Shown here in pieces: positions 1 to 64,000 of a stretch of DNA of 64,000 nucleotides. How positions within the stretch are numbered: the stretch's first letter is position 1; the number at the start of each line of letters is the position of its first letter. The translations under genes were made by a program, and so were the position numbers. Location of the stretch: IMG/VR virus record IMGVR_UViG_3300032524_000070. One strand, 5' to 3'. The notes beneath the pieces were generated by a model. That model did no database searches. It was not told the DNA's origin and worked only from the letters and a program-made list of their open reading frames with translations. The stretch is from a virus.

Positions 1-1320
1 CCCCAGGCGTGGCGGACGGTGCTGTTCCAGAAGGTCCGCCAGATGGCACAGGACATCTACGAGCAGACCGGCCCGATGCCCGATGTCGAGAAGATCATCG
101 TCGATGCGACCACGGAGCTGCGGACGCTCTCGTGGGATGCCCTGCTCGACTCGGACGACGCCGCAGGGGGTCGTCAGTACGTGTCGGCTGTCGAGGCGCT
201 GGACACGGAGCCACCTCCGATGTTCAAGGCGCTGGACCCGAAGAATCCCGTGGCCGGGATGTCCGAGTTCGGCATCGCCCCGAATGTCATGTCGATGGGT
301 GTCGCTGCACAGGACGTGGAGACGTTGTTCTACGACCCGGTGGATGGGGGGCAGGGGCCGCTGCGGCATCGGGCCAGTGACTTCGTGCTCTGGGACGGCG
401 GCAGCATCGAGATCGTCTACGAGGAGTCCGACCCGGGGAACGTCCGTGCGCTCAAGGCCAGCTCGCCAGCGAGTCTGGTCCGCATCTACGACAAGTTCAC
501 GGACAAGGACGGCAAGCTGCTCGTCCCCGAGGACTGGCGGCAGTATTTCCAGGCGGTCGAGGCACAGTCGAAGGTGGTGGGCTCCGCTGACAAGGCCCCC
601 GTCTTCGTATCTGGAGCCTCGCAACTGGTGAAGTACACCAAGAGCGGCAGCTTGGTCGCTGCGTGGCCCGGAGCCCTTTTCTTGCGGGGCCTCTTCCGGC
701 TCTATGAAGACGGGCTTCTCTACCAGCAGGCGGCCATCGCCCTGCGGGTGGCTACGGCGGCATCGAGCCGGGCACCGGAGGACGGCGAGTGGATTGCCAT
801 GCGGCTGTTCGATGCCTTCCCGGAGCTGGAGACGTTCCTGAACGCGGTCGAGAACTGGGTGAAGTCCCTTGCGTCCGCCGCACAGTCGATGGCGGACGCC
901 ATCATCAAGTACATCGAGTTCGTGCAGGCGCAGATCGTGGAGCTACAGCAGCTCATCGGTCGCATCAACGGCTTGATCCAGTCGTTCCTGTCCTTCAGCT
1001 TCGCTCTGCCGGAGTTCAGCGGCCTGATGCTGTTGTCGGACGGCACGGACGGGGTGATGTCCGACCTGGTGACGGCCAAGAACAAGCCCTCGGACAGCCC
1101 CCTGTCCTACGCAGGCGGTCTGGCTCTCGTGATCCCCTTCGGCCCGTCCTTCATCTTCGACCTCATCGCTCTGGCTGGTGGGGAGGACAACGAGGGCTCG
1201 ACCCCCAATCCAGACCCCAACGTCGCCATGACGATGATCGGGGCTCCAGACGCCATCGGCATCGAGCAGATCCCGCCGGGTGCTGGGCCAGCCCCGACCG
1301 ATGAACCCGACGTGCTGTAG
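1..1320 (+). CDS. 5'-truncated hypothetical protein, probably virion/baseplate-associated
   Basis: Frame is open from base 1 to TAG at 1318-1320 with high GC3; lies directly upstream of the baseplate cluster. Confidence 0.6.
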   Translation, partial: PQAWRTVLFQKVRQMAQDIYEQTGPMPDVEKIIVDATTELRTLSWDALLDSDDAAGGRQYVSAVEALDTEPPPMFKALDPKNPVAGMSEFGIAPNVMSMGVAAQDVETLFYDPVDGGQGPLRHRASDFVLWDGGSIEIVYEESDPGNVRALKASSPASLVRIYDKFTDKDGKLLVPEDWRQYFQAVEAQSKVVGSADKAPVFVSGASQLVKYTKSGSLVAAWPGALFLRGLFRLYEDGLLYQQAAIALRVATAASSRAPEDGEWIAMRLFDAFPELETFLNAVENWVKSLASAAQSMADAIIKYIEFVQAQIVELQQLIGRINGLIQSFLSFSFALPEFSGLMLLSDGTDGVMSDLVTAKNKPSDSPLSYAGGLALVIPFGPSFIFDLIALAGGEDNEGSTPNPDPNVAMTMIGAPDAIGIEQIPPGAGPAPTDEPDVL

Positions 1321-1328
1321 GAGCTGCC

Positions 1329-2231
1329 ATGCCGTCGTTCACCAAGATGGGCAGCTTCCCGGTCGGATACTTCCGGGCGACGACTGCATGGCTGTTGCGG
1401 GAGCGGCGGGATGTCGTGACCCGCATCGCCACGTTGCAGGCAGAGATGGCCCGCATCGGCTTCGTCACCATGAACTACCGGAAGGTCAAGGAGGGCGACA
1501 GCACCAAGGCGACGGCAGAACGCCTCGGCTTCTCCATCCCAGAGGGCACGAGCCTCGCCCGGCTGGTCCAGGCGTACATCGCCACAGGCGGCAACCCGTT
1601 CAACATCTCCGGCTTCCTCCACCCGAACACCACAGAGGTATCTCCGGCGGCGGACGGTGGCGTGTCCGTGGCACAGGACTACCCCGGTGGTGGGGCTCCA
1701 GGAGCGCAGTCAGTCGCCTACGACAACCCCCTGCCCGAAGGCCCCAAGGACGGCAGCACGAACCCTCAGAAGTCCGGCTACGAGGCCTACGAGGGCGGCT
1801 ACATCGACCACCCTGGCTACAAGCCTGCCCGGCAGGGCGGCAGGATGGACCGGGGCTCCTGGGATGACGCCACGGTCGTCCGGGTGATGCACGACACCCG
1901 CAACTGGGCGAACAAGGAGATCAAGGCCCGGCTCCAGAACAAGGAGTGGCAGATCATCAAGCTCTCCGACTGCTGGGAGCAGCTCCGGGTGGAGCGGGAT
2001 GAAGTGCTCATGGAGGCGTTCGGCGGGCAGTTGGTTGACCTGCCCGCCATGGACGACGAGACGTTCGACACCAAGCGGCTCTGCCAGGTCATCATCGCCG
2101 ACATGTACGCGCTCCTGTTCGACGTGGATGACTCCGGCATCCCGACCGGATTCAAGCCGAGTCCCACCCTCGGTCTGCTCTATTTCGCCTACGAGGACGT
2201 GCCCGGGGACGACGCAGGCCCCATGGGCTGA
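1329..2231 (+). CDS. hypothetical protein (structural module)
   Basis: 300 aa ORF, AGGAG RBS overlapping the upstream stop, typical codon usage. Confidence 0.7.
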   Translation: MPSFTKMGSFPVGYFRATTAWLLRERRDVVTRIATLQAEMARIGFVTMNYRKVKEGDSTKATAERLGFSIPEGTSLARLVQAYIATGGNPFNISGFLHPNTTEVSPAADGGVSVAQDYPGGGAPGAQSVAYDNPLPEGPKDGSTNPQKSGYEAYEGGYIDHPGYKPARQGGRMDRGSWDDATVVRVMHDTRNWANKEIKARLQNKEWQIIKLSDCWEQLRVERDEVLMEAFGGQLVDLPAMDDETFDTKRLCQVIIADMYALLFDVDDSGIPTGFKPSPTLGLLYFAYEDVPGDDAGPMG

Positions 2232-2262
2232 CGGTTTCGGGCCTATACCTCGCCAGTGGTGA
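2232..2262 (+). promoter_or_regulatory. putative late promoter motif CGGT-N5-GCCTAT-N11-GGTGA, copy 1
   Basis: Intergenic cggt-ttcgg-gcctat; same motif recurs at 18004, 27959, 48532 and partially at 8358. Confidence 0.6.
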
Positions 2263-2277
2263 GGCCCTAGGAGGTTC

Positions 2278-3453
2278 ATGTCCCTGGAGTTCCAGCTCGC
2301 ATTCCCCTGTCCACATCTGACGGTGGAAGAGGTGGTGTCCCTTGGAGACGATAGGCGGTCGCTAAACACGCGACAGCCGGTGGCGTCTGCCGGACAGGTG
2401 CGTGTGCTCGTCAACGACGACTTCTCCATCCCCCGCGAGGGCGTGCTCTCGGCAGCCGTGCTCTCCAGCTCGGTCTCTGGCCCCTTCGACATCATCGAGA
2501 ACGAGGACACCCTCACGGTCGAGGCCAGTGGCGGTACGGCCACCTTGTCCTTCGGGGCGGTGGGGACCATCCGGCTGACGACGGATCAGGTCGTCCGGCG
2601 GACGACCATCGCTGGCTGGGAGCACGTCGAGGTCCGCAACGACAACGGCCACATGGTCTTCGTGGACATCAACAAGGTCGGCCCCTCGGCCTTCGTCAAG
2701 GTGCGAGGCACGGTGGCCTCTGCTCTGGGCTTCGGTCAGCCGACGCTCTCGGGCAGGCAGTGGGCGGCCTACGGCAAGGAGGTCTACCCCGGGTGGGACC
2801 TGTACCTCCGGCCCGACACCATCACCAACCGCTTCCCCCGGTTCCGCAAGCCGCTCCGCTTGAACCCGATGCTCAAGGTGACCTATGCCGTCCCGGTGCA
2901 GCGGTGCCTGCGATGCCAGGCGGGCTTCATCGAGAACGACTTCCGGTTCGACGCCAGCGGCAACATGCTGCTCATTCAGAACGAGGACTTGCTCTACCAG
3001 GCGGCCCTCAAGATTCTGCTGACCGACCGGGGCTCCAACCCCTTCTTCCCGTGGTACGGCACGACCATCCGGGAGCGCATCGGCAGCAAGGCTCTGTCCG
3101 GCGTCGCATCGGTCCTCAGCGAGGACGTGCGGAAGGCCCTGAGCCGCGTCCAGTCGCTTCAGACGGAGCAGGCGAAGTACCAGCAGGTCACGTTCAAGGA
3201 ACGGCTCTACAGCGTCCTGGCGGTGGACGTGAAGCGCCACACGCAGGACGCGAGCACCTATCTCATCGAGGTCACGGTGCAGAACGCTTCTGGGGAGCCC
3301 ATCTCCCTCAACATCGTCTTCTCGGTGCCCGAGGTGGTGGCCCTGATGGGGAGCAACGGCTTGATGCTAGGCGCGAAGTCAGCAGGGCTCGGGACCACAG
3401 AGGCCCGCCAGCTCTTCAAGAATGACCGCAACCTGCTGACCGGAGGCCAGTGA
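2278..3453 (+). CDS. baseplate wedge protein with C-terminal gp25/GPW-like domain
   Basis: C-terminal LLYQAALKILLTDRGSNPFFPWYGTTI resembles the gp25 family motif; precedes a baseplate J-like gene; AGGAGG RBS. Confidence 0.7.
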   Translation: MSLEFQLAFPCPHLTVEEVVSLGDDRRSLNTRQPVASAGQVRVLVNDDFSIPREGVLSAAVLSSSVSGPFDIIENEDTLTVEASGGTATLSFGAVGTIRLTTDQVVRRTTIAGWEHVEVRNDNGHMVFVDINKVGPSAFVKVRGTVASALGFGQPTLSGRQWAAYGKEVYPGWDLYLRPDTITNRFPRFRKPLRLNPMLKVTYAVPVQRCLRCQAGFIENDFRFDASGNMLLIQNEDLLYQAALKILLTDRGSNPFFPWYGTTIRERIGSKALSGVASVLSEDVRKALSRVQSLQTEQAKYQQVTFKERLYSVLAVDVKRHTQDASTYLIEVTVQNASGEPISLNIVFSVPEVVALMGSNGLMLGAKSAGLGTTEARQLFKNDRNLLTGGQ

Positions 3454-6400
3454 TGGCTGCATACCCAGAGTTCCGAGGCCCGGACGGCACGCTCCGGCAG
3501 AAGTTCATCCTCTCCACGACCCTCCCGAACCAGGTGTTCACCGGGGCCATGCCCCTCGACACGGTGGACATGCAGGTGTCGGTGCGAGGCGGGACGTACA
3601 CCAGCGACCCCGACTACATCACCTTCGAGGGTACCGGCTTCACGGTCCCCAACCCGTCCGCCTTCCCTGACGGCCTCCAGCTCCTTCCGGGCAGCAACGA
3701 GATCAAGGTCAAGGCCATCCTCTCCACAGGGTCGGTCACGCAGGAGGCAATTCTCCAGGCCAACCTCTCGCTCGAAGCGGACATCGGCGACCTGGCTGAC
3801 CCACCGACCGGCATCTTCTTGGAGCGGTTCAACTCGACGGTCAGGGTCACGGTCGAGGGCCTGACCAACACGAACGTCGCGGGCTACCACTTCTACGCCT
3901 CCACTCAGCCGGGTGGCGGTGACGTGGGCTACTTCCGCATCAACCCCTCGCTGGTCATCTCCGGCGAGGTGGTGGAGGCCACGGACGCCCTGGCGACCCT
4001 CTCGGTCGATGCGAGCATCGTGCTCGACTCCGAGGGCTTCCACGCGGCTGACCCACTGAACTTCCGGTTCCGGGGCACACAGGAGGACAGAGACGACCTG
4101 GTGCTGGGCATCAACTTCGATGAGCTGCTGGAGGTCCCGGAGACGGCCAGCAAGCTCCGCATCGCCACGATCATCCAGACGGTGCGGGAGACCCAGCAGT
4201 ACACCTTCGAGCACGACCGGCAGGCGTCGCTGGAGAGCACTTTCCCTGCTCTGCCACACGCTGATCTGGCGACGGTGCCGGAGGCCGACCCGCTCTACTA
4301 CGTCGCCACGGCCATCCACATCATCAACGGCGAGGAGATCGAGAGCTTCTTCAGCCCGGAGGTGCTGGGGGCTCCCCTGCGGATCACCCCGTCCGTGGGC
4401 TCGTTCCCGCAGGTCACCCGTCAGCAGATGGTCAAGGGAGCCGTCCTGTCCATCTACCGGAGCCAGCCGCAGGTCCGGGTGGACCCGGGCTCAGCTCTGC
4501 GGGACACGTTCATCGACCCCTTCACGACCGAGGCGGATCGTGTCCGGTTCATCATCGACTTCCTGCACAACGCCCAGAGCTTCCCGACGCTGCTGCTCAT
4601 CGACGACCCCGGCTTCACCGGCACGTCGATCCCTGTCGCGCAGTCGTCGTACAAGACGGCCTTGCGGGAGGCGTTCTTCCTGACATCGGACGCCCAGGTC
4701 CAGACGATCATCGACAACGCCTTCGACAAGCTCGCCAGCAACTACGGCGTCATCCGGGACGGCGGCAAGCGAGCCCGAGGCGAGGTCACCTTCTTCGTGA
4801 CCAACCGGCCCACGACCTCCATCACCAAGACCATCGGGACCATCTGCCTGGGTGGTGGGACGACGTTCCGCACGACATCCACTGCTGTCATCTCGCCCAC
4901 GGGAGCCGGACGGAACTTCAACCCGTCCACGGGTCGCTACTTCGGCAGGGCCTTCATCCAGGCAGACGCGGCTGGATCTGCGGGCAACCTGTCCGAGGGG
5001 CAGGTGTCGGTCATCTCCAACAACACGTTGAACGTCCAGGTGACCAACGAGTCCAGGACGTTCGGCGGCACCGACAGGCAGTCGAACCGCGACATCGCTC
5101 TCGAAGCCATGCGGGTCATCGCCTCCGTGGATTCGGGTACCCGCATGGGGTACGTGGACAACGCCATCAAGACGCCGGGCGTCGAGCAGGTGAGCGTCAT
5201 CGAGTCCGGTCACGCCTTGATGATGCGGGACCGCAACGACGCGGGCCGCCACGTCGGCGGCAAGGTGGACATCTACCTGCGGGGCAGCTCCGAGGCCAAG
5301 GTCACGGACTCGTTCGCCTTCGGCTTCCAGACCCGCCAGGCCCAGCAGTTCGAGCCGGTCGGCGACCTGGCGACTCTGCGCTTCCGGGCGGTGGACCCGG
5401 CCCTCTCGGCTGAGAACCCGCTCATCGAGATGCTGGACCTGCCCAGCATCGATCTGGTCTTCGAGAACGCCAGCAAGAGCCTGGTGTTCGACCTGACCGA
5501 CGTGCAGTACGTCGCCTACGACCAGATCCAGCTCGACGCAGCTCTCAACGACCCCACGAGCCATGACCTCGACGACGAGTACCGGGGTAGCTACCGCTAC
5601 CGCACGTCGGACAAGTTCGTGATGACCCGCCAGCCCGTCATTTCGGTGACCAGCTTCGTGGGTGCTCAGACCGGGGCACTGGTCGAGGGCATCTACGACC
5701 TCTACCGGGCGTCCGACCCGCTGGAGCTGGGCCGCTCCACGGACGCAGGCGACTACGTGCAGGTCACGGAGCCTCTGACCTCCGGGGCCACCATCCCCTC
5801 GTCTACGCCGATCACGGTGCCCGGCGAGGCCCACACGATGCTCGACGGCATCGAGTACCTGAACAACCTGGGTGCCAACTTCTTGACGGTCCGGGTGTGG
5901 AACACCGAACGGACCATCGAGTACAACGGCCCCCTCTCGACGGCCATCCGGGACTTCACCATTATCGACGGGACGGAGCGGGTGCCCCTCGGCCTCCAGC
6001 TCACGGACGGCAGCCGCATCGTCGAGGGCCAGTCGGTGCTGGTGGACTACTCGCACGACGAGAACTTCACCATCGAGTACCTGAGCAACGCGGTCGTTCG
6101 GGTCGTCCAGGAGAACATCGACAACGACTCCCACATCACGGCGGACGCCATCGCCAAGTGGGCGGTCGATGTCCCGGTGGACTTCACCGCCACCATCGTC
6201 CTGCTGGCCAACACGAACGCCAACGTGGTGGACGGCCTTGTCCGTACTGCCCTGGCCCGGCTGTTCAACACCTTCGGTCTAGGCACAGCCGTCCGGCAGT
6301 CCGACGTGATTCGCGCGATTGATGCCGTCGTCGGGGTCAGCTACGTCATCACCCCGTTGACCCTCATGGTCCGGGGCGACGGGGCACAGATCGTCCGCGA

Positions 6401-6938
6401 GGTGGTGACCACCGACGCCGACACCGATGCGACGCTGGTGACGGCCTGGTCCTCCCCCACCGTCTCCGTCTACCTCCTCGTCAACGCTCTGGACGCGGCA
6501 ACTTCAAACGCAGGTGGGCTCCGCAAGGAGTTCCGGGGCGTTTTCCAGGACGAGGTACGGCTCGTCCACCACGAGACAGCTCCGAACGTCAACGGCTTCC
6601 CGCTCCGGGGCTCCGCAGGTGGCAGCTTCATCATCGGGAGGGACGGGCTGAACATCCCGGGGGTCAGCGACGACGTGACCATCACGGCTGCCTACGTCCT
6701 GCCGTCCAACGTGGACGAGAAGGCCGCCGAGATCCTCCGCATCCGCCGGGTGCTGACGGCGAACCGGGTGCTGGCGAGCTTCGTGCCGGGTGGGGTCATC
6801 CCGGACAGCCCGAAGCTGCACGACTACACGGTGACCTACGTGGTCAACGGCGACACCGGGGTCAAGAACATCGAGCCCGGCCCCATCGAGTACCTGACCA
6901 TCGGTGACCTGAACTTCGTCTACGACGAGCGGACCTGA
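3453..6938 (+). CDS. extended baseplate J-like (gp6-type) wedge protein
   Basis: VDPGSALRDTFIDP, YGVIRDGGKRARGEVTF, GSAGNL, FGGTDRQS, GGKVDIY and GLGTAVRQSDVI motifs typical of baseplate J; TGATG overlap with upstream gene. Confidence 0.8.
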   Translation: MAAYPEFRGPDGTLRQKFILSTTLPNQVFTGAMPLDTVDMQVSVRGGTYTSDPDYITFEGTGFTVPNPSAFPDGLQLLPGSNEIKVKAILSTGSVTQEAILQANLSLEADIGDLADPPTGIFLERFNSTVRVTVEGLTNTNVAGYHFYASTQPGGGDVGYFRINPSLVISGEVVEATDALATLSVDASIVLDSEGFHAADPLNFRFRGTQEDRDDLVLGINFDELLEVPETASKLRIATIIQTVRETQQYTFEHDRQASLESTFPALPHADLATVPEADPLYYVATAIHIINGEEIESFFSPEVLGAPLRITPSVGSFPQVTRQQMVKGAVLSIYRSQPQVRVDPGSALRDTFIDPFTTEADRVRFIIDFLHNAQSFPTLLLIDDPGFTGTSIPVAQSSYKTALREAFFLTSDAQVQTIIDNAFDKLASNYGVIRDGGKRARGEVTFFVTNRPTTSITKTIGTICLGGGTTFRTTSTAVISPTGAGRNFNPSTGRYFGRAFIQADAAGSAGNLSEGQVSVISNNTLNVQVTNESRTFGGTDRQSNRDIALEAMRVIASVDSGTRMGYVDNAIKTPGVEQVSVIESGHALMMRDRNDAGRHVGGKVDIYLRGSSEAKVTDSFAFGFQTRQAQQFEPVGDLATLRFRAVDPALSAENPLIEMLDLPSIDLVFENASKSLVFDLTDVQYVAYDQIQLDAALNDPTSHDLDDEYRGSYRYRTSDKFVMTRQPVISVTSFVGAQTGALVEGIYDLYRASDPLELGRSTDAGDYVQVTEPLTSGATIPSSTPITVPGEAHTMLDGIEYLNNLGANFLTVRVWNTERTIEYNGPLSTAIRDFTIIDGTERVPLGLQLTDGSRIVEGQSVLVDYSHDENFTIEYLSNAVVRVVQENIDNDSHITADAIAKWAVDVPVDFTATIVLLANTNANVVDGLVRTALARLFNTFGLGTAVRQSDVIRAIDAVVGVSYVITPLTLMVRGDGAQIVREVVTTDADTDATLVTAWSSPTVSVYLLVNALDAATSNAGGLRKEFRGVFQDEVRLVHHETAPNVNGFPLRGSAGGSFIIGRDGLNIPGVSDDVTITAAYVLPSNVDEKAAEILRIRRVLTANRVLASFVPGGVIPDSPKLHDYTVTYVVNGDTGVKNIEPGPIEYLTIGDLNFVYDERT

Positions 6939-8344
6939 TGGCGGACAAGCCTGCCACCCCGAGTCTGCTCCCGACTCTGCTGACGCAGAATCCTGCCCCT
7001 GTGGGCGGGTCGGGTCAGGACCGGATCAAGGCGCGACGCGAGCAGGTGGACAGCATCATGTCTGTCTTCATGCAGGTGCTCCCGTCGAACTACGTCGCGC
7101 AGGTGCAGGGGCCGTTCTACACCGTCCAGTTCCAGGCAGCCGCAGAGGCCATCGCCGACTTCCAGATCACCGCGCAGGAAGCGTTCAGCGACTCCGACTA
7201 CGACTACATGCGCGGCGAGTTCCTGTTTCAGCTCCTCGGCTCCCTGGTCTTCCCCGATGCGACGAGCGATGGCTACCCCACGCTCAAGGGTGACCTGACC
7301 TACCGCGAGTTCCTGAAGCGGATGGTGCTTCTGCTGCTCCAGGGGGCTACCAAGAGCACGGTCGAGGGTGGTCTGGACCTGCTCTCCGAGGCCACGTTCA
7401 CGGTCATCGAGAAGGTCATCGCGGCCCGGGACACCAAGAAGAAGGTCTTCAACAAGGCCCTCGGCATCTACGAGATGCTGCCTGGCTCGGCCTGGGGCCT
7501 GGACGACCAGTTCGAGTTCGAGATCAACGTCTCCTACCTCGACCCGACCACGGGCACGCAGCGGTTCCCCGAAGACCCCTTCATCCTTTCTGAGAACGTC
7601 CGCATCGTCATGCGGGCCTTGAAGCCTGCCCACACCCTCTACGAGTACCGGCACCTCTTCACAGAGGCGTTCGGAGCCATGTTCGACGGCTCTGTCTCCT
7701 GGGACCTGTCGAGCTACTACTACGCCGACTTTCGCCGCTTCTGCTGCGGTGCGAAGAACCTGACGGGGACGGCTGGCATCACCTGGACCGACCGCACGCT
7801 GTTCAGCGACTCGACCCGCGAGTTCACCCAGCTCAAGGCCGGTTCGGATCTGGTCATCACCTCCGGCCCGAACAGCATCCACGTCGGCGGGACGGAAGGC
7901 ACTGGAGCCTCCACAGACCGCCGCCACATCGGTCGCTACCGGGTCGTGGACGTGTTGACCTTCCCGGTAGGCACGGACGCTACCGCGAGGGCCTACACGA
8001 CCTCTGGTGGCCTCTCAGGTACGGCCACGGTGGTCGGGAACGTGGTCGAGGACACGGCTCAGGACTGGAGTGCTGCGGCCAAGGGCGAGACCCTGACCTT
8101 CACGGAGGGGCCGAACGCAGGGACGTACCGGCTCAAGGCTGTGCTGGGCAACTACGGAGGCCCCGTGGGTGAGGCTCCTGGGCCTGGAACACGGGTACAG
8201 GTGGCATCGAGCCTCCTGCGAATCGAACGTCGAATGAAGCAAGCGACATCGGGCCAGAGCTACACGGTGACGGTGGACCGTCTAGGTGTGCAGGAGCCCC
8301 ATGCGGTGGCGGGGGAAGATGCCTCCATCTACTTCGTCCTGTAG
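6938..8344 (+). CDS. putative baseplate wedge protein (gpI/gp7 position)
   Basis: Translationally coupled to J; YREFLKRMVLLLLQGAT and LKPAHT motifs resemble tail protein I-like proteins. Confidence 0.55.
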   Translation: MADKPATPSLLPTLLTQNPAPVGGSGQDRIKARREQVDSIMSVFMQVLPSNYVAQVQGPFYTVQFQAAAEAIADFQITAQEAFSDSDYDYMRGEFLFQLLGSLVFPDATSDGYPTLKGDLTYREFLKRMVLLLLQGATKSTVEGGLDLLSEATFTVIEKVIAARDTKKKVFNKALGIYEMLPGSAWGLDDQFEFEINVSYLDPTTGTQRFPEDPFILSENVRIVMRALKPAHTLYEYRHLFTEAFGAMFDGSVSWDLSSYYYADFRRFCCGAKNLTGTAGITWTDRTLFSDSTREFTQLKAGSDLVITSGPNSIHVGGTEGTGASTDRRHIGRYRVVDVLTFPVGTDATARAYTTSGGLSGTATVVGNVVEDTAQDWSAAAKGETLTFTEGPNAGTYRLKAVLGNYGGPVGEAPGPGTRVQVASSLLRIERRMKQATSGQSYTVTVDRLGVQEPHAVAGEDASIYFVL

Positions 8345-8357
8345 CTGCCAAGAATCA

Positions 8358-8380
8358 GCCTATACGGCGGGGGAAGGTGA
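8358..8380 (+). promoter_or_regulatory. putative late promoter motif, partial copy
   Basis: gcctat-N12-ggtga in intergenic region; lacks the CGGT half. Confidence 0.45.
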
Positions 8381-8407
8381 GGGCCTCGTGCTCCAACGGA
8401 GGATCGA

Positions 8408-11400
8408 ATGCCTGCGGTAATCGAAAGCACCCTGTACGAGTCTCCCGGTGGAGCGGTCGTCGCAGGTTCCACACAGCAGAACAGCCGGGATGATCTCCGG
8501 CTGGGCTACCAGGTCACGCTGAACTCGGTACAGGCGGGCACCACCTACTCGTGGACCCTCGCGTTCGCGTCGGACTCCCCCGGCACGACCGTTGCTGGCA
8601 CCCCGTTCGACGGCACGGACTCCGCATCGTCCCTGCTGCCCCCAGAGGGCAGCACAAGCAAGACCGCGAAGTTCAACGTGGACTTCGAGGGCACGTACCT
8701 CATCCGCCTGACCGTGGACGCTGGACTTCCGACCGAGGACTCGCAGTTCATCCGGGCGAGGGTGCTGACCCTCTTCGGCTCGCTCAAGCTCATCGCGGCT
8801 GGCGAACGACGGGACGAGAACGGCGTCATCCCGGTAGACGCGACCCCCGAGGGGTGGGCGAACGACCAGAACGCGAACATGCAGCGGGTCGCTCTGCTGC
8901 TGCGTCGGGTGTCCCACAGCGGTCGCATCCTGTTCGTGGACAGCAACCGTGGTCGGGACTTCACCGAGGACCAGGACGACTACGACAACGTGATCGCCAT
9001 CCCCGGGCCGGAAGTGGCTCGACCGGAGGCGACGGGCATGAAGTTGCGGGCGATGGCCCACGGCGACTTCTCATCCATCAACCAGGCCATCGCCTACGCC
9101 TCTGCGGCAGCAGCTCGTGGGGAGCCTGCCCCCAGTCAGAATGAGCCGTACTACATCGTGATCCGCAAGGGTCGGTACGCCGAAGACCTGAACCTGGTGC
9201 CCTTCGTCCACCTGGTCGGGGACGACATCACCTTCACCAACATCGACATCAGCTCCGGTGGCCTCGGCAACGTCATCAACTACGGGGTGTCGGTCCAGTC
9301 CGTGAACGTGGCGGGAACGGGTACGCACCGTTTCAACCCGCTGGCGAACGCTGAGAACGCCTGGTGCTTCCTGTTCAACATGGCGTTGCAGGGGTCGGCG
9401 AACACCACGCTGCCGGTCCTCGATCAGCTTGGTGGTGCGATCAAGCTCTTCGGGTGCGCCGTCTTGCAGGATGGCGATGCCGTCAACCAGGGCGAGGCCA
9501 TCCGGTGTGTCGTATCCAACCCGGCTCACACCCCGGCCCTCTGGCTGGAGGACTGCTTCGTCCAGTCCGATGCGACCACGGCTGACCGGGTAGCGGTCAG
9601 GTTCAACGCGACCGGGGGCATCCTCAACCTCATCCACAGCCAGGTCGTCGCGGAGTCGTGCCAGGGCATCGTGGTGAACGAGGCCCTCTACACGGTCTGC
9701 GAGTGCTACGTCCGGGGTGACTCACTCCTCGTTGGAACCCCTCCCTACGTCGGGTACGGCTCGCTTCAGCGGTTCGAGGACTCCACCACCAGTCCAGTGG
9801 GCGGCGGCACTCCCTCCATCAACGTGAGCGCCTTCGGTGGCGGTGCGGGCAGCAAGCCCGGCGATGTCACCCTCGACGTGCAACGGATGACGCTCAACGG
9901 CGTCATCTCCTTCGAGACCGCCGCTGCCGTTGGTTCGACCGTGCTGGTCAACTCCGGCAACGTGAACCGTCTCGGCGGGGCGACCCCCCACGTCCTCCTG
10001 CCGGACGCTCCGGGCGACCTGCCGAACCTCTCCATGCCCATCTTCGACGGGGAGTCGGTCGGCTACCTGCCGAACCACTCCGATCCCCTGCTGGGCCCCG
10101 GTGGTCCGACGACCATCAACGCCGCCAACCAACTCCAGAAGCGGAACCTCCAGGAGGTCGTAGACCGCATCCTGCTGGGCGTCTTCCCCGTCGTCGGGAG
10201 CCCCTTCTACTCGCTGCACACGGCCTACAGCGGCCTGGCGTCCCTCAACCCGCCGACGCTGGGCACCGGGCTCGGGCGGACCATCATCGCCAACGGTGGT
10301 GCGGTCCAGATCACCGGAGGCACGGCCCCGTTCGCTCTTGACGCAGAGCGGAAGGATGGTGGTCTCCAGACCGAAGGCGTCATCGACATCGGCGGGCTCA
10401 TCGGTGGAACGGGCTCTACCCCTCTGGCCTTGGTCGGGCACTCGGAGATCCACCTCAACCCGAACATGATGGGCGTCGGCCCCGTCATCGCCCTTGGACG
10501 AGCTGCCTGGACCACTGGCGTCAACGGTGGCGACCGGGGCTTCCCGGCTGCCGTCATCCGTGCGGACTCCGCGACAGCCCCGGCACTTCCGACTTTGTCG
10601 CCCTACCACATCCACCTCCGCACGCTTTCGGGGAAGAACTCGAACACGGGTGGGCTCGGGAACATCTACATCGCTGCTGGCGGCATCACAGATCCAGCCA
10701 GCGTTGACAACCCGGGCCATGTCCACATCAACGGCGGTGGGCACCTCAATGCAGGTGCCGGGAGCACAGGCGACATCTGGCTCGCTCCTGGTGACCTGTT
10801 CGGAGCAGCGGGGTTCGGCAAGGTCTGGTTCGCCGGAACGAACGGCACTCCGGCGAGTCTGACGGCTGCTGGCCCCTGGATCGGAGGCACCGCTGGGGTC
10901 ATCACCATCGGTACGCCGAACGGCGTGGAGTTCTTCACCTTCACGGGTGCTGAGGCCAACGTCGCGGCAGCCACCGCCTTGTTCAACGCGACGGCCAGGG
11001 CCTTCATCGCTACCGACGATGGTGCCACCATCACGCTCATCGCCAACCCCAGCCCGGCCAGCGACATCGTGTGCCTCGGGGACGATGGCAGCGGGGTGAA
11101 CGTCAACCTCGGTGACTTCCTTCCGGCAACGGCGACGTTCACGCCCGGAACCTACGGCGACCTGATCTCCGTGGACGTGCCGGTGAACGGTCGTCTGCGG
11201 GTGAACGGTGACCTCCAGGTCACGGGAGCCATCATCGGGACGGTGGCTCCGGCCTACCGGGCGATCACCGGGGCTGACGCCTACCCGTATCCCTCGCTGG
11301 CGACTGAGCTGATCCTCGGGGCACAGCTCGTGGCCACCCTGGACCGCACCATCGTCCTCAACCCGGCCTACCCCATCGGAACCACGGTCGTCGTCAAGGA

Positions 11401-11563
11401 TGAACTGGGGCTCGCCAACGCCATCCCCGCCCCGATTGGGCAGATGGTCAGCATCGTGGACGCTGCTCGAACCTTCGACGGGGCGACCCCGCTGAACATC
11501 ACGACGGCTTACGGTGCGGTAACGCTCTACAAGAACAGCGCGAGCAACTGGTCGATCATCTAG
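8408..11563 (+). CDS. putative tail fibre/virion protein (PKD-like N-terminus, beta-helix-like middle, fibre-tip-like C-terminus)
   Basis: GDFSSINQAI...IRKGRYAEDL resembles the entry to a pectin-lyase fold; Gly-rich beta segments; C-terminal VVVKDELG...YGAVTLY...NWSII. Confidence 0.55.
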   Translation: MPAVIESTLYESPGGAVVAGSTQQNSRDDLRLGYQVTLNSVQAGTTYSWTLAFASDSPGTTVAGTPFDGTDSASSLLPPEGSTSKTAKFNVDFEGTYLIRLTVDAGLPTEDSQFIRARVLTLFGSLKLIAAGERRDENGVIPVDATPEGWANDQNANMQRVALLLRRVSHSGRILFVDSNRGRDFTEDQDDYDNVIAIPGPEVARPEATGMKLRAMAHGDFSSINQAIAYASAAAARGEPAPSQNEPYYIVIRKGRYAEDLNLVPFVHLVGDDITFTNIDISSGGLGNVINYGVSVQSVNVAGTGTHRFNPLANAENAWCFLFNMALQGSANTTLPVLDQLGGAIKLFGCAVLQDGDAVNQGEAIRCVVSNPAHTPALWLEDCFVQSDATTADRVAVRFNATGGILNLIHSQVVAESCQGIVVNEALYTVCECYVRGDSLLVGTPPYVGYGSLQRFEDSTTSPVGGGTPSINVSAFGGGAGSKPGDVTLDVQRMTLNGVISFETAAAVGSTVLVNSGNVNRLGGATPHVLLPDAPGDLPNLSMPIFDGESVGYLPNHSDPLLGPGGPTTINAANQLQKRNLQEVVDRILLGVFPVVGSPFYSLHTAYSGLASLNPPTLGTGLGRTIIANGGAVQITGGTAPFALDAERKDGGLQTEGVIDIGGLIGGTGSTPLALVGHSEIHLNPNMMGVGPVIALGRAAWTTGVNGGDRGFPAAVIRADSATAPALPTLSPYHIHLRTLSGKNSNTGGLGNIYIAAGGITDPASVDNPGHVHINGGGHLNAGAGSTGDIWLAPGDLFGAAGFGKVWFAGTNGTPASLTAAGPWIGGTAGVITIGTPNGVEFFTFTGAEANVAAATALFNATARAFIATDDGATITLIANPSPASDIVCLGDDGSGVNVNLGDFLPATATFTPGTYGDLISVDVPVNGRLRVNGDLQVTGAIIGTVAPAYRAITGADAYPYPSLATELILGAQLVATLDRTIVLNPAYPIGTTVVVKDELGLANAIPAPIGQMVSIVDAARTFDGATPLNITTAYGAVTLYKNSASNWSII

Positions 11564-11581
11564 GCAGGGGAACGGTGACGA

Positions 11582-14500
11582 ATGGCTTTCACGCCGCCAA
11601 CGAACCCCGAGGACAGCTACGAACTGAGCCCCTTCGGGTTCGGCCCGTTCCCGCTCCCTGGTGAGTCGGTTGACGTAGCTCCCCCGCACCCGGTCGGCGG
11701 TGGCTACGGCGGTGTCGGTTTCTTGTCGGCTGGTGACCTCCCGGACAACGGCAGCCCCTACGGCCTGGGCTCCTACGGCTCCCGGTGGTTCAGCCGCCCC
11801 AAGGTCAACATCAGCGGCGGCTACGGTGGTGACCCCTACGGCCTGGGTGGCTACGGCAGCACCGAAGTCACGCCTCCCTACGTCTCATCGGCCATTTCGC
11901 TCGACGGCTTCACCATCGAGGTGTTCTTCAGCGAAGAGGTGGACACCACCAACCCCGCGTTGACCGACCCGACGAGCTACACGCTGGAGCCCATCACCGG
12001 GGCAGCTCCCGCGACGGTGCTCTCGGTTCACATCGAGAAGCTGGGGTCGGTCAACCTGGCTGCTGGCGACACCATCGCCGGGGCCATCTCGGTCGTCATC
12101 ACCCACACAGGGACGACGCAGGGCGGGATGTACAAGGTCCACGCCACGGGTCTGACCGACATCGCGGGCAACCCGATCATCGACGCTGACGCTCCGTTCC
12201 TGGCCAAGGGTGAGCCGCCGACCTTCGCGGTCAGCCTTCCGGCCCCGGACGCAGGGAACGAGCTGCTGGTCACGTTCAGCCACCCGATGTTGCAGAACGC
12301 GGGTGGCTTCCCGGACCTGGCGAGCTACGACTTCGCGGTAGCCACGAGCAACCCCTACCCCATCGATCTTGTGCCGACGAGCATCGTCGTGGTGGACGAC
12401 AAGCAGGTGCGGCTCGGGGTCAAGGGCATGACCTCGTTGAACTACGACCTGACGGTCAGCGAGGCGTTCGCGTTCGCCTTCGACACGACGCTGGGGCTCC
12501 GCAACTGCACCGCTCTCACGCTGGGGGTGGGGACGGTCACGGAGTCTCCGGGCTACCTCGTGTTTTCGAGGCCGAACACCTCTGCGGGCTTCGCTCGGGA
12601 GTGGGACGACACGAGTGGCACCATCACCCCGCTGACCTCGACGCTGCGGTCGGACTGCACCTTCGACTTCAGCAACGCGGCCTTCGAGCCTGCGATCTCC
12701 CTGTTCCCGGTCCCGGAGGTCGGGGAGATCCTCTTCCAGGATGGCGTGCCCGGCAACGGCCTGTTCATCAAGGTCATGCTCCAGATGAGCATCACCGGGG
12801 TCGAGCAGGTGCGCTTGCGGTCGGGCACCTTCGACATGACGGTGGACGCCACCTGGTCGGATGCGGTCCACACGATCTCCTTCGTGCGGAACATGCAGGC
12901 GGGCATCGTCACCTTCCTGCTCGATGAGCAGCCGCTCACGTCCACCGCGATTGCGAACGTGGACGCCCCGGCAGAGACACAGGCGTCAGTGCGCTTCGGC
13001 CTCTACCCCGGCGGGTGGAACATCAGCGGTGTCCGGCTGGTGAGCCTCATCACCACCAGCTCCACGACGGTCTTCTCGTCTGCCTGGAACTTCCTGCACG
13101 GCCAGATCGGGCAGTTCCTCGGCTCCGATCTGCTGACCCGTGACCGACTGCTGACGCAGCGAGGCCCGCTGGTCAAGGGCTGGGGTGACGCGACCCCAGC
13201 GACCGAAGCTGATGTGGCTGTCATCATCAATGGCACGGCGGTATCCATCGCCGAGGTGAACCCCTACATCGGCGGCATCGTCCTGACGGTGCCTGTACCC
13301 CTCCTCCCGCTCGGTGACCCACAGGCCAGCGTGGCGGTGGACTACAAGTGGTTCAAGAGTCCCGTCATGGAGCTGGCCGGGTTGAACACCCTCGGCCTGG
13401 TGCTCAACAAGTTCGACTGCGCCCGCAGAGGCCACCACGACCCGGCGGCCCACGGCGATCAGGTCCAGGTTCTTCCGGGGCAGCCGGACTTCATGGCGAA
13501 CCCCGGACACCCCAAGGGGGCCGTGGACATCCACCGCTTCCCGATGAGCGTGGTCCTCGGGCCGATGAGCCGGAGCGAACCGCTCTACATCGGTCACCGC
13601 TACATGGGGTTCGAGCGGGCGTACTCAGCTCTGACCAACAGCCCGACCACCCTGCGGCTCAACCAGGCCCCAGGGCGTGTATCCGTGCCCGGCTTCGAGC
13701 GGGAGGTAGCTGGGGTCAGTGTGGCCTACGAAGGGCTCGTGAAGCCCGTAGACGCCGCCCCTGCGTGGGCTCTGGACGGTGCTGACTTCGGTGCCGTGGA
13801 TCACGACGCTGATGCAGGGATCGACCTCGGGACGTACACGATCATCGACCCCATCGTGGGGGACGCTGGGCCGACTGAGACGGCGACGGTCTACCACCGT
13901 GGGCTGGACCTCACCTATCCGTCGAGCGTTAACCTGGTGGCCCGCTTCCAGACGGCAGCCACGGCCTTGTTCGATACGGACCACGTGGCTCCTTCCCCGG
14001 CTCCGACCGGGCTGGTGGCGGTCCCCACGGCTGATGGTGTGTTCACGGGTGTCGGGTTCGGCATCCACGACAACAGGCACCTGTACTTCTGCGGGGTGCT
14101 CCTGATCAACGGGGTCGAGCACGTCGGCCTGCTGCTCAACCCGAAGCGCATCCACGAGTGGGAGTCCTGGGCCATCGGGCCGAAGTCCATCCTGACGGCC
14201 TCCTCGCAGAGTCGAGGGGCCTTCCCGTCCTCGCAGGTGTCCACGGGGTTCACAGTCGGGTCGAAGTTCCAGCGACTCACGGGCACGCAGGTCGGGGTCT
14301 ACACGGCGACGAGCGTGGTGGCTCAGAGCGACGGCACGACGACGGTGGACTTCACGCCGGTCCTTCCCTCGCCGTGGGACATCTACGGCAACAAGTTCGT
14401 CGAGGTGGTCTTCGAGACGCGAGCGAGCATCAAGCCGTTCACATACCGGCTCGACCTCGACACGGACCAGCAGGTTGCAGAGCTGCGGATCTCCGGGGAG

Positions 14501-17500
14501 ACGCGGGGGGTGGTCACCCGCATCGACGGCAACGTGCCTCCGGTCCCCGTGGCAGCTCAGACATCGCTCCTGCTCCCGGAGGAGATCGTCGGGCAGGTCT
14601 TCTGGGGCAGCTTGAGCAGGCAGGCGGCGAGCCGGGCAACGTGGTCCTTCATGCGTTACGGCCTGGTGCCCGACCAGGTGTTCATCCAGGGCCACGCGGT
14701 CGTCAACAACACGGAGATGAGCGACCTCCCCGAGGACAACCCGGCGGCCGGTGGCGGCCAGTGGTGGCCGGTGCAGACCTTCGGGACGGCAGAGATCCTG
14801 CCGAACGTGGACACCTTGCTCTTGAAGGCCACTTCGGCGAGCAGTGTCTACGATCTGAGCTACGGCTACGCCCGAGTGGAGCCATTCTTCACCCCGGACG
14901 CCATCTTCGACTACCGGGCAGGCATCCAGCTCGACTCGACCACCATCGGGGCAGGTGGAGCTGAGCTGCTGCTGGACGACACGCAGCGACAGACCGTCGT
15001 GCGCAGCCTCATGGTGCTGGAGAACCTGTCGGCTGACCCCACGGCCTACCGGGGCCTGGTGTCGCTGCCGCAGGTGAGCCACACCGGCCTCTTCCCGACC
15101 TCCGAGATGGGCTGGGCGGTCGAGGCAGGTGCGACCGTGGTGGGGACGCATGAAGGCGCTCAGATGGTGGTGGTGCAGAACGCCACCCAGCGGGGCAAGT
15201 GGCTCAACAACCTGGTGTTCGACGCGACTGACCCCGGCATCGTCGATGCGGACGAGGGGCGGGTCTTCGAGGCACGGCTGGAGGTCAAGGCCCGGACGAC
15301 CAACGCCAACGGCGACTCCGGCATCATCTTCGGTGGCCAGGTCGCGGCTGCGGGGGCCGGGTTCGCGTACTTCCAGATCGAGCTGGCCGGAGCCATCGGC
15401 AGCGAGGTGGTTCGGCTTCGGACTGCTGCCGGTGCCCCCATCGGCGAGTACACCTTCGACTGGACGGGGGAGGCCCACACGTTCCGGCTCCTCGCCAACC
15501 GGGTAGCGGATACGGTCACCCTGGTCATCGACGACATCGTGCAGACGCCCAGCGTCGCGTTCACGGCCTTCACCGGGGGCACGAACAACACGCAGGCATT
15601 CTTCGGCTGCACGGGTCGGGACGCTGCTGATGCCTTCGACACAGCCTTGACGGCCACGGTCGAGTGGCAGCACTTCCACGCCCACGTCCAGGCTCCGGCG
15701 GGTGTCGTGCGAACCATCGGTGTGCTGCGGGGGGTGACGGCCAACGCCTTCTCGCAGGACATCAACGACTACGAGCTGCCTCGAACGGACGCCTCAACGG
15801 CTCCGAACTCGTGGGCGACCGGGCCGGTCATCGAGTGGTGGGACTGGCGGCAGCCCATCGACCTGCGGGTCTACCGCGATCCAGGCTGGGGCGTCACGGT
15901 CTTCCGGCCCGACCTGCCCTTGCCGCCCTACTACGTGCCCGAGGACGGCACGGCAGGGGTGGGCTTCATCACGGAGTCCAACGAGCCTTCGGCGGGCTGG
16001 ATCAACGTCGAGTACAAGAACCTGCCTCCGACGCGGGGTGAGCAGCTCGGGTTCGTGGGCTTCGGCAGCCTGATCCCCGAGGACATCAGCCAGGCCCGGT
16101 GGGACTGGGTCCGCTACCGGATGTTCAAGCACCCGACCGAGGACCGCATCGCTCCTGAGCACATGCTCCTCAACCAGTTCAACGTCATCACGAGCGGGGA
16201 ACGCACGCAGGACGTGACCCTGGAGACGGTCATCGTCCAGACGATGGACAAGACGCGGCTGTCCTTGCTGCCGACGCACCTGTACGCCGAGTCCATCTAC
16301 AAGATCATCGACGGGGCGACGATCTGGACGCGGGAGTTCTGGACCTTCGACCCGGCTTCGCAGCTCGTCACCCTCCAGCCCGACCCGCTGACGGGAGCCG
16401 CACGGGAGTTCTCTGCCGAGCACGCCAACGTCACGGTGATGTTCACGCCGGGCTTGCCGGTCACGAACACGTACCTGGGGCTCCAGCCCCTCCTGGACGG
16501 GGTGACGCTGCTCAACGAGGGCACGCCTCCGATTCCGATGAGCCAGACGGCTGAGAGCCAGATCGAGACGGTGTATGGGTCGCACTTGAACGACCCGGAG
16601 GACGTGCTCAACGACGACCCAGACTTCGTGCTCAACGACCCGCACAGAACGATCCGCCACAACGACGTGGAGGGCTCGCTCTACGAGTCGCTGGACTTCA
16701 TCGAGGTGGACAACAGCGGCCAGACCGACCTCATCGCGGCCATCTGCGAGGGTGGTCCCGGCACAGGCTTCTCCGGGCACTCGCCCACCGAGGGGGAGGA
16801 CACCTACTCCAAGACCGGCGGCGGGGCAGCTCTCGGTGGCGTGGGTGGCGTGGCTGACCTGTTCGCCACGGGCACCAAGGTCGGCATGGCGGTCGGGGCC
16901 GAGGTCTTCGACTTCAGCGGGACGATGTTCTGGCACGACACGGACTTCCTGCCCCAGCCGGACTGGCAGCAGAAGGGCGGGATGCCCGGCGGCATCCTGT
17001 TCGCCTCTGGCGGCAACTTCGTCAACCCGGTGGTGGACGCCCTGGGCAACATCATCCCTGGAGCGGTCGTAGCGGGCGGTGGCAACCTCGGGCCGGGCAC
17101 GGCAGTCCTGTTCCCCACCTTCCCGGCCAGAGGGCCTGTGGGTGGCGACCAGGGGCGCATCTACCAGCGCACGGACTGGTACCTGAGCCTCCGCTCTGTG
17201 CTGGCCACCGACCCCGGTGGTTCGGCAGGTTCGGCAGGTTCGGCAGGTTCGGCAGGTGGTGGTGCGGTCGAGACCCCGCTGGACGAGGACTGGACGGCAT
17301 CCGGGTGGGACACGGATGCTCCGAGTGGCCCTGCGAGTCAGGTCGTCAACCCGACCGGGGTGACCAACCCTCTGGGTGCGGCCATCGGGTACATGCTGGG
17401 GGCAGGCGACTACTCCCGCTACGGCCCGTGGGGTGGCCTGGGTGCCTTGTCGGCTGCCCGGGACTCCGGGAGCTTCGTGTTCATGGTCACGCTGGAAGAG

Positions 17501-18001
17501 AACGACCGGATCATGCTGTGGGACCGGACCACCCTGACCCGGCATGGCTTCCGTGCGAAGGCTGTCCCCACGAACCCGAACCACCACTTCCAGCGAGGCC
17601 CGAACGAGCACATCGCTCTGGCGAATGCCATCAACGGCTCCACCATCGGCGACGACTACTTCGCGGTCGCTGGTCTGAGCCTCAGCGGTCAGCTCAGCGT
17701 CACGGTCTACACGCTCGCTCCGGCCTTGCCGAACAGCAACCCGGACACGGCGGTCATCGGCACCAACACGCCGAACATCATCCTGGCCGATGTGCTCTCC
17801 ACCGAGAACCCGACCCCGGCGGGGTGGACCTACGGGGTTCCGTGGGGTGGCTCCGAACTCACGCAGTCTTCTCTGCTGGCTGGTGGGGTGCAGACCATCG
17901 ACTACCTGAACGCCTACGACCCCCGCTTGGGTATCGTGGCGAACGGCGGTCAGGTGCTCTCCTTGGGGGCGGAAGTCAAGTTGATTTTCCAGCCAGCTTG
18001 A
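11582..18001 (+). CDS. very large virion structural protein (2139 aa; Ig-like and lectin-like repeats)
   Basis: YG-rich N-terminus, IEVFFSEEV and LLVTFSHPM Ig-like strands, HTISFVR and HTFRLLA lectin-like strands; lies in tail module. Confidence 0.6.
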   Translation: MAFTPPTNPEDSYELSPFGFGPFPLPGESVDVAPPHPVGGGYGGVGFLSAGDLPDNGSPYGLGSYGSRWFSRPKVNISGGYGGDPYGLGGYGSTEVTPPYVSSAISLDGFTIEVFFSEEVDTTNPALTDPTSYTLEPITGAAPATVLSVHIEKLGSVNLAAGDTIAGAISVVITHTGTTQGGMYKVHATGLTDIAGNPIIDADAPFLAKGEPPTFAVSLPAPDAGNELLVTFSHPMLQNAGGFPDLASYDFAVATSNPYPIDLVPTSIVVVDDKQVRLGVKGMTSLNYDLTVSEAFAFAFDTTLGLRNCTALTLGVGTVTESPGYLVFSRPNTSAGFAREWDDTSGTITPLTSTLRSDCTFDFSNAAFEPAISLFPVPEVGEILFQDGVPGNGLFIKVMLQMSITGVEQVRLRSGTFDMTVDATWSDAVHTISFVRNMQAGIVTFLLDEQPLTSTAIANVDAPAETQASVRFGLYPGGWNISGVRLVSLITTSSTTVFSSAWNFLHGQIGQFLGSDLLTRDRLLTQRGPLVKGWGDATPATEADVAVIINGTAVSIAEVNPYIGGIVLTVPVPLLPLGDPQASVAVDYKWFKSPVMELAGLNTLGLVLNKFDCARRGHHDPAAHGDQVQVLPGQPDFMANPGHPKGAVDIHRFPMSVVLGPMSRSEPLYIGHRYMGFERAYSALTNSPTTLRLNQAPGRVSVPGFEREVAGVSVAYEGLVKPVDAAPAWALDGADFGAVDHDADAGIDLGTYTIIDPIVGDAGPTETATVYHRGLDLTYPSSVNLVARFQTAATALFDTDHVAPSPAPTGLVAVPTADGVFTGVGFGIHDNRHLYFCGVLLINGVEHVGLLLNPKRIHEWESWAIGPKSILTASSQSRGAFPSSQVSTGFTVGSKFQRLTGTQVGVYTATSVVAQSDGTTTVDFTPVLPSPWDIYGNKFVEVVFETRASIKPFTYRLDLDTDQQVAELRISGETRGVVTRIDGNVPPVPVAAQTSLLLPEEIVGQVFWGSLSRQAASRATWSFMRYGLVPDQVFIQGHAVVNNTEMSDLPEDNPAAGGGQWWPVQTFGTAEILPNVDTLLLKATSASSVYDLSYGYARVEPFFTPDAIFDYRAGIQLDSTTIGAGGAELLLDDTQRQTVVRSLMVLENLSADPTAYRGLVSLPQVSHTGLFPTSEMGWAVEAGATVVGTHEGAQMVVVQNATQRGKWLNNLVFDATDPGIVDADEGRVFEARLEVKARTTNANGDSGIIFGGQVAAAGAGFAYFQIELAGAIGSEVVRLRTAAGAPIGEYTFDWTGEAHTFRLLANRVADTVTLVIDDIVQTPSVAFTAFTGGTNNTQAFFGCTGRDAADAFDTALTATVEWQHFHAHVQAPAGVVRTIGVLRGVTANAFSQDINDYELPRTDASTAPNSWATGPVIEWWDWRQPIDLRVYRDPGWGVTVFRPDLPLPPYYVPEDGTAGVGFITESNEPSAGWINVEYKNLPPTRGEQLGFVGFGSLIPEDISQARWDWVRYRMFKHPTEDRIAPEHMLLNQFNVITSGERTQDVTLETVIVQTMDKTRLSLLPTHLYAESIYKIIDGATIWTREFWTFDPASQLVTLQPDPLTGAAREFSAEHANVTVMFTPGLPVTNTYLGLQPLLDGVTLLNEGTPPIPMSQTAESQIETVYGSHLNDPEDVLNDDPDFVLNDPHRTIRHNDVEGSLYESLDFIEVDNSGQTDLIAAICEGGPGTGFSGHSPTEGEDTYSKTGGGAALGGVGGVADLFATGTKVGMAVGAEVFDFSGTMFWHDTDFLPQPDWQQKGGMPGGILFASGGNFVNPVVDALGNIIPGAVVAGGGNLGPGTAVLFPTFPARGPVGGDQGRIYQRTDWYLSLRSVLATDPGGSAGSAGSAGSAGGGAVETPLDEDWTASGWDTDAPSGPASQVVNPTGVTNPLGAAIGYMLGAGDYSRYGPWGGLGALSAARDSGSFVFMVTLEENDRIMLWDRTTLTRHGFRAKAVPTNPNHHFQRGPNEHIALANAINGSTIGDDYFAVAGLSLSGQLSVTVYTLAPALPNSNPDTAVIGTNTPNIILADVLSTENPTPAGWTYGVPWGGSELTQSSLLAGGVQTIDYLNAYDPRLGIVANGGQVLSLGAEVKLIFQPA
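17219..17254 (+). repeat. perfect tandem repeat (GGTTCGGCA)x4 encoding a GSA linker
   Basis: Read directly from the sequence. Confidence 0.95.
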
Positions 18002-18003
18002 CC

Positions 18004-18034
18004 CGGTATCCAGCCTATGAGGCACGGAAGATGA
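18004..18034 (+). promoter_or_regulatory. putative late promoter motif, copy 3
   Basis: cggt-atcca-gcctat-N11-gatga. Confidence 0.6.
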
Positions 18035-18062
18035 GCAACCGGCCTGACCCCGGGAGGAGCTG

Positions 18063-18263
18063 ATGCCCCAGTACAGCGAGCAGATGAAGCGACAGCGGCA
18101 ACAGGTCAAGATGGGCCTGGCGTTGCAGTACGCCGATGCTCCCCTTCGAGCAAAGAAGGGCACCTTCATCTTCGACATGAAGGACGCGGAGACGGGCGAG
18201 CAGCTCGCCTACTTTGAGAAGGACACCGAGAACCAGTCCAAGGAGCACGTTCGGGATGCGTAA
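18063..18263 (+). CDS. orphaned N-terminal fragment of the tail protein gene at 18936 (66 aa)
   Basis: GGAGGAG RBS; KGTFIFDMKDAETGEQLA matches KGEFFFKMTDARSGRVLA of the 18936 ORF at 10/18 positions; its stop overlaps the endonuclease start. Confidence 0.65.
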   Translation: MPQYSEQMKRQRQQVKMGLALQYADAPLRAKKGTFIFDMKDAETGEQLAYFEKDTENQSKEHVRDA

Positions 18264-18939
18264 GGGCACCACCCACACGGAAGCGACGAAGGCAAGGCTC
18301 CGTGAAGCTCGAAGCCATCAGGTGCCGTGGAACAAGGGCGTCAAGACGGGGCCTCGACCGGCAGCCGTGCGTCAGAGGATCTCCGAGTCATTGATGGGGC
18401 ACCCGGATCATGTCCCCGTTGAGAAGAAGGCCACATGGAGACGGGCAATCTCGGAGTCCAAGAAGGGCCACGTTCAGTCAGATGATACTCGGCGCAAGCG
18501 GAGTGCCTCCATGTCCCGGGCATACGCGGAGGGTCGGAAAACCGTCAAGCCAGCTTCCGGCTACGGGAAGGGTCGTCACTACGAGTCGCCGTTCCAGGGG
18601 TCAGTGTGGTTGCGGTCCACATCAGAAGTGCAGCGAGCCGAGGAATTGGATGCTGAGGGCGTGGTCTGGTTCTACGAGGTCCGTCGCTTCCCTGTTCGCA
18701 TGGGGGATCGGGTTACGACCTACAGGCCGGATTTCTGGATCATCCCTGGTCTTGTTCGGGAAGACGTGCCCATCGATTACAGAGGTTTCCTCTTGTCGCT
18801 TCCTGTTGAACGGGTTCGTGTCGAGGACGTGAAGGGGTGGTGGAAGCCCTCGCACAAGACCTTCCCGAAGATTCAGGCATTTCAGCAGCAGTACCCCGAC
18901 ATCCGATTCGAGATCGTCATTCGAGAGGGTCAGCGATGA
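18256..18939 (+). CDS. free-standing homing-type endonuclease, NUMOD3 repeats plus PD-(D/E)xK domain
   Basis: HTEATKARL, PWNKG, ISESLMG, ISESKKG (NUMOD3-like); RSTSE, WFYE, YRPDF, EDVKGWW; ATG at 18256 after AAGGAG; lower GC3 than flanking genes. Confidence 0.8.
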   Translation: MRKGTTHTEATKARLREARSHQVPWNKGVKTGPRPAAVRQRISESLMGHPDHVPVEKKATWRRAISESKKGHVQSDDTRRKRSASMSRAYAEGRKTVKPASGYGKGRHYESPFQGSVWLRSTSEVQRAEELDAEGVVWFYEVRRFPVRMGDRVTTYRPDFWIIPGLVREDVPIDYRGFLLSLPVERVRVEDVKGWWKPSHKTFPKIQAFQQQYPDIRFEIVIREGQR

Positions 18940-19493
18940 TCACGACCAAAGCCAAGGGCGAGTTCTTCTTCAAGATGACGGACGCCCGATCCGGGCGTGT
19001 TCTCGCTGAGTGGAATCAGCCCCAGGTCATCACCCTGGACGCAGGGATCGCCGGGGCTGCCCACTTCAAGGGTGACCTGACCGGCGGGTTGAAGATGCTG
19101 GCCATCGGGACGGGTGCGACGGGCAACCTGCTCTCGCCGGACGCCCCGCAGAACACGCAGCGCAAGCTCAACAACGAGATCCAGCGCAAGGCGTTTTCGT
19201 CCACGACGTACCGCACGGCAGAGGGTGTGGCGGTCAGCTATCGCACGCACATCGTTGACTTCACCACGACCTACGGCGAGGCCGAGGCGGTGGGTGCTCT
19301 CAACGAGATGGGGCTGCTGGTCCCGGCATCGATCAACCCTGCGACGCTGAACCCCATCAACAACGGGCCGTCCAACTACGACGCGAGCATCGACGTGGCC
19401 GGGCTGGACTTGATGGTCAACTACCTGACCTTTTCGGTAGTATCGAAACCAAGTACAGCGGTTTTGGCTATCACATGGAGGCTTACGCACTGA
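18936..19493 (+). CDS. tail/baseplate-fibre attachment protein (tail-collar-like)
   Basis: AIGTG...LNNEIQRK...VDFTTTYGEAEAVGALNEMGL pattern; ATGA overlap with the endonuclease stop. Confidence 0.6.
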   Translation: MITTKAKGEFFFKMTDARSGRVLAEWNQPQVITLDAGIAGAAHFKGDLTGGLKMLAIGTGATGNLLSPDAPQNTQRKLNNEIQRKAFSSTTYRTAEGVAVSYRTHIVDFTTTYGEAEAVGALNEMGLLVPASINPATLNPINNGPSNYDASIDVAGLDLMVNYLTFSVVSKPSTAVLAITWRLTH

Positions 19494-19567
19494 TGCTGGC
19501 CCCCCACTCGCCACACCCCAACCCAGAGAGTAAGGTAGTTGACCAGAACTACTTGAAGGGGGTTGGT

Positions 19568-20515
19568 ATGCCTGGTGTGGTCAAGTGCCGGGTCTGCGGC
19601 ATCGAGCGACGACGGCTGGGGGCTCACATCAAGGCGTCCCACGGGATGACAGTGCCCGAGTACCAGTTGCAGTTTCCCGATGCAGCCGTGGAGGTCATCG
19701 GTAGTCGTGTGCGGTCTGCGGAATGTCGGGCCAAGCAGGCGACGGCTGCCAAGCGGCGGTGGGCTGACCCAGATGAGCGGGCTGCACAATCGGCTCGACT
19801 CAAAGATGCGGCCCCGTGGAAGGGCAAGAATCTCTCAGAGAGCCACAAGGCGGCGATCTCGGTGGGTGGATCTGGTGTCGCACATGACCTCACGGACGAG
19901 CGGCGAGCAGAACTAGCCGCCCGAGGTCGGCGGCTTCTGGTCAACAGCCGACAGCACCCGGACTATCGGCAGAAGCTCTCCGAGGGGCAAAGGCGGCGGC
20001 ATGAGCGGGAGATCTGCGGTCTTGCGGACCCTGCCAATCAGCGCAAGAGCTACAACACCAGACTCAAGAACGGCACGCTCATCCCTCCCGGTGGGGGTCG
20101 CGGTATCACGGGCTTCCGCAAGGGTCTGTCGCACTACTGCCGAAGCACACTGGAGGCGAACTTCGCCCGCATCCTCGTTCACGAGAGGGTGCCCTACGAG
20201 TATGAGCCGAGGGTATTCATGCTGCCTGGTGGGGGCCGGTGGACACCGGATTTCCGGCTGCTCGCACCTCTCGGGGGTATCCCTGCTGGCTGGGTGGAAA
20301 TGAAGGGCTGGCGACAGAAGGATGGCACCTTGCCGGGTGAAGCCTCTGCCAAGATCGCCGCCTTTGAGCAGATGACGGGGGAGGCTGTGTACGTCCTGGT
20401 GCAGAGCAGCCCTGAGTGGAAGGCCCTCACTGCGAAGTACGCTGGGCTGGTTCCGTGGGAGAGGCCCCGTTTCAACCTCAAGACTCATCCGGCCCTGTTC
20501 GGGAGGAAAGCCTGA
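19568..20515 (+). CDS. free-standing homing-type endonuclease (C2H2 Zn finger, NUMOD3-like, PD-(D/E)xK)
   Basis: CRVC...HIKASH, PWKGKNLSESHK, RSTLEANFARIL, YEYEP, WTPDF, VEMKGW; start taken at ATG 19568 after GAAGGGGG. Confidence 0.8.
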   Translation: MPGVVKCRVCGIERRRLGAHIKASHGMTVPEYQLQFPDAAVEVIGSRVRSAECRAKQATAAKRRWADPDERAAQSARLKDAAPWKGKNLSESHKAAISVGGSGVAHDLTDERRAELAARGRRLLVNSRQHPDYRQKLSEGQRRRHEREICGLADPANQRKSYNTRLKNGTLIPPGGGRGITGFRKGLSHYCRSTLEANFARILVHERVPYEYEPRVFMLPGGGRWTPDFRLLAPLGGIPAGWVEMKGWRQKDGTLPGEASAKIAAFEQMTGEAVYVLVQSSPEWKALTAKYAGLVPWERPRFNLKTHPALFGRKA

Positions 20516-23500
20516 TGGCGGTCAAGGACCACACCAACCACTTCGACGCGCTTGAGTCGGCCCCTACCCCGGCCGACTTGCGAGTGCCGAACACCGTGTC
20601 CCGCTCGCCGGGGACTGGTGAGCGTGCCTTCATTGGTGTCGTCGCTGAGTCCGGCAAGCCGGTCCTCGACGCAGAGCTGAACCTGCACCAGAACGCTCAG
20701 TGGATGGAGGACTACCTCCTTCGTCGCTGGCAGACCCCTTCGGGCTGGCTCCGGGGGCGCACACACCTCGATGCCTACTGCGACTGGAGCCTGGAGACGG
20801 CTCCTGCTGGCGTCACCGACGATTCTGGCCTCGTAGACCCCGGTGGCTCCGCAGGTTCGGCGGGCTCTGGTGGCTCTGGTGGCTCTGGTGGATCAGCGGG
20901 TGGTGGTGGCCCCCTCATCGCCGACGACGGGACGCTCCTGGACTCCGTGATTCTTCCGAGGCTCGAAGCCACGGTGGCCGGGCATCCGGTGGTGGTCGAG
21001 TACACGAACACGAAGACGCCGGGCTACAACCTCATCGGCCTGACACCCGCGAAGATCTACGACGGCACGAACGCGACGGTGAAGCGCACCGACATGATCT
21101 TCCTGGAGGTCTGGCGGTCACTGGTGGCCCCCTCGCCCTTCGCCACGGGTCAGATCCAGATCGTTGCCTTCGCTTCCCTGATCGCTGGTGACCTTGTTCG
21201 CATCAACGGCATCGCCCTGACGGCTGTGGCGGGGGCTCCGGGCCTCAACCAGTTCCAGATCGGTGCGAGCAACGACATCACGGCCACGAACATCGCCACG
21301 GCGATCAACCTGGTCGCCAACTCGTTCGACCTCATCGTGACGGCCCGTCCGACGACCAACGTGGTCCTCCTGACGGCTGACCTGCCCGGAGCTGGCGATG
21401 TCATCAGCCAGACGGGCAACTTCATCACCCTGTCCGTAACGGTCGCCACCGTGGGGGCTATGGTCGTCTCCGGGGCCACGCTGGTCGGGGGTGCTGACCG
21501 CCCGAACAAGCCGAGCAGCGAGCAGGACAAGATCTACCGGCACGGCAACGTGCTGTCCCCCAGCCCCGTCTGGCTCGACGACGAGATGGTCGATCCCATC
21601 ATCGCGGTCGAGAGCAGCCAGCGCATCCAGCTCCACTACCGCATCCGCACGACGAGCGACGCCGAGGCCCTCAACTACAAGAAGCACCCGGACGGCTTCT
21701 CGAACCTCATCGCAGGTGGTGGCCCGAACGACGCGGCCATCTTCGCGCAGGGCAACCGTGCCGTCCCGGTGTGGGCTGGCAACGGCGTGGACACCGTGTC
21801 CTACCCCTTCGTCCCCGCCGACAAGACGAGCACATGGCTCCAGTCCTCTGCCGTGTCCTTCGGCTGGGAAGACGACGGCCTGTACGTCGCGGGTGACGGG
21901 TCGGCAACCTCCGCAGCGAACCTCGGGGCCATCGACGGTTTCGTGTTCGCCATCCCCATCGCGTTCGTTCACCGGCACAACAACGTCAGCGACATGCTGG
22001 CGGGCTTCAAGGGCTTCGACCCGGAGAGCAACGCCAACGGTGCCCCGATGTACGCCCACACCGGCTACGTCGGCCCGCTGGGCAACATCCCGGCTGGTGA
22101 CTCCGACCGCCCGGACGGCGAGTTCGCCAACGTCATCACGCAGCAGAACATCCTGGACCTCCGCAGGCACGTCGTCTTCCCCGGAGTGGACCTCGCGGCA
22201 GAGCTGAAGTACCAGGTCCAGAGCCTCATGGATGGCAACCTGCGAACCTGGTCGGTGGACACCGCCAGCAAGCAGACCCTCGGTGGTGACTCCGGGGATG
22301 CCTCGACCCGTTACCTCATCTGCAACGAGGTCGGTCGCACGGAGTCCGAAGGTGCGACGCCCCCTCTGGCGGGTGAGAACACCGAGCGGGGCGAGCTGAT
22401 CCGCAGCTACGACCACATCTGCCGGAGGTTTGCTGACCAGCCCATCGTGGAACGGGTCGTCGTCGCCTTCTGGCCGGGTGACCGCAACGGAGCCCCCGTG
22501 GCTCCGGGTACGGACAACCCCGGCAAGTACATCAGCCCCAAGGCTGGTGGTGGCACGATGACGGCCCTCTGGTACGAGGGCGACACGCTCAACCTCGACC
22601 TGGAGTTCCTCAACTCCACGACCCTCGGCGGCATGTTCGACAGCCGCCCGGGTGCGGGCACGGGTGGCGGCGGCTCCGGCACGGGCATCCCGGACCAGAA
22701 CTTCCTTCAGTTCGCTCCGGCGGGCACGGTCATCACCGATGTCCTCAACGCCTGGCACGACGACGGCCACTACGACCAGGTGACCAACCAGAACGTGCAG
22801 CTCGGCATCATCAAGGGCCTGGGCACGACGCACCTCCAGGTCACCATCGACGCCAACGACACGGTGACCACAGAGGGGCAGCCCATCGCCGGACCGAACA
22901 TCGAGCACAAGATGGTCGGCTCGGACGTGGCTGGTGCTCCCCCGGTGGCTCCTGCGAACTTCGGTTCGCCTCGACGCATCTTCCTGGAGGTCGAGATCAC
23001 CTACCCCATCGGGGTGGGGACGACCGACACCCCGGACCACGAGGTCATCCCGGACCTGGGCGTCTACACGGACAGCGTGCTGACGGTCACTGGCCCCGGC
23101 CCGCTCATCGAGAACGACGTGCTCCAGCGGCCCGCCGACTTCGAGAACCTGCTGGCAGCCCGCTACCGCAGTGGCTTCCGCGAGGTGCAGTCGGAGTACG
23201 TGGCGAACGACACCATCAACCACGCGGCTCCTCTGGCTGGAACGGCCATCGGGGTGGCGACGGTCGAGCAGATCGTCTCGCTGGACCGCAGCACCTTGCG
23301 GTTCCCCCGCCGGGTGTGGAGCAACGACAATGGAACCGGGCTGTACGTCAACGACGTACCCGGAGCGGCAGTCCAGACGGTCGATGTCCCCAACTCGGAG
23401 CTGGGTTCTTCCAGCCGCCTCATCCAGCTCGCCGGGGGCGGGGGCATTCCCCTCTCGGGAGTGGGTCACACGCTCTGCGACATCCGGTACTTCGCACAGG

Positions 23501-24276
23501 ACCCGATCCCGAACTACGGGGTCAACGGCGGCGGCTACCAGATTGCCTACTACTTCCGCTCCAACTCGCCGCAGACGGCGGGCACCAAGGAGGGCGACAT
23601 CACCTCCACGGGCGACGGCACCTTGCCGACGACCTTGGTAGTGGAGCCTCTGCTCGCCAGCCCTAGCGTCTGGACCGGGCAGGTCGGGATGGGTGGTCAC
23701 GAGCTGGCCTTCCCCTACGAGTCGCCTCTGGACCAGATCCCCATCAACGATGGGACGACGGTTCCGGCGGGCTCGCAGCAGATCAGCGGGACGACGGAGG
23801 AGTGGTACTTCGCAGCGACGGCAGAGGTCGCGCTCGACCACTTCGACGCGGATACCGGGTTGCTCAACCTGCACGCCTTCGTGCAGCAGGACATCCAGAA
23901 CGACCAGGAGTTCGGCGGACCGGACAACGACAAGAAGCCCCGGAAGGATGCGGAGTTCAGGGCCTACTACCCGTTCGCGGATGACGAGTCCTACCGCCCC
24001 ACCGTGTTCGCGCAGCCCTTGTTCGGGGCGACGCGGCACAAGTCGTTCACCCCGTTCCTGGCAAGGGCGACGGCTGACGTGCCCGGAGTCGCTGGTGGGC
24101 TCCTGTTCCGCAAGTCGGAGCTGCTGCTCATCGTCCTCTCGCGGTTCGCTGAGCTGGACGACGAGAACAACGTGCGGTTCATCGACCCGCAGAGCAGCAA
24201 CAGGACGCTGGCGGCGGTCTACCGGACCCGCAACCTTCTTCTGACCGTGGGAGATCGCACATGCCTCGGAAGCTGA
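20515..24276 (+). CDS. large baseplate/tail protein, DUF6519/DUF4815-like N-terminus; paralog of 35214
   Basis: VSRS...ESGKPVLDAELN...PSGWL, RTDMIFLEVW, RIQLHYRIR, AIDGFVFAIPI, RPDG...ILDLRR, all shared with the 35214 ORF. Confidence 0.65.
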   Translation: MAVKDHTNHFDALESAPTPADLRVPNTVSRSPGTGERAFIGVVAESGKPVLDAELNLHQNAQWMEDYLLRRWQTPSGWLRGRTHLDAYCDWSLETAPAGVTDDSGLVDPGGSAGSAGSGGSGGSGGSAGGGGPLIADDGTLLDSVILPRLEATVAGHPVVVEYTNTKTPGYNLIGLTPAKIYDGTNATVKRTDMIFLEVWRSLVAPSPFATGQIQIVAFASLIAGDLVRINGIALTAVAGAPGLNQFQIGASNDITATNIATAINLVANSFDLIVTARPTTNVVLLTADLPGAGDVISQTGNFITLSVTVATVGAMVVSGATLVGGADRPNKPSSEQDKIYRHGNVLSPSPVWLDDEMVDPIIAVESSQRIQLHYRIRTTSDAEALNYKKHPDGFSNLIAGGGPNDAAIFAQGNRAVPVWAGNGVDTVSYPFVPADKTSTWLQSSAVSFGWEDDGLYVAGDGSATSAANLGAIDGFVFAIPIAFVHRHNNVSDMLAGFKGFDPESNANGAPMYAHTGYVGPLGNIPAGDSDRPDGEFANVITQQNILDLRRHVVFPGVDLAAELKYQVQSLMDGNLRTWSVDTASKQTLGGDSGDASTRYLICNEVGRTESEGATPPLAGENTERGELIRSYDHICRRFADQPIVERVVVAFWPGDRNGAPVAPGTDNPGKYISPKAGGGTMTALWYEGDTLNLDLEFLNSTTLGGMFDSRPGAGTGGGGSGTGIPDQNFLQFAPAGTVITDVLNAWHDDGHYDQVTNQNVQLGIIKGLGTTHLQVTIDANDTVTTEGQPIAGPNIEHKMVGSDVAGAPPVAPANFGSPRRIFLEVEITYPIGVGTTDTPDHEVIPDLGVYTDSVLTVTGPGPLIENDVLQRPADFENLLAARYRSGFREVQSEYVANDTINHAAPLAGTAIGVATVEQIVSLDRSTLRFPRRVWSNDNGTGLYVNDVPGAAVQTVDVPNSELGSSSRLIQLAGGGGIPLSGVGHTLCDIRYFAQDPIPNYGVNGGGYQIAYYFRSNSPQTAGTKEGDITSTGDGTLPTTLVVEPLLASPSVWTGQVGMGGHELAFPYESPLDQIPINDGTTVPAGSQQISGTTEEWYFAATAEVALDHFDADTGLLNLHAFVQQDIQNDQEFGGPDNDKKPRKDAEFRAYYPFADDESYRPTVFAQPLFGATRHKSFTPFLARATADVPGVAGGLLFRKSELLLIVLSRFAELDDENNVRFIDPQSSNRTLAAVYRTRNLLLTVGDRTCLGS

Positions 24277-27200
24277 ATCCCGGCACCCTGACGACGGGGC
24301 ACGGCAAGGCGGCCCCTGACGAGATCGCCCTTCGTCCCGAACTGACGGGCGCAGGTCTGGCCGGTCCTGGGCCGAACATCGGGGAGATCCAGCAGACGAT
24401 CCCCTCGCTGCCTGGTCAGCTCGCCGTGCAGTCGGTCATCGCCCACATCGACGACCCCAAGCAGGCCCACACCGCCTCGGCCATCGAGCACGACGGGCAC
24501 CCGGACATCTTGTGGTCCACCAACGTCGAGGGGGCTCTGGACGAGCTGATCGGCACGGTGCTGAAGCGTCCGCCCATGCTCGGTGAGTGGTCGCCGGACA
24601 CGACCTTCTCCGGCATCACGGACTGGGGCTCCTTGAAGCTCCGCGACGGTGGCCTGGAGAACTACGCTGCCCTGACGTTCACCGACGCCACGGTGCAGAA
24701 CGACGCGAACGTCTACCCCTACCTCCTCAGCGAGACGGGGCCGCCTCGGGACACAGAGTTCGCCGTCCCGATGACCGACCCCCGCACGGACCACCAGTTC
24801 AACTGGGGCATGGACTCGCTCGGCGAGCCCGGCATGGGCTACGGGCGTGCCCACATGGGGGCCTACACCCGCGACGGCGGTGGGGCTGCTGTCCCACCCC
24901 TGCCCATCTTCCGCTCTGGAAGAATCTTCCCCCGTCCGGCAGCCTTCGATGCGACCACGGGCCGCAACGAGCGTGCCCCGGTGACCGTCTCCGGCAACAT
25001 CTTCCCGGCCGACCGGGGAGTGCTGGCCCTCATCCACTTCGTCGTGCCCCGTGGTGCGAGCGTGGCTGCCTCGTTCCTGGCACAGCCACTTGTCTCCGAC
25101 GAGACGGCCCACCTGTCCACTCAGGGGCGGGTGGTCGCGGCCATTCTGCTCGGCAACGGCATCCTCGGCGACAAGTGCCACGGGGTCGATCCCTGTGCCG
25201 ATGCCCACCTCTGCGACGGCGACCCCGGCGGCATCTTCGGCCCCGGTGTGGATGCAAGCGGCAACTACGACCCCTTCCAGTTCCCCGGCAGGGCGAGCGG
25301 TCAGTACGACCTGCTGGAGCTGCACCTGGGCGTCAACTCTGCTGCACAGGCCCTCAAGGTCCCGTGGAACGACCTCGACGGCGACACGGTGGCAGGAGCC
25401 CAGCGGACGCCCACGGCAGTCATCCCGGCACCTGGTCAGGTACGCCTCGGCACCGACCCCGACGCAGCTCCCCTGCTCCCGGTGGTCCCGAACGGCATCC
25501 CCATCCTCGGCGGCACCGCTGCCTGCTTCACGGCTGTTATCGGAGCCCAGCCGGGCAGCTTGACCCTCCCCATCCTCGGGGATGCCGTCATCCGGTCATC
25601 GAACTTCTTCCGCTACCGCTTGCCGGTACTGAAGGACTACTCGCCTGCGACCGGGTTGAAGTGGACGCCCAGAGGCGAAGTTCCCACAACCACGTTCGAG
25701 ACGAGCAGGTTCTTCGACGTGGCTACCCCCTCGTCTGCCACCTACGAGGACGGCACGCCAGTCGTAGGCGGCCTCCTGCGGTCGGCAGGGGTCTACGACG
25801 ACTTCGACGAGGACTACTGGGTCTGGCAGATCGCCCGGTACCGGCAGACGTTCCTGATGCCCTCCATCGCGGCGAACAACGTCCGCGACGAGGCGGGCAC
25901 CTACATGCTCGTCCACTTCAAGCGGGAGACGGATTTCGAGTCCTTCGTCCGCGATGCTGTCTTCCCGTGGGACACCCCGGTCCCCTACGAGGTCTACGGA
26001 GCGTCCATCGTGGATGCCCCCGAGGACATCGACAACCTGGCGAACGACTGGCCCGCAGCGACGGTCCCGGTGGCCCCGAACGGTCCGGCTCCGGCCTACG
26101 GCTACGCCGCGAATCCGTGGCACAACATCCGCAACCGCATCTTCATGGACCCGAATGGGGTGAACCTCCCGGGGGTCACTTCGGACACCCTGACGTGGAC
26201 CTCTGCCTCTGCTCCGGGTGGCGGGACAGAAGAGGTCGTCTGGGTGTCGGGCATCGCCTACTTCACGCCCCGCGACATCACCACAGGAGCACCCAGCGTT
26301 CGGATCACCGAATGCGACATCACCCTCGCAGCAGGCTTCTGGAGTTCGTACCGCACGGACTACGCCGACCTGGAGACGTGGCCGACCATCGGCCCGGCTG
26401 TAGTGGCTTCGCAGAACCCGGCGATGGTGGCAACGGCTCCGTGGGGCTACGGCCCCGATGGTGGGCTGGCGAGTTCCCTGACCGTCCCGGTGAACCCGAA
26501 CCCGGCCATCGGCTTCATCCCGGCCACGACCTACCAGGATCAGTTCCGGCTCGAAGTACCGTTCACGCACCTGGGCGGCAACGTCGGCGGGGCCTTCACC
26601 GACGCCAACGCCCCGCTGGACGCCGATCCCCTGGTGCTGGCCCTGCCCTCCCCCATCGAGCTGCTGGGTGACAACCTCGACCCGTCCTTCTCCAGCAACG
26701 CGGTCGTGCGAGTCCACTTCCGCCGTCCGCTCAACCACATCGCCGCCAACTCCACGAACCTGCCGCACACGGCGGCGGACGGTCACGGCTACCTCTTGAC
26801 CCACACCGACGCAGGCACGGTGCTGCTGCACACGACCCGGTGGGACGCTGCGAACAGGGTCGGGGACTACGGCAACTTCCTGGTCGGCGGTGCTGGGGCC
26901 ATCGAGTTCAACACGCCTCTCAAGGACTACACCGAGAGGTTCCTGGACGAGGGCCATCGCTACGTCGCCGATGCCCCGGCGGGCATCAACGGCACCGGCC
27001 CCTACACGGCAGCCACCATCGCGGCCCTCGATGGCCCCGGCATGGGTGGATGGGCTGGTGGTCCGGTAGAGACCCCGGTGCGTGTCTCGCTGGCGAACGC
27101 TCCGTGGAGCGGGTCCTCGTGGTTGCTGCAAGGACACCACCTCCTCGACCTGTCGGGGGCGACCCTGAGCCACGACGCTCTCCAGGTGGCTGGGCTGCCT

Positions 27201-27956
27201 GACCGGAACCCGCAGATCAAGGACGTGAACACCGTCCCGTTCCCCTCGGCAGGGGTGCTCATCTACCCGAGGACCAACTACGCGGTGGGGCACTTCCCGG
27301 TGACGGTGACTCACATCACGGCGGTTCAGTTCGACTACAGCGGAGCGGTGGGGCAGCGCACCTACATCCGGTGCTTCGATGCGGCCTTCTCCAACCACGC
27401 GACTCCGGTGGCCGTGGCAGGGAAGTCGGATCTGCTGGTCCGACTCGATGGCATCACCCTTGCCGACATCCTCTACGCAGCCCCCGGCCCTGGTGGTCTG
27501 AACGCTTCCCGCATCGCCGTGGCTCTCAAGGTGCCCGGCCTGACGACGTGGATGGACGCGGGGCGGCAGGATGGTGCAGGACCGAGCAAGCAGGACAACC
27601 TGCTGGACGGTGCTGGCTGCCTGGTGCTCGGGAACGAGACCTACACGTTCACCGACCCGGTGACGGGGTACAAGGGCTGCTACCTCAAGATCAACGTCGG
27701 CCCCGTGGCAGGCCTGTTCATCAACCCGGCCCTGTGGTCGAGCTACACCGCTGGCTCGCCTCTGGGCGAGGCTCCGGTGCTCGTCAAGGTGTCGATGGAC
27801 CAGGGGGCTCTGTCCTACAACCTGGAGCACCGGGCCACTGGCGTCGGTACCTTCGAGGGTGGCCCTGCCAAGCCTGGTGGCGAGTCCGACCAGGTGCGCG
27901 GCCTGTTCACCATGCGGCTGGTACACCCCGCCGATACCCTGATCGCGTCCGACTGA
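24261..27956 (+). CDS. large virion structural protein, function unknown
   Basis: 1231 aa with high GC3; HIDDPKQAHTASAI resembles a motif seen in phage tail proteins. Confidence 0.6.
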   Translation: MPRKLNPGTLTTGHGKAAPDEIALRPELTGAGLAGPGPNIGEIQQTIPSLPGQLAVQSVIAHIDDPKQAHTASAIEHDGHPDILWSTNVEGALDELIGTVLKRPPMLGEWSPDTTFSGITDWGSLKLRDGGLENYAALTFTDATVQNDANVYPYLLSETGPPRDTEFAVPMTDPRTDHQFNWGMDSLGEPGMGYGRAHMGAYTRDGGGAAVPPLPIFRSGRIFPRPAAFDATTGRNERAPVTVSGNIFPADRGVLALIHFVVPRGASVAASFLAQPLVSDETAHLSTQGRVVAAILLGNGILGDKCHGVDPCADAHLCDGDPGGIFGPGVDASGNYDPFQFPGRASGQYDLLELHLGVNSAAQALKVPWNDLDGDTVAGAQRTPTAVIPAPGQVRLGTDPDAAPLLPVVPNGIPILGGTAACFTAVIGAQPGSLTLPILGDAVIRSSNFFRYRLPVLKDYSPATGLKWTPRGEVPTTTFETSRFFDVATPSSATYEDGTPVVGGLLRSAGVYDDFDEDYWVWQIARYRQTFLMPSIAANNVRDEAGTYMLVHFKRETDFESFVRDAVFPWDTPVPYEVYGASIVDAPEDIDNLANDWPAATVPVAPNGPAPAYGYAANPWHNIRNRIFMDPNGVNLPGVTSDTLTWTSASAPGGGTEEVVWVSGIAYFTPRDITTGAPSVRITECDITLAAGFWSSYRTDYADLETWPTIGPAVVASQNPAMVATAPWGYGPDGGLASSLTVPVNPNPAIGFIPATTYQDQFRLEVPFTHLGGNVGGAFTDANAPLDADPLVLALPSPIELLGDNLDPSFSSNAVVRVHFRRPLNHIAANSTNLPHTAADGHGYLLTHTDAGTVLLHTTRWDAANRVGDYGNFLVGGAGAIEFNTPLKDYTERFLDEGHRYVADAPAGINGTGPYTAATIAALDGPGMGGWAGGPVETPVRVSLANAPWSGSSWLLQGHHLLDLSGATLSHDALQVAGLPDRNPQIKDVNTVPFPSAGVLIYPRTNYAVGHFPVTVTHITAVQFDYSGAVGQRTYIRCFDAAFSNHATPVAVAGKSDLLVRLDGITLADILYAAPGPGGLNASRIAVALKVPGLTTWMDAGRQDGAGPSKQDNLLDGAGCLVLGNETYTFTDPVTGYKGCYLKINVGPVAGLFINPALWSSYTAGSPLGEAPVLVKVSMDQGALSYNLEHRATGVGTFEGGPAKPGGESDQVRGLFTMRLVHPADTLIASD

Positions 27957-27958
27957 TG

Positions 27959-27973
27959 CGGTGGGGAGCCTAT
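27959..27973 (+). promoter_or_regulatory. putative late promoter motif, copy 4
   Basis: cggt-gggga-gcctat in a 48-bp intergenic gap. Confidence 0.6.
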
Positions 27974-28004
27974 AGCCACGCAGAGGCAGACGGAGTGAAG
28001 TCTG

Positions 28005-31000
28005 ATGGCTGATTACCCACTGACGAAGCTGGAGAAGGCGCTCGCCCGCCGGGCGTCGTCGTCAGCGTCGAAGCCCGCATGGCAAGAGCTGATGGAGCGG
28101 TACGACACCGTGCCGTCATCCAAGTCGGTCCAGGCCCCCGATGCCATCACGGGCTTCAGCGGCTCGTGGGCCGCCAGCTACGACCTGGGTGGCTCGCTGC
28201 GGGACATGACGGTCGGGGAGAGCCCCGCGCAGATCCAGCGACGCACGAACTTGCTGGGCCAGCCCGGCATGGGCGAGATCAACTTCCGCCCCTACGACCA
28301 CGGCACCAACCGGCACGGCAAGTACGGCCCCAGCCTCCTCGGCCACCCCATCTCCTTCCAGGTGGTCGGCCCGACCGCGAAGACCCGTGGGCTGGTCCAC
28401 CAGTGGTTCATCACCGAGGCGGGCAACGTCGATACGTTGAACCTCGACGTGGGCGCGGACATCAACTCGAAGTCCATCACTCCGAGCCCCCTCCCGGCGG
28501 GTGCGGACACCATCGGGGAGATCTACGGCTTCACGGCGATCCCGGAGGGTGGGCTCTACATCGTCGTCACGATGACGGGCTCTGAGGGCGTCGTCACCGA
28601 CAACGGTGCGTTTGCCCCCGGCACGGATGGTGGGCTCGGCGATGGGTTCATCGGTGAGGACGATGGGGGTGCCCCCATCGGAGCGGGTGCCCGTCTGGCG
28701 GTCATCCCCCGCACGGAGTCGGTGAAGTACGAGATCTTCCGCGTCACGGCCATGACGCCGACGACTCTGGTGCTCGACAACGCCAAGCGGCTGTCCACCT
28801 ACTTCGACTACAACATCGGAGCGAACGCCCCGGTCATCCGGGCCATCACCATCATCCGGCCCGCAGCGACGCGACTGGTGGCGGTCCCCGGTTCCGGCAG
28901 CGTGCAGGGGGGCGAGCAGACGTTCGCCTTCGTGCCCCCGGTGACGGCCCTCAACGCGGACTGGCAGCCCGTCTACGCATCGGCCACTGGCACAGGTCTC
29001 TTTGACCCGTGGACCAGTGCCAAGAACCTGGACACGAACCCCGCGTGGGGCTTCGCAGCCGACGCCAAGGACTACGGCCAGGCGGTCGTGCTCCCGATTC
29101 CGGCCCCCGTCAACCGAGGACAGGGACGGCTCCAGGGCATCAACGGGGAGGCCCCACAGCAGCTCCCACTCGGTCGTTTCCGTCTCATCCTGGATGCGGC
29201 GAGCTACTTCGGCAGCACGCTCGACATCGGCAAGATCATCCGCATCTATGACATCCGGCGAGTGCTGGATGGTGACTGGGAGACCATCGCGTCCGCTCCG
29301 GCGACCCATCGGGGTCGGCCCCTCCTGGATCGGATGCTCGGCTACTTCGAGATCTTCAACACAGGCAACGCCGATCAGGGCGTCGGGGCGAACAACTTCT
29401 ACGACCTGAAGTTCGTCTCGCAGGTTGATCCCGACACGGGCGTCCCCTTCTTCGGTGCTGGCACGAACTTCGTGATGGCGACTGGCAGTGGAGCCGGACA
29501 GGAAGTCCGGTTCCAGTGGACGGTCCATGAGCCCATCTCGACTCTGTGGACTGACCGCTACCTGCACCCGACCCGGCTTGACTCAGCCCGGCTGAAGAAC
29601 CTCATCGACCCCCGCTGGGTCAAGCCGACCTTGAAGGGTCGGGAACTGACCGACATGGCCGGTCACCAGGCGATGCCTGACCGGGCCATCTTCGATACGA
29701 GTTCGAGCAGTGCTGGTGTTGCGGGCGGCAACGCGAATCCGGGCAACCTGCTGGACCTCGGTTTCCGGGTGGTCTTGTTCCCCGCCAAGGTCATCGGAGC
29801 CCCTACGACATCCCTGGTGCCGGACTTCGACAACCCCATCGACGCGAATGAGGTGGTCCTCGACCCGACGAAGCTGGATGAGAACCAGTTCATCGAGGTG
29901 GACTACTCCGCAGGGCTCGTTCACCTGTCCCACCCGCCCGTGGTGGGCAGCCAGCTCGTCCCGCTCGCAGGAATCCTGACGGCGGACGACAACCCCCGTG
30001 GCGAGGCCGTGTTCTTCGCTGCCTGCGTGCCCTTCAGCCGCGAGCCCGGCCAGATGGGCGTGAACCCTCGTCTGACGGCGGGACGAAGCCTTGACCGTGC
30101 GGGGAGCTTCTGTGGGCTGGACAGCCCGGAGCCCGTGGATGTCTACGGTGGTCGCATCTTCTGGCCGGGAGACAACCAGACGATCAACAGCGGGCCACAG
30201 CGCACCATCCAGTTGAACGTGGAGCTGGGTCCCATCGACCTGCCCTTGACGGGCTTCGTGGACGTGCTGATCGGGGATCACAACCCGGCGGGCGATCCCC
30301 TCTTCTCCAACTCCGATGAGGAACGGCTCTGCACCTTCGGCTACAGCACCGTCAACTACAACGACGTGGGCCACGGTGGTCGGACGACCCTGGAGGGGAC
30401 GTTCGGCGGTGGTGACCAGACGGGTCCGGCGAGCTACGTCGTCGTGCCTGCCACCACCCCGGTCACGGTGGTCCTCCGCAAGAACATCGTCCTGCCGAAC
30501 ACCCTGGACGGCCGCACTGGCACCGACTACCAGTTCGACACGACCTACGGCTACGCCAAGCGGCCTGCAACGCTGCGCTTCACGCATGGCGATCTGACCC
30601 CTGAGCACGACGGCTCGGTCAGCATCTCGACGAAGGACCCCCGCACGGACGCCCACGAGGCGCTCTTCAGCGAGCTGTTCTCGTCCTGGTGCATCAGCGG
30701 TGGCATCAACTCGACGGTTCTGCCGTCCGTTGGAGCGACGCTGCACTTCAGCGAGGCGGTCGTGCTCATCCAGGGCATCCGCACCGTCATGCCCGAGCAG
30801 GACTTGGTGCTCGGTGTGGTGGCTGGCCCTCCGGCGTCCCGGTACGTCTACATCGACGGCAGCACCCCGGCTTGCCCGGTCTGGGCCAGCACGACTGTAC
30901 TGCCCCTGCCCACCGACAACGACGTGCTCATGGCGTCGTACACGCACGCAGGCGGGAACATCCAGACGCTCATCGACCTCCGCGACCCGCTCGTGGACAT

Positions 31001-33605
31001 CGACAAGCGGCTGGAAGTCACGGTCGGCAACCCTTCGGGGCATGGCCAGCCGGGAGACGCGCACTTCAACGAGCTGGCCGATGCCGTCGCGTTCGTGACG
31101 GAGACCTACCGGGCCTTCCAGGTCTCGGGCGCACCGGGCGAAGAGGGTCGGGCTCGCCGCATCAAGGTCATCGGGCCGACGCGGGAGGACAACGCCAAGC
31201 TCCCCATCTCGCCAGCCGGTCTCAGTGGGGTCATCATCGAGGGTGCCGCCCGGACGCCGGACGACACCGCCGCGAACCCCCTGTCGATCACCTGGGAGGG
31301 GGCAGCGGCTCCCCCGCTGTTCGACCTCTCGGATGTATCTGGCTGGACGTTCCGGGATCTGGCCTTCCGCTTCGTGGACTCGGCGGCTTCGGCGGTGGTG
31401 CCGGAACGCTGCCTGTTCATCACGAGGGATGGCCCGACTCGGAACTGCATCTTCGAGAACATCTACCTTCTCGGGAAGGCCCACGGCTTCTACTACATCG
31501 ACGACACTGCCGTCCCTGGCAGTGCCGCCTACGACAACCTGCTGTTCCGCAACTGCGCTGCCACGGAGCTGACCGACTTCGCCATCCGGGTCGAGAACAA
31601 CATCGACGCGGCCAACGCCGACGTGATGAAGGTCGAGGGCTGCGACTTCACGGTGGCCAAGGGAGCTGGCCGCGAGCTGAACGGGACGATCACCGATGGT
31701 GGCATCGTCCACGTCGGGACGACCAACGCCGAGCGGACCAGCATCCGGGACAGCAGGCTCATTGGCGGCAACGTCGGCATGTTCTCTGCTGGTGTCGGCA
31801 ACGTCATCGACGGCTGCCTCATCCAGAACACCGACCTCCCGGCGATCTGGGCGAAGTCGGACTTCTGGGAGATCAACAACAACGACATCGTGGCCGCCCA
31901 CACCGTCAAGGGCACGTCCGGGCCGTTGAACCCCGCCAAGGTGGCCCTCTACATCGACGCGGGTGGTGCTGGACAGAACGAAGTCCACGTCATCAACAAC
32001 CGGGTCGATGTCAGCGGTGGTGCAGCGGGCGACCGGGCCATCTTCAGCGACGGCAACACCTTCAACTGCATCTTCTCCGGCAACAGCGTCGATTTCGACA
32101 TCATGGCTGCGACGGCAGTTCACATCCTCGACAACGACATCGCGGTAGGCGATCTGTCGTTCGATGCCAGTTGCACCGTCCGGGGCAACGCCGTGGTCGG
32201 AGACATGATCCCCCTGGGGACCCTGGCCAACATCTCCAACAACAACGTGGCCGGTCTGCTGCTGGGCATCCTTGGGACGAACTGCCGCTACAGCAACAAC
32301 AACTTCCTGAGCAGCACCGCCACCGACCATGTGGTCGCCAACGGGAGCAGCTTCAACGGCGACTGGTTCGGGGACCAGGCATCGGCTGGTGGTCGGGTCG
32401 AGCTGGCGAACGACTGCACCTTCATCGGGTGCCGCTTCTCTGATGCCGTGGATGGTGTGACGAAGTTGCCTTCCCGGAACCGTTTCGAGGCGTGCGTGTT
32501 CGATATGTACGCCACCGGCTTCCAGGTAAGGGGTGGCTCAAACTCCTTCCTTGGCAACGCCTTCAACGACCGGACGGCGGGTCCAGTCCTCAATCTTGAG
32601 ATCAACATCAAGGGTGAGGGGACGGTCTTCTCGGACAACAAGTGCTCCATCGGCACCTTGTCGCTGGAGCCCGAAGCGGGTGAGAACCAGCGGTTCGTGG
32701 TGACCGGCAACCAGTTCTTCGTCCCTGACATCAACGTGGGCGGCATGTGGATTCAGGGCGGCTACAGCGTGGTCAGCGACAACGTGGTGGTCGGCTGGGA
32801 GAGCGAGAGCGCCGACCCCGACAAGTTCTCCATCTTTGTCGAGGGGAACCAGAACGTCGTCAACGGCAATCTCTGTACCAAGAGCCTTCAGGTGAAGGGT
32901 GCCCAGTGTACGGCGGTGGGGAACCGGGTCTTGATCAACGCCGTCGTCGCGTTGACCGATGGCAAGTTCGACTCGAACCACGTCCAGGGCGATGTGCTCA
33001 TCGGTGGTGGGGCAGCGGCCAGCATCCAGTTCAACAGCAACCGGATCGCGGGCGACGTGGACTACCTGACGCCCGCGACCGACTCCCTGATCTCCAGTTC
33101 GTTCAACGACAACCGCATCGTCGGTACGACCACCCTGGCCGTAGCGGCTGGTGTGTCCATCGTGGACAGCACGATCTCGGGCAACAGGTTCGGCAACGAC
33201 TTCGCGGCCACCCAGAGCGACGACTGCACCTTCGTAGGGAACCGCTGCACCGGCAGCGTGAATCTCACCAACTCGGTGGGGCTGGTCTGCAACAACAACC
33301 GCATCGGCAAGGGTGGGGCGACGAAGAACCTCATCCTCACCACCTGTGCCGACTACATCTGCAACGGCAACTACGTCGAGGGCAGCATCCTGGTGGACGC
33401 CAACACTAGCGGGACAGGCGTGGGCATCCTGGTCGGCAACCGAGCGGCGGTCATCTCGTCGGACAACGCTCCGCTCGCAGGTCAGGTTGCTGTCGGCAAC
33501 CGGACGACCGTCAACGGGGTCACCCCGTCGCTCTTCAACACGAACACGGGCGTCGTCGCCGACATCGGCGTTACCGTGCCCTCGAACTTGAACACCGAGG
33601 TCTAG
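28005..33605 (+). CDS. tail spike-like protein with long C-terminal right-handed beta-helix
   Basis: C-terminal ~800 aa rich in Asn-ladder repeats (IxNN, FxGN, VxGNR); possible depolymerase or receptor-binding protein. Confidence 0.7.
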   Translation: MADYPLTKLEKALARRASSSASKPAWQELMERYDTVPSSKSVQAPDAITGFSGSWAASYDLGGSLRDMTVGESPAQIQRRTNLLGQPGMGEINFRPYDHGTNRHGKYGPSLLGHPISFQVVGPTAKTRGLVHQWFITEAGNVDTLNLDVGADINSKSITPSPLPAGADTIGEIYGFTAIPEGGLYIVVTMTGSEGVVTDNGAFAPGTDGGLGDGFIGEDDGGAPIGAGARLAVIPRTESVKYEIFRVTAMTPTTLVLDNAKRLSTYFDYNIGANAPVIRAITIIRPAATRLVAVPGSGSVQGGEQTFAFVPPVTALNADWQPVYASATGTGLFDPWTSAKNLDTNPAWGFAADAKDYGQAVVLPIPAPVNRGQGRLQGINGEAPQQLPLGRFRLILDAASYFGSTLDIGKIIRIYDIRRVLDGDWETIASAPATHRGRPLLDRMLGYFEIFNTGNADQGVGANNFYDLKFVSQVDPDTGVPFFGAGTNFVMATGSGAGQEVRFQWTVHEPISTLWTDRYLHPTRLDSARLKNLIDPRWVKPTLKGRELTDMAGHQAMPDRAIFDTSSSSAGVAGGNANPGNLLDLGFRVVLFPAKVIGAPTTSLVPDFDNPIDANEVVLDPTKLDENQFIEVDYSAGLVHLSHPPVVGSQLVPLAGILTADDNPRGEAVFFAACVPFSREPGQMGVNPRLTAGRSLDRAGSFCGLDSPEPVDVYGGRIFWPGDNQTINSGPQRTIQLNVELGPIDLPLTGFVDVLIGDHNPAGDPLFSNSDEERLCTFGYSTVNYNDVGHGGRTTLEGTFGGGDQTGPASYVVVPATTPVTVVLRKNIVLPNTLDGRTGTDYQFDTTYGYAKRPATLRFTHGDLTPEHDGSVSISTKDPRTDAHEALFSELFSSWCISGGINSTVLPSVGATLHFSEAVVLIQGIRTVMPEQDLVLGVVAGPPASRYVYIDGSTPACPVWASTTVLPLPTDNDVLMASYTHAGGNIQTLIDLRDPLVDIDKRLEVTVGNPSGHGQPGDAHFNELADAVAFVTETYRAFQVSGAPGEEGRARRIKVIGPTREDNAKLPISPAGLSGVIIEGAARTPDDTAANPLSITWEGAAAPPLFDLSDVSGWTFRDLAFRFVDSAASAVVPERCLFITRDGPTRNCIFENIYLLGKAHGFYYIDDTAVPGSAAYDNLLFRNCAATELTDFAIRVENNIDAANADVMKVEGCDFTVAKGAGRELNGTITDGGIVHVGTTNAERTSIRDSRLIGGNVGMFSAGVGNVIDGCLIQNTDLPAIWAKSDFWEINNNDIVAAHTVKGTSGPLNPAKVALYIDAGGAGQNEVHVINNRVDVSGGAAGDRAIFSDGNTFNCIFSGNSVDFDIMAATAVHILDNDIAVGDLSFDASCTVRGNAVVGDMIPLGTLANISNNNVAGLLLGILGTNCRYSNNNFLSSTATDHVVANGSSFNGDWFGDQASAGGRVELANDCTFIGCRFSDAVDGVTKLPSRNRFEACVFDMYATGFQVRGGSNSFLGNAFNDRTAGPVLNLEINIKGEGTVFSDNKCSIGTLSLEPEAGENQRFVVTGNQFFVPDINVGGMWIQGGYSVVSDNVVVGWESESADPDKFSIFVEGNQNVVNGNLCTKSLQVKGAQCTAVGNRVLINAVVALTDGKFDSNHVQGDVLIGGGAAASIQFNSNRIAGDVDYLTPATDSLISSSFNDNRIVGTTTLAVAAGVSIVDSTISGNRFGNDFAATQSDDCTFVGNRCTGSVNLTNSVGLVCNNNRIGKGGATKNLILTTCADYICNGNYVEGSILVDANTSGTGVGILVGNRAAVISSDNAPLAGQVAVGNRTTVNGVTPSLFNTNTGVVADIGVTVPSNLNTEV

Positions 33606-33609
33606 CCAG

Positions 33610-34443
33610 ATGAGAATCCTCGTTGACCTGCGAAGCCACCTGTCGGATGCACCGGAGATCATCCAGGTGCAGCGGGTTCCCGTGGAAGGCTCCGCTGGTG
33701 GCGAGACCATCAACGGGAAGTACGCCCTCCCGGTCCCGTTGAACATGGAGTTCCCCATCGACGGGACGAACTACATCCTCGACGGGGCGGGGAACATCGA
33801 CGGCGGCGACGTGGTGAGCATGGGCTACGCCCACCTCCTGGCTCTCTACCTGCCCTTCGAGAACATCTACTTCAACCCGCTGCTGACCAGCGACCATGTA
33901 GGCGAGCTGGTCCTCGACCAGTCCTTCCACTTCACCGACCGCAGCGTCTCGCCCCCCGTCCAGTTCTTCCCCCGGTTCCAGACGGGCCGCGAGGAGGGCG
34001 TCGCCGACGACGGTCAGATGCCCACGCACACGGCGATGATGCCCGCGAACGACACGGTGACCCCGGAGCGGCCAGGGCTCATCATCACGGAGCCCATTGA
34101 CATCGGGCCGTTCACGCTCGACTGCGACGACGTGCCAGTGGGTGCCGACGAGTTCATGGTCTTCTGGAAGCTCTACAACTTCACGGTCGGCCAGGATGTC
34201 GCGGCTGATGCAGGACTGCTGGCGGGCACGAACGCCCCGGCGGCACGGCTGCTGGAGGAGACGCCCCAGGAGCCGGACGACCTCTCGGTCTTCATCAGCA
34301 CCGACAATGGCGCGAACTGGTGTCAAGTCGGCCTGTTGGAGCCCATCGCCTTCTGCGACAAGACGACATCGGTGCGACTGGCGTTCATGAACGACTCGCT
34401 CACGAACAAGCTCTTCCTCGCCAGCTTCGCGCTGCTGTTCTGA
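33610..34443 (+). CDS. hypothetical structural protein
   Basis: 277 aa, co-oriented, high GC3; VFISTDNGANW Asp-box-like motif. Confidence 0.6.
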   Translation: MRILVDLRSHLSDAPEIIQVQRVPVEGSAGGETINGKYALPVPLNMEFPIDGTNYILDGAGNIDGGDVVSMGYAHLLALYLPFENIYFNPLLTSDHVGELVLDQSFHFTDRSVSPPVQFFPRFQTGREEGVADDGQMPTHTAMMPANDTVTPERPGLIITEPIDIGPFTLDCDDVPVGADEFMVFWKLYNFTVGQDVAADAGLLAGTNAPAARLLEETPQEPDDLSVFISTDNGANWCQVGLLEPIAFCDKTTSVRLAFMNDSLTNKLFLASFALLF

Positions 34444-34453
34444 AGGTAGGAAA

Positions 34454-35224
34454 ATGGCACTCGACCACGGACAACTACGCCGCATCTCCGCCGCCGCTGA
34501 CAAGCGGCGGTCGGTGGAGCGTCGTGCCGCCGTGGGTCGGATGAAGGAGAAGCCCTGTGCAGACTGCGAGACGGCCTATCCTTTCTTCGTCATGGACTTC
34601 GACCACCGGGACCCGAGCACCAAGGATTTCACCATCAGCAGGGTGGTGACCCGGCTGGCATGGGACAAGCTCGTGGCCGAGATCGAGAAGTGCGATGTCG
34701 TATGCGTCAACTGCCACCGTTTGCGAACGTGGGCACCGCCCACGAACCGGTCGGCCCGGCAGCGACTTCTGATTGACCTCAAGGCGACCCCCTGTGCGGA
34801 TTGCAAGGGGGAGTTCCACTACTGCCAGATGGACTTCGACCACGTTCGGGGTGAAAAGCTCGGTCAGGTGCCCAAGAGGGGCACCGCACAGGCCATCAAG
34901 GCTGAGGCCGCCAAGTGCGATGTGGTCTGCGCGAATTGCCATCGAGTGCGTTCACAGGCCGCCGCCAAGGGGTCTGCCCGGTTGGTTCCTGCGGACATCG
35001 ACATGGTGTGGAAGCAGCGCAGTAGCAAGACTCCGCAGACGAAGCTGCGGAAGACCACACGGCCTTGGCACAGCCTCGCCGGAATGATGCCGGATGGTGC
35101 TCTTGCAGCCCGCCACGGGATCACCCGGAACGCCATCAGGAACTACCGGAAAAAGATGAAGATCGAACCGTTCACACGCCAGGGCGTGCGACCCGATCTC
35201 AAGGAGGTGCGCTGTGGCGCTTGA
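34454..35224 (+). CDS. tandem double-HNH endonuclease with C-terminal HTH-like segment
   Basis: Two CADC...MDFDH...KCDVVCxNCHR units; C-terminal DGALAARHGITRNAIRNYRKK; begins with the host gene's MALDHG. Confidence 0.85.
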   Translation: MALDHGQLRRISAAADKRRSVERRAAVGRMKEKPCADCETAYPFFVMDFDHRDPSTKDFTISRVVTRLAWDKLVAEIEKCDVVCVNCHRLRTWAPPTNRSARQRLLIDLKATPCADCKGEFHYCQMDFDHVRGEKLGQVPKRGTAQAIKAEAAKCDVVCANCHRVRSQAAAKGSARLVPADIDMVWKQRSSKTPQTKLRKTTRPWHSLAGMMPDGALAARHGITRNAIRNYRKKMKIEPFTRQGVRPDLKEVRCGA

Positions 35225-38200
35225 TCATGGAACTGGCGTCTCTCGGACCTTGAGCCCTCTCGACAGGGCTTACGCTTCGGTCATCTGGCAGAAGGGCAAG
35301 CCGCCCCTCGACGCAGAGCTGAACCTCATGTCCTCGCTGGACCAGGAGCGGCTGCGGGAGTACGTCGCGGGCCTGATGCCCTCCGGGTTCTTGATGGACC
35401 CGACCCGCTCCGAGTTCGACTTCCGGTTCGACCCCAAGTGGGTCAACCACTTCCACCTCGGCGTGCCTCGGTCTGCCACGGGCAGCCTCGACGCAGACGA
35501 GACGCAGCCGGTCGTGTGGGCCAACGTCAACGGCTGGATGGTCCCGGTCGCTGGAACGGACATCACGGGCACGGCTGATGTCCACAACGTCGTCAAGCTC
35601 TACCCCGCCCCCGGCTCCGATACCCGCGTGGACTTCGTGTTCCTGGAGGTCTGGAACTCCCTGGTCCAGCCGAATCCCTCGACGCTGAACAAGCCCACGG
35701 CTTCGACCGTCTGGAAGTACGGCAACGTCAAGCACGGCGGCACGAACATCACGGACGACCTCGAAGATCCGACCATCGGCTTCGAGACCAGCAAGCGAGT
35801 ACAGGTCCAGTACCGCATCCGCGTCTACGGACAGGGCCTCGGCGGTGGGGCCAGCGTGAACCTCGCTGTCCACCCGGACGGCTTCGGTGACCCGAACATC
35901 CTCGGTCGGGGGGCCAACGCGAGTGCCCCCGTCGCCGGGATGCAGTGGGCCAACATGCGAGAGCAGCTCGGTGACCCCTCCCTGTGGCGAGCAGGCGACG
36001 GCGACCCGAACAACGCTCTGGGCACCATCGACGGCTACACCTACGCCATCCCGATCTGCGCGGTCTTCCGCCGGAGCCGGGAGACCTACGTCGCCATCAA
36101 GACCAGCGGCAACCCCACGCAGAACGGGGCGACCCTCCGCACGCCGGGCGTCTACCTGCTGGTCGATCCCCTGACGGGTGCCGTGCCCCTGCTCCAGGCG
36201 TCGCTCGGGGCGGCTCTGGGGCCGGACGACGGCAAGCTGGCCCCCTTCACCATCGCGGTCACGAACATCAACGGCTCCGGGCTGGAAGACACGGCCCACA
36301 CGCTGTCGAGCATCTACCTCCAGATCGAGGATGAGATCGTCGGCATCTCGGCGGTGGACCTGGTGGGCAACACCATCACCATCCCGGCAGGTGGCCGTGG
36401 GCGGTGGGGTACGGCTGCTGTGGGGCACGCGACGGCGACCCCCATCAACCAGTTCAACACCCGCCCGGACGGCCTGTACGCCGACCAGGTGGCCTCTCAG
36501 GACGTGCTGGACCTCCGCAGGGCGGTGAACCCGGGCGACTGGGACTACAACCGTCTGCTGGCCCACAACGTCGCAGCTCTGGCCAAGGGCACCCTCCGTA
36601 CCGCGTGGAAGGAGAGCAACCCCGGTGACACAGAGGGTCCGGTCGTCCATGAAGTCGTGGACATGTACGCCGGGGACGAGACGCACCCGAACCACACCGA
36701 CGCGGCGGACGGCTCTGATGGCATCCGCACGGTCTGGTCGGATGGGGCGACCATCCAGTCGGACGTGACGCTCCTCCTCAAGCACGACGCCACCCGCGAC
36801 GCGGACGGCATGGTCGGCTTCACGAACACCGGCTTCGATGCCCTGGTCGAGTGGGATGTGGGGGCGAGCTTCAACCCCATCGGTTTCTTGAACACGGGCG
36901 GCCTGGCGACGGGCTGGTACAACGGCTCGTCGGTCCACCTGTTCATCGGCGGGACCACGGGCGAGCTGGGTGCAAGGGCGACCTTCCGTGCCGCCAACGT
37001 GCGGGACGTGCGCTTCGTCACACCGGGCGAATACTGGAAGACGGGTTACCCGGTCGTGGACCCGACCACGGGCAACCAGCACCCGGTATCCCTCCGGTTC
37101 CTGGGCGAGAAGAGCACGGTGGCACCGCCGTCTGCTCTGGCCGCAGCCGACAAGCTCATCGCCCCCGGCCCGCAGTACCCGTGGCGGGAGGGGTCGTTCG
37201 AGCGACCCTTCATCGTGCTGGGTGGCCTGCTCCACAGCAACCTGCGGATCACTGCTCTCGATGTCAGCAACCTGACTTCGGCGGTCGATGTCTACGGCAC
37301 GACCCGCTACTACCTCGACCTGACGGGCAAGGGCTTCGACTTCGACGCGGCTGGTGGGTTCAACAACGCCAGCGGTGGCGTCTTCCCGAACGACCCCGCG
37401 CAGGTGGCGACTCCGTTCCTGCGGGGTGAGCGCACCTTCTTCGGGATGCTGACCGACGACGGTCGGGACCAGACGGGGGCCTCCTCTGAGGTCTACCTGA
37501 TGACCTTCGGTGACCCCACGGGCCGCAACAACAACGGTGCCTTCCGGGTCATCGGTGCCGGGACGGTGGGCTACACCAACGTCCCTGGCATCAACGCCGG
37601 GACGCTGGTGCTGGAGCCGCTTTCGGGGGACTTCACCGGCTGGTCGGCCACGGGCTCGGGCAACGAGATCACGGTCGATTTCCGGTCGCAGTACCACAAC
37701 GCGGACGACATCTCGACCTACGCAGCTCGCATCGCCGACCTGGCCATCGTGCTGACCGACATCGGTGGCGAGTCTGGTGACGGAACGCCGTGGGACCTGG
37801 CGAACGTCGGGACCAACGCTCTGGATCAGGCGGGCGGCTTCTACTACGCCCCGAGCAAGATGGTCCTCTCGACCACGCTGCTCTACCACCCCGGTCGGTC
37901 AGCGGCGACGCGAGTGCCGGACGAGTTCGTGCGGTTCGCCATGCGGGGCGGTTCGGAAGAAACGCTCGGGACGTACCTGCGACGGTCGCCGTCGAGCATC
38001 GACACGACCTTCTCGGCCATCGGGACGGCAACAGACGAGACGTACTGGCCGACCATCCACGTCGGCACGTGGAACAGGCTCTCCGGCCTCGGCTGGCACG
38101 CCCCCCTCGCACCGGCCTACGGCGGCTCCGTGGTGGGCTTCACAGAGCAGGACCGCGAAGCTGAGTGCTTCGTGGACCGTGGCAGCAAGACGGCCATCTT

Positions 38201-41200
38201 CCGTCCGTTCCGCAACCGGGACATGACGCTCCAGGCGTTGACCTGGCCGGACCCGGAGATCCCCGCAGGGAGCTGCCTGCTCGGCCCGTACCTGTACCCG
38301 GCCCCCGACTCGTCGGAGAAGGATGCTCTCCAGATCCTCACCGGCAACAACGGAGCCCCGCACGGCACGACGGGCAAGCGGATGGGCTTCATGGTCCCCC
38401 GCGAGTTCATGCCGCGCTTCGGGCGGCAGGACATCCCGTACCGCCAGCTCAACACGGGCACGGCCCCCACGGCTGCCGGGTTCATGCCGGGCATCAACCA
38501 CCTGTTCACCGATGTCACCGACCTGACCAACCCGGTGTTCAACATCATCGGTGGCGAGCGGAACGCCGGAGGTGCGGAGGTCAACTCCCTGTTCATGGTG
38601 ACGCGAGCCAGCGAGATCGTGTACGCCCACGGCAACAGCAGCTACGGCCCGAAGAACATCGGTGCCTACGGTGCTCGCAAGACGACCGACATCAACCCGG
38701 CTCTCGGGCCGAACTCCGCTGCCGTCGTCGCTGCGCTGCGGGCGGTCAACTCGTCGGACCTGGGCCGGGGGCTCAAGGGCATCCAGCTCCCGCCCTACAT
38801 GGGCATCGCCCGGCTGTACGGCGTCTACGAGCTGGCGGACTACACGGCCAAGGGTGGCACGGCCTTCAAGGTCAACCGCTACGAGATGGAAGCGGCTCCG
38901 GTGTCGATCAACCTCATCCGCGAGGATGCCGACCAGCAGACGCTCTTCATCCTCCAGGACGGTGCTCTGGACCTCACGGGTGCAGCGGGTGACCACACCT
39001 ACATCATCCCGTCGAACGTGCTCGACCTGGCTCGCATCCCGACCTTCGTGGCCGGGGACGCTTTCGAGGACTACGACTACGTGGTCGAGGCGACGGTCTT
39101 CTTCTTCGCTCGGGGCTTCATCAACGAGAACAACGTGGTCCTCGTGCGGAAGCGGGACGGCTCCTACGCCCTCAACACCGATGGGGACGATGCGGAGCTG
39201 GAGAACGTGCCGATGTGCATCCCGTCTCCGGCGGGCATCAACGACCGGCTCTACAACGCCTACAACCGCACCGTCTACCAGGGTGACCCCTACATGACGC
39301 GGGACGGCTCGACCCGGCAGGAGGCCGACTACGAGAACCGCTACGGGCGGCTCACCCCCGGCCAGGCGTGGCTCCTCCGCACGGCAGTCCAGCAGTTCGA
39401 CTCGGCGGGCAACTTCGTCCCGCAGATGGACAACGAGCGTGGCTTCGAGGTGCTCGCCTCGATGGACTTCTACACGACGCTCGGCACGGGCAAGGTCGGC
39501 GGGATGCTGTTCCCCGGCACCCCGCTCGACGTGGGGCACATCTCCGACACGCTGCTGGCCTCCAGCCGGATGCCGCTGACGGAGACGGCCAACGACTGGC
39601 GGATCGACGTGCGGGCCTTCACCGAAGGCCAGAAGATGAACCCCAGCCGGGCAGCGGCGTCGGTGGAGGTGTTGAGCAACCTCTCGATGCTCAACGCGGT
39701 CACCAACGACGACACCTTCTTCGTGCGGTTCATCCTGCTCGACGACAGCGTGGTGACCCTCTACGGCTCGACGGCGGCCTTCGTCGCCACCCTGACGGGT
39801 GGCCCGAACAACGTCCCGGCGGGCGACATCTTCGTCCTGGACGAGACGAGCAGCCACCGGGAGCTGACGGACCAGTTCAGCCCCATCGGGGTCCTCAACG
39901 ACGGGACTCTCTCGTCGGCGACGGTCGCCCTGGTGGGTGCCAAGGTCGGTGACGCGGTGACGGTCAACCCGGACGCGATGGTGAACGGGGCCTTGATCTA
40001 CGGCTTCGTCCCGGCTGCCGACCAGGTCACCATCGTCGTCCAGAACATCAACCCGGACATCCCGTTCACCTCCCTGAGTGATCACGACAGCATCAAGCCG
40101 ATCACCGTCACGGCGGCTGACCTCGGTGGTGTTGCAGTCCCGGCAAACGACAGCACGGCAACCGCCGAGGCATTCGTCGGGGCGGCAGTCGGGGATGCCG
40201 TGGTCGTGAACCCCCCGGCGGGTCTGGCAGCGGGTCTGATCGTCACGGCAGACACGGTGACGGTGGCCGACCAGGTGACCCTCCGCGTCCACAACGTCAC
40301 GGCGGCTCCCATCGCGTGGGGTGCTGACCGGGTGCTCGACGTGGCCGTGCTGAAGGACCATCCCCAGGGCTCCATCGACATGAGCCTCGTCAACTTCGAC
40401 GTGCGGGTCAGCCAGACGGTGGGGACGGAAGACGGGACCGCTGACAACCTCGTGGCCGTCATCAACGCCAACACCAAGCTGTTCCGCTCGGTCACGGCCT
40501 TCAACGACGGAACCCCCAAGGTCCAGATCGCAGCGGTCCCGACCGGAGCCGAGGGCAACGGCATCCGGGTCCAGGTCGGCAAGGTGTCCTGGGGTGCCAC
40601 GGTCGGAACGGCACCACTGCTGGTGCAGCAGACCCTCCAGATCGCTGTCCCGCACGACAACATGGTGGTCACCCCCCACGTCACCTCCAGTTTCTTGCTG
40701 GGTGGCCTCGACGTGCCGGTGAACGCGGGCATCGGGACGAGCCAGATGGCTCTGACCGGCATGACGGAGCGGCTGCCTCTCGGGGTGCTCGTCCAGGACA
40801 GCGACTTCCTGTGCGAGAATCCCCTCGGTGACGCGGCTTCGGCCATGAACTCCAGCCCGGCTCCGCTGCGGCCCATCCAGACGCTCATGCCGCTCATCGG
40901 CGGCGAGGAGTACAGCCGATTCATGGGTGCTCCCGGAGAGCTGCTGGCCCTGGCCGACGTGCAGATCGCCCCGAACTCCTGGGCGGCCTGGACCGACACG
41001 GCACCGGACGGTGCGACCCGGAAGTTCCGCATCTACCGGGGCGGTGGTGCTGCCTACGTGCTCTCCGGGGACAACCCCGGCGGCCCCATCGACTGGGTGA
41101 GCGAGAGCTTCCCGAAGTCGGCACAGCCGGTGCTCAAGGGCGGCGTGCTGGCCTGCAAGGCGATGCTCGTCCGCAACTACTACGAGGAGGCGTTCGCTGG

Positions 41201-41462
41201 TGGGAGCCTCGCAGCCCCGAGCCAGGGCGACGAGATCCAGATGGTCATCCTGACCCACGCCCACCTCGGCGATGGGCTGACGGTGCTCAACGGTGTGACC
41301 CTCGACGGCATCATCTCCCCCAGCGGGTACGGCGAGGGCTACTCGGCAGCCGACCGCTACCGCTGCATGGGGCGGCCGATGTTCCGTGGGTACAGTCGCG
41401 TGATCCCCGATCCGGTCACCGTCACGCTGGCGGTGTACCCGGAGAACCAGCGGGGAACCTGA
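35214..41462 (+). CDS. very large baseplate/tail protein (2082 aa), paralog of 20515
   Basis: QKGKPPLDAELN, RVDFVFLEVW, RVQVQYRIR, TIDGYTYAIPI; GTG start after perfect AAGGAGGT at 35201-35208. Confidence 0.7.
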   Translation: MALDHGTGVSRTLSPLDRAYASVIWQKGKPPLDAELNLMSSLDQERLREYVAGLMPSGFLMDPTRSEFDFRFDPKWVNHFHLGVPRSATGSLDADETQPVVWANVNGWMVPVAGTDITGTADVHNVVKLYPAPGSDTRVDFVFLEVWNSLVQPNPSTLNKPTASTVWKYGNVKHGGTNITDDLEDPTIGFETSKRVQVQYRIRVYGQGLGGGASVNLAVHPDGFGDPNILGRGANASAPVAGMQWANMREQLGDPSLWRAGDGDPNNALGTIDGYTYAIPICAVFRRSRETYVAIKTSGNPTQNGATLRTPGVYLLVDPLTGAVPLLQASLGAALGPDDGKLAPFTIAVTNINGSGLEDTAHTLSSIYLQIEDEIVGISAVDLVGNTITIPAGGRGRWGTAAVGHATATPINQFNTRPDGLYADQVASQDVLDLRRAVNPGDWDYNRLLAHNVAALAKGTLRTAWKESNPGDTEGPVVHEVVDMYAGDETHPNHTDAADGSDGIRTVWSDGATIQSDVTLLLKHDATRDADGMVGFTNTGFDALVEWDVGASFNPIGFLNTGGLATGWYNGSSVHLFIGGTTGELGARATFRAANVRDVRFVTPGEYWKTGYPVVDPTTGNQHPVSLRFLGEKSTVAPPSALAAADKLIAPGPQYPWREGSFERPFIVLGGLLHSNLRITALDVSNLTSAVDVYGTTRYYLDLTGKGFDFDAAGGFNNASGGVFPNDPAQVATPFLRGERTFFGMLTDDGRDQTGASSEVYLMTFGDPTGRNNNGAFRVIGAGTVGYTNVPGINAGTLVLEPLSGDFTGWSATGSGNEITVDFRSQYHNADDISTYAARIADLAIVLTDIGGESGDGTPWDLANVGTNALDQAGGFYYAPSKMVLSTTLLYHPGRSAATRVPDEFVRFAMRGGSEETLGTYLRRSPSSIDTTFSAIGTATDETYWPTIHVGTWNRLSGLGWHAPLAPAYGGSVVGFTEQDREAECFVDRGSKTAIFRPFRNRDMTLQALTWPDPEIPAGSCLLGPYLYPAPDSSEKDALQILTGNNGAPHGTTGKRMGFMVPREFMPRFGRQDIPYRQLNTGTAPTAAGFMPGINHLFTDVTDLTNPVFNIIGGERNAGGAEVNSLFMVTRASEIVYAHGNSSYGPKNIGAYGARKTTDINPALGPNSAAVVAALRAVNSSDLGRGLKGIQLPPYMGIARLYGVYELADYTAKGGTAFKVNRYEMEAAPVSINLIREDADQQTLFILQDGALDLTGAAGDHTYIIPSNVLDLARIPTFVAGDAFEDYDYVVEATVFFFARGFINENNVVLVRKRDGSYALNTDGDDAELENVPMCIPSPAGINDRLYNAYNRTVYQGDPYMTRDGSTRQEADYENRYGRLTPGQAWLLRTAVQQFDSAGNFVPQMDNERGFEVLASMDFYTTLGTGKVGGMLFPGTPLDVGHISDTLLASSRMPLTETANDWRIDVRAFTEGQKMNPSRAAASVEVLSNLSMLNAVTNDDTFFVRFILLDDSVVTLYGSTAAFVATLTGGPNNVPAGDIFVLDETSSHRELTDQFSPIGVLNDGTLSSATVALVGAKVGDAVTVNPDAMVNGALIYGFVPAADQVTIVVQNINPDIPFTSLSDHDSIKPITVTAADLGGVAVPANDSTATAEAFVGAAVGDAVVVNPPAGLAAGLIVTADTVTVADQVTLRVHNVTAAPIAWGADRVLDVAVLKDHPQGSIDMSLVNFDVRVSQTVGTEDGTADNLVAVINANTKLFRSVTAFNDGTPKVQIAAVPTGAEGNGIRVQVGKVSWGATVGTAPLLVQQTLQIAVPHDNMVVTPHVTSSFLLGGLDVPVNAGIGTSQMALTGMTERLPLGVLVQDSDFLCENPLGDAASAMNSSPAPLRPIQTLMPLIGGEEYSRFMGAPGELLALADVQIAPNSWAAWTDTAPDGATRKFRIYRGGGAAYVLSGDNPGGPIDWVSESFPKSAQPVLKGGVLACKAMLVRNYYEEAFAGGSLAAPSQGDEIQMVILTHAHLGDGLTVLNGVTLDGIISPSGYGEGYSAADRYRCMGRPMFRGYSRVIPDPVTVTLAVYPENQRGT

Positions 41463-41468
41463 TAGCCC

Positions 41469-41807
41469 ATGCCCTTCCTGAACCGACGAGACATCGCCCT
41501 CAAGACGAGGACGCAGGCTGAGAAGGACTACCGGATGCAGCTCCGGTCGGCCCTCTCAACCCCTGGCCTGCCTGCTTCACAGCGGGCAGAGATCAACCGT
41601 CGCTTGAAGAATGTGGGCCAGCCCCGCGTGTACGACGCCGACTCACCACCCCCTCCCGGGGCCATCGAGTTCACTACCCCGGAGGTCGCCACGGAAGCGT
41701 CCCTGAAGGGTCTGACGAAAGCAGCTCTGGTTGCGCTAGCTGGAGGGCGGGGACTCCCCACCTCCGGTACAAAGGCCATCCTGGTCGAGCGTTTGCTGGG
41801 TCGCTGA
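41469..41807 (+). CDS. small protein with C-terminal SAP-like nucleic-acid-binding motif
   Basis: LKGLTKAALVALAGGRGLPTSGTKAILVERL fits the SAP consensus. Confidence 0.65.
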   Translation: MPFLNRRDIALKTRTQAEKDYRMQLRSALSTPGLPASQRAEINRRLKNVGQPRVYDADSPPPPGAIEFTTPEVATEASLKGLTKAALVALAGGRGLPTSGTKAILVERLLGR

Positions 41808-41822
41808 ACCAAGGAGGCAGCC

Positions 41823-42344
41823 ATGCGCTACCTGACACTGATCGTGCTTGCTCTGTCGCTGACCATCGCGGTCCCCGTGTTCGCCCTCGTCGATCTCGGC
41901 GGGGAAGTCGAGGCCGGAGACGATGACTCGTCCATCCCGGAGGCCCCGGAAGCTCCCGAGGCCGATGAGGTTGCCCCGGACGACGATGACTCGGCAGTCG
42001 TCACCCTCCCGGACACCGACGAAGAGGCCATGCTGCTCATCAGCAAGCTGCTCGACGCGGCCAACAACGGTCACTGGACCGTGTTCGCGGGTCTCCTGAT
42101 CCTGCTCCTGGTCTTCGGCATGAACCGCCTGGGCCTCGCAGCCAAGATCGGCGGCAAGTGGGTTCCTTGGGTCACACTCGGGACGGGTGCTGCTGTCGCC
42201 ATCGCCATCGGCCTGGCCACGGGTGCTCCGGTAGGCGAGTCCATCGTCGCCGGGCTCCTCGAAGGCACCGTCGCCATCGCTCTGTGGGAGCTGCTCGCCA
42301 AGCACGTCACGGCGAAGAAGGCGGACGGCACCGCTCGCACCTAG
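41823..42344 (+). CDS. membrane protein, holin-like
   Basis: N-terminal signal/TM segment, acidic linker, ~3 further TM segments, basic C-terminal tail; AAGGAGG RBS. Confidence 0.5.
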   Translation: MRYLTLIVLALSLTIAVPVFALVDLGGEVEAGDDDSSIPEAPEAPEADEVAPDDDDSAVVTLPDTDEEAMLLISKLLDAANNGHWTVFAGLLILLLVFGMNRLGLAAKIGGKWVPWVTLGTGAAVAIAIGLATGAPVGESIVAGLLEGTVAIALWELLAKHVTAKKADGTART

Positions 42345-42363
42345 TTCCCTGGGGGTCCACTCG

Positions 42364-43013
42364 ATGTTGGACAGGCTGGCAACGGCTCCGGCCCTCACTG
42401 TCATCGAGTGGGCCTTTCAGACCTACGGCGATCAGCTCGCCGTGTCCACGGCGTTCGGTCCATCAGGGATCGTCCTGCTGGACATCATCAGCAAGGTCCA
42501 GCCCGGAGCAGCCGTTTTCTTTGTGGACACGGGGTTCCACTTCCCCGAAACGCTGACCCTGCTCGACCGAGCCCGCAGTCACTTCGACCTCGACCTTCAG
42601 GTGGTTCACCCGGCGGTCGAGGTCGCTGCTGATCTGAACGTCCTGTTTCCTGACCGTTGCTGTGCTCTTCGGAAGGTGGCCGCGACGTGGGCTGCCCTCG
42701 CAGGCAAGCCCGCATGGATGACGGCTCTTCGCCGTGACCAGGGCCGACTCGTGCTGACATCAAGGTGGTCGAGCCCCAGGTCGTGAACAACGCCGGGGTG
42801 GTCAAGATCAGCCCCATGGCGTCATGGACTCGTGAGGAGGTGTGGCAGTACATCAGGGCGAGCAACTTGCCCTACAACGAGCTGCACGACCGGGGCTACC
42901 CCTCGGTCGGTTGTGCTCCCTGTACGTCTCCTGTTGCCAGCACGGCAGCAGAGCGGTCAGGACGGTGGGCTGGCTGCGGCAAGAGCGAGTGCGGGATGCA
43001 CACGGGCAGCTAG
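42364..43013 (+). pseudogene. cysH: APS/PAPS reductase with a 1-nt frameshift near 42744
   Basis: STAFG, FVDTGFHFPET, CCALRK, ALRRDQ in one frame; PTRADIKVVE, KISPMASW, GYPSVGCAPCT, RSGRW, KSECGMH in the -1 frame. Confidence 0.85.
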
Positions 43014-43029
43014 TCCATCTGGGTCGCCA

Positions 43030-43470
43030 TCAGACGACGTTGTACCGCTGGACGAGGTAGACGATCCCACCGACGCCACCAGCGAGGATGCAGAAGCAGC
43101 AGGCGTAGTAGGCGAGGTTGCTGAACAGGATGACCCCGACCGACTCGCTCATCACCTTGCGCTGGGCATCAATGCGTCGCCCGGCTTCAGCGAACTCCCG
43201 GTCGAAGCTGCTGCCGCCGCCGAAGAGGCTGCCGCCGCGTGACGGGCCACCTCCCGCCGGGTAGACCCGGCGACCGATGACGACCTTCTCGGGTCGTCCA
43301 GCGGGAGACCCGGCTTCGGGCTTCGGGCGCCGGAGCGAGGCAGCCACCTTGCTCTGGATGATGGAGCTGGCGATGATCTTGACGAGCAGCACCCCGACGA
43401 TGCCGACGACGAAGAGGCCGATGGAGATGTAGAAGAGAGCGGGGTTGGCCCCGGTCAGCAGGTCGGTCAT
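43030..43470 (-). CDS. hypothetical membrane protein
   Basis: Two hydrophobic segments; overlaps the next minus-strand gene by 4 nt. Confidence 0.6.
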   Translation of the reverse strand: MTDLLTGANPALFYISIGLFVVGIVGVLLVKIIASSIIQSKVAASLRRPKPEAGSPAGRPEKVVIGRRVYPAGGGPSRGGSLFGGGSSFDREFAEAGRRIDAQRKVMSESVGVILFSNLAYYACCFCILAGGVGGIVYLVQRYNVV

Positions 43471-43673
43471 GGAGTGCTCCTGGTGGGGATGAGATCCCCG
43501 TTCTCGTCGTGGGTCGCCTTGTAGGCGACCTCGGCCCTGCGTCGGGCCTCTTCGGGTTCGATGTCAAAGTCATCGCCCACGGCGATGAGGAACGCGGTGG
43601 ACCGAAGGTGAAGCTCCTTGCGCTGCACCGGGTCGGCGAGGATGGCCTTGATGTCCACGCGGCGACTGCTCAC
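43467..43673 (-). CDS. hypothetical protein
   Basis: 68 aa, 4-nt overlaps on both sides. Confidence 0.55.
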   Translation of the reverse strand: MSSRRVDIKAILADPVQRKELHLRSTAFLIAVGDDFDIEPEEARRRAEVAYKATHDENGDLIPTRSTP

Positions 43674-44530
43674 AGCCCGGCCACCTTGATGTTCGGGTAG
43701 TCGGCCACGAGGTCACGGGCACCCTTGGCCGTCAGGTCCAGCACCTTGTTGCCCAGTCCGTTGAGGGCAGCCCACACGCCCTTGCCCATCGGCTTGACGA
43801 TGACGATGGAACCGTAAGGGCCGGTCAGCCTCGCGGCGGGCACCAGCGGCGTCGCAGCGGCTCCGATCTGGCTCTGGAGCCACTTCACGAGGGCCTGGAA
43901 CAAGCCGATGTCAGTGCAGGTCTGGACGGCGAAGTGCTCGCTGTTGCTGCCGCCCCAGAAGATGGAGATCGCCCGGCCCATGTGCTTCGTGCAGAAGGTG
44001 GCGAGGTCGCCCTTGAAAGTGCCGTAGACGGCCCCCTGCCAGTCGGCGGGGAACTTGTCGAACTCGATCTCGATGTTCGAGCCCCTGATCCGCATCGACA
44101 CCCCACCCGTGTTGCACCGCCACGATGTCGGGCTGGGTGCGGCAGGCTTCGCGGGGGCCACCGGGGCGTGCGTCCGGGGCGTGTTCTGAACGGTGTGCCG
44201 GGGCTTGGTGGGCGTGGCCTGCGGGGTCGTCCCCTTGATGGTGGACTGCTGCACCCGCACGAACGGGGTGTCGGCGTAGTCGTAGCCCTTGGCGATCTTC
44301 TCGGGAGCCGCCTTCTCGACGTAGTCCCAGTCCTTCACGATGATCTGCGCCTTGGCACCGATGCTGCCCCAGTGGATCTCGACTGGCTCGTTGCGGGCTC
44401 GACCCGTGCAGAGCCAGAACTTCTGACTCGGGTTGCCGTTGGCGGTCGTCCCGTAGAACTCCAGTCGGAAGGTCCAGGGTCGTCCCCTCCCCATCGTCCT
44501 GCGGGCATCAGCCAGTGTGAGTGTCGCCAT
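43670..44530 (-). CDS. WGR-like domain protein
   Basis: RLEF...SQKFW...VEIHWGSIGAKAQ...EKIAKGY; ATG at 44530 after GGAGA and a promoter-motif copy. Confidence 0.65.
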   Translation of the reverse strand: MATLTLADARRTMGRGRPWTFRLEFYGTTANGNPSQKFWLCTGRARNEPVEIHWGSIGAKAQIIVKDWDYVEKAAPEKIAKGYDYADTPFVRVQQSTIKGTTPQATPTKPRHTVQNTPRTHAPVAPAKPAAPSPTSWRCNTGGVSMRIRGSNIEIEFDKFPADWQGAVYGTFKGDLATFCTKHMGRAISIFWGGSNSEHFAVQTCTDIGLFQALVKWLQSQIGAAATPLVPAARLTGPYGSIVIVKPMGKGVWAALNGLGNKVLDLTAKGARDLVADYPNIKVAGL

Positions 44531-44552
44531 GATCGTCTCCGTTCGTCCGTGT

Positions 44553-44583
44553 CTACTACTGACCGGGCTCGTCGTCTGAGCCC
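44553..44583 (-). promoter_or_regulatory. putative early promoter GGGCTCAG-N16-GTAGTAG, copy A
   Basis: Exact motif on the minus strand upstream of the WGR-like gene. Confidence 0.7.
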
Positions 44584-44852
44584 TACTCGTGCCCGAGCGC
44601 ACAGGGGTCATCGAACGCAGCCATGTCCCGCAATTCCAGGGCCTCCCGGTCGCCCTTCTCCGCGATCTGCCTGGCCACGTCGAGGGCGTGCTGGGCACTC
44701 TCGACTGACGGCATGGCGGTGTCGTCCTCGCGGGACCAGGCCACCCCCTTGGCGACCTTCACCAGCATGGCGATGGCGTGGGCCTCTGTCCCGAACCAGG
44801 ACCCGTCCTGGTTCTCGCCCCGGAGGGCCGCTCGAATGGTGTCCTCGTTCAT
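44583..44852 (-). CDS. hypothetical protein
   Basis: MNEDTIRAAL... ORF following the 44855 gene. Confidence 0.55.
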   Translation of the reverse strand: MNEDTIRAALRGENQDGSWFGTEAHAIAMLVKVAKGVAWSREDDTAMPSVESAQHALDVARQIAEKGDREALELRDMAAFDDPCALGHE

Positions 44853-44854
44853 GG

Positions 44855-45142
44855 CTACCAGCCTCCGTCGTAGCAGCCGTAGTCCTCGTCGGTGCCCCAC
44901 CCGCAGGAGGCCAGAGCCGAACCCGCGTCACCGTCCATGTCGTCGTTGAAGTCGTCGGCGTAGTCGTCGCTGTCGTCGGCTACGGGCAGCGGGCGCTCGC
45001 ACAGCGGGCAGTAGTCCGGCACGTCGCTCTCGCGGATTCGGAGGTTGCCCCACCCGCAGCCGCAGAGCACCTGGACCCAGGGGTTGCAGTCCTCGCAGGC
45101 CTCGGGGTCGTCGCAGCCTTCGCACTCGTTGTCGTCGTTCAT
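44855..45142 (-). CDS. small acidic Cys-rich (Zn-ribbon-like) protein
   Basis: CEGC, CEDC, CGCG, CPLC motifs; ATG after GAGAACACG leader. Confidence 0.6.
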   Translation of the reverse strand: MNDDNECEGCDDPEACEDCNPWVQVLCGCGWGNLRIRESDVPDYCPLCERPLPVADDSDDYADDFNDDMDGDAGSALASCGWGTDEDYGCYDGGW

Positions 45143-45161
45143 CGTGTTCTCGCCTTCACCC

Positions 45162-45192
45162 CTACTACGGGCCACCCCACCGTTCTGAGCCC
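45162..45192 (-). promoter_or_regulatory. putative early promoter, copy B
   Basis: GGGCTCAG-N16-GTAGTAG on the minus strand. Confidence 0.7.
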
Positions 45193-45261
45193 CCTTTTCG
45201 AGGAATCCAGATTCTTGCCCAGGTGGGCGAAAACGCAGGCATTTTCGATTCCTGCGATTGG

Positions 45262-45292
45262 GGGCTCAGAACCGGGACGTGCTCCGTAGTAG
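45262..45292 (+). promoter_or_regulatory. putative early promoter, copy C
   Basis: GGGCTCAG-N16-GTAGTAG. Confidence 0.7.
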
Positions 45293-45313
45293 GGGTGAAG
45301 GATGGAGAGCACG

Positions 45314-45448
45314 ATGAAAGTCACGACCGCGCTGCGACGCCTGATTGTCCAGTCCAAGGCCTACGGCCATGCCACCAAGGGCAAGGGCAAGCGGGGCGCG
45401 AGCAAGGCCCGCCGTCAGGTCGGCAAGGCTCTCTGCCGGAACTTCTAG
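45314..45448 (+). CDS. 44-aa highly basic peptide (not in the ORF track)
   Basis: MKVTTALRRLIVQSKAYGHATKGKGKRGASKARRQVGKALCRNF; GGAGAG RBS directly after promoter copy C. Confidence 0.6.
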   Translation: MKVTTALRRLIVQSKAYGHATKGKGKRGASKARRQVGKALCRNF

Positions 45449-45476
45449 GGCTCAGAAACTCAGACTGGCGAGTAGT
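45448..45476 (+). promoter_or_regulatory. putative early promoter, copy D
   Basis: GGGCTCAG-N16-GTAGT followed by a GGAGAACACGATG leader. Confidence 0.7.
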
Positions 45477-45496
45477 CAGATCGACTGGAGAACACG

Positions 45497-46660
45497 ATGC
45501 GAACCGACCCCGAAATCGAAGCTGCCTTTGCCGCCTTCGGCACCAGCAACCCCCCGGCAGGCACGAACCCCGCGTCGGGCCGACTGGTCGCCAACGTGGA
45601 CGCCCTGCTGGACGCCCCCGACCTCGGCCCCAACCGCAGCCCCAAGGTGGTCATCCCCGCCGGGACGGGAACCTCGTCCAGCGCGGCCCACTCGGCTGCT
45701 GATGCCCTCGGCATCATCCGCGAGTGGCAGAAGGTCTTCACGCTGACAGCGACCCGCTGTACCTGCTGCGGCACCGACCTGCGGGACGCCGTGAGCGTGT
45801 CCCGAGGCATCGGCCCGGACTGCTCCCGCCAGCACTACGAGATCGACTTCGACATCACCGACGCGATGTTCGAGGAGGCCCTCGGCCTGCTCCAGGCGAG
45901 CAAGCTCGACAAGCTGGTCAAGCTCGCCGCCAAGGGCCTCAAGTCGAAGCCCCGCGACCTCTGCAACATCCTGATCTGGTGGTCCTCGGCCCACCTCGAC
46001 AACACGCAGGTCGTCCTCGACTGCGCGAGCATCGTGACGGCCCTCGGCTTCGTCGGCCTCGGTGACCGGCTCCGCGAGCGCAACACCGATGTCATCATCA
46101 GCCGCGACCCCGCCGACGCGAACTTCTACGTCGTCCGCTGCCGCAGCAAGATGAACGTCCGCCGGAACATGCGGCAGGTCAAGGAGGCCACCTCGGTCCC
46201 CCGTGAAGGCCGCTTCACCTACGGCTGGCGCTTCCCGCTCATCCGCAAGTCCCTGGTCTGGACCATCCTCGGTGAGGACTTCGGCGGACAGTGGGTGACG
46301 GTCCCCGGCATGATCGCTGGCAACCCCAGCCGGGTCGTCCAGATGGACGCGGCCTCCTGGTACGACGTGCGCGAAGCCCTCCGGGCTGCCTACAACCCGA
46401 AGCCGGCCGTCACCAAGGCGGCCCCCGCCGCCCCGGTCGTCAAGCCCGCCATCCTCCGGGTGCGGAACAACGGGCAGATGGATGTGATTGACCTCTACAC
46501 CCCGAGCCGCAACTTCGGCTTCGTGGCCGAACTGAAGGCCCTGGTCCCCAGCCGGAACCGCACCTGGAACCGCGACTCGGGGTGCTGGACGGTCTTCTCG
46601 ATGAGCCTCCAGCCCCGGCTGGTCGAACTGGTCGCCGCCCACTTCAACGGGGCGGTCTAG
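45497..46660 (+). CDS. Zn-finger (DUF6011-like) protein with C-terminal HARP-like domain
   Basis: CTCCGTDLRDAVSVSRGIGPDC; FVAELKALVPSRNRTWNRDSGCWTV. Confidence 0.55.
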   Translation: MRTDPEIEAAFAAFGTSNPPAGTNPASGRLVANVDALLDAPDLGPNRSPKVVIPAGTGTSSSAAHSAADALGIIREWQKVFTLTATRCTCCGTDLRDAVSVSRGIGPDCSRQHYEIDFDITDAMFEEALGLLQASKLDKLVKLAAKGLKSKPRDLCNILIWWSSAHLDNTQVVLDCASIVTALGFVGLGDRLRERNTDVIISRDPADANFYVVRCRSKMNVRRNMRQVKEATSVPREGRFTYGWRFPLIRKSLVWTILGEDFGGQWVTVPGMIAGNPSRVVQMDAASWYDVREALRAAYNPKPAVTKAAPAAPVVKPAILRVRNNGQMDVIDLYTPSRNFGFVAELKALVPSRNRTWNRDSGCWTVFSMSLQPRLVELVAAHFNGAV

Positions 46661-46666
46661 CCCGCC

Positions 46667-46927
46667 ATGGGCTTCATCAACTCCCAGATCAGAGCCCTCG
46701 ACACGAGAGGGTGGTGGGACGGGTTCGTGGTCAACAAGAGCGAGCACCCCTTGAAGCTGGGGTTCGCCTACGAGGGTCGGCCCAGCTTCATCCGCCGGGA
46801 GCGCCCAGCCCAGGTAGAGCCCGGAGAGATCGTTCAACGAGTACGAGTGTGGCCGAGGTACAGAGGCATCGACCTCGTGTGCCAGTACCAAGCCCACCCT
46901 GACCCGCAACCGGAGACCCCGCAGTGA
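46667..46927 (+). CDS. hypothetical protein
   Basis: 86 aa, GTGA overlap with the next gene. Confidence 0.45.
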   Translation: MGFINSQIRALDTRGWWDGFVVNKSEHPLKLGFAYEGRPSFIRRERPAQVEPGEIVQRVRVWPRYRGIDLVCQYQAHPDPQPETPQ

Positions 46928-48036
46928 CCGAGCCCCATCCCTTCGTTGCCATTCTGACCGCCAGCCGCAAGCTCAAGAGCCCGACGTTGGAGCAGGTGCA
47001 GGCCATCACCCCGCACATCCCGGACGACGTGATCGCCGCGAAGTACGACGAGATCCTCAACGGGGTCGCGCCCGTCCCGGAAGGGCTCGCTGCCATCCTC
47101 TCCGACCTGGATGACGAGCAGGAGGCCCAGGCCCAGCAGATCTGGAAGGACAACGGGTACCGGACGCTGGACGCGAGCATCCCGGACAACATCCGGGAGC
47201 GTGTCCAGGAGATCGGCAAGGCCATCTCGGACACCAAGCATCGCGGCTGGTACTTCGCCGTCCCCGGCGTTCACGTCGATGGGGCCGTCTACAACTTCAA
47301 CCTCTCCTGGTCGGCGGAACACGGCTCGAAGCTCACGGGCGACTACTGCTCGAACCTCCGGGTCGGCCAGAAGACCGTCCCGGCCTTCGGAGCCGAGGCC
47401 CACGCTTGGCAGCGCGAGCACATCGACACGGGCACCTGGCCCGTGAACCCGCAGCTCATCGACCCCACGGACGGCCACGGCCTCCGTCAGCCTCGCTGGG
47501 GCTGGTTCTGCGAGAACCCCGTCAAGGACCCGAGCCGTCGCGTGCCGGACTGGTCCGCTCTCAAGGCCGGGGCCAGCCCCTCGCCGGTCAAGGTGGGGAA
47601 GGGGATGCAGGATGGTCGCCCGGTGCGTGTCGCTGCCCTCGCCTTCGTGTTCAAGGTCGCCATGGGGCCGAACGACCGCCAGACCCACCACGACGGGGAA
47701 GCCGAAGAGGCCGACTGCGACCTCATCATCCACAGCAGCCAGAAGCTCCTCTGGGCCGAGGTCAAGGGGGCCAACGACCACATCAGCGGAGCCCCCACCA
47801 CCTACTGCGCCCTCTGCGGTGACTCGCTCGGGACCACGGGCTGCTGCGGCTACTTCTACCGGGACGACCAGTCCGACTGCGGCGGTGGCCCGCCCATCAA
47901 CAAGACGGCCCAGGCCCTCATCGAGGCGAACGGCTGGACCTTCGAGTCCGACCCCCAGCTCGCCCGTGACGCCCGCAAGGCGTACCTCGCACAGCAGCGG
48001 GCCGAAACCGAGGCCTGGATGGCGGCTCGCTCATGA
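46924..48036 (+). CDS. hypothetical protein
   Basis: 370 aa, high GC3, CxxC near the C-terminus. Confidence 0.65.
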   Translation: MTEPHPFVAILTASRKLKSPTLEQVQAITPHIPDDVIAAKYDEILNGVAPVPEGLAAILSDLDDEQEAQAQQIWKDNGYRTLDASIPDNIRERVQEIGKAISDTKHRGWYFAVPGVHVDGAVYNFNLSWSAEHGSKLTGDYCSNLRVGQKTVPAFGAEAHAWQREHIDTGTWPVNPQLIDPTDGHGLRQPRWGWFCENPVKDPSRRVPDWSALKAGASPSPVKVGKGMQDGRPVRVAALAFVFKVAMGPNDRQTHHDGEAEEADCDLIIHSSQKLLWAEVKGANDHISGAPTTYCALCGDSLGTTGCCGYFYRDDQSDCGGGPPINKTAQALIEANGWTFESDPQLARDARKAYLAQQRAETEAWMAARS

Positions 48037-48248
48037 ACGTCTACATCATCACCCTCTGCCAGGGCAGTGACCTCTACTTCTACATCCTCGACGAGGCCAA
48101 CTGGGGCAAGCTCGGGGACGGCCCGCTCTGCGAGGCCCTCAACAACGTCGAGCCCCTCGACGACTTCTTCACCCTCAAGGCGGTATTCGACCGGGTGACC
48201 GCCGAAGGCTGGACGGTCGCTGCAACAGCCGAAGGAGCGATGTACTGA
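48033..48248 (+). CDS. hypothetical protein
   Basis: ATGA and TGATG translational coupling. Confidence 0.6.
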   Translation: MNVYIITLCQGSDLYFYILDEANWGKLGDGPLCEALNNVEPLDDFFTLKAVFDRVTAEGWTVAATAEGAMY

Positions 48249-48529
48249 TGGACCTGAACACACAACGGGCTTTCGCTGACGCCCTGCAAGCCCTGTTCAA
48301 GGACGTGCCGAACAACGTCGGCAAGGAGCCGGAGATCATCGCCCTGATGGACGAGCACCTCGGAGGCCGCATCAAGGCCGCCGGGCTGGTGGATGACCTC
48401 TGGCCATTCCTCGGCATCGTCAACGACTTCGAGAGCCTGCGGACCAGAGCCCACGTCGAGGAGATGCAGGCCCGGCAGGTGAAGTTCCGGGCAGAGGTGG
48501 ACGCCCGCCTGGCCACGCAGGAGGGCTGA
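48248..48529 (+). CDS. hypothetical protein
   Basis: Coupled ORF, high GC3. Confidence 0.6.
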   Translation: MDLNTQRAFADALQALFKDVPNNVGKEPEIIALMDEHLGGRIKAAGLVDDLWPFLGIVNDFESLRTRAHVEEMQARQVKFRAEVDARLATQEG

Positions 48530-48531
48530 TG

Positions 48532-48546
48532 CGGTAGCGTGCCTAT
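48532..48546 (+). promoter_or_regulatory. putative late promoter motif, copy 5
   Basis: cggt-agcgt-gcctat, followed by N11-ggtgga. Confidence 0.6.
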
Positions 48547-48569
48547 GAACCCGAAGGGGTGGAGGCACG

Positions 48570-49316
48570 ATGCACCGGATTCGCCTGACCACGCACCACG
48601 GCCTGATCGTCGCCCCCGACGTTGCAGACGCCATGCGTGCGCTGGAAGTGGCAGCCAGCAACAACGGCAAGTGGCGAGTCCGCTTCACCGCCCCCGCCCC
48701 CCAGCCCTACAGCCCCACCTCGCTCGTCCCCGCTGGCCGTGAGGTCACCCTCGTCTTCGAGAAGGACGGCGTAGACCCGCTGACGGCCCTGCACGCGGCC
48801 TGGGGTGCGGCCATCCCGCTGGGGTTCACCCCCCGGCTCCGCGACCCCCTCATCGAGCCCGGCTGCACGGTGTTCAGATTCTTCGGTCCCTGGCAGTCCC
48901 TCTACGGGAAGCTCCTGGCCGAAGGGCGTGGTCACCTTGCGTGGCCCTCCGTCTGCTGTGCAGCCCAGCTCGATGCCGGAGCCTGGCAGGGGGACAAGGA
49001 AGAAACCCGCTTCGTCCAGGCCCAGCTTCACCGACTCGGGCGGAACCCCGGCCCCATCGACGGCGTGATCGGGCAGCGAACAGCCGCCGCCGTCGAGAGC
49101 CTGAACCTGCCTCGCGGGTCGTTGACCATCGTGGCGGACCATCTGCGGACGGCAGAGGGGCACAAGAATCTGGACAAGGTGACGCGGGGCCACCTGCACA
49201 TCCCAGGACAGCAGCTCGTGGTCGAAGGCTACGGAGGGGTCAAGGCATGGCCGATGGACAACGGTGCGGGCTTCGAGGTGACCGGGCCGGGTCGCATCGT
49301 GGTGGACGTGCGGTGA
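48570..49316 (+). CDS. peptidoglycan-binding-domain protein (lysin- or virion-related)
   Basis: VQAQLHRLGRNPGPIDGVIGQRTAAAV fits the PG_binding_1 motif. Confidence 0.65.
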   Translation: MHRIRLTTHHGLIVAPDVADAMRALEVAASNNGKWRVRFTAPAPQPYSPTSLVPAGREVTLVFEKDGVDPLTALHAAWGAAIPLGFTPRLRDPLIEPGCTVFRFFGPWQSLYGKLLAEGRGHLAWPSVCCAAQLDAGAWQGDKEETRFVQAQLHRLGRNPGPIDGVIGQRTAAAVESLNLPRGSLTIVADHLRTAEGHKNLDKVTRGHLHIPGQQLVVEGYGGVKAWPMDNGAGFEVTGPGRIVVDVR

Positions 49317-49882
49317 TGCGGCAGATCAAGACCAGCTCCAGAGCTGAGAACGCTCTGATGGAGGGGGTCGGCAAGGCCCTGGACTCCAAGCTCACCGACA
49401 TCGGGCACGCAGCAGTGCGGGAGATCGTCGGGCAAGGCAACCACCTGTCGCTCGACCCGACGATGCTGCCCTACGTCTTCTGGGCGATTGCGACCGGCTC
49501 GGGTCTGCCCCGGATGGGGACGAAGGAGCAGAAGGCGTTCGACATGATGAAGACCATCATGGTCCGCACCGGGACGATGCCGCCGTACCAGAGCGCCTTC
49601 AACATGGCGGACGACCTGTCCGTGGACTCTGCCGTGGACGCCATTGCGACCTACATGGGTCGCTGGTCCTTGCGGACGATGTTCCCTGCGATCCTGATGG
49701 CGTACAAGGCTGCCCTCACCTCGCAAGTGAGGAACGTGCCGAAGGCCACCAACGGTCAGGTGTCGTCGGACAAGGCGTTCGACTTCCTGCGCTTCCTGTT
49801 CCGTTCGACCGTGGACATCTCATCGAGCATGTTCCGTGACGGCGAGCTGCTCCGTAGGGTCGTCCGACTTCTCCCGATCTAG
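49316..49882 (+). CDS. hypothetical protein
   Basis: TGATG coupling; MRQIKTSS... Confidence 0.6.
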   Translation: MRQIKTSSRAENALMEGVGKALDSKLTDIGHAAVREIVGQGNHLSLDPTMLPYVFWAIATGSGLPRMGTKEQKAFDMMKTIMVRTGTMPPYQSAFNMADDLSVDSAVDAIATYMGRWSLRTMFPAILMAYKAALTSQVRNVPKATNGQVSSDKAFDFLRFLFRSTVDISSSMFRDGELLRRVVRLLPI

Positions 49883-49936
49883 GGGGGTCATCTTCTGCGT
49901 GGTCGGGTAGTCCCGGGGCATCCCTGCGGAGACGGC

Positions 49937-51553
49937 ATGGCAGAAGATCGAGTAGCGCGAGTCGCAGCAAAGTTGAAGGCCATCCGCGAGCGGACCGACC
50001 TGAAGCTCAAGCCGACCCCCCACCTCAAGACGACGTTCACGGACTTCTCAGGCAACGAGAGGGACCTGACGATCCGCTACTACCAGGTGCAGGGCATCCT
50101 CCACCTCATCTTCATGAAGCGGTTCCTGCTGGGCGATGACACTGGCCTCGGCAAGACGTTGGAGGCCATCGCAGCCCTTTGCTACATTTGGGAGAAGGAC
50201 CCGACCCGCAAGGTCATCGTCCTGACCACGAAGTCAGCGACCCCCCAGTGGGCCAAGGAGTTCAGCAAGTTCACTAAGGGCGTCCGGGTCATCGTCGCCT
50301 CCGGCACCCGCAAGCACCGCGAGGCTGCCTACGCGACGTGGCGGAAGGGCTCGATGCCCACCGTCATGGTCATGGGCTACCGCTCTGCCGTGAACGACAT
50401 CCGCAGGCTCCAGAAGGACGAGGGCTACATCCTCATCTGCGATGAGGCCACGGCGTTCAAGAACCCCAAGACGCAGGTGCATCAGGCCATCCGGCACATG
50501 AGCGAGATGGCCGACCGGACGTGGGCTCTGACGGCCACCCTCATCAAGAATCACCTGATGGAGGGCCACGGCATCTTCCAGGTGGTCGTGCCCGGCCTGT
50601 TCGGGACAGCCAACAACTTCATGTACTACTACTGCATCGTCGAGATGATGCAGATCGGCAGGGGTCGCAAGGTCCCCCGCGTCGTCGGCTACTACCCCGA
50701 GAAGGTGGTCGAGTTCCGCGACCACATCGAGCCGTACTACTACGGACGCCCCAAGCACGAAGTCGCCAAGGAGCTGCCCACCCTCACCCGCGAGCTGTTC
50801 GAGGTCGGCCTATCTGCGGCCCAGGAGAGCAAGTACAACGAGGCCCTGACCGGGTTCCTTGAGGTGGGCGAGAAGCGGGCAGAGGGGCCGGAGGAGAAGG
50901 AGGTCACGAAGCTGACGGCGATCTCCTACTGCCAGCAGATCGTCAACCACCCGTCGCTCATCGAGTGCCCCGGCGGCTCCGGCAAGCTGGATGCCCTGTT
51001 GGAGATGCTGACCGAGGGGGACTTGGCGGACGAGAAGATCATCATCTTCAGCCGGTTCAAGAAGATGGTGGACCTGCTGATGCCCGCCCTCAAGAAGGCG
51101 AAGATCAAGGCGGTTCGGGTCACCGGGGACGAGAACGAGAAGCAGCGGCAGGCTGCACAGGACGCCTTCCAGAACCCGGAGGACGACACACGGGTCATCT
51201 GCATCACGTCGGCGGGTGGGGAGGCCATCAACCTCCAGGCGGCCAAGGCCATCATCTTCTTCGACACGCCCTGGTCGGCGGGTGAGTACCTCCAGATCCT
51301 CGGCAGGATGATCCGCATCGGGTCGGAGCACGCGGCTGTCCTGGCCATCCACCTCGTCGCCAAGCTGGCGAACGGCAAGCCGACCATCGACCAACGGGTC
51401 ATGGACGTGATCGGCAGCAAGATGAAGCTCATCGAGGCGGTCATTGGGGAGCGGCTGAAGGGTACTGACAAGATGAAGGGTGAGCGGCTCGAAGTCCGCA
51501 GCGAGATCAACGACCTGTTCGACGCCCTGCGGGAGGATGCGAAGCCGAAATGA
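49937..51553 (+). CDS. SNF2/SWI2-family helicase
   Basis: LLGDDTGLGKT, ICDEAT, LTAT, SGKLDAL, IIIFSRF, GGEAINLQ, QILGRMIRIG. Confidence 0.9.
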   Translation: MAEDRVARVAAKLKAIRERTDLKLKPTPHLKTTFTDFSGNERDLTIRYYQVQGILHLIFMKRFLLGDDTGLGKTLEAIAALCYIWEKDPTRKVIVLTTKSATPQWAKEFSKFTKGVRVIVASGTRKHREAAYATWRKGSMPTVMVMGYRSAVNDIRRLQKDEGYILICDEATAFKNPKTQVHQAIRHMSEMADRTWALTATLIKNHLMEGHGIFQVVVPGLFGTANNFMYYYCIVEMMQIGRGRKVPRVVGYYPEKVVEFRDHIEPYYYGRPKHEVAKELPTLTRELFEVGLSAAQESKYNEALTGFLEVGEKRAEGPEEKEVTKLTAISYCQQIVNHPSLIECPGGSGKLDALLEMLTEGDLADEKIIIFSRFKKMVDLLMPALKKAKIKAVRVTGDENEKQRQAAQDAFQNPEDDTRVICITSAGGEAINLQAAKAIIFFDTPWSAGEYLQILGRMIRIGSEHAAVLAIHLVAKLANGKPTIDQRVMDVIGSKMKLIEAVIGERLKGTDKMKGERLEVRSEINDLFDALREDAKPK

Positions 51554-51729
51554 GCGACCGACACACCTGCACGAAGGAAGATCCCTGGACGCCGCAGAAG
51601 GCCCAGCGGGCCTACCACCCGGACGCCCGCGAGGTAGGCGAGCAGGAGGATGGATGGCCCGCTGGTGACATCGTGACCGTCAAGTGCCCTCACTGTGGGC
51701 ACTCCTGGCGGAAGGAACTACCCCAGTGA
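51550..51729 (+). CDS. 59-aa Zn-ribbon protein (not in the ORF track)
   Basis: MSDRHTC...HPDA...VKCPHCGHSWRKELPQ; 4-nt overlaps at both ends. Confidence 0.6.
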   Translation: MSDRHTCTKEDPWTPQKAQRAYHPDAREVGEQEDGWPAGDIVTVKCPHCGHSWRKELPQ

Positions 51730-52961
51730 GCAACAAGAAGGACAACCGCCCGGACATCAAGCAGGAACATCCCCTGCTCGACTTCCCACAGGGCAACGGC
51801 GATGCAGACTGCCCCAAGTGCAAGGGTCGGGGCGTGGTCCCGGTGATGGTGGACCTTGGCGGCGGGAAGATGTGGCCCGGTGGGGGGACGCAGAACTGCG
51901 ACTGCATGTTCAAGCGGGACCTGATCGCCAACGTCAAGCGGGTCTGGAAGGTGTTGATGAACGTCGAGTCCGCCGAGGACTCGCCCCTCCTCGCCATGAC
52001 CAACCAGAACCTCTGGATCACGGCTTCCAACTACGATCTCCGGCGGCACCTCCGCTACGTCGCCTTCCGCATGGGGACCCGGTGGGACGCACGGGTCATC
52101 GCTGACGCCACCCTGGTCACCGCATGGCTCTCCAGCGTCAAGGACGTGTTCGACGCCGACGTGCTCCTGGAGCGCGACGGGTTCAACCGGGAGCGTCCAT
52201 CGGAGCACTACTTCACCCTGGTCGATCTGGCCGTGCCCTTCGACCTGCTCATCATCCGGCTCGGGGTGAAGGCAGCGAAGAACCGTGAGATGCCGAACGT
52301 GCTGGCAGAGGCGGTCAACGAGCGGGAGCAGCAGGGCAAGCCGACGTGGATCGTGGACTCCCCCATCAAGCCGCTGGCTCCGGGGCACATTTGCTACAAC
52401 GATGCCGTCGTGGAGATGCTGGACGGCTTCCGCCGAGTCATCCTCTCCGATGGGGCACACGTCCCCGCTGGCGTGACGACAGCAGCACAGCAGTACAAGG
52501 CCCCCAGGAGGGCAGGAGCGACCGCAGGAGCGGCTGATGCGACTCCGGCCTCGCCGTACACCCGCAGGAAGGCTGGGATGGCCCAGACGGCTCCTGCGAC
52601 CTCTCCGGCGGCCCCTCCACCGGAGCCAGTGGGCAACATGCCGATGGACGACTACGAGGGGGACCCTTCCGAGGTCTCCCTGGCCGACGACGACGAGTTC
52701 AGCGTGGATTCACTCCTCGCAGACGCCCACACCCCGCAGCTCACGGATGGTGGCGAGGGTTTGATGCCAGAGGATGAGGTCAACGTGGAGGAGCTGTTGG
52801 AGGACTTCCCGACCGCAAGCGAGCTGGGCGGCAACGCGAGGGAGCTGCCGTCGTTCCTGCGTGGGGCACTGACGAAGGATGACCGGCAGGCCAAGGAGAA
52901 GCAGGACAAGCGGCAGAAGCAACGGGACAAGAAGTTCGGGCCGAAGGGGGGTGGCCGATGA
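51726..52961 (+). CDS. Zn-finger plus degenerate DnaC/IstB-like protein (helicase-loader position)
   Basis: CPKC...CDC, DLLIIRLG, KPTWIVD; no intact Walker A seen; immediately upstream of DnaB. Confidence 0.45.
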   Translation: MSNKKDNRPDIKQEHPLLDFPQGNGDADCPKCKGRGVVPVMVDLGGGKMWPGGGTQNCDCMFKRDLIANVKRVWKVLMNVESAEDSPLLAMTNQNLWITASNYDLRRHLRYVAFRMGTRWDARVIADATLVTAWLSSVKDVFDADVLLERDGFNRERPSEHYFTLVDLAVPFDLLIIRLGVKAAKNREMPNVLAEAVNEREQQGKPTWIVDSPIKPLAPGHICYNDAVVEMLDGFRRVILSDGAHVPAGVTTAAQQYKAPRRAGATAGAADATPASPYTRRKAGMAQTAPATSPAAPPPEPVGNMPMDDYEGDPSEVSLADDDEFSVDSLLADAHTPQLTDGGEGLMPEDEVNVEELLEDFPTASELGGNARELPSFLRGALTKDDRQAKEKQDKRQKQRDKKFGPKGGGR

Positions 52962-54514
52962 AGTCTCTACTGCGGTCCCTGTTCATCGGCGATGCGGGCG
53001 ACAACGAGCAACTGCTCCTGAACAACTACCAGTTGTTCAACGGGTCGGGGCTCGGGTTCGACGTGCCCGAGTACAACGCGATCTGGAAGTACATCCAGGA
53101 GTTCGTGCGGACGCACAATCACGTCCCGGCCATCCTGACCATCCGGTCGCACTTCGAGTACGGCAAAGAGGACAGCGTCCTTGACCAGTTGAAGAACCTG
53201 GAGGGGTTGAAGGCCCGGACGAAGGGCGACTTCCAGGGTGTCCTCGAAGACCGGGCGAACGACCGGCGGCAGCGGTTGTGGTCGGAGGCTCTCAAGGAGG
53301 CGTCGATCATCACCTCGACCGGCATGGAGGTGCAGGAGGGTCGGGAAAAGAAGCTGCTCATCGGGCCGGTGATGTCGGCCCGCTACCTGATGGACAAGGC
53401 CCACGACGTAGTGGCTCCGACCATCGGTGGTCGGCTCTCCGGCGAGGTGACCAAGGACGGAGTGGCGGTCAAGGAGGAGTACGAGCGGGTGGAGAGTGAC
53501 CCGCTGGCAGGCATCGGGCAGTTCGCGTTCCTTGACCAGATGGACCGGGCGCTCGGTGGGGCGAAGCGGCACGAGCTGTGGATTCACGCGGCCTTCACGG
53601 GCGGGATGAAGTCCACGTTCATGCTGAACTGGGCCTACAACCAGGCGGTCATCTACGGGCACAACGCCCTGATCTTCTCGCTGGAGATGCCGTACAGCCA
53701 GTGCCGTCGCATCCTCTACGCCATCCATTCGATGCACCCGAAGTTCCGTGAGATTCGGATGCGGTTGGGGCTCCAGCAGGATCTCGACGGCGACGTGGGC
53801 CTGTCGTACACGGAGATCCGGGACGGGAAGCTGAGTGGCCCGGCCAAGCGGTTCTACTTCGACTTCGTGATCCCGGACTTCAACGGGACCGACGTGGTCA
53901 AGCACCCGTACCTGGACTGCGACTACGGGAAGATCCACATCGAGGTAGCCGACCCCGACAAGGACGACTTCACGATGCACGATCTCCGGTCGATGGCCGA
54001 GATCATCTACTCCAAGGAACCCTTCTCGATGATCTTCGTGGACCACTGCGGGCTGATGAGCCCCCGGCGGCACCGCAACAGCACCACCGAGAACTTGAAC
54101 GAGGTCATCCGCGACCTCAAGAAGCTGGCCCTAGGCTTCAACCGGGGCATGGGCATCGCCGTCGTGGGCCTCTTCCAGATCAGCCGCGAGGGGTACAAGA
54201 GCGCCCTCAAGGCCAAGGAGAAGACGGGCAAGGCGGGCTACAACCTGACCCACCTGTCCTACGCCAACGAGGCCGAGCGGTCGTCCGACGTGGTGACCTC
54301 GACCTGGATCGACGAGGACTTGAAGAACCAGAGCCGGGTGCAGTTCAACTGCCTCAAGTCCCGCGACCAGGCTCCGTTCGACCCCTTCATCGCGCGGGTA
54401 GAGTGGCCCTGTCGTCGCCTGCTCTCCTGTTTCGAGGTGGCCCGTACCCCGGAGGAGAACGCCAAGATGGGGGCCGAGATCGACAAGGCAGGCAAGGAGC
54501 TGGACGACGATTGA
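52958..54514 (+). CDS. DnaB-like replicative helicase
   Basis: AFTGGMKST (Walker A variant), IFSLEMP, IFVDH, LFQISR, ERSSDVV, KSRD. Confidence 0.85.
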   Translation: MKSLLRSLFIGDAGDNEQLLLNNYQLFNGSGLGFDVPEYNAIWKYIQEFVRTHNHVPAILTIRSHFEYGKEDSVLDQLKNLEGLKARTKGDFQGVLEDRANDRRQRLWSEALKEASIITSTGMEVQEGREKKLLIGPVMSARYLMDKAHDVVAPTIGGRLSGEVTKDGVAVKEEYERVESDPLAGIGQFAFLDQMDRALGGAKRHELWIHAAFTGGMKSTFMLNWAYNQAVIYGHNALIFSLEMPYSQCRRILYAIHSMHPKFREIRMRLGLQQDLDGDVGLSYTEIRDGKLSGPAKRFYFDFVIPDFNGTDVVKHPYLDCDYGKIHIEVADPDKDDFTMHDLRSMAEIIYSKEPFSMIFVDHCGLMSPRRHRNSTTENLNEVIRDLKKLALGFNRGMGIAVVGLFQISREGYKSALKAKEKTGKAGYNLTHLSYANEAERSSDVVTSTWIDEDLKNQSRVQFNCLKSRDQAPFDPFIARVEWPCRRLLSCFEVARTPEENAKMGAEIDKAGKELDDD

Positions 54515-56358
54515 TGCCCGCCCTGATCACCATCCACATGGCCCGTAAGCCCCTCGACGGGACGGTGGCGGGCAACGCCCTCAAGCACGGCACCGGCTCC
54601 CTCAACATCGGGGACACCCGGTTGGGGCACACGGAGACGTTGGAGTTCCTGGCGAAGCGGTCAGGCCGTCCAGCGGGCAATGCGTGGGCCGACATGGGCT
54701 TGAACGGCAAGCCTTCCAGCTACACGCCCGACGCCAAGGGTCGGTGGCCCGCGAACGTCATCTTCCAGCACGCAGCGGGGTGTCGGTGCGAGGGGACGAA
54801 GCGGGTGACCGGGACCGGGATCGCTATCGGACATCGAGGGGTTCGGGATAGTCATCTCTACGGGAAAGGGCTGGGGCATCTCCCCGAAGGCACCCCCGAC
54901 CTTGGCTATGCCGACCCTGATGGCAAGGAGGCCGTCGAGGACTGGATCTGCGCTCCCGGCTGCCCTGTGGCCGATCTCGACGAGCAGAGCGGGGAGCGGA
55001 AGACCACCTGGGTAGCCCCCGAACATGGCAACAATCGCTCCGGGGAGTTCATGGGTGCCCTGGGCCATCCGGGACAGCAGGGCTTCAACGACACGGGTGG
55101 GGCGTCCCGATTCTTCAAGCAGGTCACGACAGATGAGGAGGCACCGATGCCTGACTTGACGACGATCCACATGGCCCGCAAGCCCCTCGATGGCACCGTC
55201 GCGGGCAACGCCCTGAAGTACGGCACCGGGAGCCTCAACATCGGGGACACCCGGATCGGGGGTGAGGGAGGCACCTGCCGGACCGGGCGGGCCACCACGC
55301 CGACACCGCAGGGGTGGGCCAACATGGGCGGGCACGACATCGAATCCCTGAACGAGGGGCGGTGGCCCGCCAACGTCATCTTGGAGCACCTGCCCGGCTG
55401 CAAGCTCGTCGGCTCCCACCACGAGAGCTTCGACATCAACGTCTACGACGGCTCCACTCAGGGCAACTACCGCTCCTACAAGGCGTCTGATGGTCCCCTG
55501 CCCGAGAAGCTGGGGTCGGTCGAGAACGGCCAGACGGTCGATGAGTGGGAGTGCGTCGAAGGCTGTCCGGTCGCCGACATCGACGAGCAGAGCGGGGTCA
55601 CGGTAGCCAAGCGGAGTGGCCGAGGGGTCGGGTACACCGACAGCCCGGTCTACCACCCCGGAGGTCCGGGAGCTGCGGAGTTCGATACCGTCCGAGGGTT
55701 CGACGACAAGGGTGGGGCCTCGCGGTACTTCAAGCAGGTTCAAGGGGATCAGGACATGGCTGCTTTGACCGTCGCCCACATGGCTCGCAAGCCCCTCGAC
55801 GGCACCGTGGCCGAGAATGCTCTCAAGCACGGGACGGGGAGCCTGAACATTGACGGCACCCGGATCGGTGGCCCCAAGCCTGATACGACTCGTGGTGCAG
55901 GTGGGCAGCATGGGATCACGAGCCCCCGTGGGGAGCAGGGGCGGATTCTCGATGACGGGCAGGGCCGGTGGCCCGCGAACGTGGTCCTGGAGCACCTGCC
56001 AGGTTGCAAGCTGAAGGGGACGCTACGGGTACGTCCCCAGGGCGGGTCTGGTCGAGCTGGCCCTGGCAGTCGGGGCTTTCAAGATGCCTACGTCGGTGGC
56101 GAGAAGCGGGCTGAAGGGTTCACCGGGGGGCAGGTGGGTGATGACGGCAAGGAAGAGGTGGAGCGGTGGGTGTGCAAGCCCGGCTGCCCGGTGGCGGACA
56201 TTGATGAGCAGAGCGGGGTGCTGAAGAGCGGGGCCATGAGTGCAGAGGTCCAGCGTGGCTCCTTCGGTCAGTATGGCGTCTACGGCAAGGCCGATGGGTC
56301 TGGCGTCGGCACGGACTACAAAGCAACGGAGGGTGGGGCCTCCCGATTCTTCAAGCAG
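54514..56358 (+). repeat. three tandem ~600-630-bp coding repeats starting at 54514, 55147 and 55756
   Basis: Conserved blocks separated by unrelated variable segments. Confidence 0.95.
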
Positions 56359-57132
56359 GGGCAGTCCACCGACCTCATCGCGTACCTCCTGACGATGGCC
56401 TCGACCCCGGACGCCACGGCGTACTTCGTGGACACGGAGCACTGGCCGGAGCACGACAAGGACTGGCCGGACGGCTCCATCTGCGGCTTCGTCGTCCAGG
56501 GCAAGGTGACCCAGTGGCACGTGGACGAGTTCATGCGCCTCCTGCCCCCCGGCGGGCACATCTTCCTCATCGCCCCGGACGAGCAGCCGACCGGGCACAC
56601 CGGGGCGATCCTCTTGGAGGACAGCGGCTTCGAGATCCGGGACGCCATCCTGCTCGTGAAAGGCCCTGGGCGGACGCACTACGTCGCAAAGGCCGGGCGT
56701 CGGGAGCGGGAGGCAGGCTGTGGCAACCTGACCGGCAAGGCCGGACACGAGGCGGTCGAACGGGCAGAGGGGTCAGCAGGGGTGGACAACCCTCGTGCTG
56801 GAGCTGGCCGGACGGCTGATCACGTCAAGAACTTCCACCCGACCGTGAAGCCCGTCGAGGTGATGGAGCGGCTGCTCGCCGACGTGCCCAAGGACCAGGG
56901 GCCGGTGCTCGACCCGTTCATGGGGAGTGGGACGACGGGGATCGCCTGCTCGAAGACGGGGCACAGCTTCATCGGCATCGAGCGAGACCCGGAGTACCTG
57001 GAGATCGCGGACGCCCGAGTGCGCTACTGGGACCGCACCCACGTCGGCTGGCAGGGGGCTGAGATCGAGTCGGACCACAAGGTCAATGAGCCGGAGCCAG
57101 AGGCGATGGACCTGATGGACTTCTTCGCATGA
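54514..57132 (+). CDS. beta-class N4/N6 DNA methyltransferase C-half: three tandem middle modules, degenerate catalytic half, SAM-binding motif
   Basis: 3x (MARKPLDGTVA.NALK.GTGSLNI...GRWPANV...GCPVAD.DEQSG...GGASR[FY]FKQ); then HPTVKP and VLDPFMGSGTTG; no DPPY. Confidence 0.85.
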   Translation: MPALITIHMARKPLDGTVAGNALKHGTGSLNIGDTRLGHTETLEFLAKRSGRPAGNAWADMGLNGKPSSYTPDAKGRWPANVIFQHAAGCRCEGTKRVTGTGIAIGHRGVRDSHLYGKGLGHLPEGTPDLGYADPDGKEAVEDWICAPGCPVADLDEQSGERKTTWVAPEHGNNRSGEFMGALGHPGQQGFNDTGGASRFFKQVTTDEEAPMPDLTTIHMARKPLDGTVAGNALKYGTGSLNIGDTRIGGEGGTCRTGRATTPTPQGWANMGGHDIESLNEGRWPANVILEHLPGCKLVGSHHESFDINVYDGSTQGNYRSYKASDGPLPEKLGSVENGQTVDEWECVEGCPVADIDEQSGVTVAKRSGRGVGYTDSPVYHPGGPGAAEFDTVRGFDDKGGASRYFKQVQGDQDMAALTVAHMARKPLDGTVAENALKHGTGSLNIDGTRIGGPKPDTTRGAGGQHGITSPRGEQGRILDDGQGRWPANVVLEHLPGCKLKGTLRVRPQGGSGRAGPGSRGFQDAYVGGEKRAEGFTGGQVGDDGKEEVERWVCKPGCPVADIDEQSGVLKSGAMSAEVQRGSFGQYGVYGKADGSGVGTDYKATEGGASRFFKQGQSTDLIAYLLTMASTPDATAYFVDTEHWPEHDKDWPDGSICGFVVQGKVTQWHVDEFMRLLPPGGHIFLIAPDEQPTGHTGAILLEDSGFEIRDAILLVKGPGRTHYVAKAGRREREAGCGNLTGKAGHEAVERAEGSAGVDNPRAGAGRTADHVKNFHPTVKPVEVMERLLADVPKDQGPVLDPFMGSGTTGIACSKTGHSFIGIERDPEYLEIADARVRYWDRTHVGWQGAEIESDHKVNEPEPEAMDLMDFFA

Positions 57133-57875
57133 GCCACGTCATCACCCTCCGGCTCGGCGACAGCTTCGAGGTGCTCAGGGAGCTGCCCGAGGGCTCTGTG
57201 GGGGCTGTGGTCTGTGATCCGCCCTACGGTCTGGAGTTCATGGGGAAGGCCTGGGACAAGCTCGACAACGAGGCATCGTCCCTACAGGGGATCGTGGACC
57301 CTGTGGAGTGGAATCAAGGTGAGTCCAACCCCTACAGTCGCTCCCGCATCCGAATGGGGGGTGCCGCTTACGGGACAGCGGCAGGGCAGGCTGGTCGTGC
57401 CATGCAGGAGTGGCATCGGGGCTGGCTCCGGGCCTGCTACCGGGTCCTCCAGCCGGGCGGGATCATCAAGGCGTTCTCGGCAACCAGGACGTTCCACCGG
57501 CTCGCAGCAGCGATGGAGGATGCGGGATTCTTGTTGCCCCCCGAGCACAGCCTCGAAGCCTGGGGATACGGGTCCGGGTTCCCGAAGTACCTCAACACCA
57601 GCAAGGCCATCGACAAGTTCATGGCGGGTGTGCCCCACGGAGGGCCTGACCCGACGAGCCCCAACCACGGCAAGTACAAGACGCAGGCCACGGAGGGGAA
57701 GCGCAGCGACAGTGATCAGGGTCAGGGCTTCGGAGCCGGGCCGGGATCGTTCATGCGGGAGGCTGGGATCCTGGACCACCACGAGGCGACGACCCCGGAG
57801 GCCGCTCAGTTCGAGGGATGGGCCACGGCCTTGAAACCAGGGTGGGAACCCTTCATCGTGGGGATCAAGCCGTGA
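57129..57875 (+). CDS. DNA methyltransferase N-half 1 (catalytic DPPY, no SAM-binding motif I)
   Basis: LGDS, CDPPYGLEFMGKAWD, RVLQPGG, YGSGFPK; ends ALKPGWEPFIVGIKP. Confidence 0.85.
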   Translation: MSHVITLRLGDSFEVLRELPEGSVGAVVCDPPYGLEFMGKAWDKLDNEASSLQGIVDPVEWNQGESNPYSRSRIRMGGAAYGTAAGQAGRAMQEWHRGWLRACYRVLQPGGIIKAFSATRTFHRLAAAMEDAGFLLPPEHSLEAWGYGSGFPKYLNTSKAIDKFMAGVPHGGPDPTSPNHGKYKTQATEGKRSDSDQGQGFGAGPGSFMREAGILDHHEATTPEAAQFEGWATALKPGWEPFIVGIKP

Positions 57876-58657
57876 GCCACACCCTCATCCTCCGACTCGG
57901 TGACTGCACGGAGGTTCTCAAGGGGCTACCCGAGGGCTCCCTGGGGTCCATCGTGACCGATCCTCCCTACGGTCTGGAGTTCATGGGCAAGGAGTGGGAC
58001 GCTCCGTGGAAGACCGGGGCCGGGATGACGATGCCAGGCATCGGTGAACGAGCGATCCCCTGGCCCGCCTACGGTGGCAGCACCCCATTCGGCGGGGCGA
58101 ACCCCTCGTGCCAGACCTGCGGAGGTCGTCTCCGTGGAGCCAAGAAGTGCTCCTGTGAGGAGCCCGACTGGCGGGTAGCAGGAGAGGTCGTGGCTGACGG
58201 CATCCGCCACGGGGTCAGTGAGGCGGTTGTCCAGCGGCAGAAGTTCCAGGCGTGGTGTGTGACCTGGCTGGTGGAGTGCCATCGGGTGCTTCAGCCTGGC
58301 GGCATCATCAAGGTCTTCGGGGCCACACGGATGTTTCACCGGATGGCTGCCGCGATGGAGGAGGCGGGATTCTTGCTGCCGCCGGAGCACAGCCTCGAAG
58401 CCTGGGCCTACGGGAGCGGGTTCCCCAAGTACCTCAACACCTCGAAGGCCATCGATCAACATCTCGGCAAGAGCGATGAGCGGCCTGTGCTCGGCCGGGT
58501 GAAGGGGGCGGCTTCATCGAACACGGAGTCGCTCGGGGCCTACAACCCCGAGTACGACGCCACCACTGCCGCGACCCCGGAGGCAGCTCAGTTCGACGGG
58601 TACGCGACCGCTCTGAAGCCGGGCTGGGAGCCCTTCATTGTGGGGATCAAGACCTGA
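57872..58657 (+). CDS. DNA methyltransferase N-half 2 (catalytic DPPY, no SAM-binding motif I)
   Basis: GTG start; LGDC, TDPPYGLEFMGKEWD, CQTC...CSC insert; ends ALKPGWEPFIVGIKT. Confidence 0.85.
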   Translation: MSHTLILRLGDCTEVLKGLPEGSLGSIVTDPPYGLEFMGKEWDAPWKTGAGMTMPGIGERAIPWPAYGGSTPFGGANPSCQTCGGRLRGAKKCSCEEPDWRVAGEVVADGIRHGVSEAVVQRQKFQAWCVTWLVECHRVLQPGGIIKVFGATRMFHRMAAAMEEAGFLLPPEHSLEAWAYGSGFPKYLNTSKAIDQHLGKSDERPVLGRVKGAASSNTESLGAYNPEYDATTAATPEAAQFDGYATALKPGWEPFIVGIKT

Positions 58658-58677
58658 ATCCCTATCTCGTAGTTGAT

Positions 58678-58707
58678 CGGTGAGATAGAGGATCCTCCAT
58701 CTCACCG
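58678..58707. terminator. 30-bp near-perfect palindrome (terminator-like hairpin or operator)
   Basis: CGGTGAGATAGAGGATCCTCCATCTCACCG, one mismatch, just after the MTase operon; no U-tract. Confidence 0.45.
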
Positions 58708-58727
58708 CCTAAAACGTCTGGGCGGGG

Positions 58728-58756
58728 GGGCTCAGCCCCATCTGCGCCAGCGTAGT
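58728..58756 (+). promoter_or_regulatory. putative early promoter, copy E
   Basis: GGGCTCAG-N16-GTAGT. Confidence 0.65.
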
Positions 58757-58795
58757 GCCATGTACAACTAGGGGTTCATCCCCGGAAAGGTGTCC

Positions 58796-59956
58796 ATGAG
58801 CACTCACACGGCCCGTCAGAGCAAGAAGGCCATCCACGATTGGTTGGGGGTGCTGAACGCCATCCCCAGCACCGCCGTTACCACGGGCACGGTCCACATC
58901 ACCCCCGGGGACATCATCCGGGTGGATGAAACCCCGGCACTCCCGGGGATCAAGGACAAGTACCTGATCGGAGTGGAACAGCAGCGCACGTTGAACGTGG
59001 GGGCCGCCAGGAAGCTCCTGTCCAGCTTCCAGGACACCGCGCCCCACATCACCAGCGAGCTGACGCTGTGCAGGCCCCTGGCGGACCCCACCAACATCTA
59101 CGTCCCCGATGGCCAGACGCGCTTGCTGGCCCTGCTGCTCGGCCCGATGAGCAAGAGCTTCCGATTCACCATGTATGACGGGGTCACCCCGGAGCAGATG
59201 GTGGCCCTGTTCGAGCTGAACTCCTACCGGCGCAACACGTCCACCACGGACCGGATCTCGCTGCACCGTCACGACTCGCCCGTGTTCCAGCTCTCCAAGA
59301 CCCCGGATGAGCAGCTCAACCCTGTGTTCCGGCTGGTGCTCAAGGGGAACAAGACGGCTAGTCACCCGCCCAGGCTGAGCTGGATCGAGATGCTGGCGGG
59401 CTGGACCCTGGGGATGAACGGCAACGGAGTCCCCTCCTACCGGGCTCGCGAGGCCGCTGGCCGAGCCGCTTCGGCGTCCGGCTGGAACATGGACAAGGTG
59501 GAGCGGGTGTACCGCTCGGACGCCGGGATCCAGGCGTACCGGGACACCGAGCGGATGATCGCGGCGGTGCAGTTGGCGGCGCACCTCGCGCATCCGGTCA
59601 TCGTCGGGACGGACCGGGGCACCCTGAGCGACGTGGGGAAGGCTGTGGCCGCCCGGATGGCCACCTACGAGGCTGACAAAGCCAAGCCCTTCTGGCAGGC
59701 CGTACTGACCAACCCGAACCGCCGCGTCCACTCGTCCTTCTGGAACACCACGATGCTGCGCATCCTCTTCTGCCTGGTCCACGACAACGGCTGGGACGCG
59801 GTCTATCGGCGTCTGCCCTGGTTGGTGCGGGACATCGGCTCGATGGAGACGAAGCAGGGCTACACGTCGGGGACCGCCCCGCATCTGCGGGACCTCGTGG
59901 AGGACAACATCAACTACAACGCCCGGAGCGGAGCCATCAAGTTCCTGACCACCTGA
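58796..59956 (+). CDS. ParB/DGQHR-like domain protein
   Basis: QQRTLN...YVPDGQTRLLAL...ALFELN. Confidence 0.55.
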   Translation: MSTHTARQSKKAIHDWLGVLNAIPSTAVTTGTVHITPGDIIRVDETPALPGIKDKYLIGVEQQRTLNVGAARKLLSSFQDTAPHITSELTLCRPLADPTNIYVPDGQTRLLALLLGPMSKSFRFTMYDGVTPEQMVALFELNSYRRNTSTTDRISLHRHDSPVFQLSKTPDEQLNPVFRLVLKGNKTASHPPRLSWIEMLAGWTLGMNGNGVPSYRAREAAGRAASASGWNMDKVERVYRSDAGIQAYRDTERMIAAVQLAAHLAHPVIVGTDRGTLSDVGKAVAARMATYEADKAKPFWQAVLTNPNRRVHSSFWNTTMLRILFCLVHDNGWDAVYRRLPWLVRDIGSMETKQGYTSGTAPHLRDLVEDNINYNARSGAIKFLTT

Positions 59957-59969
59957 TCGGTCCTCGGAG

Positions 59970-60007
59970 ATACCCGGGTCGTGCCCACAGGAGCACGACC
60001 CGGGTAT
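59970..60007. terminator. perfect 15-bp hairpin with 8-nt loop
   Basis: ATACCCGGGTCGTGC-ccacagga-GCACGACCCGGGTAT right after the stop of the ParB-like gene. Confidence 0.55.
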
Positions 60008-60029
60008 GGTCTCGACGGAGATCACCAGC

Positions 60030-60377
60030 ATGAACGACAAGCCGAACGACATGGACCACATCTGCCCCGGCATCACCAAGACCGTCCACTGGCTCCAGAG
60101 CCACGGGTTCAAGACCACCGACTCCGGCGATGGGGTGAGCAACGAGGGGATGGAGTGCTCTCTCGACTTCCCCAACGTCTTCATGGTGACGGAACCGCAG
60201 CTCCTCATCTCCGACTGCAAGAGGTTGGCCCTCCTGCGCGGCGAGCAGGGCATCCAGGTCGGCGGCATGACGATGAACGGTGCTCCGAAGCCCCACGTCG
60301 AAGGCTCCTACGACCCCTCGGACGACGGGGCGATCATCAGCCTGTTCTACGTGGACGACAAGAAGCTGTTCGGGTAG
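60030..60377 (+). CDS. hypothetical protein
   Basis: PGITKTVHWLQSHGFKTTDSGDG; GGAG RBS before ATG 60030. Confidence 0.6.
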   Translation: MNDKPNDMDHICPGITKTVHWLQSHGFKTTDSGDGVSNEGMECSLDFPNVFMVTEPQLLISDCKRLALLRGEQGIQVGGMTMNGAPKPHVEGSYDPSDDGAIISLFYVDDKKLFG

Positions 60378-60410
60378 GCACAATCCCCCGTCCAGAACCC
60401 CGAGGAGCCG

Positions 60411-60767
60411 ATGCGTCTACGTCCCGATGAAATGCCTGTGTGGAACGATGACGGCACCTGGTCGTGTCGTCGCCACATCCCTGCGCATCGCTACCACGCG
60501 ACGGCACCCCGTTGCCCGATGGGCTGTCCCATCGAGCGCCCGGAGCGGCCCGGGGCGAAGCTCGTAGTGGTCCCGGAGCCCGTGCCGGTGGATCTGCCCT
60601 GGCAGGAGTTCGACCAGCTCGACGCAGAGGCCCTGGCGGCCTACGACATCCATCGGCTGCGGAAGTACGCGGCGAACGTGCTGCTCATCCGGGGTGCATC
60701 GAAGATCAGGGGCGGCAAGCCCGTGCTGATCGAGCGCATCGTCCAGCACCGCAGAGCGGTGGCCTAG
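60411..60767 (+). CDS. hypothetical protein with C-terminal SAP/Rho-N-like motif
   Basis: GAGGAG RBS; LRKYAANVLLIRGASKIRGGKPVLIERI. Confidence 0.55.
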   Translation: MRLRPDEMPVWNDDGTWSCRRHIPAHRYHATAPRCPMGCPIERPERPGAKLVVVPEPVPVDLPWQEFDQLDAEALAAYDIHRLRKYAANVLLIRGASKIRGGKPVLIERIVQHRRAVA

Positions 60768-61669
60768 AGCCACTCAAAGGCGTCGGGGTCGCCCAGTTTG
60801 ATGCCGTCCCCCCGGCACCACGCGACTGCCGGGGAAGTCGCAAAACCCACCAGCGGGCGCTCCAGCGAGTTCAGCCACCCATCCGGCATCGCCACGTGCC
60901 CGTGCAACCGGGTCAGAGCCTTGGAGCCCGTGGAGAGGGTGACTGGATGAGGCCACCCGTGCTTGACCTGCTCGTTCCACATCCGGTCGAAGCGGCCTTG
61001 CGGGGTCGGAGGCCCGTTGTGGCGGACGCCCATCCAGACGGTCTTCGTCTTGCCGTCCACCCTGGCACGCCCGAGGTAGACCCTCTGCTCGTTCGATCCG
61101 AAGGTGTTGAACTGGTAGACCCCGCCGACCACCAGATCCTTGACGGGGATGACGACCACCTTGGTCTTCGCGGCCTTCGTGGCGGCCTTCACCTGGGGCA
61201 CTTCGTCAGCCGGGGTGTAGAGTGCATGGGCCTTCGACCCGACCCGCTCCAGGCGGATCTGGCTGCCGTTGACGCACCACTGGAAGGTGGCCGGGATGAT
61301 GCCGCTCTTCGGCAGGCCTTCCCGCAGGAGGAGGGGCAGGAACACGTCTTCCCGCAGGTCCACGAGGTAGCCCTCGGGGGTGATGACCTTCCAGGCCCGA
61401 CCACCCTCGCCCCGCTGCTCGGCGTTGATGACGCGGTAGCTGTCCTTGGGGGTGTTCTCGACTTCGATGCCCTTGAGGCGGGAGTCGTCAGGGCGGGGGT
61501 GATACCCGGCAGCCCAATGCTGTGCGTTCTCGACGGTCTTCGCACCCCTGGCTACGAGCTGGTCGGAGACGGGGAATGCCATCCGGGCCTGGAACGTCCC
61601 GGCGGGGCTGGTGTGCGTGCCTTCGTTCCGGCAGAAGAACACGACCTTCTGTGGGATGTAGCCCTTCAT
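60764..61669 (-). CDS. hypothetical phage protein
   Basis: 301 aa, coupled; EQRGEGGRAWKVITPEGYLVDLREDV. Confidence 0.65.
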   Translation of the reverse strand: MKGYIPQKVVFFCRNEGTHTSPAGTFQARMAFPVSDQLVARGAKTVENAQHWAAGYHPRPDDSRLKGIEVENTPKDSYRVINAEQRGEGGRAWKVITPEGYLVDLREDVFLPLLLREGLPKSGIIPATFQWCVNGSQIRLERVGSKAHALYTPADEVPQVKAATKAAKTKVVVIPVKDLVVGGVYQFNTFGSNEQRVYLGRARVDGKTKTVWMGVRHNGPPTPQGRFDRMWNEQVKHGWPHPVTLSTGSKALTRLHGHVAMPDGWLNSLERPLVGFATSPAVAWCRGDGIKLGDPDAFEWL

Positions 61670-62427
61670 TCGTCGGCCTCCGGTTCGACTTCGTTGTCGT
61701 CATCATCCAGCGTGCGAATCTTGCCGATGGGGGCCGGAGCTTCGTAGCCCTCGGGCTTTTTGAGGAAGGCAGCCTCCAGGAAGTTCGGGACCAGGAGGCA
61801 GTGCTCGATCAGGTTGAGGTTGCGGCGGATGTACCCCTGTCGCTGCTCATCCGTGAGCCATGGGGTGCGTCGTGCGAGCCTGTGGCAGTCGATGATGAGA
61901 CGGTCGATGGCGGCGTGGCGGTCGCGGCTCTCGTTGGGGTTGGAGTGCCACATCTGCTCGGTGGCCTCCTTCAAGGCCACCTTGTCGAAGCCCTTGGAGC
62001 CGTCGCACACGATGAGGCGGCACCACATCTCGCCGTAGTCCTTGGTGGAGTCGTCGATGATGATGAACGGCGTGCCGATCAGGTCGTTCCAGATGAGGTA
62101 CTCACGGATGGGGTGGCCCCCGCCCGCGTTGCTGCTGGTCTGGCCCACCAGCACCTCCGGGTGCTTGAACCCCGCCGCCGTGAACATCGCCTTCATCTCG
62201 TCCAGCGTGTTCGTGTTCCATGCCGTGTTGAACACGACCTGTGCATCGAAGCGGTGCCTCTGGAGGAGTTGCCCGAGGTGCCCCACGAGTTCCGGGTTCA
62301 GTTCCCCGTGGTGCGGGCCACCGTGCTTGTTGCACACCCCGTCGATGTCGAGGAACACGAGCAGCTTCGTCGCCCCGTATCGGGCGGTCGGGGGCGGCTG
62401 CCAGGTGGTCGGCGGTTGTGGGGTCAC
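61666..62427 (-). CDS. HAD-superfamily phosphatase (Swiss-army-knife RNA repair-like HAD)
   Basis: VFLDIDGVCN motif I, FNTAW motif II, FIIIDD motif IV. Confidence 0.75.
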   Translation of the reverse strand: MTPQPPTTWQPPPTARYGATKLLVFLDIDGVCNKHGGPHHGELNPELVGHLGQLLQRHRFDAQVVFNTAWNTNTLDEMKAMFTAAGFKHPEVLVGQTSSNAGGGHPIREYLIWNDLIGTPFIIIDDSTKDYGEMWCRLIVCDGSKGFDKVALKEATEQMWHSNPNESRDRHAAIDRLIIDCHRLARRTPWLTDEQRQGYIRRNLNLIEHCLLVPNFLEAAFLKKPEGYEAPAPIGKIRTLDDDDNEVEPEADE

Positions 62428-62939
62428 AGGGAGTCCTCTGAACCGAGGCAGAGGGAGCCTCGGAGGTCGAAGTTGGCGTAGAACTCAGCGTCCGGCGAGC
62501 AGGAGACGTAGCCGGGCTTGAGTCCGGTGCCCTGCAATCCATACGCGCTCAGGGTGCCTAGCAAGGCCCCCTCGCTTCGCTTCAACCACGCGATGACCAG
62601 CGGGACGGTGAAGTCCCCGTGGGTCAGGACGCGGAGGGCCGCGAACAGGCGGTCGAGCTTGATGGTCTTGAAGGGCGGGTCGAAGACGATGAGCTTCGGC
62701 TTGAAGGACAGCGGCTCCGGGTGGTGGATGTCCCACGCTTTGAACCAGGGGGCACCCTCGAACCGGGTGTCGATGTCGAGCACGGTCGGGGGTCGGACCT
62801 TCCGCTTCTCGGCCATGTACTCCCCGAGACGGGGGCAGCAGAGGGCGACGGCATGGTGATGCTGCCAGACGAGCTGCCCGAGCCGGGCGAGCGTCGGCTC
62901 ATCGAACCAGTATTGCTCTCGCTGGTGGTCCTCTTCCAT
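62424..62939 (-). CDS. Efm5/EEF1AKMT1- or ZCCHC4-like (N6-adenineMlase family) methyltransferase
   Basis: EDHQREQYWFDEPT, ALCCPRL, LDIDTRF, WDIHHP, IVFDPPF. Confidence 0.65.
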   Translation of the reverse strand: MEEDHQREQYWFDEPTLARLGQLVWQHHHAVALCCPRLGEYMAEKRKVRPPTVLDIDTRFEGAPWFKAWDIHHPEPLSFKPKLIVFDPPFKTIKLDRLFAALRVLTHGDFTVPLVIAWLKRSEGALLGTLSAYGLQGTGLKPGYVSCSPDAEFYANFDLRGSLCLGSEDSL

Positions 62940-63271
62940 CACTCGGCCTTGAAAGCGTTGGCGTTCGACAGGACCCAGATCTCCTCACGTCCGTTGTCGG
63001 AGCCGATGGCGATGGTGTAGTCCGGTCCCACCAACAGGTAGGGCTTGGCCTCCTGTTGCTGCTCGACCGCGCTGTAGTCCGGGTCGTCACCCGGGTCGGT
63101 CAGGACGTGCCCGACCGGCCAGATGCCGAGGTCTCCGTACTGACCGATGGTCCAGGGGCGGTCGGTGTAGTCGATGATGCCGAGGTGGGGGTAGTCATCG
63201 TCGGCTGCGACGTGATCGAAGACGGCAGACCGACCGGCCTTGATGTTGAACAGGGCATTGAGCAGGGGCAT
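62939..63271 (-). CDS. hypothetical protein
   Basis: MPLLNALFNIK...; GGGAG RBS; coupled to the next gene. Confidence 0.6.
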   Translation of the reverse strand: MPLLNALFNIKAGRSAVFDHVAADDDYPHLGIIDYTDRPWTIGQYGDLGIWPVGHVLTDPGDDPDYSAVEQQQEAKPYLLVGPDYTIAIGSDNGREEIWVLSNANAFKAE

Positions 63272-63272
63272 G

Positions 63273-63767
63273 TCAGGCTCCCTTGTACCGGATGCCCGCC
63301 AGGGCGGCGATCTCGGCAGCCTCGCCCATGGCTTCGGCGTGACCGGCCATCTGGTCAGCGACCCAGAGCCCCGTGACGATGTTGATGGCGTGGTGGAAGT
63401 TGCTGGCGTCGAGTTCCTCCACGTCGGGCTCGGCGTAGGGGTCGTTGTTGCTGCGCTGGTCGGTCGTGACCCGCACCTTCCACTCGACCACTTCGAGTGG
63501 TCCGGCGATGCTGGGGCGGGAGCCGACGACGGGGACGATCTCGAAGGAGCCACCGTCGATGACGACGTACTCGTCGCCGACGACTTCGTGCTCATCCTCG
63601 AAGTCCACCTTGCGTACTTCGATGACGGGCGGGAGGGCATCACCGATCACTTCTTCGGGCACGCCCATGAGGACGGCGGCAAGTCGGTGGTCGAGGGTGG
63701 CATCAGGTTCCACAACGGAGCCGGACACCTGCGGCTGTACCAGGTCGGCTGATGACCTACCCCACAC
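63273..63767 (-). CDS. hypothetical acidic protein (start uncertain)
   Basis: High-GC3 frame ending next to the 63271 start. Confidence 0.5.
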   Translation of the reverse strand: MWGRSSADLVQPQVSGSVVEPDATLDHRLAAVLMGVPEEVIGDALPPVIEVRKVDFEDEHEVVGDEYVVIDGGSFEIVPVVGSRPSIAGPLEVVEWKVRVTTDQRSNNDPYAEPDVEELDASNFHHAINIVTGLWVADQMAGHAEAMGEAAEIAALAGIRYKGA

Positions 63768-63796
63768 GATTCACCGTGGCAGGTCAGTCGGACGGA

Positions 63797-64000
63797 ATGT
63801 GCTGGGCACGCTCCTGCATGTGGCCCGGTGAGGACAAGGGCACGTTCGTCCAGGGTCGGGGCTACACGAGCTACCACTCGGAGCCCCGGCCCATCTGTCA
63901 CCAGAACGCCACCCACGGCTGCCCAAACCCATTGCCGAACCCGGACCCAGAGGCCGCCCGGTGCTGCTTCCGACCCGAATACCACAAGAGGGGATCAGCC
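63797..64000 (+). CDS. possible 3'-truncated Cys-rich protein
   Basis: Open frame MCWARSCMWPGEDKG... running to the window end. Confidence 0.3.
   Translation, partial: MCWARSCMWPGEDKGTFVQGRGYTSYHSEPRPICHQNATHGCPNPLPNPDPEAARCCFRPEYHKRGSA

What the first reader, a model, noticed from the sequence alone, without database searches (positions are those of the whole stretch)
18063..35231. Recurrent recode-and-replace strategy across three endonucleases of two unrelated folds in one tail module
Seen: three endonucleases (two PD-(D/E)xK, one double HNH) each sit at a gene end that is duplicated and/or recoded. Each endonuclease stop overlaps the downstream start, preserving coupling of the operon. 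Two of them sit directly upstream of the paralogous DUF6519-like genes (20515, 35214). Inference: a convergent class of intron-less, intein-less homing elements that colonise essential late operons by rewriting gene termini. Free-standing homing endonucleases are well known (T4 seg/mob); whether N-terminal duplication is a described general rule I cannot verify.
Basis: inference. Interest (0 to 1): 0.75.

Follow-up and report, generated by a model that had tools for sequence, protein, structure and literature searches.

The report
Homing nucleases that replace gene ends
Three selfish nuclease genes sit inside or against conserved virion-region genes of an uncultured ~142-kb phage, and each brings a differently spelled substitute for the piece of host gene it displaces, so the genes stay expressible without splicing; this is known from fungal mitochondria and yeast but I found no description of it in phages.

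Summary
A relative about 90% identical (IMG/VR contig 3300025660_000003) lacks all three nucleases, which fixes each junction to the base.

- **E1** (NUMOD3 + PD-(D/E)xK, 18256-18939) is an 802-bp insert inside gene B. It splits B into a 66-aa stub and a 185-aa body. The insert carries a new start and a diverged copy of a 23-25-codon beta-hairpin.
- **E2** (zinc finger + PD-(D/E)xK, 19493-20515) replaces the last 21 codons of B with a near-fully synonymous, A/T-ending version. It also supplies a new ribosome site for gene C.
- **E3** (double HNH, 34454-35224) is a 760-bp insert after codon 6 of gene G. It uses G's own start and gives G a recoded start.

The same layouts recur with the same nuclease families in other metagenomic phages. 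Decayed forms exist: two E1 deletions that keep the split, and E2 copies without catalytic residues.

Cleavage, self-immunity and homing are inferred, not shown. The closest known systems are fungal mitochondrial mobile endonuclease ORFs and yeast WHO elements; for E1, phage Aeh1 mobE/nrdA. My paper searches found no phage description.

The DUF6519 and "tail module" labels are unsupported. This scan has noted the same layout before on other DNA, in at least 21 genomes and once elsewhere in this genome.

The parts
18063..18263 (+). N-terminal stub of split gene B (66 aa). Codons 1-54 (18063-18224) are native; the 12-codon tail and stop come from the E1 cassette.
   Evidence: It is near-identical in DNA to the 5' end of the intact 210-aa B gene of the nuclease-free relative L002, up to codon 54. 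A strong GGAGG ribosome site lies upstream.
18225..19026 (+). E1 cassette: an 802-bp insert replacing 4 native bases at codon 55 of B.
   Evidence: The boundaries come from the alignment with L002. The same layout occurs in L017, L034/L050, L036, L037, L077 and L102.
18256..18939 (+). E1 homing endonuclease (227 aa): NUMOD3 motif plus a PD-(D/E)xK-type nuclease domain with intact PDF and E-D-V-K motifs.
   Evidence: Family hits: Pfam NUMOD3 4.3e-07, phrog_945 endonuclease 7e-4, PF05367 0.028. GC3 is 0.70 against 0.83-0.90 in neighbouring genes.
18936..19493 (+). C-terminal body of split gene B (185 aa). 18936-19026 is cassette-borne: a new ATG, 6 linker codons, and a substitute beta-hairpin ending in Q30 (19023-19025).
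   Evidence: B matches phrog_5417. The hairpin copy is closer to other cassette copies (14-19 of 23 residues) than to its own lineage's native hairpin (10 of 23). Q replaces an N that is invariant in 69 intact alleles. AlphaFold places strands at residues 32-41 and 47-55 of intact B, the only confident part of the model.
19433..20513 (+). E2 cassette: a substitution tract that replaces the last 21 codons and stop of B plus the 13-nt B-C spacer.
   Evidence: No relic of the native end is present.
19428..19493 (+). Recoded 3' end of B. 18 of 21 residues are kept and 14 of those codons are changed; GC3 is 0.48 against 0.92 for the rest of the gene.
   Evidence: The Arg codon after Trp is AGR in 12 of 16 E2+ alleles against 14 of 58 E2- alleles.
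19493..20515 (+). E2 homing endonuclease: Ros-type Cys2His2 finger, helical linker, and a PD-(D/E)xK domain with intact PDF and E-M-K motifs. The likely start is the ATG overlapping B's TGA. An internal ATG with its own ribosome site lies at 19568.
   Evidence: PHROG hits are. Homologs lie between B and C in 16 distinct alleles. A stop-overlapping ATG or GTG is seen in most E2+ alleles. For the fold, VIA Z is 5.9-6.1 to TnsA, Bax1 and I-Bth0305I, and Z 5.0 to the Ros finger.
19414..19545 (+). Inverted repeat (arms 19414-19438 and 19521-19545) bracketing the recoded patch and B's stop. The 3' arm lies in the E2 leader.
   Evidence: It is the top inverted repeat in the region. The leader arm is conserved to the base in four other E2 lineages. 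RNAalifold chooses this stem plus a small hairpin over the internal ribosome site, but with little true covariation.
20515..24276 (+). Gene C (1253 aa), downstream of E2. Its ribosome site (GGGAGG) is supplied by the E2 cassette.
   Evidence: Its N-terminal part is paralogous to G.
33610..34443 (+). Gene F (277 aa), upstream neighbour of the E3 site.
   Evidence: It is 91% identical to the relative's F. The 10-nt F-G spacer is unchanged.
34454..34471 (+). Native start codon and first 6 codons of G (MALDHG), now the start of E3.
   Evidence: It is 18/18 identical to the G start of nuclease-free L016, with the same upstream ribosome site.
34472..35231 (+). E3 cassette: a 760-bp insert after codon 6 of G.
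   Evidence: It is absent from L016, L104 and L105. It is present at the same site in L020-L022.
34454..35224 (+). E3 homing endonuclease (256 aa) with two HNH modules.
   Evidence: phrog_3106 gives 3.9e-44 with two stretches. The family has 2719 relatives. The closest relatives begin with G-like N-termini.
35214..35234 (+). Cassette-borne replacement start of G: a GTG start and codons 2-7 with synonymous changes, preceded by AAGGAGG inside E3's 3' end.
   Evidence: The replacement in L021 shares the GTG start and the same third-base choices at several codons.
35214..41462 (+). Gene G (2082 aa), host of E3.

Best explanation
E1, E2 and E3 are three site-specific homing endonuclease cassettes. 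They live in the coding ends of conserved late genes without any splicing.

Each cassette consists of a nuclease ORF plus a sequence-diverged substitute for the host-gene segment it interrupts or displaces, plus a ribosome site or an overlapping start for the next gene.

- **E1** lands at codon 55 of gene B, at the end of a beta-hairpin. It carries a new start and a second hairpin, so the downstream fragment is a structurally complete body. The old N-terminus with its hairpin stays upstream as a 66-aa stub.
- **E2** overwrites the last 21 codons of B with an almost entirely synonymous version and re-supplies C's ribosome site.
- **E3** lands after codon 6 of G and is translated from G's own ribosome site and start. 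It then hands G a recoded start.

Inferred mechanism: in a mixed infection the nuclease cuts the naive allele at or near the junction. Repair from the cassette-bearing genome copies the nuclease together with the substitute segment. The altered spelling (N55 to Q for E1, synonymous changes for E2 and E3) removes the recognition site from the carrier. Where there is a duplication, it also removes the direct-repeat homology that would allow clean excision.

Shown here: the anatomy, the exact junctions, co-inheritance of each substitute with its nuclease, sporadic distribution, and decay products. Inferred: cleavage sites, immunity and homing itself.
For: 1. A nuclease-free allele is available at each site in a ~90% relative, with near-identical flanks. 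Further E3-free alleles appear.
2. The recoded patch at B's 3' end ranks 1 of 7693 windows.
3. The E1 architecture (stub, nuclease, body with duplicated hairpin) is conserved in at least 6 other lineages with E1 identity of 51-54%.
4. All 8 cassette-borne hairpins carry Q where 69 distinct intact alleles carry N. Cassette hairpins resemble each other more than they resemble the local native one.
5. The E3 layout recurs in L020-L022, with a 65%-identical nuclease, the same GTG start and similar third-base choices. The N-termini of P0002-P0009 look like G starts.
6. In E2+ alleles the last 21 codons of B have GC3 lowered by 0.22 on average, against 0.00 in 60 E2- alleles (Mann-Whitney p = 5.7e-6). 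In seven hand-picked pairings of an E2+ allele with an E2- allele the difference points the same way. AGR Arg codons are enriched, p = 3e-4.
7. Life-cycle signs are present. Catalytic motifs are intact here but lost in the L040/L042/L078 and L034 E2 copies. E1 is deleted in L024 and L055 with the split and duplication retained.
8. The nuclease ORFs have lower GC3 than neighbouring genes.
9. E2 identity does not track host divergence. L043 has E2 at 71% with host gene A at 33%; L038 has E2 at 65% with A at 56%.
10. Rfam finds no intron RNA, and Pfam finds no intein domain.
Against: - No biochemical evidence exists for cutting, target sites or immunity. The phage is uncultured.
- The association tests are not corrected for shared ancestry.
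- Part of the 'recoded' B end also occurs in a nuclease-free allele, L003. Some recoded states of G's start (GAT, ACT) occur in nuclease-free L104. The substitutes are therefore circulating alleles, not unique constructs.
- E1's substitute differs at many residues, not only synonymously, as expected of a foreign donor flank.
- E2 leaves no relic, so it is also explicable as classical co-conversion of a flank.
- HNH inserts upstream of C in other phages show no obvious duplication.
Confidence: 0.78

Rival explanations
1. This is ordinary intronless homing with passive co-conversion. The altered segments are simply flanks of a diverged donor genome dragged in during repair. Nothing selects for recoding, and nothing functions as immunity or as a block to excision.
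For: L003, which has no nuclease, shares many of the variant codons at B's 3' end. E1's hairpin copy has many residue changes and resembles the hairpin of a distant clade. E2 leaves no relic.
Against: A diverged donor would not give 14 changed codons among 18 conserved residues, with a switch to A/T-ending codons, in a genome whose GC3 is near 0.9. The N-to-Q change is universal in cassettes, at a position invariant in 69 intact alleles. The replacement start of G keeps the same spelling across E3 lineages that are 65% identical.
Confidence: 0.12
2. The nucleases are domesticated phage functions, for example competition weapons against co-infecting relatives or regulators of late-operon translation. 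They are no longer mobile, and the altered gene ends are historical scars.
For: Several lineages keep full-length E2 ORFs although the catalytic D and K are lost. The nucleases are tightly coupled translationally to essential genes. A conserved leader element precedes E2. An intron endonuclease is reported to mediate phage competition (PMC11620839; title and abstract only, seen).
Against: A ~90% relative lacks all three. The distribution across relatives is sporadic. Clean deletions of E1 occur. All of this argues that the nucleases are dispensable.
Confidence: 0.07
3. For E1 only: gene B was first split, with a hairpin duplication, for reasons of its own. The nuclease later settled in the gap between the two pieces. 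On this view L024 and L055 are the ancestral state.
For: L024 and L055 have the split and the duplication but no nuclease.
Against: The stub tails in L024 and L055 align to the left junction plus the last codons of the E1 ORF of their E1-bearing relatives, as expected of internal deletions. 69 distinct intact alleles show that unsplit is the norm. The window's stub is 98% identical to an intact relative, which points to a recent insertion.
Confidence: 0.03

Closest known systems
Mobile endonuclease ORFs (mORFs) forming gene hybrids in fungal mitochondria: Glomus atp6, atp9, cox2 and nad3 (PMC3630166), which cites the earlier Allomyces macrogynus atp6 case
   Same: An endonuclease ORF travels with a foreign copy of the host gene's end. 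The inserted copy is in frame with the gene core, and the native end is left beside it. The inserted end is diverged at the DNA level but similar at the protein level, and is interpreted as horizontally acquired.
   Different: Those cases are LAGLIDADG or GIY-YIG nucleases in organelle genomes, and always at the 3' end. Here the nucleases are HNH and PD-(D/E)xK, in a phage. The modes also include a 5'-start takeover (E3) and an internal split with a duplicated structural element (E1). Re-expression is by translational coupling within an operon.
WHO elements at FBA1 in Torulaspora/Lachancea yeasts (PMC7282813; bioRxiv 10.64898/2026.08.13.744650)
   Same: The element is a nuclease gene plus an alternative version of part of an essential gene. 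It replaces that part on integration, resistant and sensitive alleles coexist, and pseudogenised nucleases accumulate. The authors describe it as a category of homing element distinct from introns and inteins.
   Different: WHO nucleases are intein-like LAGLIDADG plus zinc-finger proteins related to HO. They replace about 400 bp of a 3' half in a eukaryotic nuclear gene. Neither WHO paper mentions phages. Here the replaced pieces are only 6 to about 30 codons.
Phage Aeh1 mobE splitting nrdA into two genes (PMC3045599)
   Same: A free-standing HNH gene inside a phage ORF creates a genes-in-pieces arrangement. Insertion-derived tails become part of the two host polypeptides. This is the nearest phage precedent for E1 and gene B.
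   Different: The abstract of that paper mentions no duplicated host segment. There the tails are novel sequences needed for assembly. Here the cassette carries a second copy of a host beta-hairpin, and assembly of the two pieces is untested.
T4-type free-standing seg/mob endonucleases: intronless homing with co-conversion of flanking markers (review PMC2988022; SegB PMC2330249; mobE PMC2790892)
   Same: A free-standing nuclease sits between or against phage genes. It spreads by a double-strand break and gene conversion that drags in flanking sequence, and its distribution among relatives is sporadic. E2 fits this pattern best.
   Different: A term search of the review (duplicat-, polymorphism, immune, resistant) found no mention of cassette-borne duplicated or recoded gene ends. 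E1 and E3 are inside ORFs and restore them by supplying substitute codons.

Membership tests
Free-standing homing endonuclease genes of phages | Encodes a nuclease of a recognised homing-endonuclease family with catalytic motifs intact | tested here: met
   E3 matches PHROG HNH families at 3.9e-44 with two modules. E1 has NUMOD3 above the Pfam cut-off. E1 and E2 have the E...PD...(D/E)xK motifs, and the E2 fold has Z 5.9-6.1 to TnsA, Bax1 and I-Bth0305I (middling Z).
Free-standing homing endonuclease genes of phages | Presence/absence polymorphism at one precise site among close relatives | tested here: met
   All three are absent from a ~90% relative with conserved flanks. They are sporadic among more than 90 related loci.
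Free-standing homing endonuclease genes of phages | Not embedded in a self-splicing intron or an intein | tested here: met
   Rfam gives no match at E<=1 in 17800-35600. Pfam finds no Hint/intein domain. Each nuclease ORF ends in a stop codon.
Free-standing homing endonuclease genes of phages | Site-specific cleavage of the nuclease-free allele and unidirectional gene conversion | not testable with these tools
   This needs enzyme assays or mixed infections.
Gene-end-replacing homing elements (fungal mORF hybrids / WHO-like), by mechanism | The element carries its own copy of the host-gene segment it displaces, in frame with the rest of the gene | tested here: met
   E1: 18936-19026. E2: 19428-19493. 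E3: 35214-35234.
Gene-end-replacing homing elements (fungal mORF hybrids / WHO-like), by mechanism | The displaced native segment remains next to the element as a relic | tested here: met
   Met for E1 (native hairpin in the stub) and E3 (native six codons head E3). Not met for E2, where no relic is found above shuffled background.
Gene-end-replacing homing elements (fungal mORF hybrids / WHO-like), by mechanism | The carried copy is resistant to the element's nuclease | not testable with these tools
   Only sequence differences are shown: N55Q, and synonymous recoding.
WHO family proper (homology) | [quoted passage not shown] | tested here: not met
   The nucleases here are HNH and PD-(D/E)xK. 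The resemblance is an analogy of mechanism only.
Genes-in-pieces created by a homing endonuclease (Aeh1 nrdA/mobE type) | A host ORF is interrupted into two separately translated ORFs flanking the nuclease gene | tested here: met
   The order is stub 18063-18263, E1, body 18936-19493. The gene is intact in 69 other distinct alleles.
Genes-in-pieces created by a homing endonuclease (Aeh1 nrdA/mobE type) | Both fragments are required and reassemble into a functional protein | not testable with these tools
   There is only an indirect hint. Every stub I examined, including the two nuclease-deleted alleles, is an open reading frame that still holds the native hairpin.
   No DUF6519 hit appears at E<=0.01 for the whole proteins, or at E<=10 for the N-terminal parts.

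The most novel reading that the evidence does not exclude
Phages harbour a general, so far unnamed class of splicing-free homing elements. Nuclease cassettes of unrelated folds colonise the coding ends of conserved genes by carrying a resistant substitute segment. Three modes are seen: 5'-start takeover, 3'-end substitution, and an internal split with a duplicated structural element. These elements leave lasting marks on host proteins. Examples are permanently split genes after the nuclease is lost, and forced residue changes such as N55Q at otherwise invariant positions. This amounts to an arms race written into structural genes. In addition, the inverted copy of the target-adjacent sequence in the E2 leader may be an autoregulatory operator or an RNA switch that limits nuclease expression.
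Probability: 0.5. Interest if true: 0.72.

Novelty: new variant of a known kind. Interest (0 to 1): 0.6.

Why it matters
**A third route into essential genes.** Homing endonucleases are usually said to survive in essential genes only by hiding in introns or inteins, or by sitting between genes. These cassettes show a third route in phages: bring your own replacement for the piece you destroy. Here it is used by two unrelated nuclease folds and in three geometries within 17 kb.

**Consequences for annotation and comparison of phage genomes:**
- Short stubs, apparent gene fragments, unusual starts and local bursts of synonymous change next to nuclease genes are expected products of this process.
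- Gene splits can outlive the nuclease that caused them.
- Local dS spikes of this kind mark recombination boundaries.

**Candidate recognition sites.** The data give testable target sites for three uncharacterised site-specific nucleases.

**An arms-race signal.** An invariant Asn becomes Gln only in cassettes, which resembles the arms race reported for yeast WHO elements.

Tried and rejected
**Searches that gave nothing useful**
- A megablast of the region against INPHARED phages gave no match.
- tblastn of B found only an unannotated 485-kb uncultured phage and Bacillus phage G gp190.
- No whole genome is held for the window.
- Pfam and PHROGs gave nothing informative for A, C, D, E, F or G. 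The 'tail module' and 'DUF6519' labels therefore could not be supported.
- PDB sequence searches with E2 and E3 gave no hits.

**Structure work**
- The AlphaFold model of intact B is poor (mean pLDDT 58), and Foldseek found no fold match. B's function remains unknown.
- Foldseek alone gave no E<=0.001 match for E2. Only the VIA second look gave consistent restriction-endonuclease-fold rows.

**Checks on the cassettes**
- I looked for a relic of B's native 3' end inside the E2 cassette and found none above shuffles.
- I looked for E1, E2 or E3 paralogs elsewhere in the window and found none.
- I tested whether the long stem around the recoded patch is an RNA structure. The MFE of the window sequence alone does not use it (z = -1.8). 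The alignment fold does use it, but with almost no compensatory change, so this stays unresolved.
- HNH inserts upstream of C in other phages (L025, L030, L084) showed no evident duplication. The duplication is therefore not a universal rule.

**Tool and scripting problems**
The genomic contexts of E3 relatives P0002, P0004, P0005 and P0009 could not be read.
It was redone from references, where a regular expression for the native stub hairpins found nothing.

**Literature**
- Searches for a phage description of recoded or duplicated gene ends next to homing endonucleases found none.
- This is an absence in an open-access library only.

Full report
**1. Setting**

The window is 65% G+C. It carries a tightly packed plus-strand operon of very large genes. 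I label them:
- A: 11582-18001
- B: see below
- C: 20515-24276
- D: 24261-27956
- E: 28005-33605
- F: 33610-34443
- G: 35214-41462

None of the large proteins has a Pfam hit. Apart from two weak unknown-function matches for C and one for G, they have no PHROG hit either. B belongs to phrog_5417, of unknown function.

Relatives are uncultured phages. E3's exact sequence lies on four contigs, the longest 142,590 bp. No whole genome is held for the window. 'Tail module' is therefore not verified.

**2. The decisive comparison**

A search of IMG/VR with B returned 14 related loci. The closest is contig 3300025660_000003 (141,696 bp; loci L002, L016, L103). It is 84-92% identical in proteins A, C, D, F and G and 75% in E. 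It lacks all three nucleases, so each junction can be read to the base.

**3. E1 (18256-18939)**

*The split.* In the relative, B is one ORF of 210 codons behind a strong ribosome site. In the window:
- The first 54 codons sit in the 66-aa ORF at 18063-18263 and are almost identical in DNA to the relative.
- An 802-bp insert follows (18225-19026).
- The native sequence then resumes.

*What the insert provides:*
- a 12-codon tail and stop for the stub;
- the E1 ORF, whose ATG overlaps that stop;
- a new ATG overlapping E1's stop (ATGA);
- six linker codons and a diverged second copy of B codons 32-56.

E1 therefore splits gene B rather than sitting at its end.

*The duplicated piece is a structural unit.* The AlphaFold model of intact B is poor overall. 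Its only confident part is a beta-hairpin at residues 32-55. The first 27 residues are low-confidence.

*The layout recurs.* The same arrangement (stub, E1 homolog of 51-54% identity, body with a duplicated hairpin) occurs in L017 and, from a metagenome scan, in L034/L050. L102 shows the nuclease and the restarted body. L036, L037 and L077, whose contigs begin inside or just before the nuclease, likewise show only the nuclease and the restarted body.

*A diagnostic substitution.* In 69 distinct intact alleles the residue at the junction is Asn. In all 8 cassette-borne copies it is Gln. Asn has only two codons, so a recognition site there cannot be recoded much without changing the residue.

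*The copy travels with the cassette.* The window's cassette hairpin matches other cassette hairpins at 14-19 of 23 positions in five of the seven comparisons, and at 10 and 11 in the other two. It matches the native hairpin of its own lineage at only 10 of 23.

*Decay products.* Two loci, L024 and L055, keep the split and the duplication but have no nuclease. Their stub tails align to the left junction joined to the last codons of the E1 ORF, so they are internal deletions of E1. The split gene is thus viable without the nuclease, and the split outlives it.

**4. E2 (19493-20515)**

*The replaced end.* In the relative, B's stop is 13 nt from C's start. In the window a 1081-bp tract (19433-20513) replaces the last 21 codons of B, its stop and the spacer.
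- 18 of the 21 residues are kept, but 14 of those codons are changed, mostly to A/T-ending codons.
- Among 7693 20-codon windows across genes A-G, compared with the relative, this is the most synonymously diverged.
- No relic of the old end is present.

*Coupling.* The tract supplies a GGGAGG ribosome site for C. E2's stop overlaps C's ATG.

*Distribution.* E2 homologs sit between B and C in 16 distinct alleles.
- In those alleles the last 21 codons of B have GC3 lower than the rest of the gene by 0.22 on average, against 0.00 in 60 E2-free alleles (p = 5.7e-6).
- Seven hand-picked pairings of an E2+ allele with an E2-free allele all point the same way.
- The Arg codon after the conserved Trp is AGR in 12 of 16 E2+ alleles against 14 of 58 E2-free alleles (p = 3e-4).
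- These tests are not corrected for relatedness.
- Several E2-free alleles with a low-GC3 patch carry other inserts (L045, L025, L090, L092). A few carry none (L003, L029), which suggests that resistant alleles circulate without the nuclease.

*Domains.*
- E2's C-terminal domain has the E...PD...ExK pattern.
- Its model aligns to restriction-endonuclease-fold proteins: TnsA, Bax1, the I-Bth0305I catalytic domain and VRR-NUC at Z 5.9-6.1.
- Its first 49 residues align to the Ros Cys2His2 finger at Z 5.0. These Z values are middling.
- E1 shares the nuclease domain.

*Decay.* The E2 copies in L040/L042/L078 and L034 have lost the catalytic Asp and Lys but remain full-length.

*Horizontal movement.* E2 identity does not follow host divergence, which hints at horizontal movement.

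**5. E3 (34454-35224)**

*The junction.* In the relative, F's stop is followed by a 10-nt spacer and the start of G.
- In the window the same spacer, start codon and six codons (MALDHG; 18/18 bases identical) now begin E3.
- A 760-bp insert follows (34472-35231).
- The insert ends with AAGGAGG, a GTG start and codons 2-6 of G. All of these are synonymous, and four of the five are spelled differently.
- Codon 7 also differs at its third base.
- E3's stop overlaps G's new start by 11 nt.

*Other alleles.*
- Two further nuclease-free alleles (L104, L105) have the native form.
- A lineage with a 65%-identical E3 (L020-L022) has the same layout. Its duplication is 8-9 codons long, and its replacement start shares the GTG and several of the same third-base choices.
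- The closest E3 relatives start with G-like N-termini.

*Family.* E3 has two HNH modules and belongs to a large family.

**6. What it is**

These are intron-less and intein-less cassettes. Rfam finds nothing in 17800-35600, and Pfam finds no Hint domain. Each cassette pairs a nuclease gene with a substitute for the host segment it disrupts.

Supporting signs of a homing-element life cycle:
- The nuclease ORFs have lower GC3 (0.70-0.78) than neighbouring genes (0.83-0.90).
- They are sporadically distributed among relatives.
- They decay, as homing elements do.

The steps from cleavage to gene conversion, and the idea that the altered spelling gives self-immunity and blocks excision by repeat recombination, are inferences from this anatomy and from what is established for homing endonucleases.

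**7. Comparison with what is known**

The principle has been described outside phages:
- Fungal mitochondrial mobile endonuclease ORFs carry a foreign C-terminus of atp6, atp9, cox2 or nad3 and leave the native one downstream (PMC3630166).
- Yeast WHO elements replace the 3' part of FBA1. Their authors present them as a category distinct from introns and inteins (PMC7282813; bioRxiv 10.64898/2026.08.13.744650). Neither WHO paper mentions phages.

In phages, the nearest precedents are:
- mobE splitting nrdA of phage Aeh1, with insertion-derived tails (PMC3045599);
- co-conversion of flanks by T4 seg/mob genes (PMC2988022, PMC2330249, PMC2790892).

My searches found no phage report of cassette-borne recoded gene ends. 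I file this as a new variant of a known kind. What is new is the phage host, the HNH and PD-(D/E)xK nucleases, and the 5'-takeover and internal-split modes alongside 3' substitution.

**8. Earlier notes of this scan**

The WHO lead and the fungal lead came from earlier notes. I checked both papers myself. The scan has recorded the same layout in at least 21 other genomes and once elsewhere in this genome.

**9. Side observation: the E2 leader**

A 25-nt inverted repeat (19414-19438 and 19521-19545) brackets the recoded patch and B's stop.
- Its 3' arm lies in the E2 leader and is conserved to the base in four other E2 lineages. It includes a rare GTA codon.
- Read on the other strand, it matches the B codons just upstream of the patch.
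- An alignment fold selects this stem, plus a small hairpin over the internal ribosome site, but with almost no compensatory change.
- It may limit E2 translation, or it may act as a protein-binding operator. This is undecided.

Noticed in passing
window 19414-19438 and 19521-19545; also L038, L028, L043, L024: A conserved inverted repeat pairs the B codons just upstream of the recoded patch with a base-for-base conserved stretch in the E2 leader, which includes a rare GTA codon. A small hairpin also covers the internal ribosome site before the ATG at 19568. The repeat could be an RNA switch or an operator for the nuclease.
   Followed up: partly
L040, L042, L078 and L034 (E2 homologs between B and C): These E2 copies are full-length but have lost both the catalytic Asp and the catalytic Lys of the PD-(D/E)xK motif, in two separate lineages. 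They are either decaying or have been taken over for a non-catalytic role.
   Followed up: partly
L024 251-1002 and L055 3792-4567: Gene B remains split, with a duplicated hairpin, although the E1 nuclease ORF has been deleted down to its last few codons. These are lasting footprints of a lost homing element.
   Followed up: yes
B-C junction in related loci (L025, L030, L079, L084, L045, L090, L092, L095, L066/L071): The short gap between B and C is an insertion hot spot. It holds HNH genes of the E3 family, uncharacterised inserts of 0.8-3.5 kb, and in two loci a tandem second copy of B.
   Followed up: partly
window 19488-19490: The last residue of B is His in the window, where nearly all relatives have Phe. 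The codon lies in the E2 cassette, just before the TGATG stop/start overlap.
   Followed up: no
window genes A (11582-18001) and C (20515-24276): Both giant proteins contain a similar Gly/Ser-rich linker that starts with Asp-Pro-Gly-Gly-Ser-Ala. The region in C is also a local hot spot of codon divergence against the relative.
   Followed up: no
window 35214-41462 versus L016: G is 2082 aa in the window but 1894 aa in the ~90% relative. tblastn segments overlap in the C-terminal part, which suggests a difference in repeat-domain copy number.
   Followed up: no

Follow-up and report, generated by a model that had tools for sequence, protein, structure and literature searches.

How can a nuclease gene open with the first codons of the gene behind it, and what then serves as the start of that second gene? 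Both questions are raised by a locus in the window, the 64,000-nt stretch of viral DNA analysed here (IMG/VR record IMGVR_UViG_3300032524_000070). To our knowledge, homing endonucleases have been thought safe in coding sequences only within introns or inteins, and otherwise to lie between genes. At this locus, where all features are on the plus strand, a 256-aa HNH endonuclease ORF (34454..35224) runs directly into a structural-type gene of 2082 aa (35214..41462), and both encode MALDHG at their N-terminus. We consider it likely that this is a start-capturing homing endonuclease gene that inserted after codon 6 of the big gene and restores the host ORF by a recoded start. The basis of this reading is the anatomy of the locus, an empty allele, the presence of the recoded copy in the element, its horizontal spread and its recurrence in other lineages.

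The tandem-HNH gene and its neighbours

The upstream neighbour is a 277-aa gene, P0003 (33610..34443), which is kept beside the big gene in relatives and could act as the left homology arm; in about 45 related contigs its homolog lies immediately 5' of the big gene. P0003 is without a Pfam or PHROG match, and Pfam has no family for the HNH protein or the big gene either. The big gene has a homolog in Tunturiibacter phage Tunturi_5 (31% identity), annotated as a tail fiber. The N-terminal part of the big gene has a paralog in the window, the gene at 20515. A megablast search of 33000-36500 against deposited phages returned no match.

The HNH ORF begins with ATGGCACTCGACCACGGA and the 2082-aa ORF with GTGGCGCTTGATCATGGA. 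Five of the six codons differ between these two stretches (the L copy and the R copy, respectively), through five transitions that affect the start codon (ATG/GTG) and four third positions and leave the peptide unchanged. The sequence-only reading had pointed to this differently spelled repeat and to a Shine-Dalgarno sequence within the 3' end of the HNH gene, and the letters of both ORFs bear it out. The Shine-Dalgarno sequence, AAGGAGGT (35201..35208), is located inside the HNH ORF, 5 nt 5' of the big-gene GTG. The HNH stop codon TGA (35222-35224) falls within big-gene codons 3-4, so that the two ORFs overlap by 11 nt in different frames.

Two PHROG HNH families, phrog_3106 (E 3.9e-44) and phrog_2255 (E 1.1e-40), each match two stretches of the HNH ORF. 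Its parts are module 1 (~34556-34726), module 2 (~34793-34951) and a C-terminal helix-turn-helix (~35048-35167). Among 44 homologs the motif CxxC...DFDH...CxxCH is invariant in both modules, while the HNH Asn is nearly invariant in module 2 only. Judged by this catalytic motif and its zinc-binding Cys pairs, the predicted protein is an HNH-type free-standing homing endonuclease. The AF2 model (pLDDT 87.7) gave weak fold matches for residues 100-174 to HNH nucleases (Z 3.1-4.1) and for residues 199-238 to HTH domains. Foldseek of the model against the PDB found no match at E <= 0.001, and searching PDB sequences with a profile of the HNH alignment also gave nothing. Since the wide VIA structure search reached only Z 3-4, we take the fold evidence as compatible with an HNH plus HTH protein and as going no further. 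No paralog of the HNH protein was found in the window by tblastn. Before R18, an invariant residue of the family, the captured ATG is the sole in-frame start (there is no other ATG, GTG or TTG). The coding sequence thus predicts an intact nuclease that needs the captured ATG for its N-terminus.

The empty allele and the two copies of the start

The HNH gene is absent from the related contig L004, whose big gene is 98% identical in protein to that of the window, with 91% for the upstream gene (L035 is likewise). The spacing of these two genes is 13 nt there and 773 nt in the window, and the first 18 nt of the L004 big gene are the first 18 nt of the window HNH ORF. By this comparison 760 nt of the window (34472..35231) are an insert, defined against the empty allele by alignment on both sides with L004 and L005, its junction being ambiguous within a shared GGA. 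The HNH ORF covers this insert except for the last 7 nt, and GC content does not set the insert apart from its surroundings. Empty alleles at the site were found in L004, L039, L005, L037, L038 and L006, a presence/absence polymorphism among close relatives. It had been predicted that in HNH-free relatives the gene at 33610 would be followed by the ATG-start 18-mer running into TGVSRTL; this arrangement is exact in L004 and L035 and has 0-1 differences in L039 and L005.

The L copy (34454..34471) consists of the native start of the big gene and its codons 2-6, which have become codons 1-6 of the HNH ORF, and matches L004 and L039 at 18/18 nt and L005 at 17/18. The spacer before it (34444..34453), the native ribosome-binding spacer of the big gene and now used by the HNH ORF, is identical in L004, where it stands 5' of the big-gene ATG. 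The 67 nt upstream of the L copy are identical to L004 against a background of 85%, and on the right big-gene nt 22-78 (57 nt) are identical against a background of 94%. By this comparison the flanks look recipient-like right up to the insert. The L copy itself probably also derives from the recipient, although a donor with an identical L copy would leave the same sequence.

The R copy (35214..35234) comprises an element-borne GTG start and recoded codons 2-7. It differs from L004 at 6/21 nt, all synonymous transitions, and the dense recoded tract stops at codon 7, where the identical right flank begins. The sequence-only reading had counted several A/T-ending codons as recoded; this holds for ACT at codon 7 (ACC in L004) and fails for TCT and CCT, which are the same in the HNH-free relative. 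Extending the recoded tract over TCT, CCT and the later GCT codons was rejected, as the empty allele has the first two as well, and a background of 5.75% accounts for the later differences. The chance of five matching residues after Met is ~1.4e-6 per gene pair, and that of five random substitutions in codons 2-7 all being synonymous is p ~2e-4. Thus, the duplication of MALDHG is not due to chance.

Spread of the element and alternative explanations

The nearest HNH homolog in our sample, only 77% identical to that of the window, occurs in a more distant phage, L022, and the R copy beside it is identical to the window R copy at 17/18 nt. From the Shine-Dalgarno sequence into the R copy 33/34 nt match between these two, whereas their big genes are only ~73% identical in nucleotides. 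Such a match despite a distant host gene indicates that the R copy belongs to the element and travels with the HNH gene. A GAGG core lies 5-7 nt 5' of the big-gene start in 7/7 HNH-bearing lineages. The L/R duplication is also present in L022, L024 (8 codons + 1 nt) and L031; L033 has only a remnant of it, and L030 and L027 show weak likeness at most. By sequence, start capture is clear in at least four lineages of this HNH subclade. More distant homologs that were checked all lie 5' of a big-gene homolog but have a different N-terminus and a start of their own, and every homolog beginning MALD[HY]G sits at this locus, none at an unrelated one. The layout is probably descended from an ordinary intergenic family of free-standing homing endonuclease genes (HEGs) by loss of its own N-terminal extension. 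Of the scenario in the sequence-only reading, insertion after codon 6 with use of the native RBS and start and a recoded restoring start stands; a fresh invasion of a coding sequence probably does not.

In the host-gene tree the window and L004 form a pair (100/100) within a clade of five other empty alleles, L024 is sister to that clade (100/100) and L022 falls outside. The HNH tree instead pairs the window with L022 (98/98) and excludes L024. The inferred phylogeny of the element therefore disagrees, with strong support, with that of the host gene. Given this conflict and the position of the window inside an HNH-free clade, the HNH gene was probably gained recently by homing.

Judged by its gene content in relatives, the site is a hot spot for HEGs. 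The same two genes are separated by LAGLIDADG genes in L007, L015 and L067, by members of a second HNH family in L016 and L043, and in L044, L082 and L083 by tandem HNHs that are extended with a Zn finger and have their own start. None of these captures the start beyond Met plus one residue, which makes the feature specific to one HNH subclade.

A homing cycle could proceed as follows. The nuclease, which brings no start of its own, would be translated from the host RBS, ATG and first six codons (the L copy), and would cut alleles that lack the HNH gene near the boundary of codons 6 and 7. The left break end would retain the recipient's first codons and pair with the donor L copy; synthesis would proceed through the HNH gene and the R copy, and the right end would anneal just past the R copy. 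The 3' end of the element, with its strong Shine-Dalgarno sequence, GTG and synonymously recoded R copy, restores the full host ORF, presumably with translational coupling to the nuclease gene. In the product the insert would interrupt the target at the L junction, and at the R junction the target would have a new spelling; immunity of the carrier is expected to follow. Nuclease activity, the cut position and immunity are predictions of this model.

The role of the recoding is where the strongest competing explanation lies. Insertion and start capture could be real and the spelling of the R copy unrelated to immunity, being instead a donor polymorphism in a very short co-conversion tract, the need of the overlapping HNH ORF for its TGA, and/or selection against direct-repeat deletion. 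We regard this as somewhat unlikely as a full account. It gains from the CTT codon, which provides the T of the HNH stop, from GAT, ACT and CTT being natural in the empty relatives L005 and L006, and from L031, whose R copy is barely recoded (2 substitutions and a one-codon indel against its L copy). Similarly, the C-terminal tail of the HNH protein, EV-R/P-C-G/V-A, is set by the Shine-Dalgarno sequence and big-gene start that it overlaps. Against it, 6/7 first codons are changed, the densest run in the big gene (1 of 1459 seven-codon windows, no other of which exceeds 5). Moreover, GTG replaces ATG in four HNH lineages, whereas every empty allele examined lacks this change. The nuclease must not cut the genome that carries it, and these substitutions and the insert are all that separates the region from L004. 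A second nuclease of the same genome adjoins 60 nt that have 26 changes but encode almost the same peptide. It is plausible that part of the recoding has other causes, namely the stop-codon T, codons natural in empty relatives and a repeat divergence that stabilises the insert.

Vertical inheritance of an old HNH gene, with empty relatives arising by repeated loss and the L/R likeness a relic of one ancient duplication without ongoing homing, seems to us improbable. HNH divergence does roughly parallel host divergence across lineages, and the homologs examined, down to ~48% identity, are all at one locus. Nevertheless, the window is nested among six empty alleles, which would require several precise losses, each restoring the L-type spelling, and the HNH and host trees conflict at supports of 98-100. 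The L copy is also identical in nucleotides to empty alleles, while an old unconstrained N-terminus should decay as it has in L030 and L027. Still less credible, and in our estimate very nearly negligible, is removal of the 760 nt, either as a group I/II intron whose HNH ORF is in frame or as an intein, so that the protein begins at the L copy. Excising 34472-35231 would indeed put codon 7 in frame directly behind the L copy, and phage structural genes are known intron hosts (PMC3706429). Yet a ribozyme core was looked for in 33500-36500 and no Rfam family matched at E up to 1, and the ORF fills the insert, in agreement with the earlier claim that there is no space for an intron. An intron would need no Shine-Dalgarno sequence, start or peptide-preserving R copy, yet this copy is kept in several lineages. 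An intein is excluded, since the insert length of 760 nt is not divisible by 3 and the HNH frame, which is not that of the big gene, closes with a stop codon.

Returning to start capture by homing, a broader version is possible, which we hold tentatively and at less than even odds. The HNH subclade may have permanently given up its own start and may spread, widespread in large uncultured phages, as a self-repairing 5'-end invader of coding sequences. Recipient DNA up to the break would become the N-terminus of the nuclease, taken anew from each recipient, and a re-spelled, immunised start would be delivered in return. The target would be shared with LAGLIDADG nucleases via an exchangeable helix-turn-helix module.

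Nucleases in coding sequences of other systems

The closest published analogues replace 3' gene ends, and the window element is a 5'-end variant of them. Fungal mitochondrial mORFs form gene hybrids, as in atp6 of Allomyces macrogynus and atp6, atp9, cox2 and nad3 of Glomus (PMC3630166). Like the window element, they are endonuclease ORFs in a coding gene without an intron, and a duplicate of the gene end keeps that gene's ORF whole; the native end is left as a relic, nearly the same as in close relatives, the inserted copy has diverged in DNA with its protein sequence conserved, and the ORF and the host gene may share a phase (PMC3630166). The same gene-end duplicate is found in the window, with a native L copy (18/18 nt to L004) and an element-borne R copy at 35214-35231 (17/18 nt to L022) that differs from the L copy at 5/18 nt with a peptide identical at 6/6 residues. 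The mORFs differ in replacing the 3' (C-terminal) end, in encoding LAGLIDADG or GIY-YIG enzymes and in residing in organelles (PMC3630166). In the window the replaced end is the 5' one, and the gene belongs to a phage; the native piece gives the nuclease its start, and the element brings an RBS and start codon.

Yeast WHO elements (Torulaspora, Lachancea), whose homing target is FBA1 (PMC7282813), are similar in that there is no splicing, one end of the target gene is replaced per integration and cleavage is allele-specific. As described there, they act at the 3' end in a eukaryotic nucleus, with an intein-derived nuclease and no capture of the host start. Among phages, the free-standing Seg and Mob proteins of T-even phages carry out 'intronless homing' (PMC2988022; PMC2790892). 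Their genes, like that of the window, lie outside introns and inteins and are patchily distributed between conserved genes, and they spread by break repair with co-conversion of flanks (PMC2988022; PMC2790892). Unlike the window HNH gene, which is fused to the first codons of its target gene and whose sequence context would fit a cut at the insertion point, they are intergenic, have their own starts and cleave at sites away from the insertion site (PMC2988022). HEGs placed in a phage coding sequence whose function is kept without splicing are represented by nrdA of Aeromonas phage Aeh1, which mobE splits (Friedrich et al. 2007, via PMC2988022), and by the T4 mobA/gene 60 cassette (bioRxiv 10.1101/2022.08.31.505936). 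In these accounts the host protein consists of two polypeptides or is made via ribosomal bypass, whereas in the window a single full-length ORF is restored. Start capture at a 5' end by a phage HEG was not found described in the literature searched, of which our coverage is incomplete.

The window locus thus offers a natural and well-controlled case of a third route, which uses the 5' end of a gene and in which a nuclease would take the host translation signals and pay with a re-spelled replacement start. It raises the questions of where the cut falls, whether synonymous re-spelling protects the carrier, and whether DNA-binding modules are shared between unrelated nuclease folds competing at one site. 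For annotation, short duplicated N-termini and abrupt shifts in codon use beside nuclease genes mark element borders and may pass as mis-called starts. The same genome has two further nuclease genes that are absent from the L004 contig, each adjoining a replaced or recoded gene end.

Duplicated start and empty allele

Two adjacent ORFs in this phage begin with the same hexapeptide. MALDHG is the N-terminus of a 256-aa ORF encoding a tandem-HNH endonuclease (34454-35224; the upstream copy at 34454-34471) and of the 2082-aa structural-type ORF that follows it (35214-41462; here the large gene). Five of the six codons are spelled differently, in each case by a transition. A hexapeptide common to neighbouring genes is unexpected, the chance being about 1.4e-6 for five residues. 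A strong Shine-Dalgarno sequence (35201-35208) lies inside the 3' end of the HNH ORF, 5 nt 5' of the GTG of the large gene, and the HNH TGA falls in codons 3-4 of that gene. The repeated peptide, the changed codons and the ribosome-binding site had been described in a sequence-only reading, which matches the window here.

That reading also anticipated relatives lacking the HNH gene, and we identified several. The closest is a 141.7 kb viral contig (L003/L004, recovered again as L035), with protein identities to the window of 91% for the upstream gene (277 aa, 33610-34443) and 98% for the large gene. In L004, 13 nt separate the stop of the upstream gene from the large gene, whose first 18 nt are those of the window HNH ORF and run straight on into TGVSRTL. 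The same 18 nt start the large gene in contig L039 and, with one mismatch, in L005. Thus, the window carries a 760-nt insert (34472-35231, defined against the empty allele) after codon 6 of the large gene.

Left of the junction, 67 nt are identical between the window and L004. On the right, the first 21 nt of the downstream copy contain six differences, none of which alters the peptide, and the 57 nt beyond them are identical. Six of the first seven codons are changed, the densest run in the large gene (1 of 1459 seven-codon windows; background 5.75% differences), and five random substitutions keep the peptide of codons 2-7 intact in only about 2 of 10,000 trials. The recoding stops there: further A/T-ending codons that had been counted with it are either common to the empty allele or within background.

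The nuclease and its junction

The 256-aa ORF matched HNH endonuclease families of PHROG, each in two stretches (E 3.9e-44 and 1.1e-40). Sequence searches of Pfam and the PDB gave no match. Across 44 aligned homologs, the protein has two tandem modules; CxxC, DFDH and CxxCH are invariant in both, and an Asn is nearly invariant in module 2 only. AlphaFold models the protein with confidence (pLDDT 87.7); in fold searches, residues 100-174 of the model weakly resemble the HNH nucleases Gme HNH, Cap5 and T4 endonuclease VII, and residues 199-238 helix-turn-helix DNA-binding domains. There is no in-frame ATG, GTG or TTG between the first codon and the invariant R18, and therefore the protein depends on the captured start.

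Close homologs all lie between the same two genes, overlapping the large-gene start by 8-11 nt; none occupies an unrelated locus, a placement that the sequence-only reading had regarded as counting against it. The six-codon duplication is repeated in L022. In L024 it spans eight codons and one further base (MALDYGTG versus VSLDYGTG), with an internal ATG just after it. The copies read MGLDFG and MLDFG in L031, the remnant in L033 is ATGCC-T only, and in L030 and L027 the upstream copy is at most weakly like the large-gene start (9/18 nt in L030). Homologs at 38-48% identity (L044, 1773-2498; L083, 2501-3538; and L082) are also directly upstream of a large-gene homolog, but they have a start of their own and are extended at the N-terminus by a zinc finger, which suggests that the start-capturing subclade derived from an ordinary intergenic homing endonuclease. 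At its origin, a truncated nuclease ORF may have been fused in frame to a recipient break end a few codons into the large gene.

The site is empty in most of about 45 distinct relatives. LAGLIDADG genes (PF14528) occupy it in L007 (3217-4011), L015/L066 (L015 2985-3854) and L067, and a second HNH family in L016 (about 3259-3999) and L043. The zinc-finger-extended and start-capturing tandem HNH genes bring the kinds of homing endonuclease at this junction to four or more. The C-terminal helix-turn-helix of the window HNH is homologous to the LAGLIDADG C-terminus of L015 (hhalign probability 96.8%, E 2.4e-10) and L007 (80%, E 1.4e-5). This PWHxLxGxMxD...GIPxF module, common to HNH and LAGLIDADG nucleases of the site, lies at 35048-35167 in the window, 3696-3995 in L015 and about 3880-3990 in L007. 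It is present as two tandem copies in the L083 HNH, and an extra 48-aa ORF in L015 (3855-4001) consists solely of a second copy.

Movement of the element

P0004, the closest HNH homolog (77% identical), occupies the same place in L022, whose large gene has only about 73% DNA identity to that of the window. The downstream copies match at 17 of 18 nt, and from the Shine-Dalgarno into the copy at 33 of 34. Judged from these comparisons, the recoded copy is part of the element. In the large-gene tree, the window and L004 are paired (100/100) within a clade whose five other members are all empty; HNH-bearing L024 branches as the sister of that clade (100/100), and L022 falls outside. The HNH tree instead pairs the window with L022 (98/98), excluding L024. 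Both trees are probably explained by one recent homing event that brought the gene into an L004-like genome. Pure vertical inheritance of the HNH gene conflicts with them and with the undecayed upstream copy; it would require several precise losses with the native spelling restored each time. An intron, already discounted in the sequence-only reading, is unlikely, given that Rfam returned no match and the ORF leaves only the last 7 nt of the insert uncovered; moreover, an intron would need no ribosome-binding site, start or peptide-preserving copy. Frame and stop codon exclude an intein.

At the level of sequence, the data demonstrate how the locus is built, that the site exists empty, that the replacement start is carried by the element and that the element has moved horizontally. 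During homing, the nuclease would cleave empty alleles near the codon 6/7 boundary, and the recipient left end, retaining its own first codons, would pair with the donor upstream copy. Repair would then copy the nuclease gene and replacement start, and the recipient right end would anneal just past the latter. Consistent with this route, the flanks resemble the recipient as far as the edges of the insert. In a carrier, the target would be interrupted by the insert at the left junction and re-spelled at the right, where the duplication would otherwise recreate it. We infer carrier immunity from this, a logical rather than experimental argument, since the six substitutions and the insert are the sole differences from L004 in the region. 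Other pressures also bear on these bases: CTT provides the T of the nuclease stop codon, and lower identity between direct repeats would guard against deletion. In addition, empty relatives naturally carry some of the variant codons.

The nearest published parallels replace the 3' ends of genes, whereas this element replaces a 5' end. Mobile endonuclease ORFs of fungal mitochondria supply a foreign copy of the C-terminus, with the native copy persisting as a relic (PMC3630166), and yeast WHO elements, which need no splicing, replace the FBA1 3' end at each integration (PMC7282813). The free-standing endonucleases of T-even phages, the phage reference for intronless homing, are intergenic with their own starts (PMC2988022), unlike the window HNH with its captured start. 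The literature searched contained no phage example of an element that captures a 5' start and supplies a recoded replacement.

Other nucleases in the same genome

The L004 contig has none of the window's three nuclease genes. A NUMOD3-bearing gene (18214-18939; PF07460) lies within the 5' part of a ~200-aa gene (region 18063-19040). The first 54 codons of the latter survive in native form as a stub (18063-18224; 97% nt identity to L004), which continues into a short tail of non-native sequence. After the nuclease, at about 18935, a replacement N-terminus begins that is diverged and shorter. The other nuclease gene (19475-20515; 346 aa) had no Pfam match. In the gene preceding it, the last 20 codons (19434-19493) differ from L004 at 26 of 60 nt, versus 2 of 60 in the prior 60 nt, and 17 of the 20 residues are identical. 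So, on comparison with L004, replaced or re-spelled gene ends beside nuclease genes recur in this phage.

The stop of the 346-aa nuclease overlaps the start codon (ATG) of the giant gene that follows (20515-24276). This gene and the large gene are paralogous over approximately 230 N-terminal residues (BLASTP E 5e-10 and 1e-7) and have a GKPxLDAELNL motif in common; each has a nuclease gene directly 5' of it. Two genes upstream of the HNH ORF, the last 400 aa of a 1866-aa gene (28005-33605) are only about 44% identical to L004. A sharp mosaic boundary lies ~900 nt left of the HNH insertion, past which the 91% and 98% identities apply.

Follow-up and report, generated by a model that had tools for sequence, protein, structure and literature searches.

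A putative three-gene DNA methyltransferase with separate catalytic halves and tandem modules in an uncultured phage

An uncultured phage of about 142 kb was found to carry one DNA methyltransferase spread over three coupled genes. We consider it probable that the three products form one heteromeric beta-class amino-methyltransferase, belonging to a widespread and mostly unannotated phage family; methylation of several DNA motifs by it is plausible. The genes lie in the stretch of 64,000 nucleotides that was analysed as a whole (the window), with the following features.

52958..54514, + strand: DnaB-like helicase, conserved upstream neighbour of the methyltransferase kit
54514..57132, + strand: body gene (P0001), 872 aa, architecture M1-M2-M3-N*-C
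54514..55146, + strand: module 1 of the body, aa 1-211; ARKPL, GRWPAN, Zn-type set H..C / W.C..GCP, SRFF
55147..55755, + strand: module 2, aa 212-414; in-frame ATG start after GAGGAGG with a 5-nt spacer
55756..56349, + strand: module 3, aa 415-612; in-frame ATG start after AAGGGGA
56350..56739, + strand: N*, aa 613-742; pseudo N-half with VVQGKV instead of DPPY
56740..57132, + strand: C-half, aa 743-872; HPTVKP (motif X region), DPFMGSGTT (motif I), FIGIERD (motif II)
57129..57875, + strand: N-half A (P0002), 248 aa; DPPY at 30-33, without motif I, ending ..WEPFIVGIKP
57872..58657, + strand: N-half B (P0003), 261 aa; GTG start, DPPY, without motif I, ending ..WEPFIVGIKT

The body ATG overlaps the DnaB stop (ATTGATG), and the stop/start overlaps ATGA (body to N-half A) and GTGA (N-half A to N-half B) indicate that the body and the two N-halves are translationally coupled. 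All three reading frames are intact, and no extra copy of any kit part was observed within the 64-kb window. The exact 872-aa body product is on record in four metagenome contigs, the longest of which is 142,590 bp. Megablast against 50,697 phage records returned nothing beyond motif matches of 52-57 nt, so that a close cultured relative is absent from these records. A window-specific ORF at 58790-59956 showed no match in Pfam, PHROG, NCBIfam or PADLOC.

An earlier note on this DNA had described three tandem ARKPL-to-SRFFKQ modules in one ORF. They were confirmed at 54514-57132, where the 872-aa product has ARKPL at aa 10/221/424, GRWPAN at aa 76/282/484, GCPVAD at aa 149/350/557, and SR[FY]F at aa 198/403/610. 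After module 3, ICGFVVQGKV occupies the position of the DPPY strand and is followed by RLLPPGGH, LEDSGFEIRD, HYVAKA, HPTVKP, and DPFMGSGTT; the motifs that had been read there, from VVQGKV to LDPFMGSG, were all in place. PF01555 matched the C-half at aa 773-832 (71.2 bits; cut-off 26.7) and the start of each N-half (A, 29.7 bits; B, 30.8 bits; same cut-off). The motifs of this class are split: IV was found on the N-halves only, and X, I, and II (HPTVKP, DPFMGSGTT, and FIGIERD) on the body only, which has no DPPY. Hence, as had been claimed, DPPY and the SAM motif never share a polypeptide. Judged from these motifs, the kit would work like a beta-class enzyme and is not a standard single-chain member, because motifs IV and I sit on separate proteins and the genes follow each other in a permuted order. 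A C5-cytosine methyltransferase fold or motifs were not found in the kit, where the only matches were to the amino-methyltransferases of PF01555. Methylation is probably of the N6-adenine type, since both catalytic halves carry DPPY.

Both N-halves lack motif I and end at ALKPGWEPFIVGIK[P/T], the C-terminal end being ALKPGWEPFIVGIKP in A and having T as the last residue in B; two coupled DPPY halves with a common end point had indeed been described. DPPY was invariant in 90 aligned N-halves. N-half B carries a CxxC..CxC zinc-ribbon insert, and its identity to N-half A is 58%. A and B are not recent duplicates, because the tree of N-halves (a quick IQ-TREE run with all 90 alignment rows retained) placed them in separate major branches; with the 58% identity, this led us to reject a recent tandem duplication as their origin. 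A split intein joining an N-half to a module was also rejected, as there were no intein blocks at the C-terminus of the N-halves or the N-terminus of the body. Of the 120 homologues closest to N-half A, 99 were free-standing halves cut at the same point (150-300 aa, with DPPY, without motif I, and ending in ..WEP..VG.K).

The three modules, each of about 205 aa, have diverged from one another. All 14 columns that were invariant in 58 aligned modules are kept in modules 1, 2, and 3, and the loops between these motifs, including three hypervariable loops per module, are unrelated among the three. The body thus presents tandem units with invariant scaffolds in one chain, and the variable loops would recognise DNA. 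Module 2 showed 63-69% identity to modules in the related locus L001, P0126, and P0277. Pfam contains no model for the module, and the ESM Atlas returned only viral 'hypothetical protein' clusters when queried with it. A search with the module recovered 6563 proteins (E<=1e-3); of the top 150, 58 consisted of a free-standing module. Module 2 folded alone, using the 58 aligned modules, gave a poor model (pLDDT 62.5); when this model was searched exhaustively with VIA against 48,161 PDB chains, no chain reached Z>=2, which says nothing on the fold because the model is poor. From their position in the fold, the variability of their loops and their turnover, the modules are probably Zn-stabilised target-recognition units.

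Bodies of the M-N*-C type were common in metagenomes. The architectures found were M-N*-C, M-M-N*-C, M-M-M-N*-C, free N*-C, and free modules, the counts of which overstate multi-module forms because phmmer at times splits one module into two matches; full-length module repeats were present in P0127, P0132, P0135, P0138, P0129, and P0130. The M-M-M-N*-C arrangement is not unique, because P0127 is another three-module body and single-chain N-M-M-C enzymes also exist; the single-chain enzymes have up to four modules (2 to 4 in the multi-module forms). When the body alignment was scanned against one genome per prokaryote species (80 loci), the matches were mostly to generic C-halves or single-chain prophage enzymes, with identities of at most 56% in the best segment.

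The order DnaB, body, N-half(s) was kept in seven other loci (L001, L004, L007, L008, L009, and two further). These loci have a marine phage of 55% GC at one extreme and close relatives at the other. L001 and L008 have two modules and one N-half, versus three and two in the window; L007 has three modules and one N-half, L004 has one module and two N-halves, and L009 has two free modules, N*-C, and an N-half. Conserved synteny with a variable module number, which the earlier note had suggested looking for, was thus observed. Compared with the close relatives L001 and L008, the flanks show 93% identity, up to window position 54621. Despite this, module 1 is only 46% identical to module 1 of L001; compared with both relatives, the modules were unalignable outside the motifs and N*-C was 74-78% identical. 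The methylase locus is a recombination hot spot between near-identical phages. In L001, L007, and L009, the N-halves contain inteins inserted at one shared position, the G|S within AWxYG|SGFPK, and the N-half of L008 is interrupted there too. As a rule, inteins insert into conserved sites of functional proteins.

N* matched the N-half family in a profile-profile comparison (91% probability, E 1e-6). It had been regarded as a decayed N-half; the DPPY-less segment is indeed present, but decay was not borne out, since the segment was conserved in 45/45 aligned bodies and N*-C also occurs on its own, as proteins of about 260 aa. N* is a conserved segment and not a decayed remnant, and would act as an adaptor. 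Regarding the C-half, PDB sequence matches were the C-terminal parts of M.BceJIV, CcrM, and DpnA (E 5e-13), and VIA structure alignments to M.BceJIV and M.RsrI gave an rmsd of 1.8-2.0 A over 77-84 residues. Its motif I (D-P-F-G-S-G) was invariant in 45 aligned bodies.

The association of the parts was examined by multimer prediction, as the earlier note had proposed for both N-halves. The model pairing N-half A with module 3-N*-C of the body gave an ipSAE of 0.83 (best of three controls, 0.00), which is to be read as a fit to the fold and not as binding, because a split gene can score well in such a model through its likeness to the solved single-chain beta-class enzymes. The ipSAE mark was reached by 58/80 solved complexes and 2/110 mismatched pairs, counts that hold only roughly because our own alignments were used. 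The runs agreed in at least 68% of the contacts, and the partner pLDDT was at least 66. In the best pairs of the model, body residues 378-380 (VLD before PFMGSG) pair with N-half residues 25-29 (AVVCD before PPY), body 399-402 (FIGI) with N-half A 5-8, and N* 273-279 with N-half A 123-127. The model places the DPPY strand of N-half A next to the body's FxGxG strand, and the invariant motifs of module 3 touch N-half A. The model, the widespread cut, and the synteny with variable numbers of parts are consistent with the heteromeric split enzyme that had been proposed.

The dN/dS ratios, a check set beforehand, were 0.18-0.57 across the methyltransferase parts (N*-C, 0.18-0.26; A versus B, 0.41; modules, 0.33-0.57) and 0.15 for DnaB, those between paralogues being rough because dS is near saturation (about 1). 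At the sequence level, the kit parts are under purifying selection. With the same cut in 99/120 homologues, the synteny kept, and these ratios, the arrangement of the kit is not decay, and the earlier view of selection rather than decay was upheld.

These findings suggest a family in which a single-chain N-M-C enzyme has been cut into interchangeable parts. As predicted by the complex model, an N-half would dock on the body; its DPPY strand would then flank the FxGxG strand, the N-terminal strand of the N-half would flank motif II, and this docking would rebuild the normal active site in trans. N* would leave the active site free, pack against the true N-half via equivalent helices, and anchor the module. 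The module may dock through a face made up of its invariant motifs and may read DNA with its three hypervariable loops. Three modules and two anciently diverged N-halves would then share one cofactor half, by which several motifs could be methylated; such multispecific methylation is putative but plausible. The most likely use would be to protect replicating phage DNA from host restriction. One C-half would have to serve three modules and two N-halves, which is a point against this best explanation.

A more specific reading, which we put forward tentatively, is a division of labour: the N-half and C-half would be catalytic, and N* with a module would be a recognition unit mimicking the other protomer in dimers of beta-class enzymes. 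Any of the three modules combined with either of the two N-halves would allow up to six specificities with one cofactor site, and the set would be re-tuned in phages as modules are swapped, fused, or set free.

It is unlikely that the enzyme is a working split enzyme with one specificity. In that case, the modules would be repeats that serve structure or dimerisation, or none but the module adjoining N* would be in use, and the surplus modules and the other N-half would be redundant or on their way to loss. There is only one C-half per chain, the complex model has module 3 alone in place, and a module alone folds poorly and matches no known DNA-reading domain, all of which fit this reading. 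However, modules 1-3 keep every invariant column with unrelated loops, module sets differ between phages with near-identical flanks, L009 has free-standing module genes, single-chain enzymes have multiple modules, and dN/dS stays <1.

We also find it rather improbable that the body is a self-contained pseudo-enzyme, in which N* and C form a whole, catalytically dead SAM-binding fold that binds DNA via the modules, for instance as a regulator or shield, the N-halves have another role or none, and no composite active site exists. Points for this reading are a collinear HMMER alignment between body aa 671-835 and complete N4C methyltransferases (8s9m), the true homology of N* to the N-half, and the dead partners METTL14 and MTA9 known in the class (PMC7544214). 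Against this, when the body was modelled by itself with AF2 (pLDDT 77.5, pTM 0.71), C and N* each aligned to half of the methyltransferase fold but never both together, the long Foldseek alignments having an rmsd of about 20 A. Furthermore, the complex model sets the DPPY strand of the true N-half beside motif I, the partners that carry motifs X, I, and II and DPPY always occur together and show no variation in these motifs, and the N-half is an intein target. Finally, although recombination has a hot spot at this locus, relatives carry mobile elements there, and the window is metagenomic without a cultured relative, a decaying rearranged or duplicated methylase gene or an assembly artefact is very improbable and largely refuted by the same products on 3-4 independent contigs, the intact coupled frames, the identical cut point in about 100 homologues, the conserved synteny, and the purifying selection.

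In the literature searched, we found no description of a split three-part N, M, and N*-C kit, and only single-chain relatives have been described. These are beta-class orphan methylases of actinophages and prophages (Mycobacterium phages Rajelicia gp60, Quico gp82, and CactusJack gp53, for example) with the same motifs in the same N-M-C order and an ARKP...GRWP.N...SRFF middle region (PF01555, phrog_67/3008). The PopTart_63/Dorothy_75 family of such relatives was reported by Gosselin et al. 2023 (PMC9957025), and this single-chain family hosts inteins and hidden HNH elements (PMC9957025, PMC11855218); neither paper mentions split or tandem-module forms. Each enzyme of the single-chain family is made as one polypeptide that has a single module and lacks N*, whereas the kit is cut exactly at EPxxV(A/G)xKP, has the DNA order M-M-M-N*-C, N, N, and has an added pseudo N-half.

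Heterodimeric or labour-dividing beta-class enzymes include METTL3-METTL14, MTA1-MTA9, EcoP15I Mod2, and the CcrM dimer (PMC7544214). In these enzymes, a catalytic unit is aided in substrate binding by a related non-catalytic unit, which N* and N may mimic; however, both partners there are complete folds, whereas the kit fuses the cofactor half to a dead half and keeps the live catalytic half separate. The Bacillus phages SPR, phi3T, rho11s, and H2 have multispecific C5-cytosine methyltransferases (Trautner and colleagues). Their target-recognition domains of about 40-50 aa lie within one chain, and the separate specificity of each was shown experimentally. These enzymes (cited as refs 86-87 in PMC7544214) resemble the kit in having tandem units, putative target-recognition units in the kit, on one catalytic core, and are thought to counter many host restriction systems. 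They differ in their C5 fold and chemistry and have no split or pseudo-half, and a specificity of its own for each kit unit is putative. M.AquI and M.EcoHK31I are natural two-subunit C5 methyltransferases. Split M.HhaI and M.SssI have been engineered (PMC3404938, PMC3439449). In all of these C5 enzymes, two polypeptides, each with part of the conserved motifs, build the active site, as proposed for the kit, but each half is present in one copy, without alternative halves, modules, or a pseudo-half. In Type I restriction-modification, the specificity subunit HsdS works with the gamma-class HsdM in the restriction complex. As the kit would, HsdS has exchangeable recognition domains encoded apart from the catalytic domain, although it is unrelated to the kit modules in sequence and fold.

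Should the parts assemble as modelled, this would be a natural modular DNA amino-methyltransferase with one SAM-binding body, exchangeable catalytic halves, and fused or free modules. With three modules fused to its body and two near-identical phages carrying different sets, the window offers natural swap experiments. If the parts assemble as predicted, thousands of 'hypothetical' phage proteins (free modules) and the 'truncated methylases' of metagenomes would be explained, phages would have an added route of escape from restriction, and a ready-made scaffold for programmable methylation would be available. With this kit, which many uncultured phages keep, several different DNA sequences might be marked by a single enzyme.

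The kit belongs to the replication block of a myovirus-like metagenomic phage of 65% GC; a baseplate J protein, sheath initiator, SNF2 helicase and DnaB-like helicase are encoded in the same block. The features of the window are as follows.

54514-57132 (+): body, 872 aa, with three modules (M1-M2-M3), N* and C; its start ATG (54514) overlaps the DnaB stop
57129-57875 (+): N-half A, 248 aa
57872-58657 (+): N-half B, 261 aa
58100-58150: zinc-ribbon insert CxxCGGRLRGAKKCxC after motif IV, N-half B aa 80-95
58790-59956 (+): 388-aa ORF immediately 3' of N-half B, missing in the related loci L001 and L008
61666-62427: HAD_SAK_2 gene
62424-62942 (-): second, unrelated methyltransferase-like gene (PF10237 N6-adenineMlase, E 1.8e-14), adjoining the HAD_SAK_2 gene; both are kept in the related loci L008 and L009

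The body opens with three tandem units of ~205 aa, each with ARKPL, GRWPAN, an H..C / W.C..GCP set and SR(F/Y)F; the sequence between these shared motifs was unrelated. Next comes N*, a segment aligning with the N-terminal half of beta-class methyltransferases, with VVQGKV at the position expected for DPPY, and the C-terminal part contains HYVAKA, HPTVKP and DPFMGSGTT (motif I). The body and the two N-halves are joined by ATGA and GTGA stop/start overlaps. Both N-halves contain DPPY and end in ALKPGWEPFIVGIK(P/T), and motif I was absent from each. PF01555 (Pfam) matched the body in its C-half and each N-half at its start. The mycobacteriophage relatives Rajelicia gp60 and Quico gp82 carry N-half, module and C-half in one chain, whereas the window splits them; compared with single-chain relatives, the breakpoint is exactly EPIVV|ARKPL. 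The split arrangement therefore proved to be as the earlier note described it, in every detail. The ORF at 58790-59956 had no match in Pfam, PHROG, NCBIfam or PADLOC; its PDGQTRLLAL stretch is reminiscent of DGQHR/ParB-like motifs.

The question of decay or design was examined using homologue searches. When N-half A was searched against 5.8 billion proteins, 99 of the 120 best matches were free halves of 150-300 aa with DPPY and without motif I, all terminating within a few residues of ..WEP..VG.K. This common end point agrees with the earlier reading of the N-halves as selected rather than decayed. A search with module 2 against 1.84 billion cluster representatives gave 6563 relatives at E<=1e-3. 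The best 150 of these included 58 free-standing modules of ~200 aa, bodies of the forms M-N*-C, M-M-N*-C and M-M-M-N*-C, ordinary N-M-C enzymes, and single-chain enzymes in which two to four modules are repeated (P0132, P0135, P0138, P0129 and P0130); the 899-aa protein P0127 is a body with three full modules. The module 3-N*-C query retrieved many further bodies, free N*-C proteins (~260 aa) and intein-bearing versions. N* was homologous to the true N-half in a profile-profile comparison (91% probability, E 1e-6). The earlier description of N* as a decayed N-half was not borne out, as N* was conserved in 45 of 45 aligned bodies; it is a constant component of this split architecture and not a decayed remnant.

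Several other loci repeat the order DnaB, body, N-half(s). L004, from a marine phage of 55% GC, combines a body of one module with two N-halves in the same gene order; as in the window, only one of the two carries the zinc ribbon. Two further loci share the order. So do four relatives of the window's own lineage with differing kits: two modules and one N-half in L001 and in L008, three modules and one N-half in L007, and, in L009, a single N-half together with a free N*-C gene and two module genes that stand alone. The expected conserved synteny with variable module number was thus observed, with one to three modules and one or two N-halves. Compared with L001 and L008, the flanks of the window are 93% identical up to 54621, identity collapses across the modules, N*-C is 74-78% and the N-halves about 77% identical, and identity is back at 82-84% from 60037. 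Module 1 is only 46% identical to that of L001, and module 2 has relatives at 63-69% identity. The free modules of L009 (3775-4395 and 5354-6004) are near-identical up to ..STKGRWP and unrelated beyond, which looks as though recombination had replaced part of a module; between them lies a D12-class (Dam-like) methylase gene (4395-5366).

dN/dS, calculated by the Nei-Gojobori method, was 0.18-0.26 for N*-C, 0.41 for N-half A versus B and 0.33-0.57 for the modules, with 0.15 for DnaB as the control; all values were <1, although the dS of the paralogues is close to saturation. A and B fell on separate major branches when 90 N-halves were placed on a quick maximum-likelihood tree; they are old lineages that came together and not a recent duplicate. 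Of the 90 free-standing N-halves, 23 share the zinc-ribbon insert of B; its spread over the tree is patchy and needs 7 or more gains or losses.

In four relatives (L001, L007, L008 and L009) the N-half is broken at the identical G|S of AWxYG|SGFPK, as listed below.

L001:9439-10440: interrupted stretch in the N-half
L007:4505-5514: interrupted stretch in the N-half
L008:7378-8390: interrupted stretch in the N-half
L009:6771-8333: interrupted stretch in the N-half

The L001 and L009 insertions have clear intein ends, CLSEDT...(V/I)TGN|S, and both N-halves of the window are uninterrupted. The common insertion point fits a conserved site in a working protein. In L009, the DnaB-like helicase upstream of the kit (1-3563) has two inteins with LAGLIDADG domains (precomputed Pfam matches); the DnaB of the window lacks inteins. 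At L001:8960-9010 (to be compared with window 57962-57985), the N-half gene reads DPPYG (..TAC GGT), 14 additional nt that open with a TGA stop (TGACCATACCTGGA), and then CTG GAG TTC ATG. A skip from GGT to GGA 11 nt on would exactly restore DPPYG-LEFMGK; the extra nt are a candidate T4 gene-60-like ribosomal bypass, or possibly an assembly error. They lie just downstream of a minus-strand ORF (8068-8922) that had no Pfam match and carries a ..EFNGTFWHADPR.. motif of endonuclease families. Inside the L001 insert at 9439-10440, a different frame encodes an HNH_3 ORF (9569-10381), reminiscent of the 'hidden HNH' ShiLan element (PMC11855218).

The assembly of the parts was modelled using N-half A and module 3-N*-C, with alignments of 90 and 45 sequences, respectively. 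The complex gave an ipSAE of 0.83 and the best of 3 controls 0.00; 58 of 80 solved complexes attain that mark, as do 2 of 110 mismatched pairs, counts that apply roughly here since our own alignments were supplied. Three runs shared at least 68% of contacts, with a partner pLDDT of at least 66. The most confident pairs were body 378-380 (VLD before PFMGSG) with N-half 25-29 (AVVCD before PPY) and body 399-402 (FIGI, motif II strand) with N-half 5-8. The modelled strand order is that of an intact beta-class fold, so that motif IV of N-half A would meet motif I of the body in trans. The N-half also contacted the invariant module motifs ARKP, GTVA.N, GTGSLNI, GRWPAN and SRFF, and N* 273-279 contacted N-half 123-127. 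Since these last positions are equivalent in the profile alignment, the model suggests a pseudo-symmetric N/N* contact.

The AlphaFold2 model of the body alone had a pLDDT of 77.5 and a pTM of 0.71, N*-C being mostly >90 and the three variable module loops <50. Its C-half aligned with M.RsrI, CcrM and M.BceJIV in their C-terminal parts (rmsd 1.8-3.2 A), and N* separately with other Rossmann methyltransferases in their second halves; no structural alignment covered both, the long Foldseek ones having an rmsd of ~20 A. Because of these separate alignments, N* is predicted to lie outside the catalytic-half position, leaving the site free for a true N-half, which would remove the apparent paradox of a C-half already paired in cis. 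The complex model favours binding of body and N-half, but shows fit rather than binding, as the parts of one split gene may pass through their resemblance to single-chain enzymes of known structure. Taken together, the comparative evidence and the controlled model of one pair make the heteromeric enzyme proposed in the earlier note a well-supported prediction.

We take the Bacillus phage multispecific C5 enzymes to be the nearest functional analogy, and M.AquI and M.EcoHK31I to be the nearest natural split enzymes. The single-chain family is known from actinophages as an orphan methylase in which inteins and hidden HNH elements reside (PMC9957025, PMC11855218); neither of these reports mentions split or tandem-module forms. 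A 2020 beta-class review covers dimers that divide the labour and heterodimers whose partners are complete folds (METTL3-METTL14, MTA1-MTA9), and does not discuss split enzymes (PMC7544214). A full-text literature search for split or two-component methyltransferases returned engineered C5 enzymes only, and no description of the split family was found in the searched papers.

The modules occupy the position of the target-recognition domain in beta-class enzymes. Across 58 aligned modules, 14 columns are invariant, some of them forming an H/C/C/C set that resembles a zinc site, and the invariant columns are separated by three unalignable loops of low model confidence. The parts in contact with the N-half in the model are the invariant ones, and module sets turn over between otherwise near-identical phages, which fits a putative docking scaffold whose exchangeable loops would read DNA. 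A module folded alone gave a poor model and no match among solved structures. In-frame ATGs open module 2 (55147, after GAGGAGG with a 5-nt spacer) and module 3 (55756, after AAGGGGA), and module 2 of L001 has GAGGA ahead of its ATG; internal initiation, or a trace of once separate module genes, is possible. This pattern is not general, since L007 has plain linkers without Met at those junctions. Three tandem modules with one catalytic unit may be used alternately, extend into adjacent complexes or be produced in shorter isoforms.

These findings place the locus in a widespread, conserved and selected split methyltransferase family, the particular state of the window being three modules fused to the body plus two old N-half lineages. 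Multispecific and combinatorial action and an anti-restriction use of the kit are reasonable inferences.
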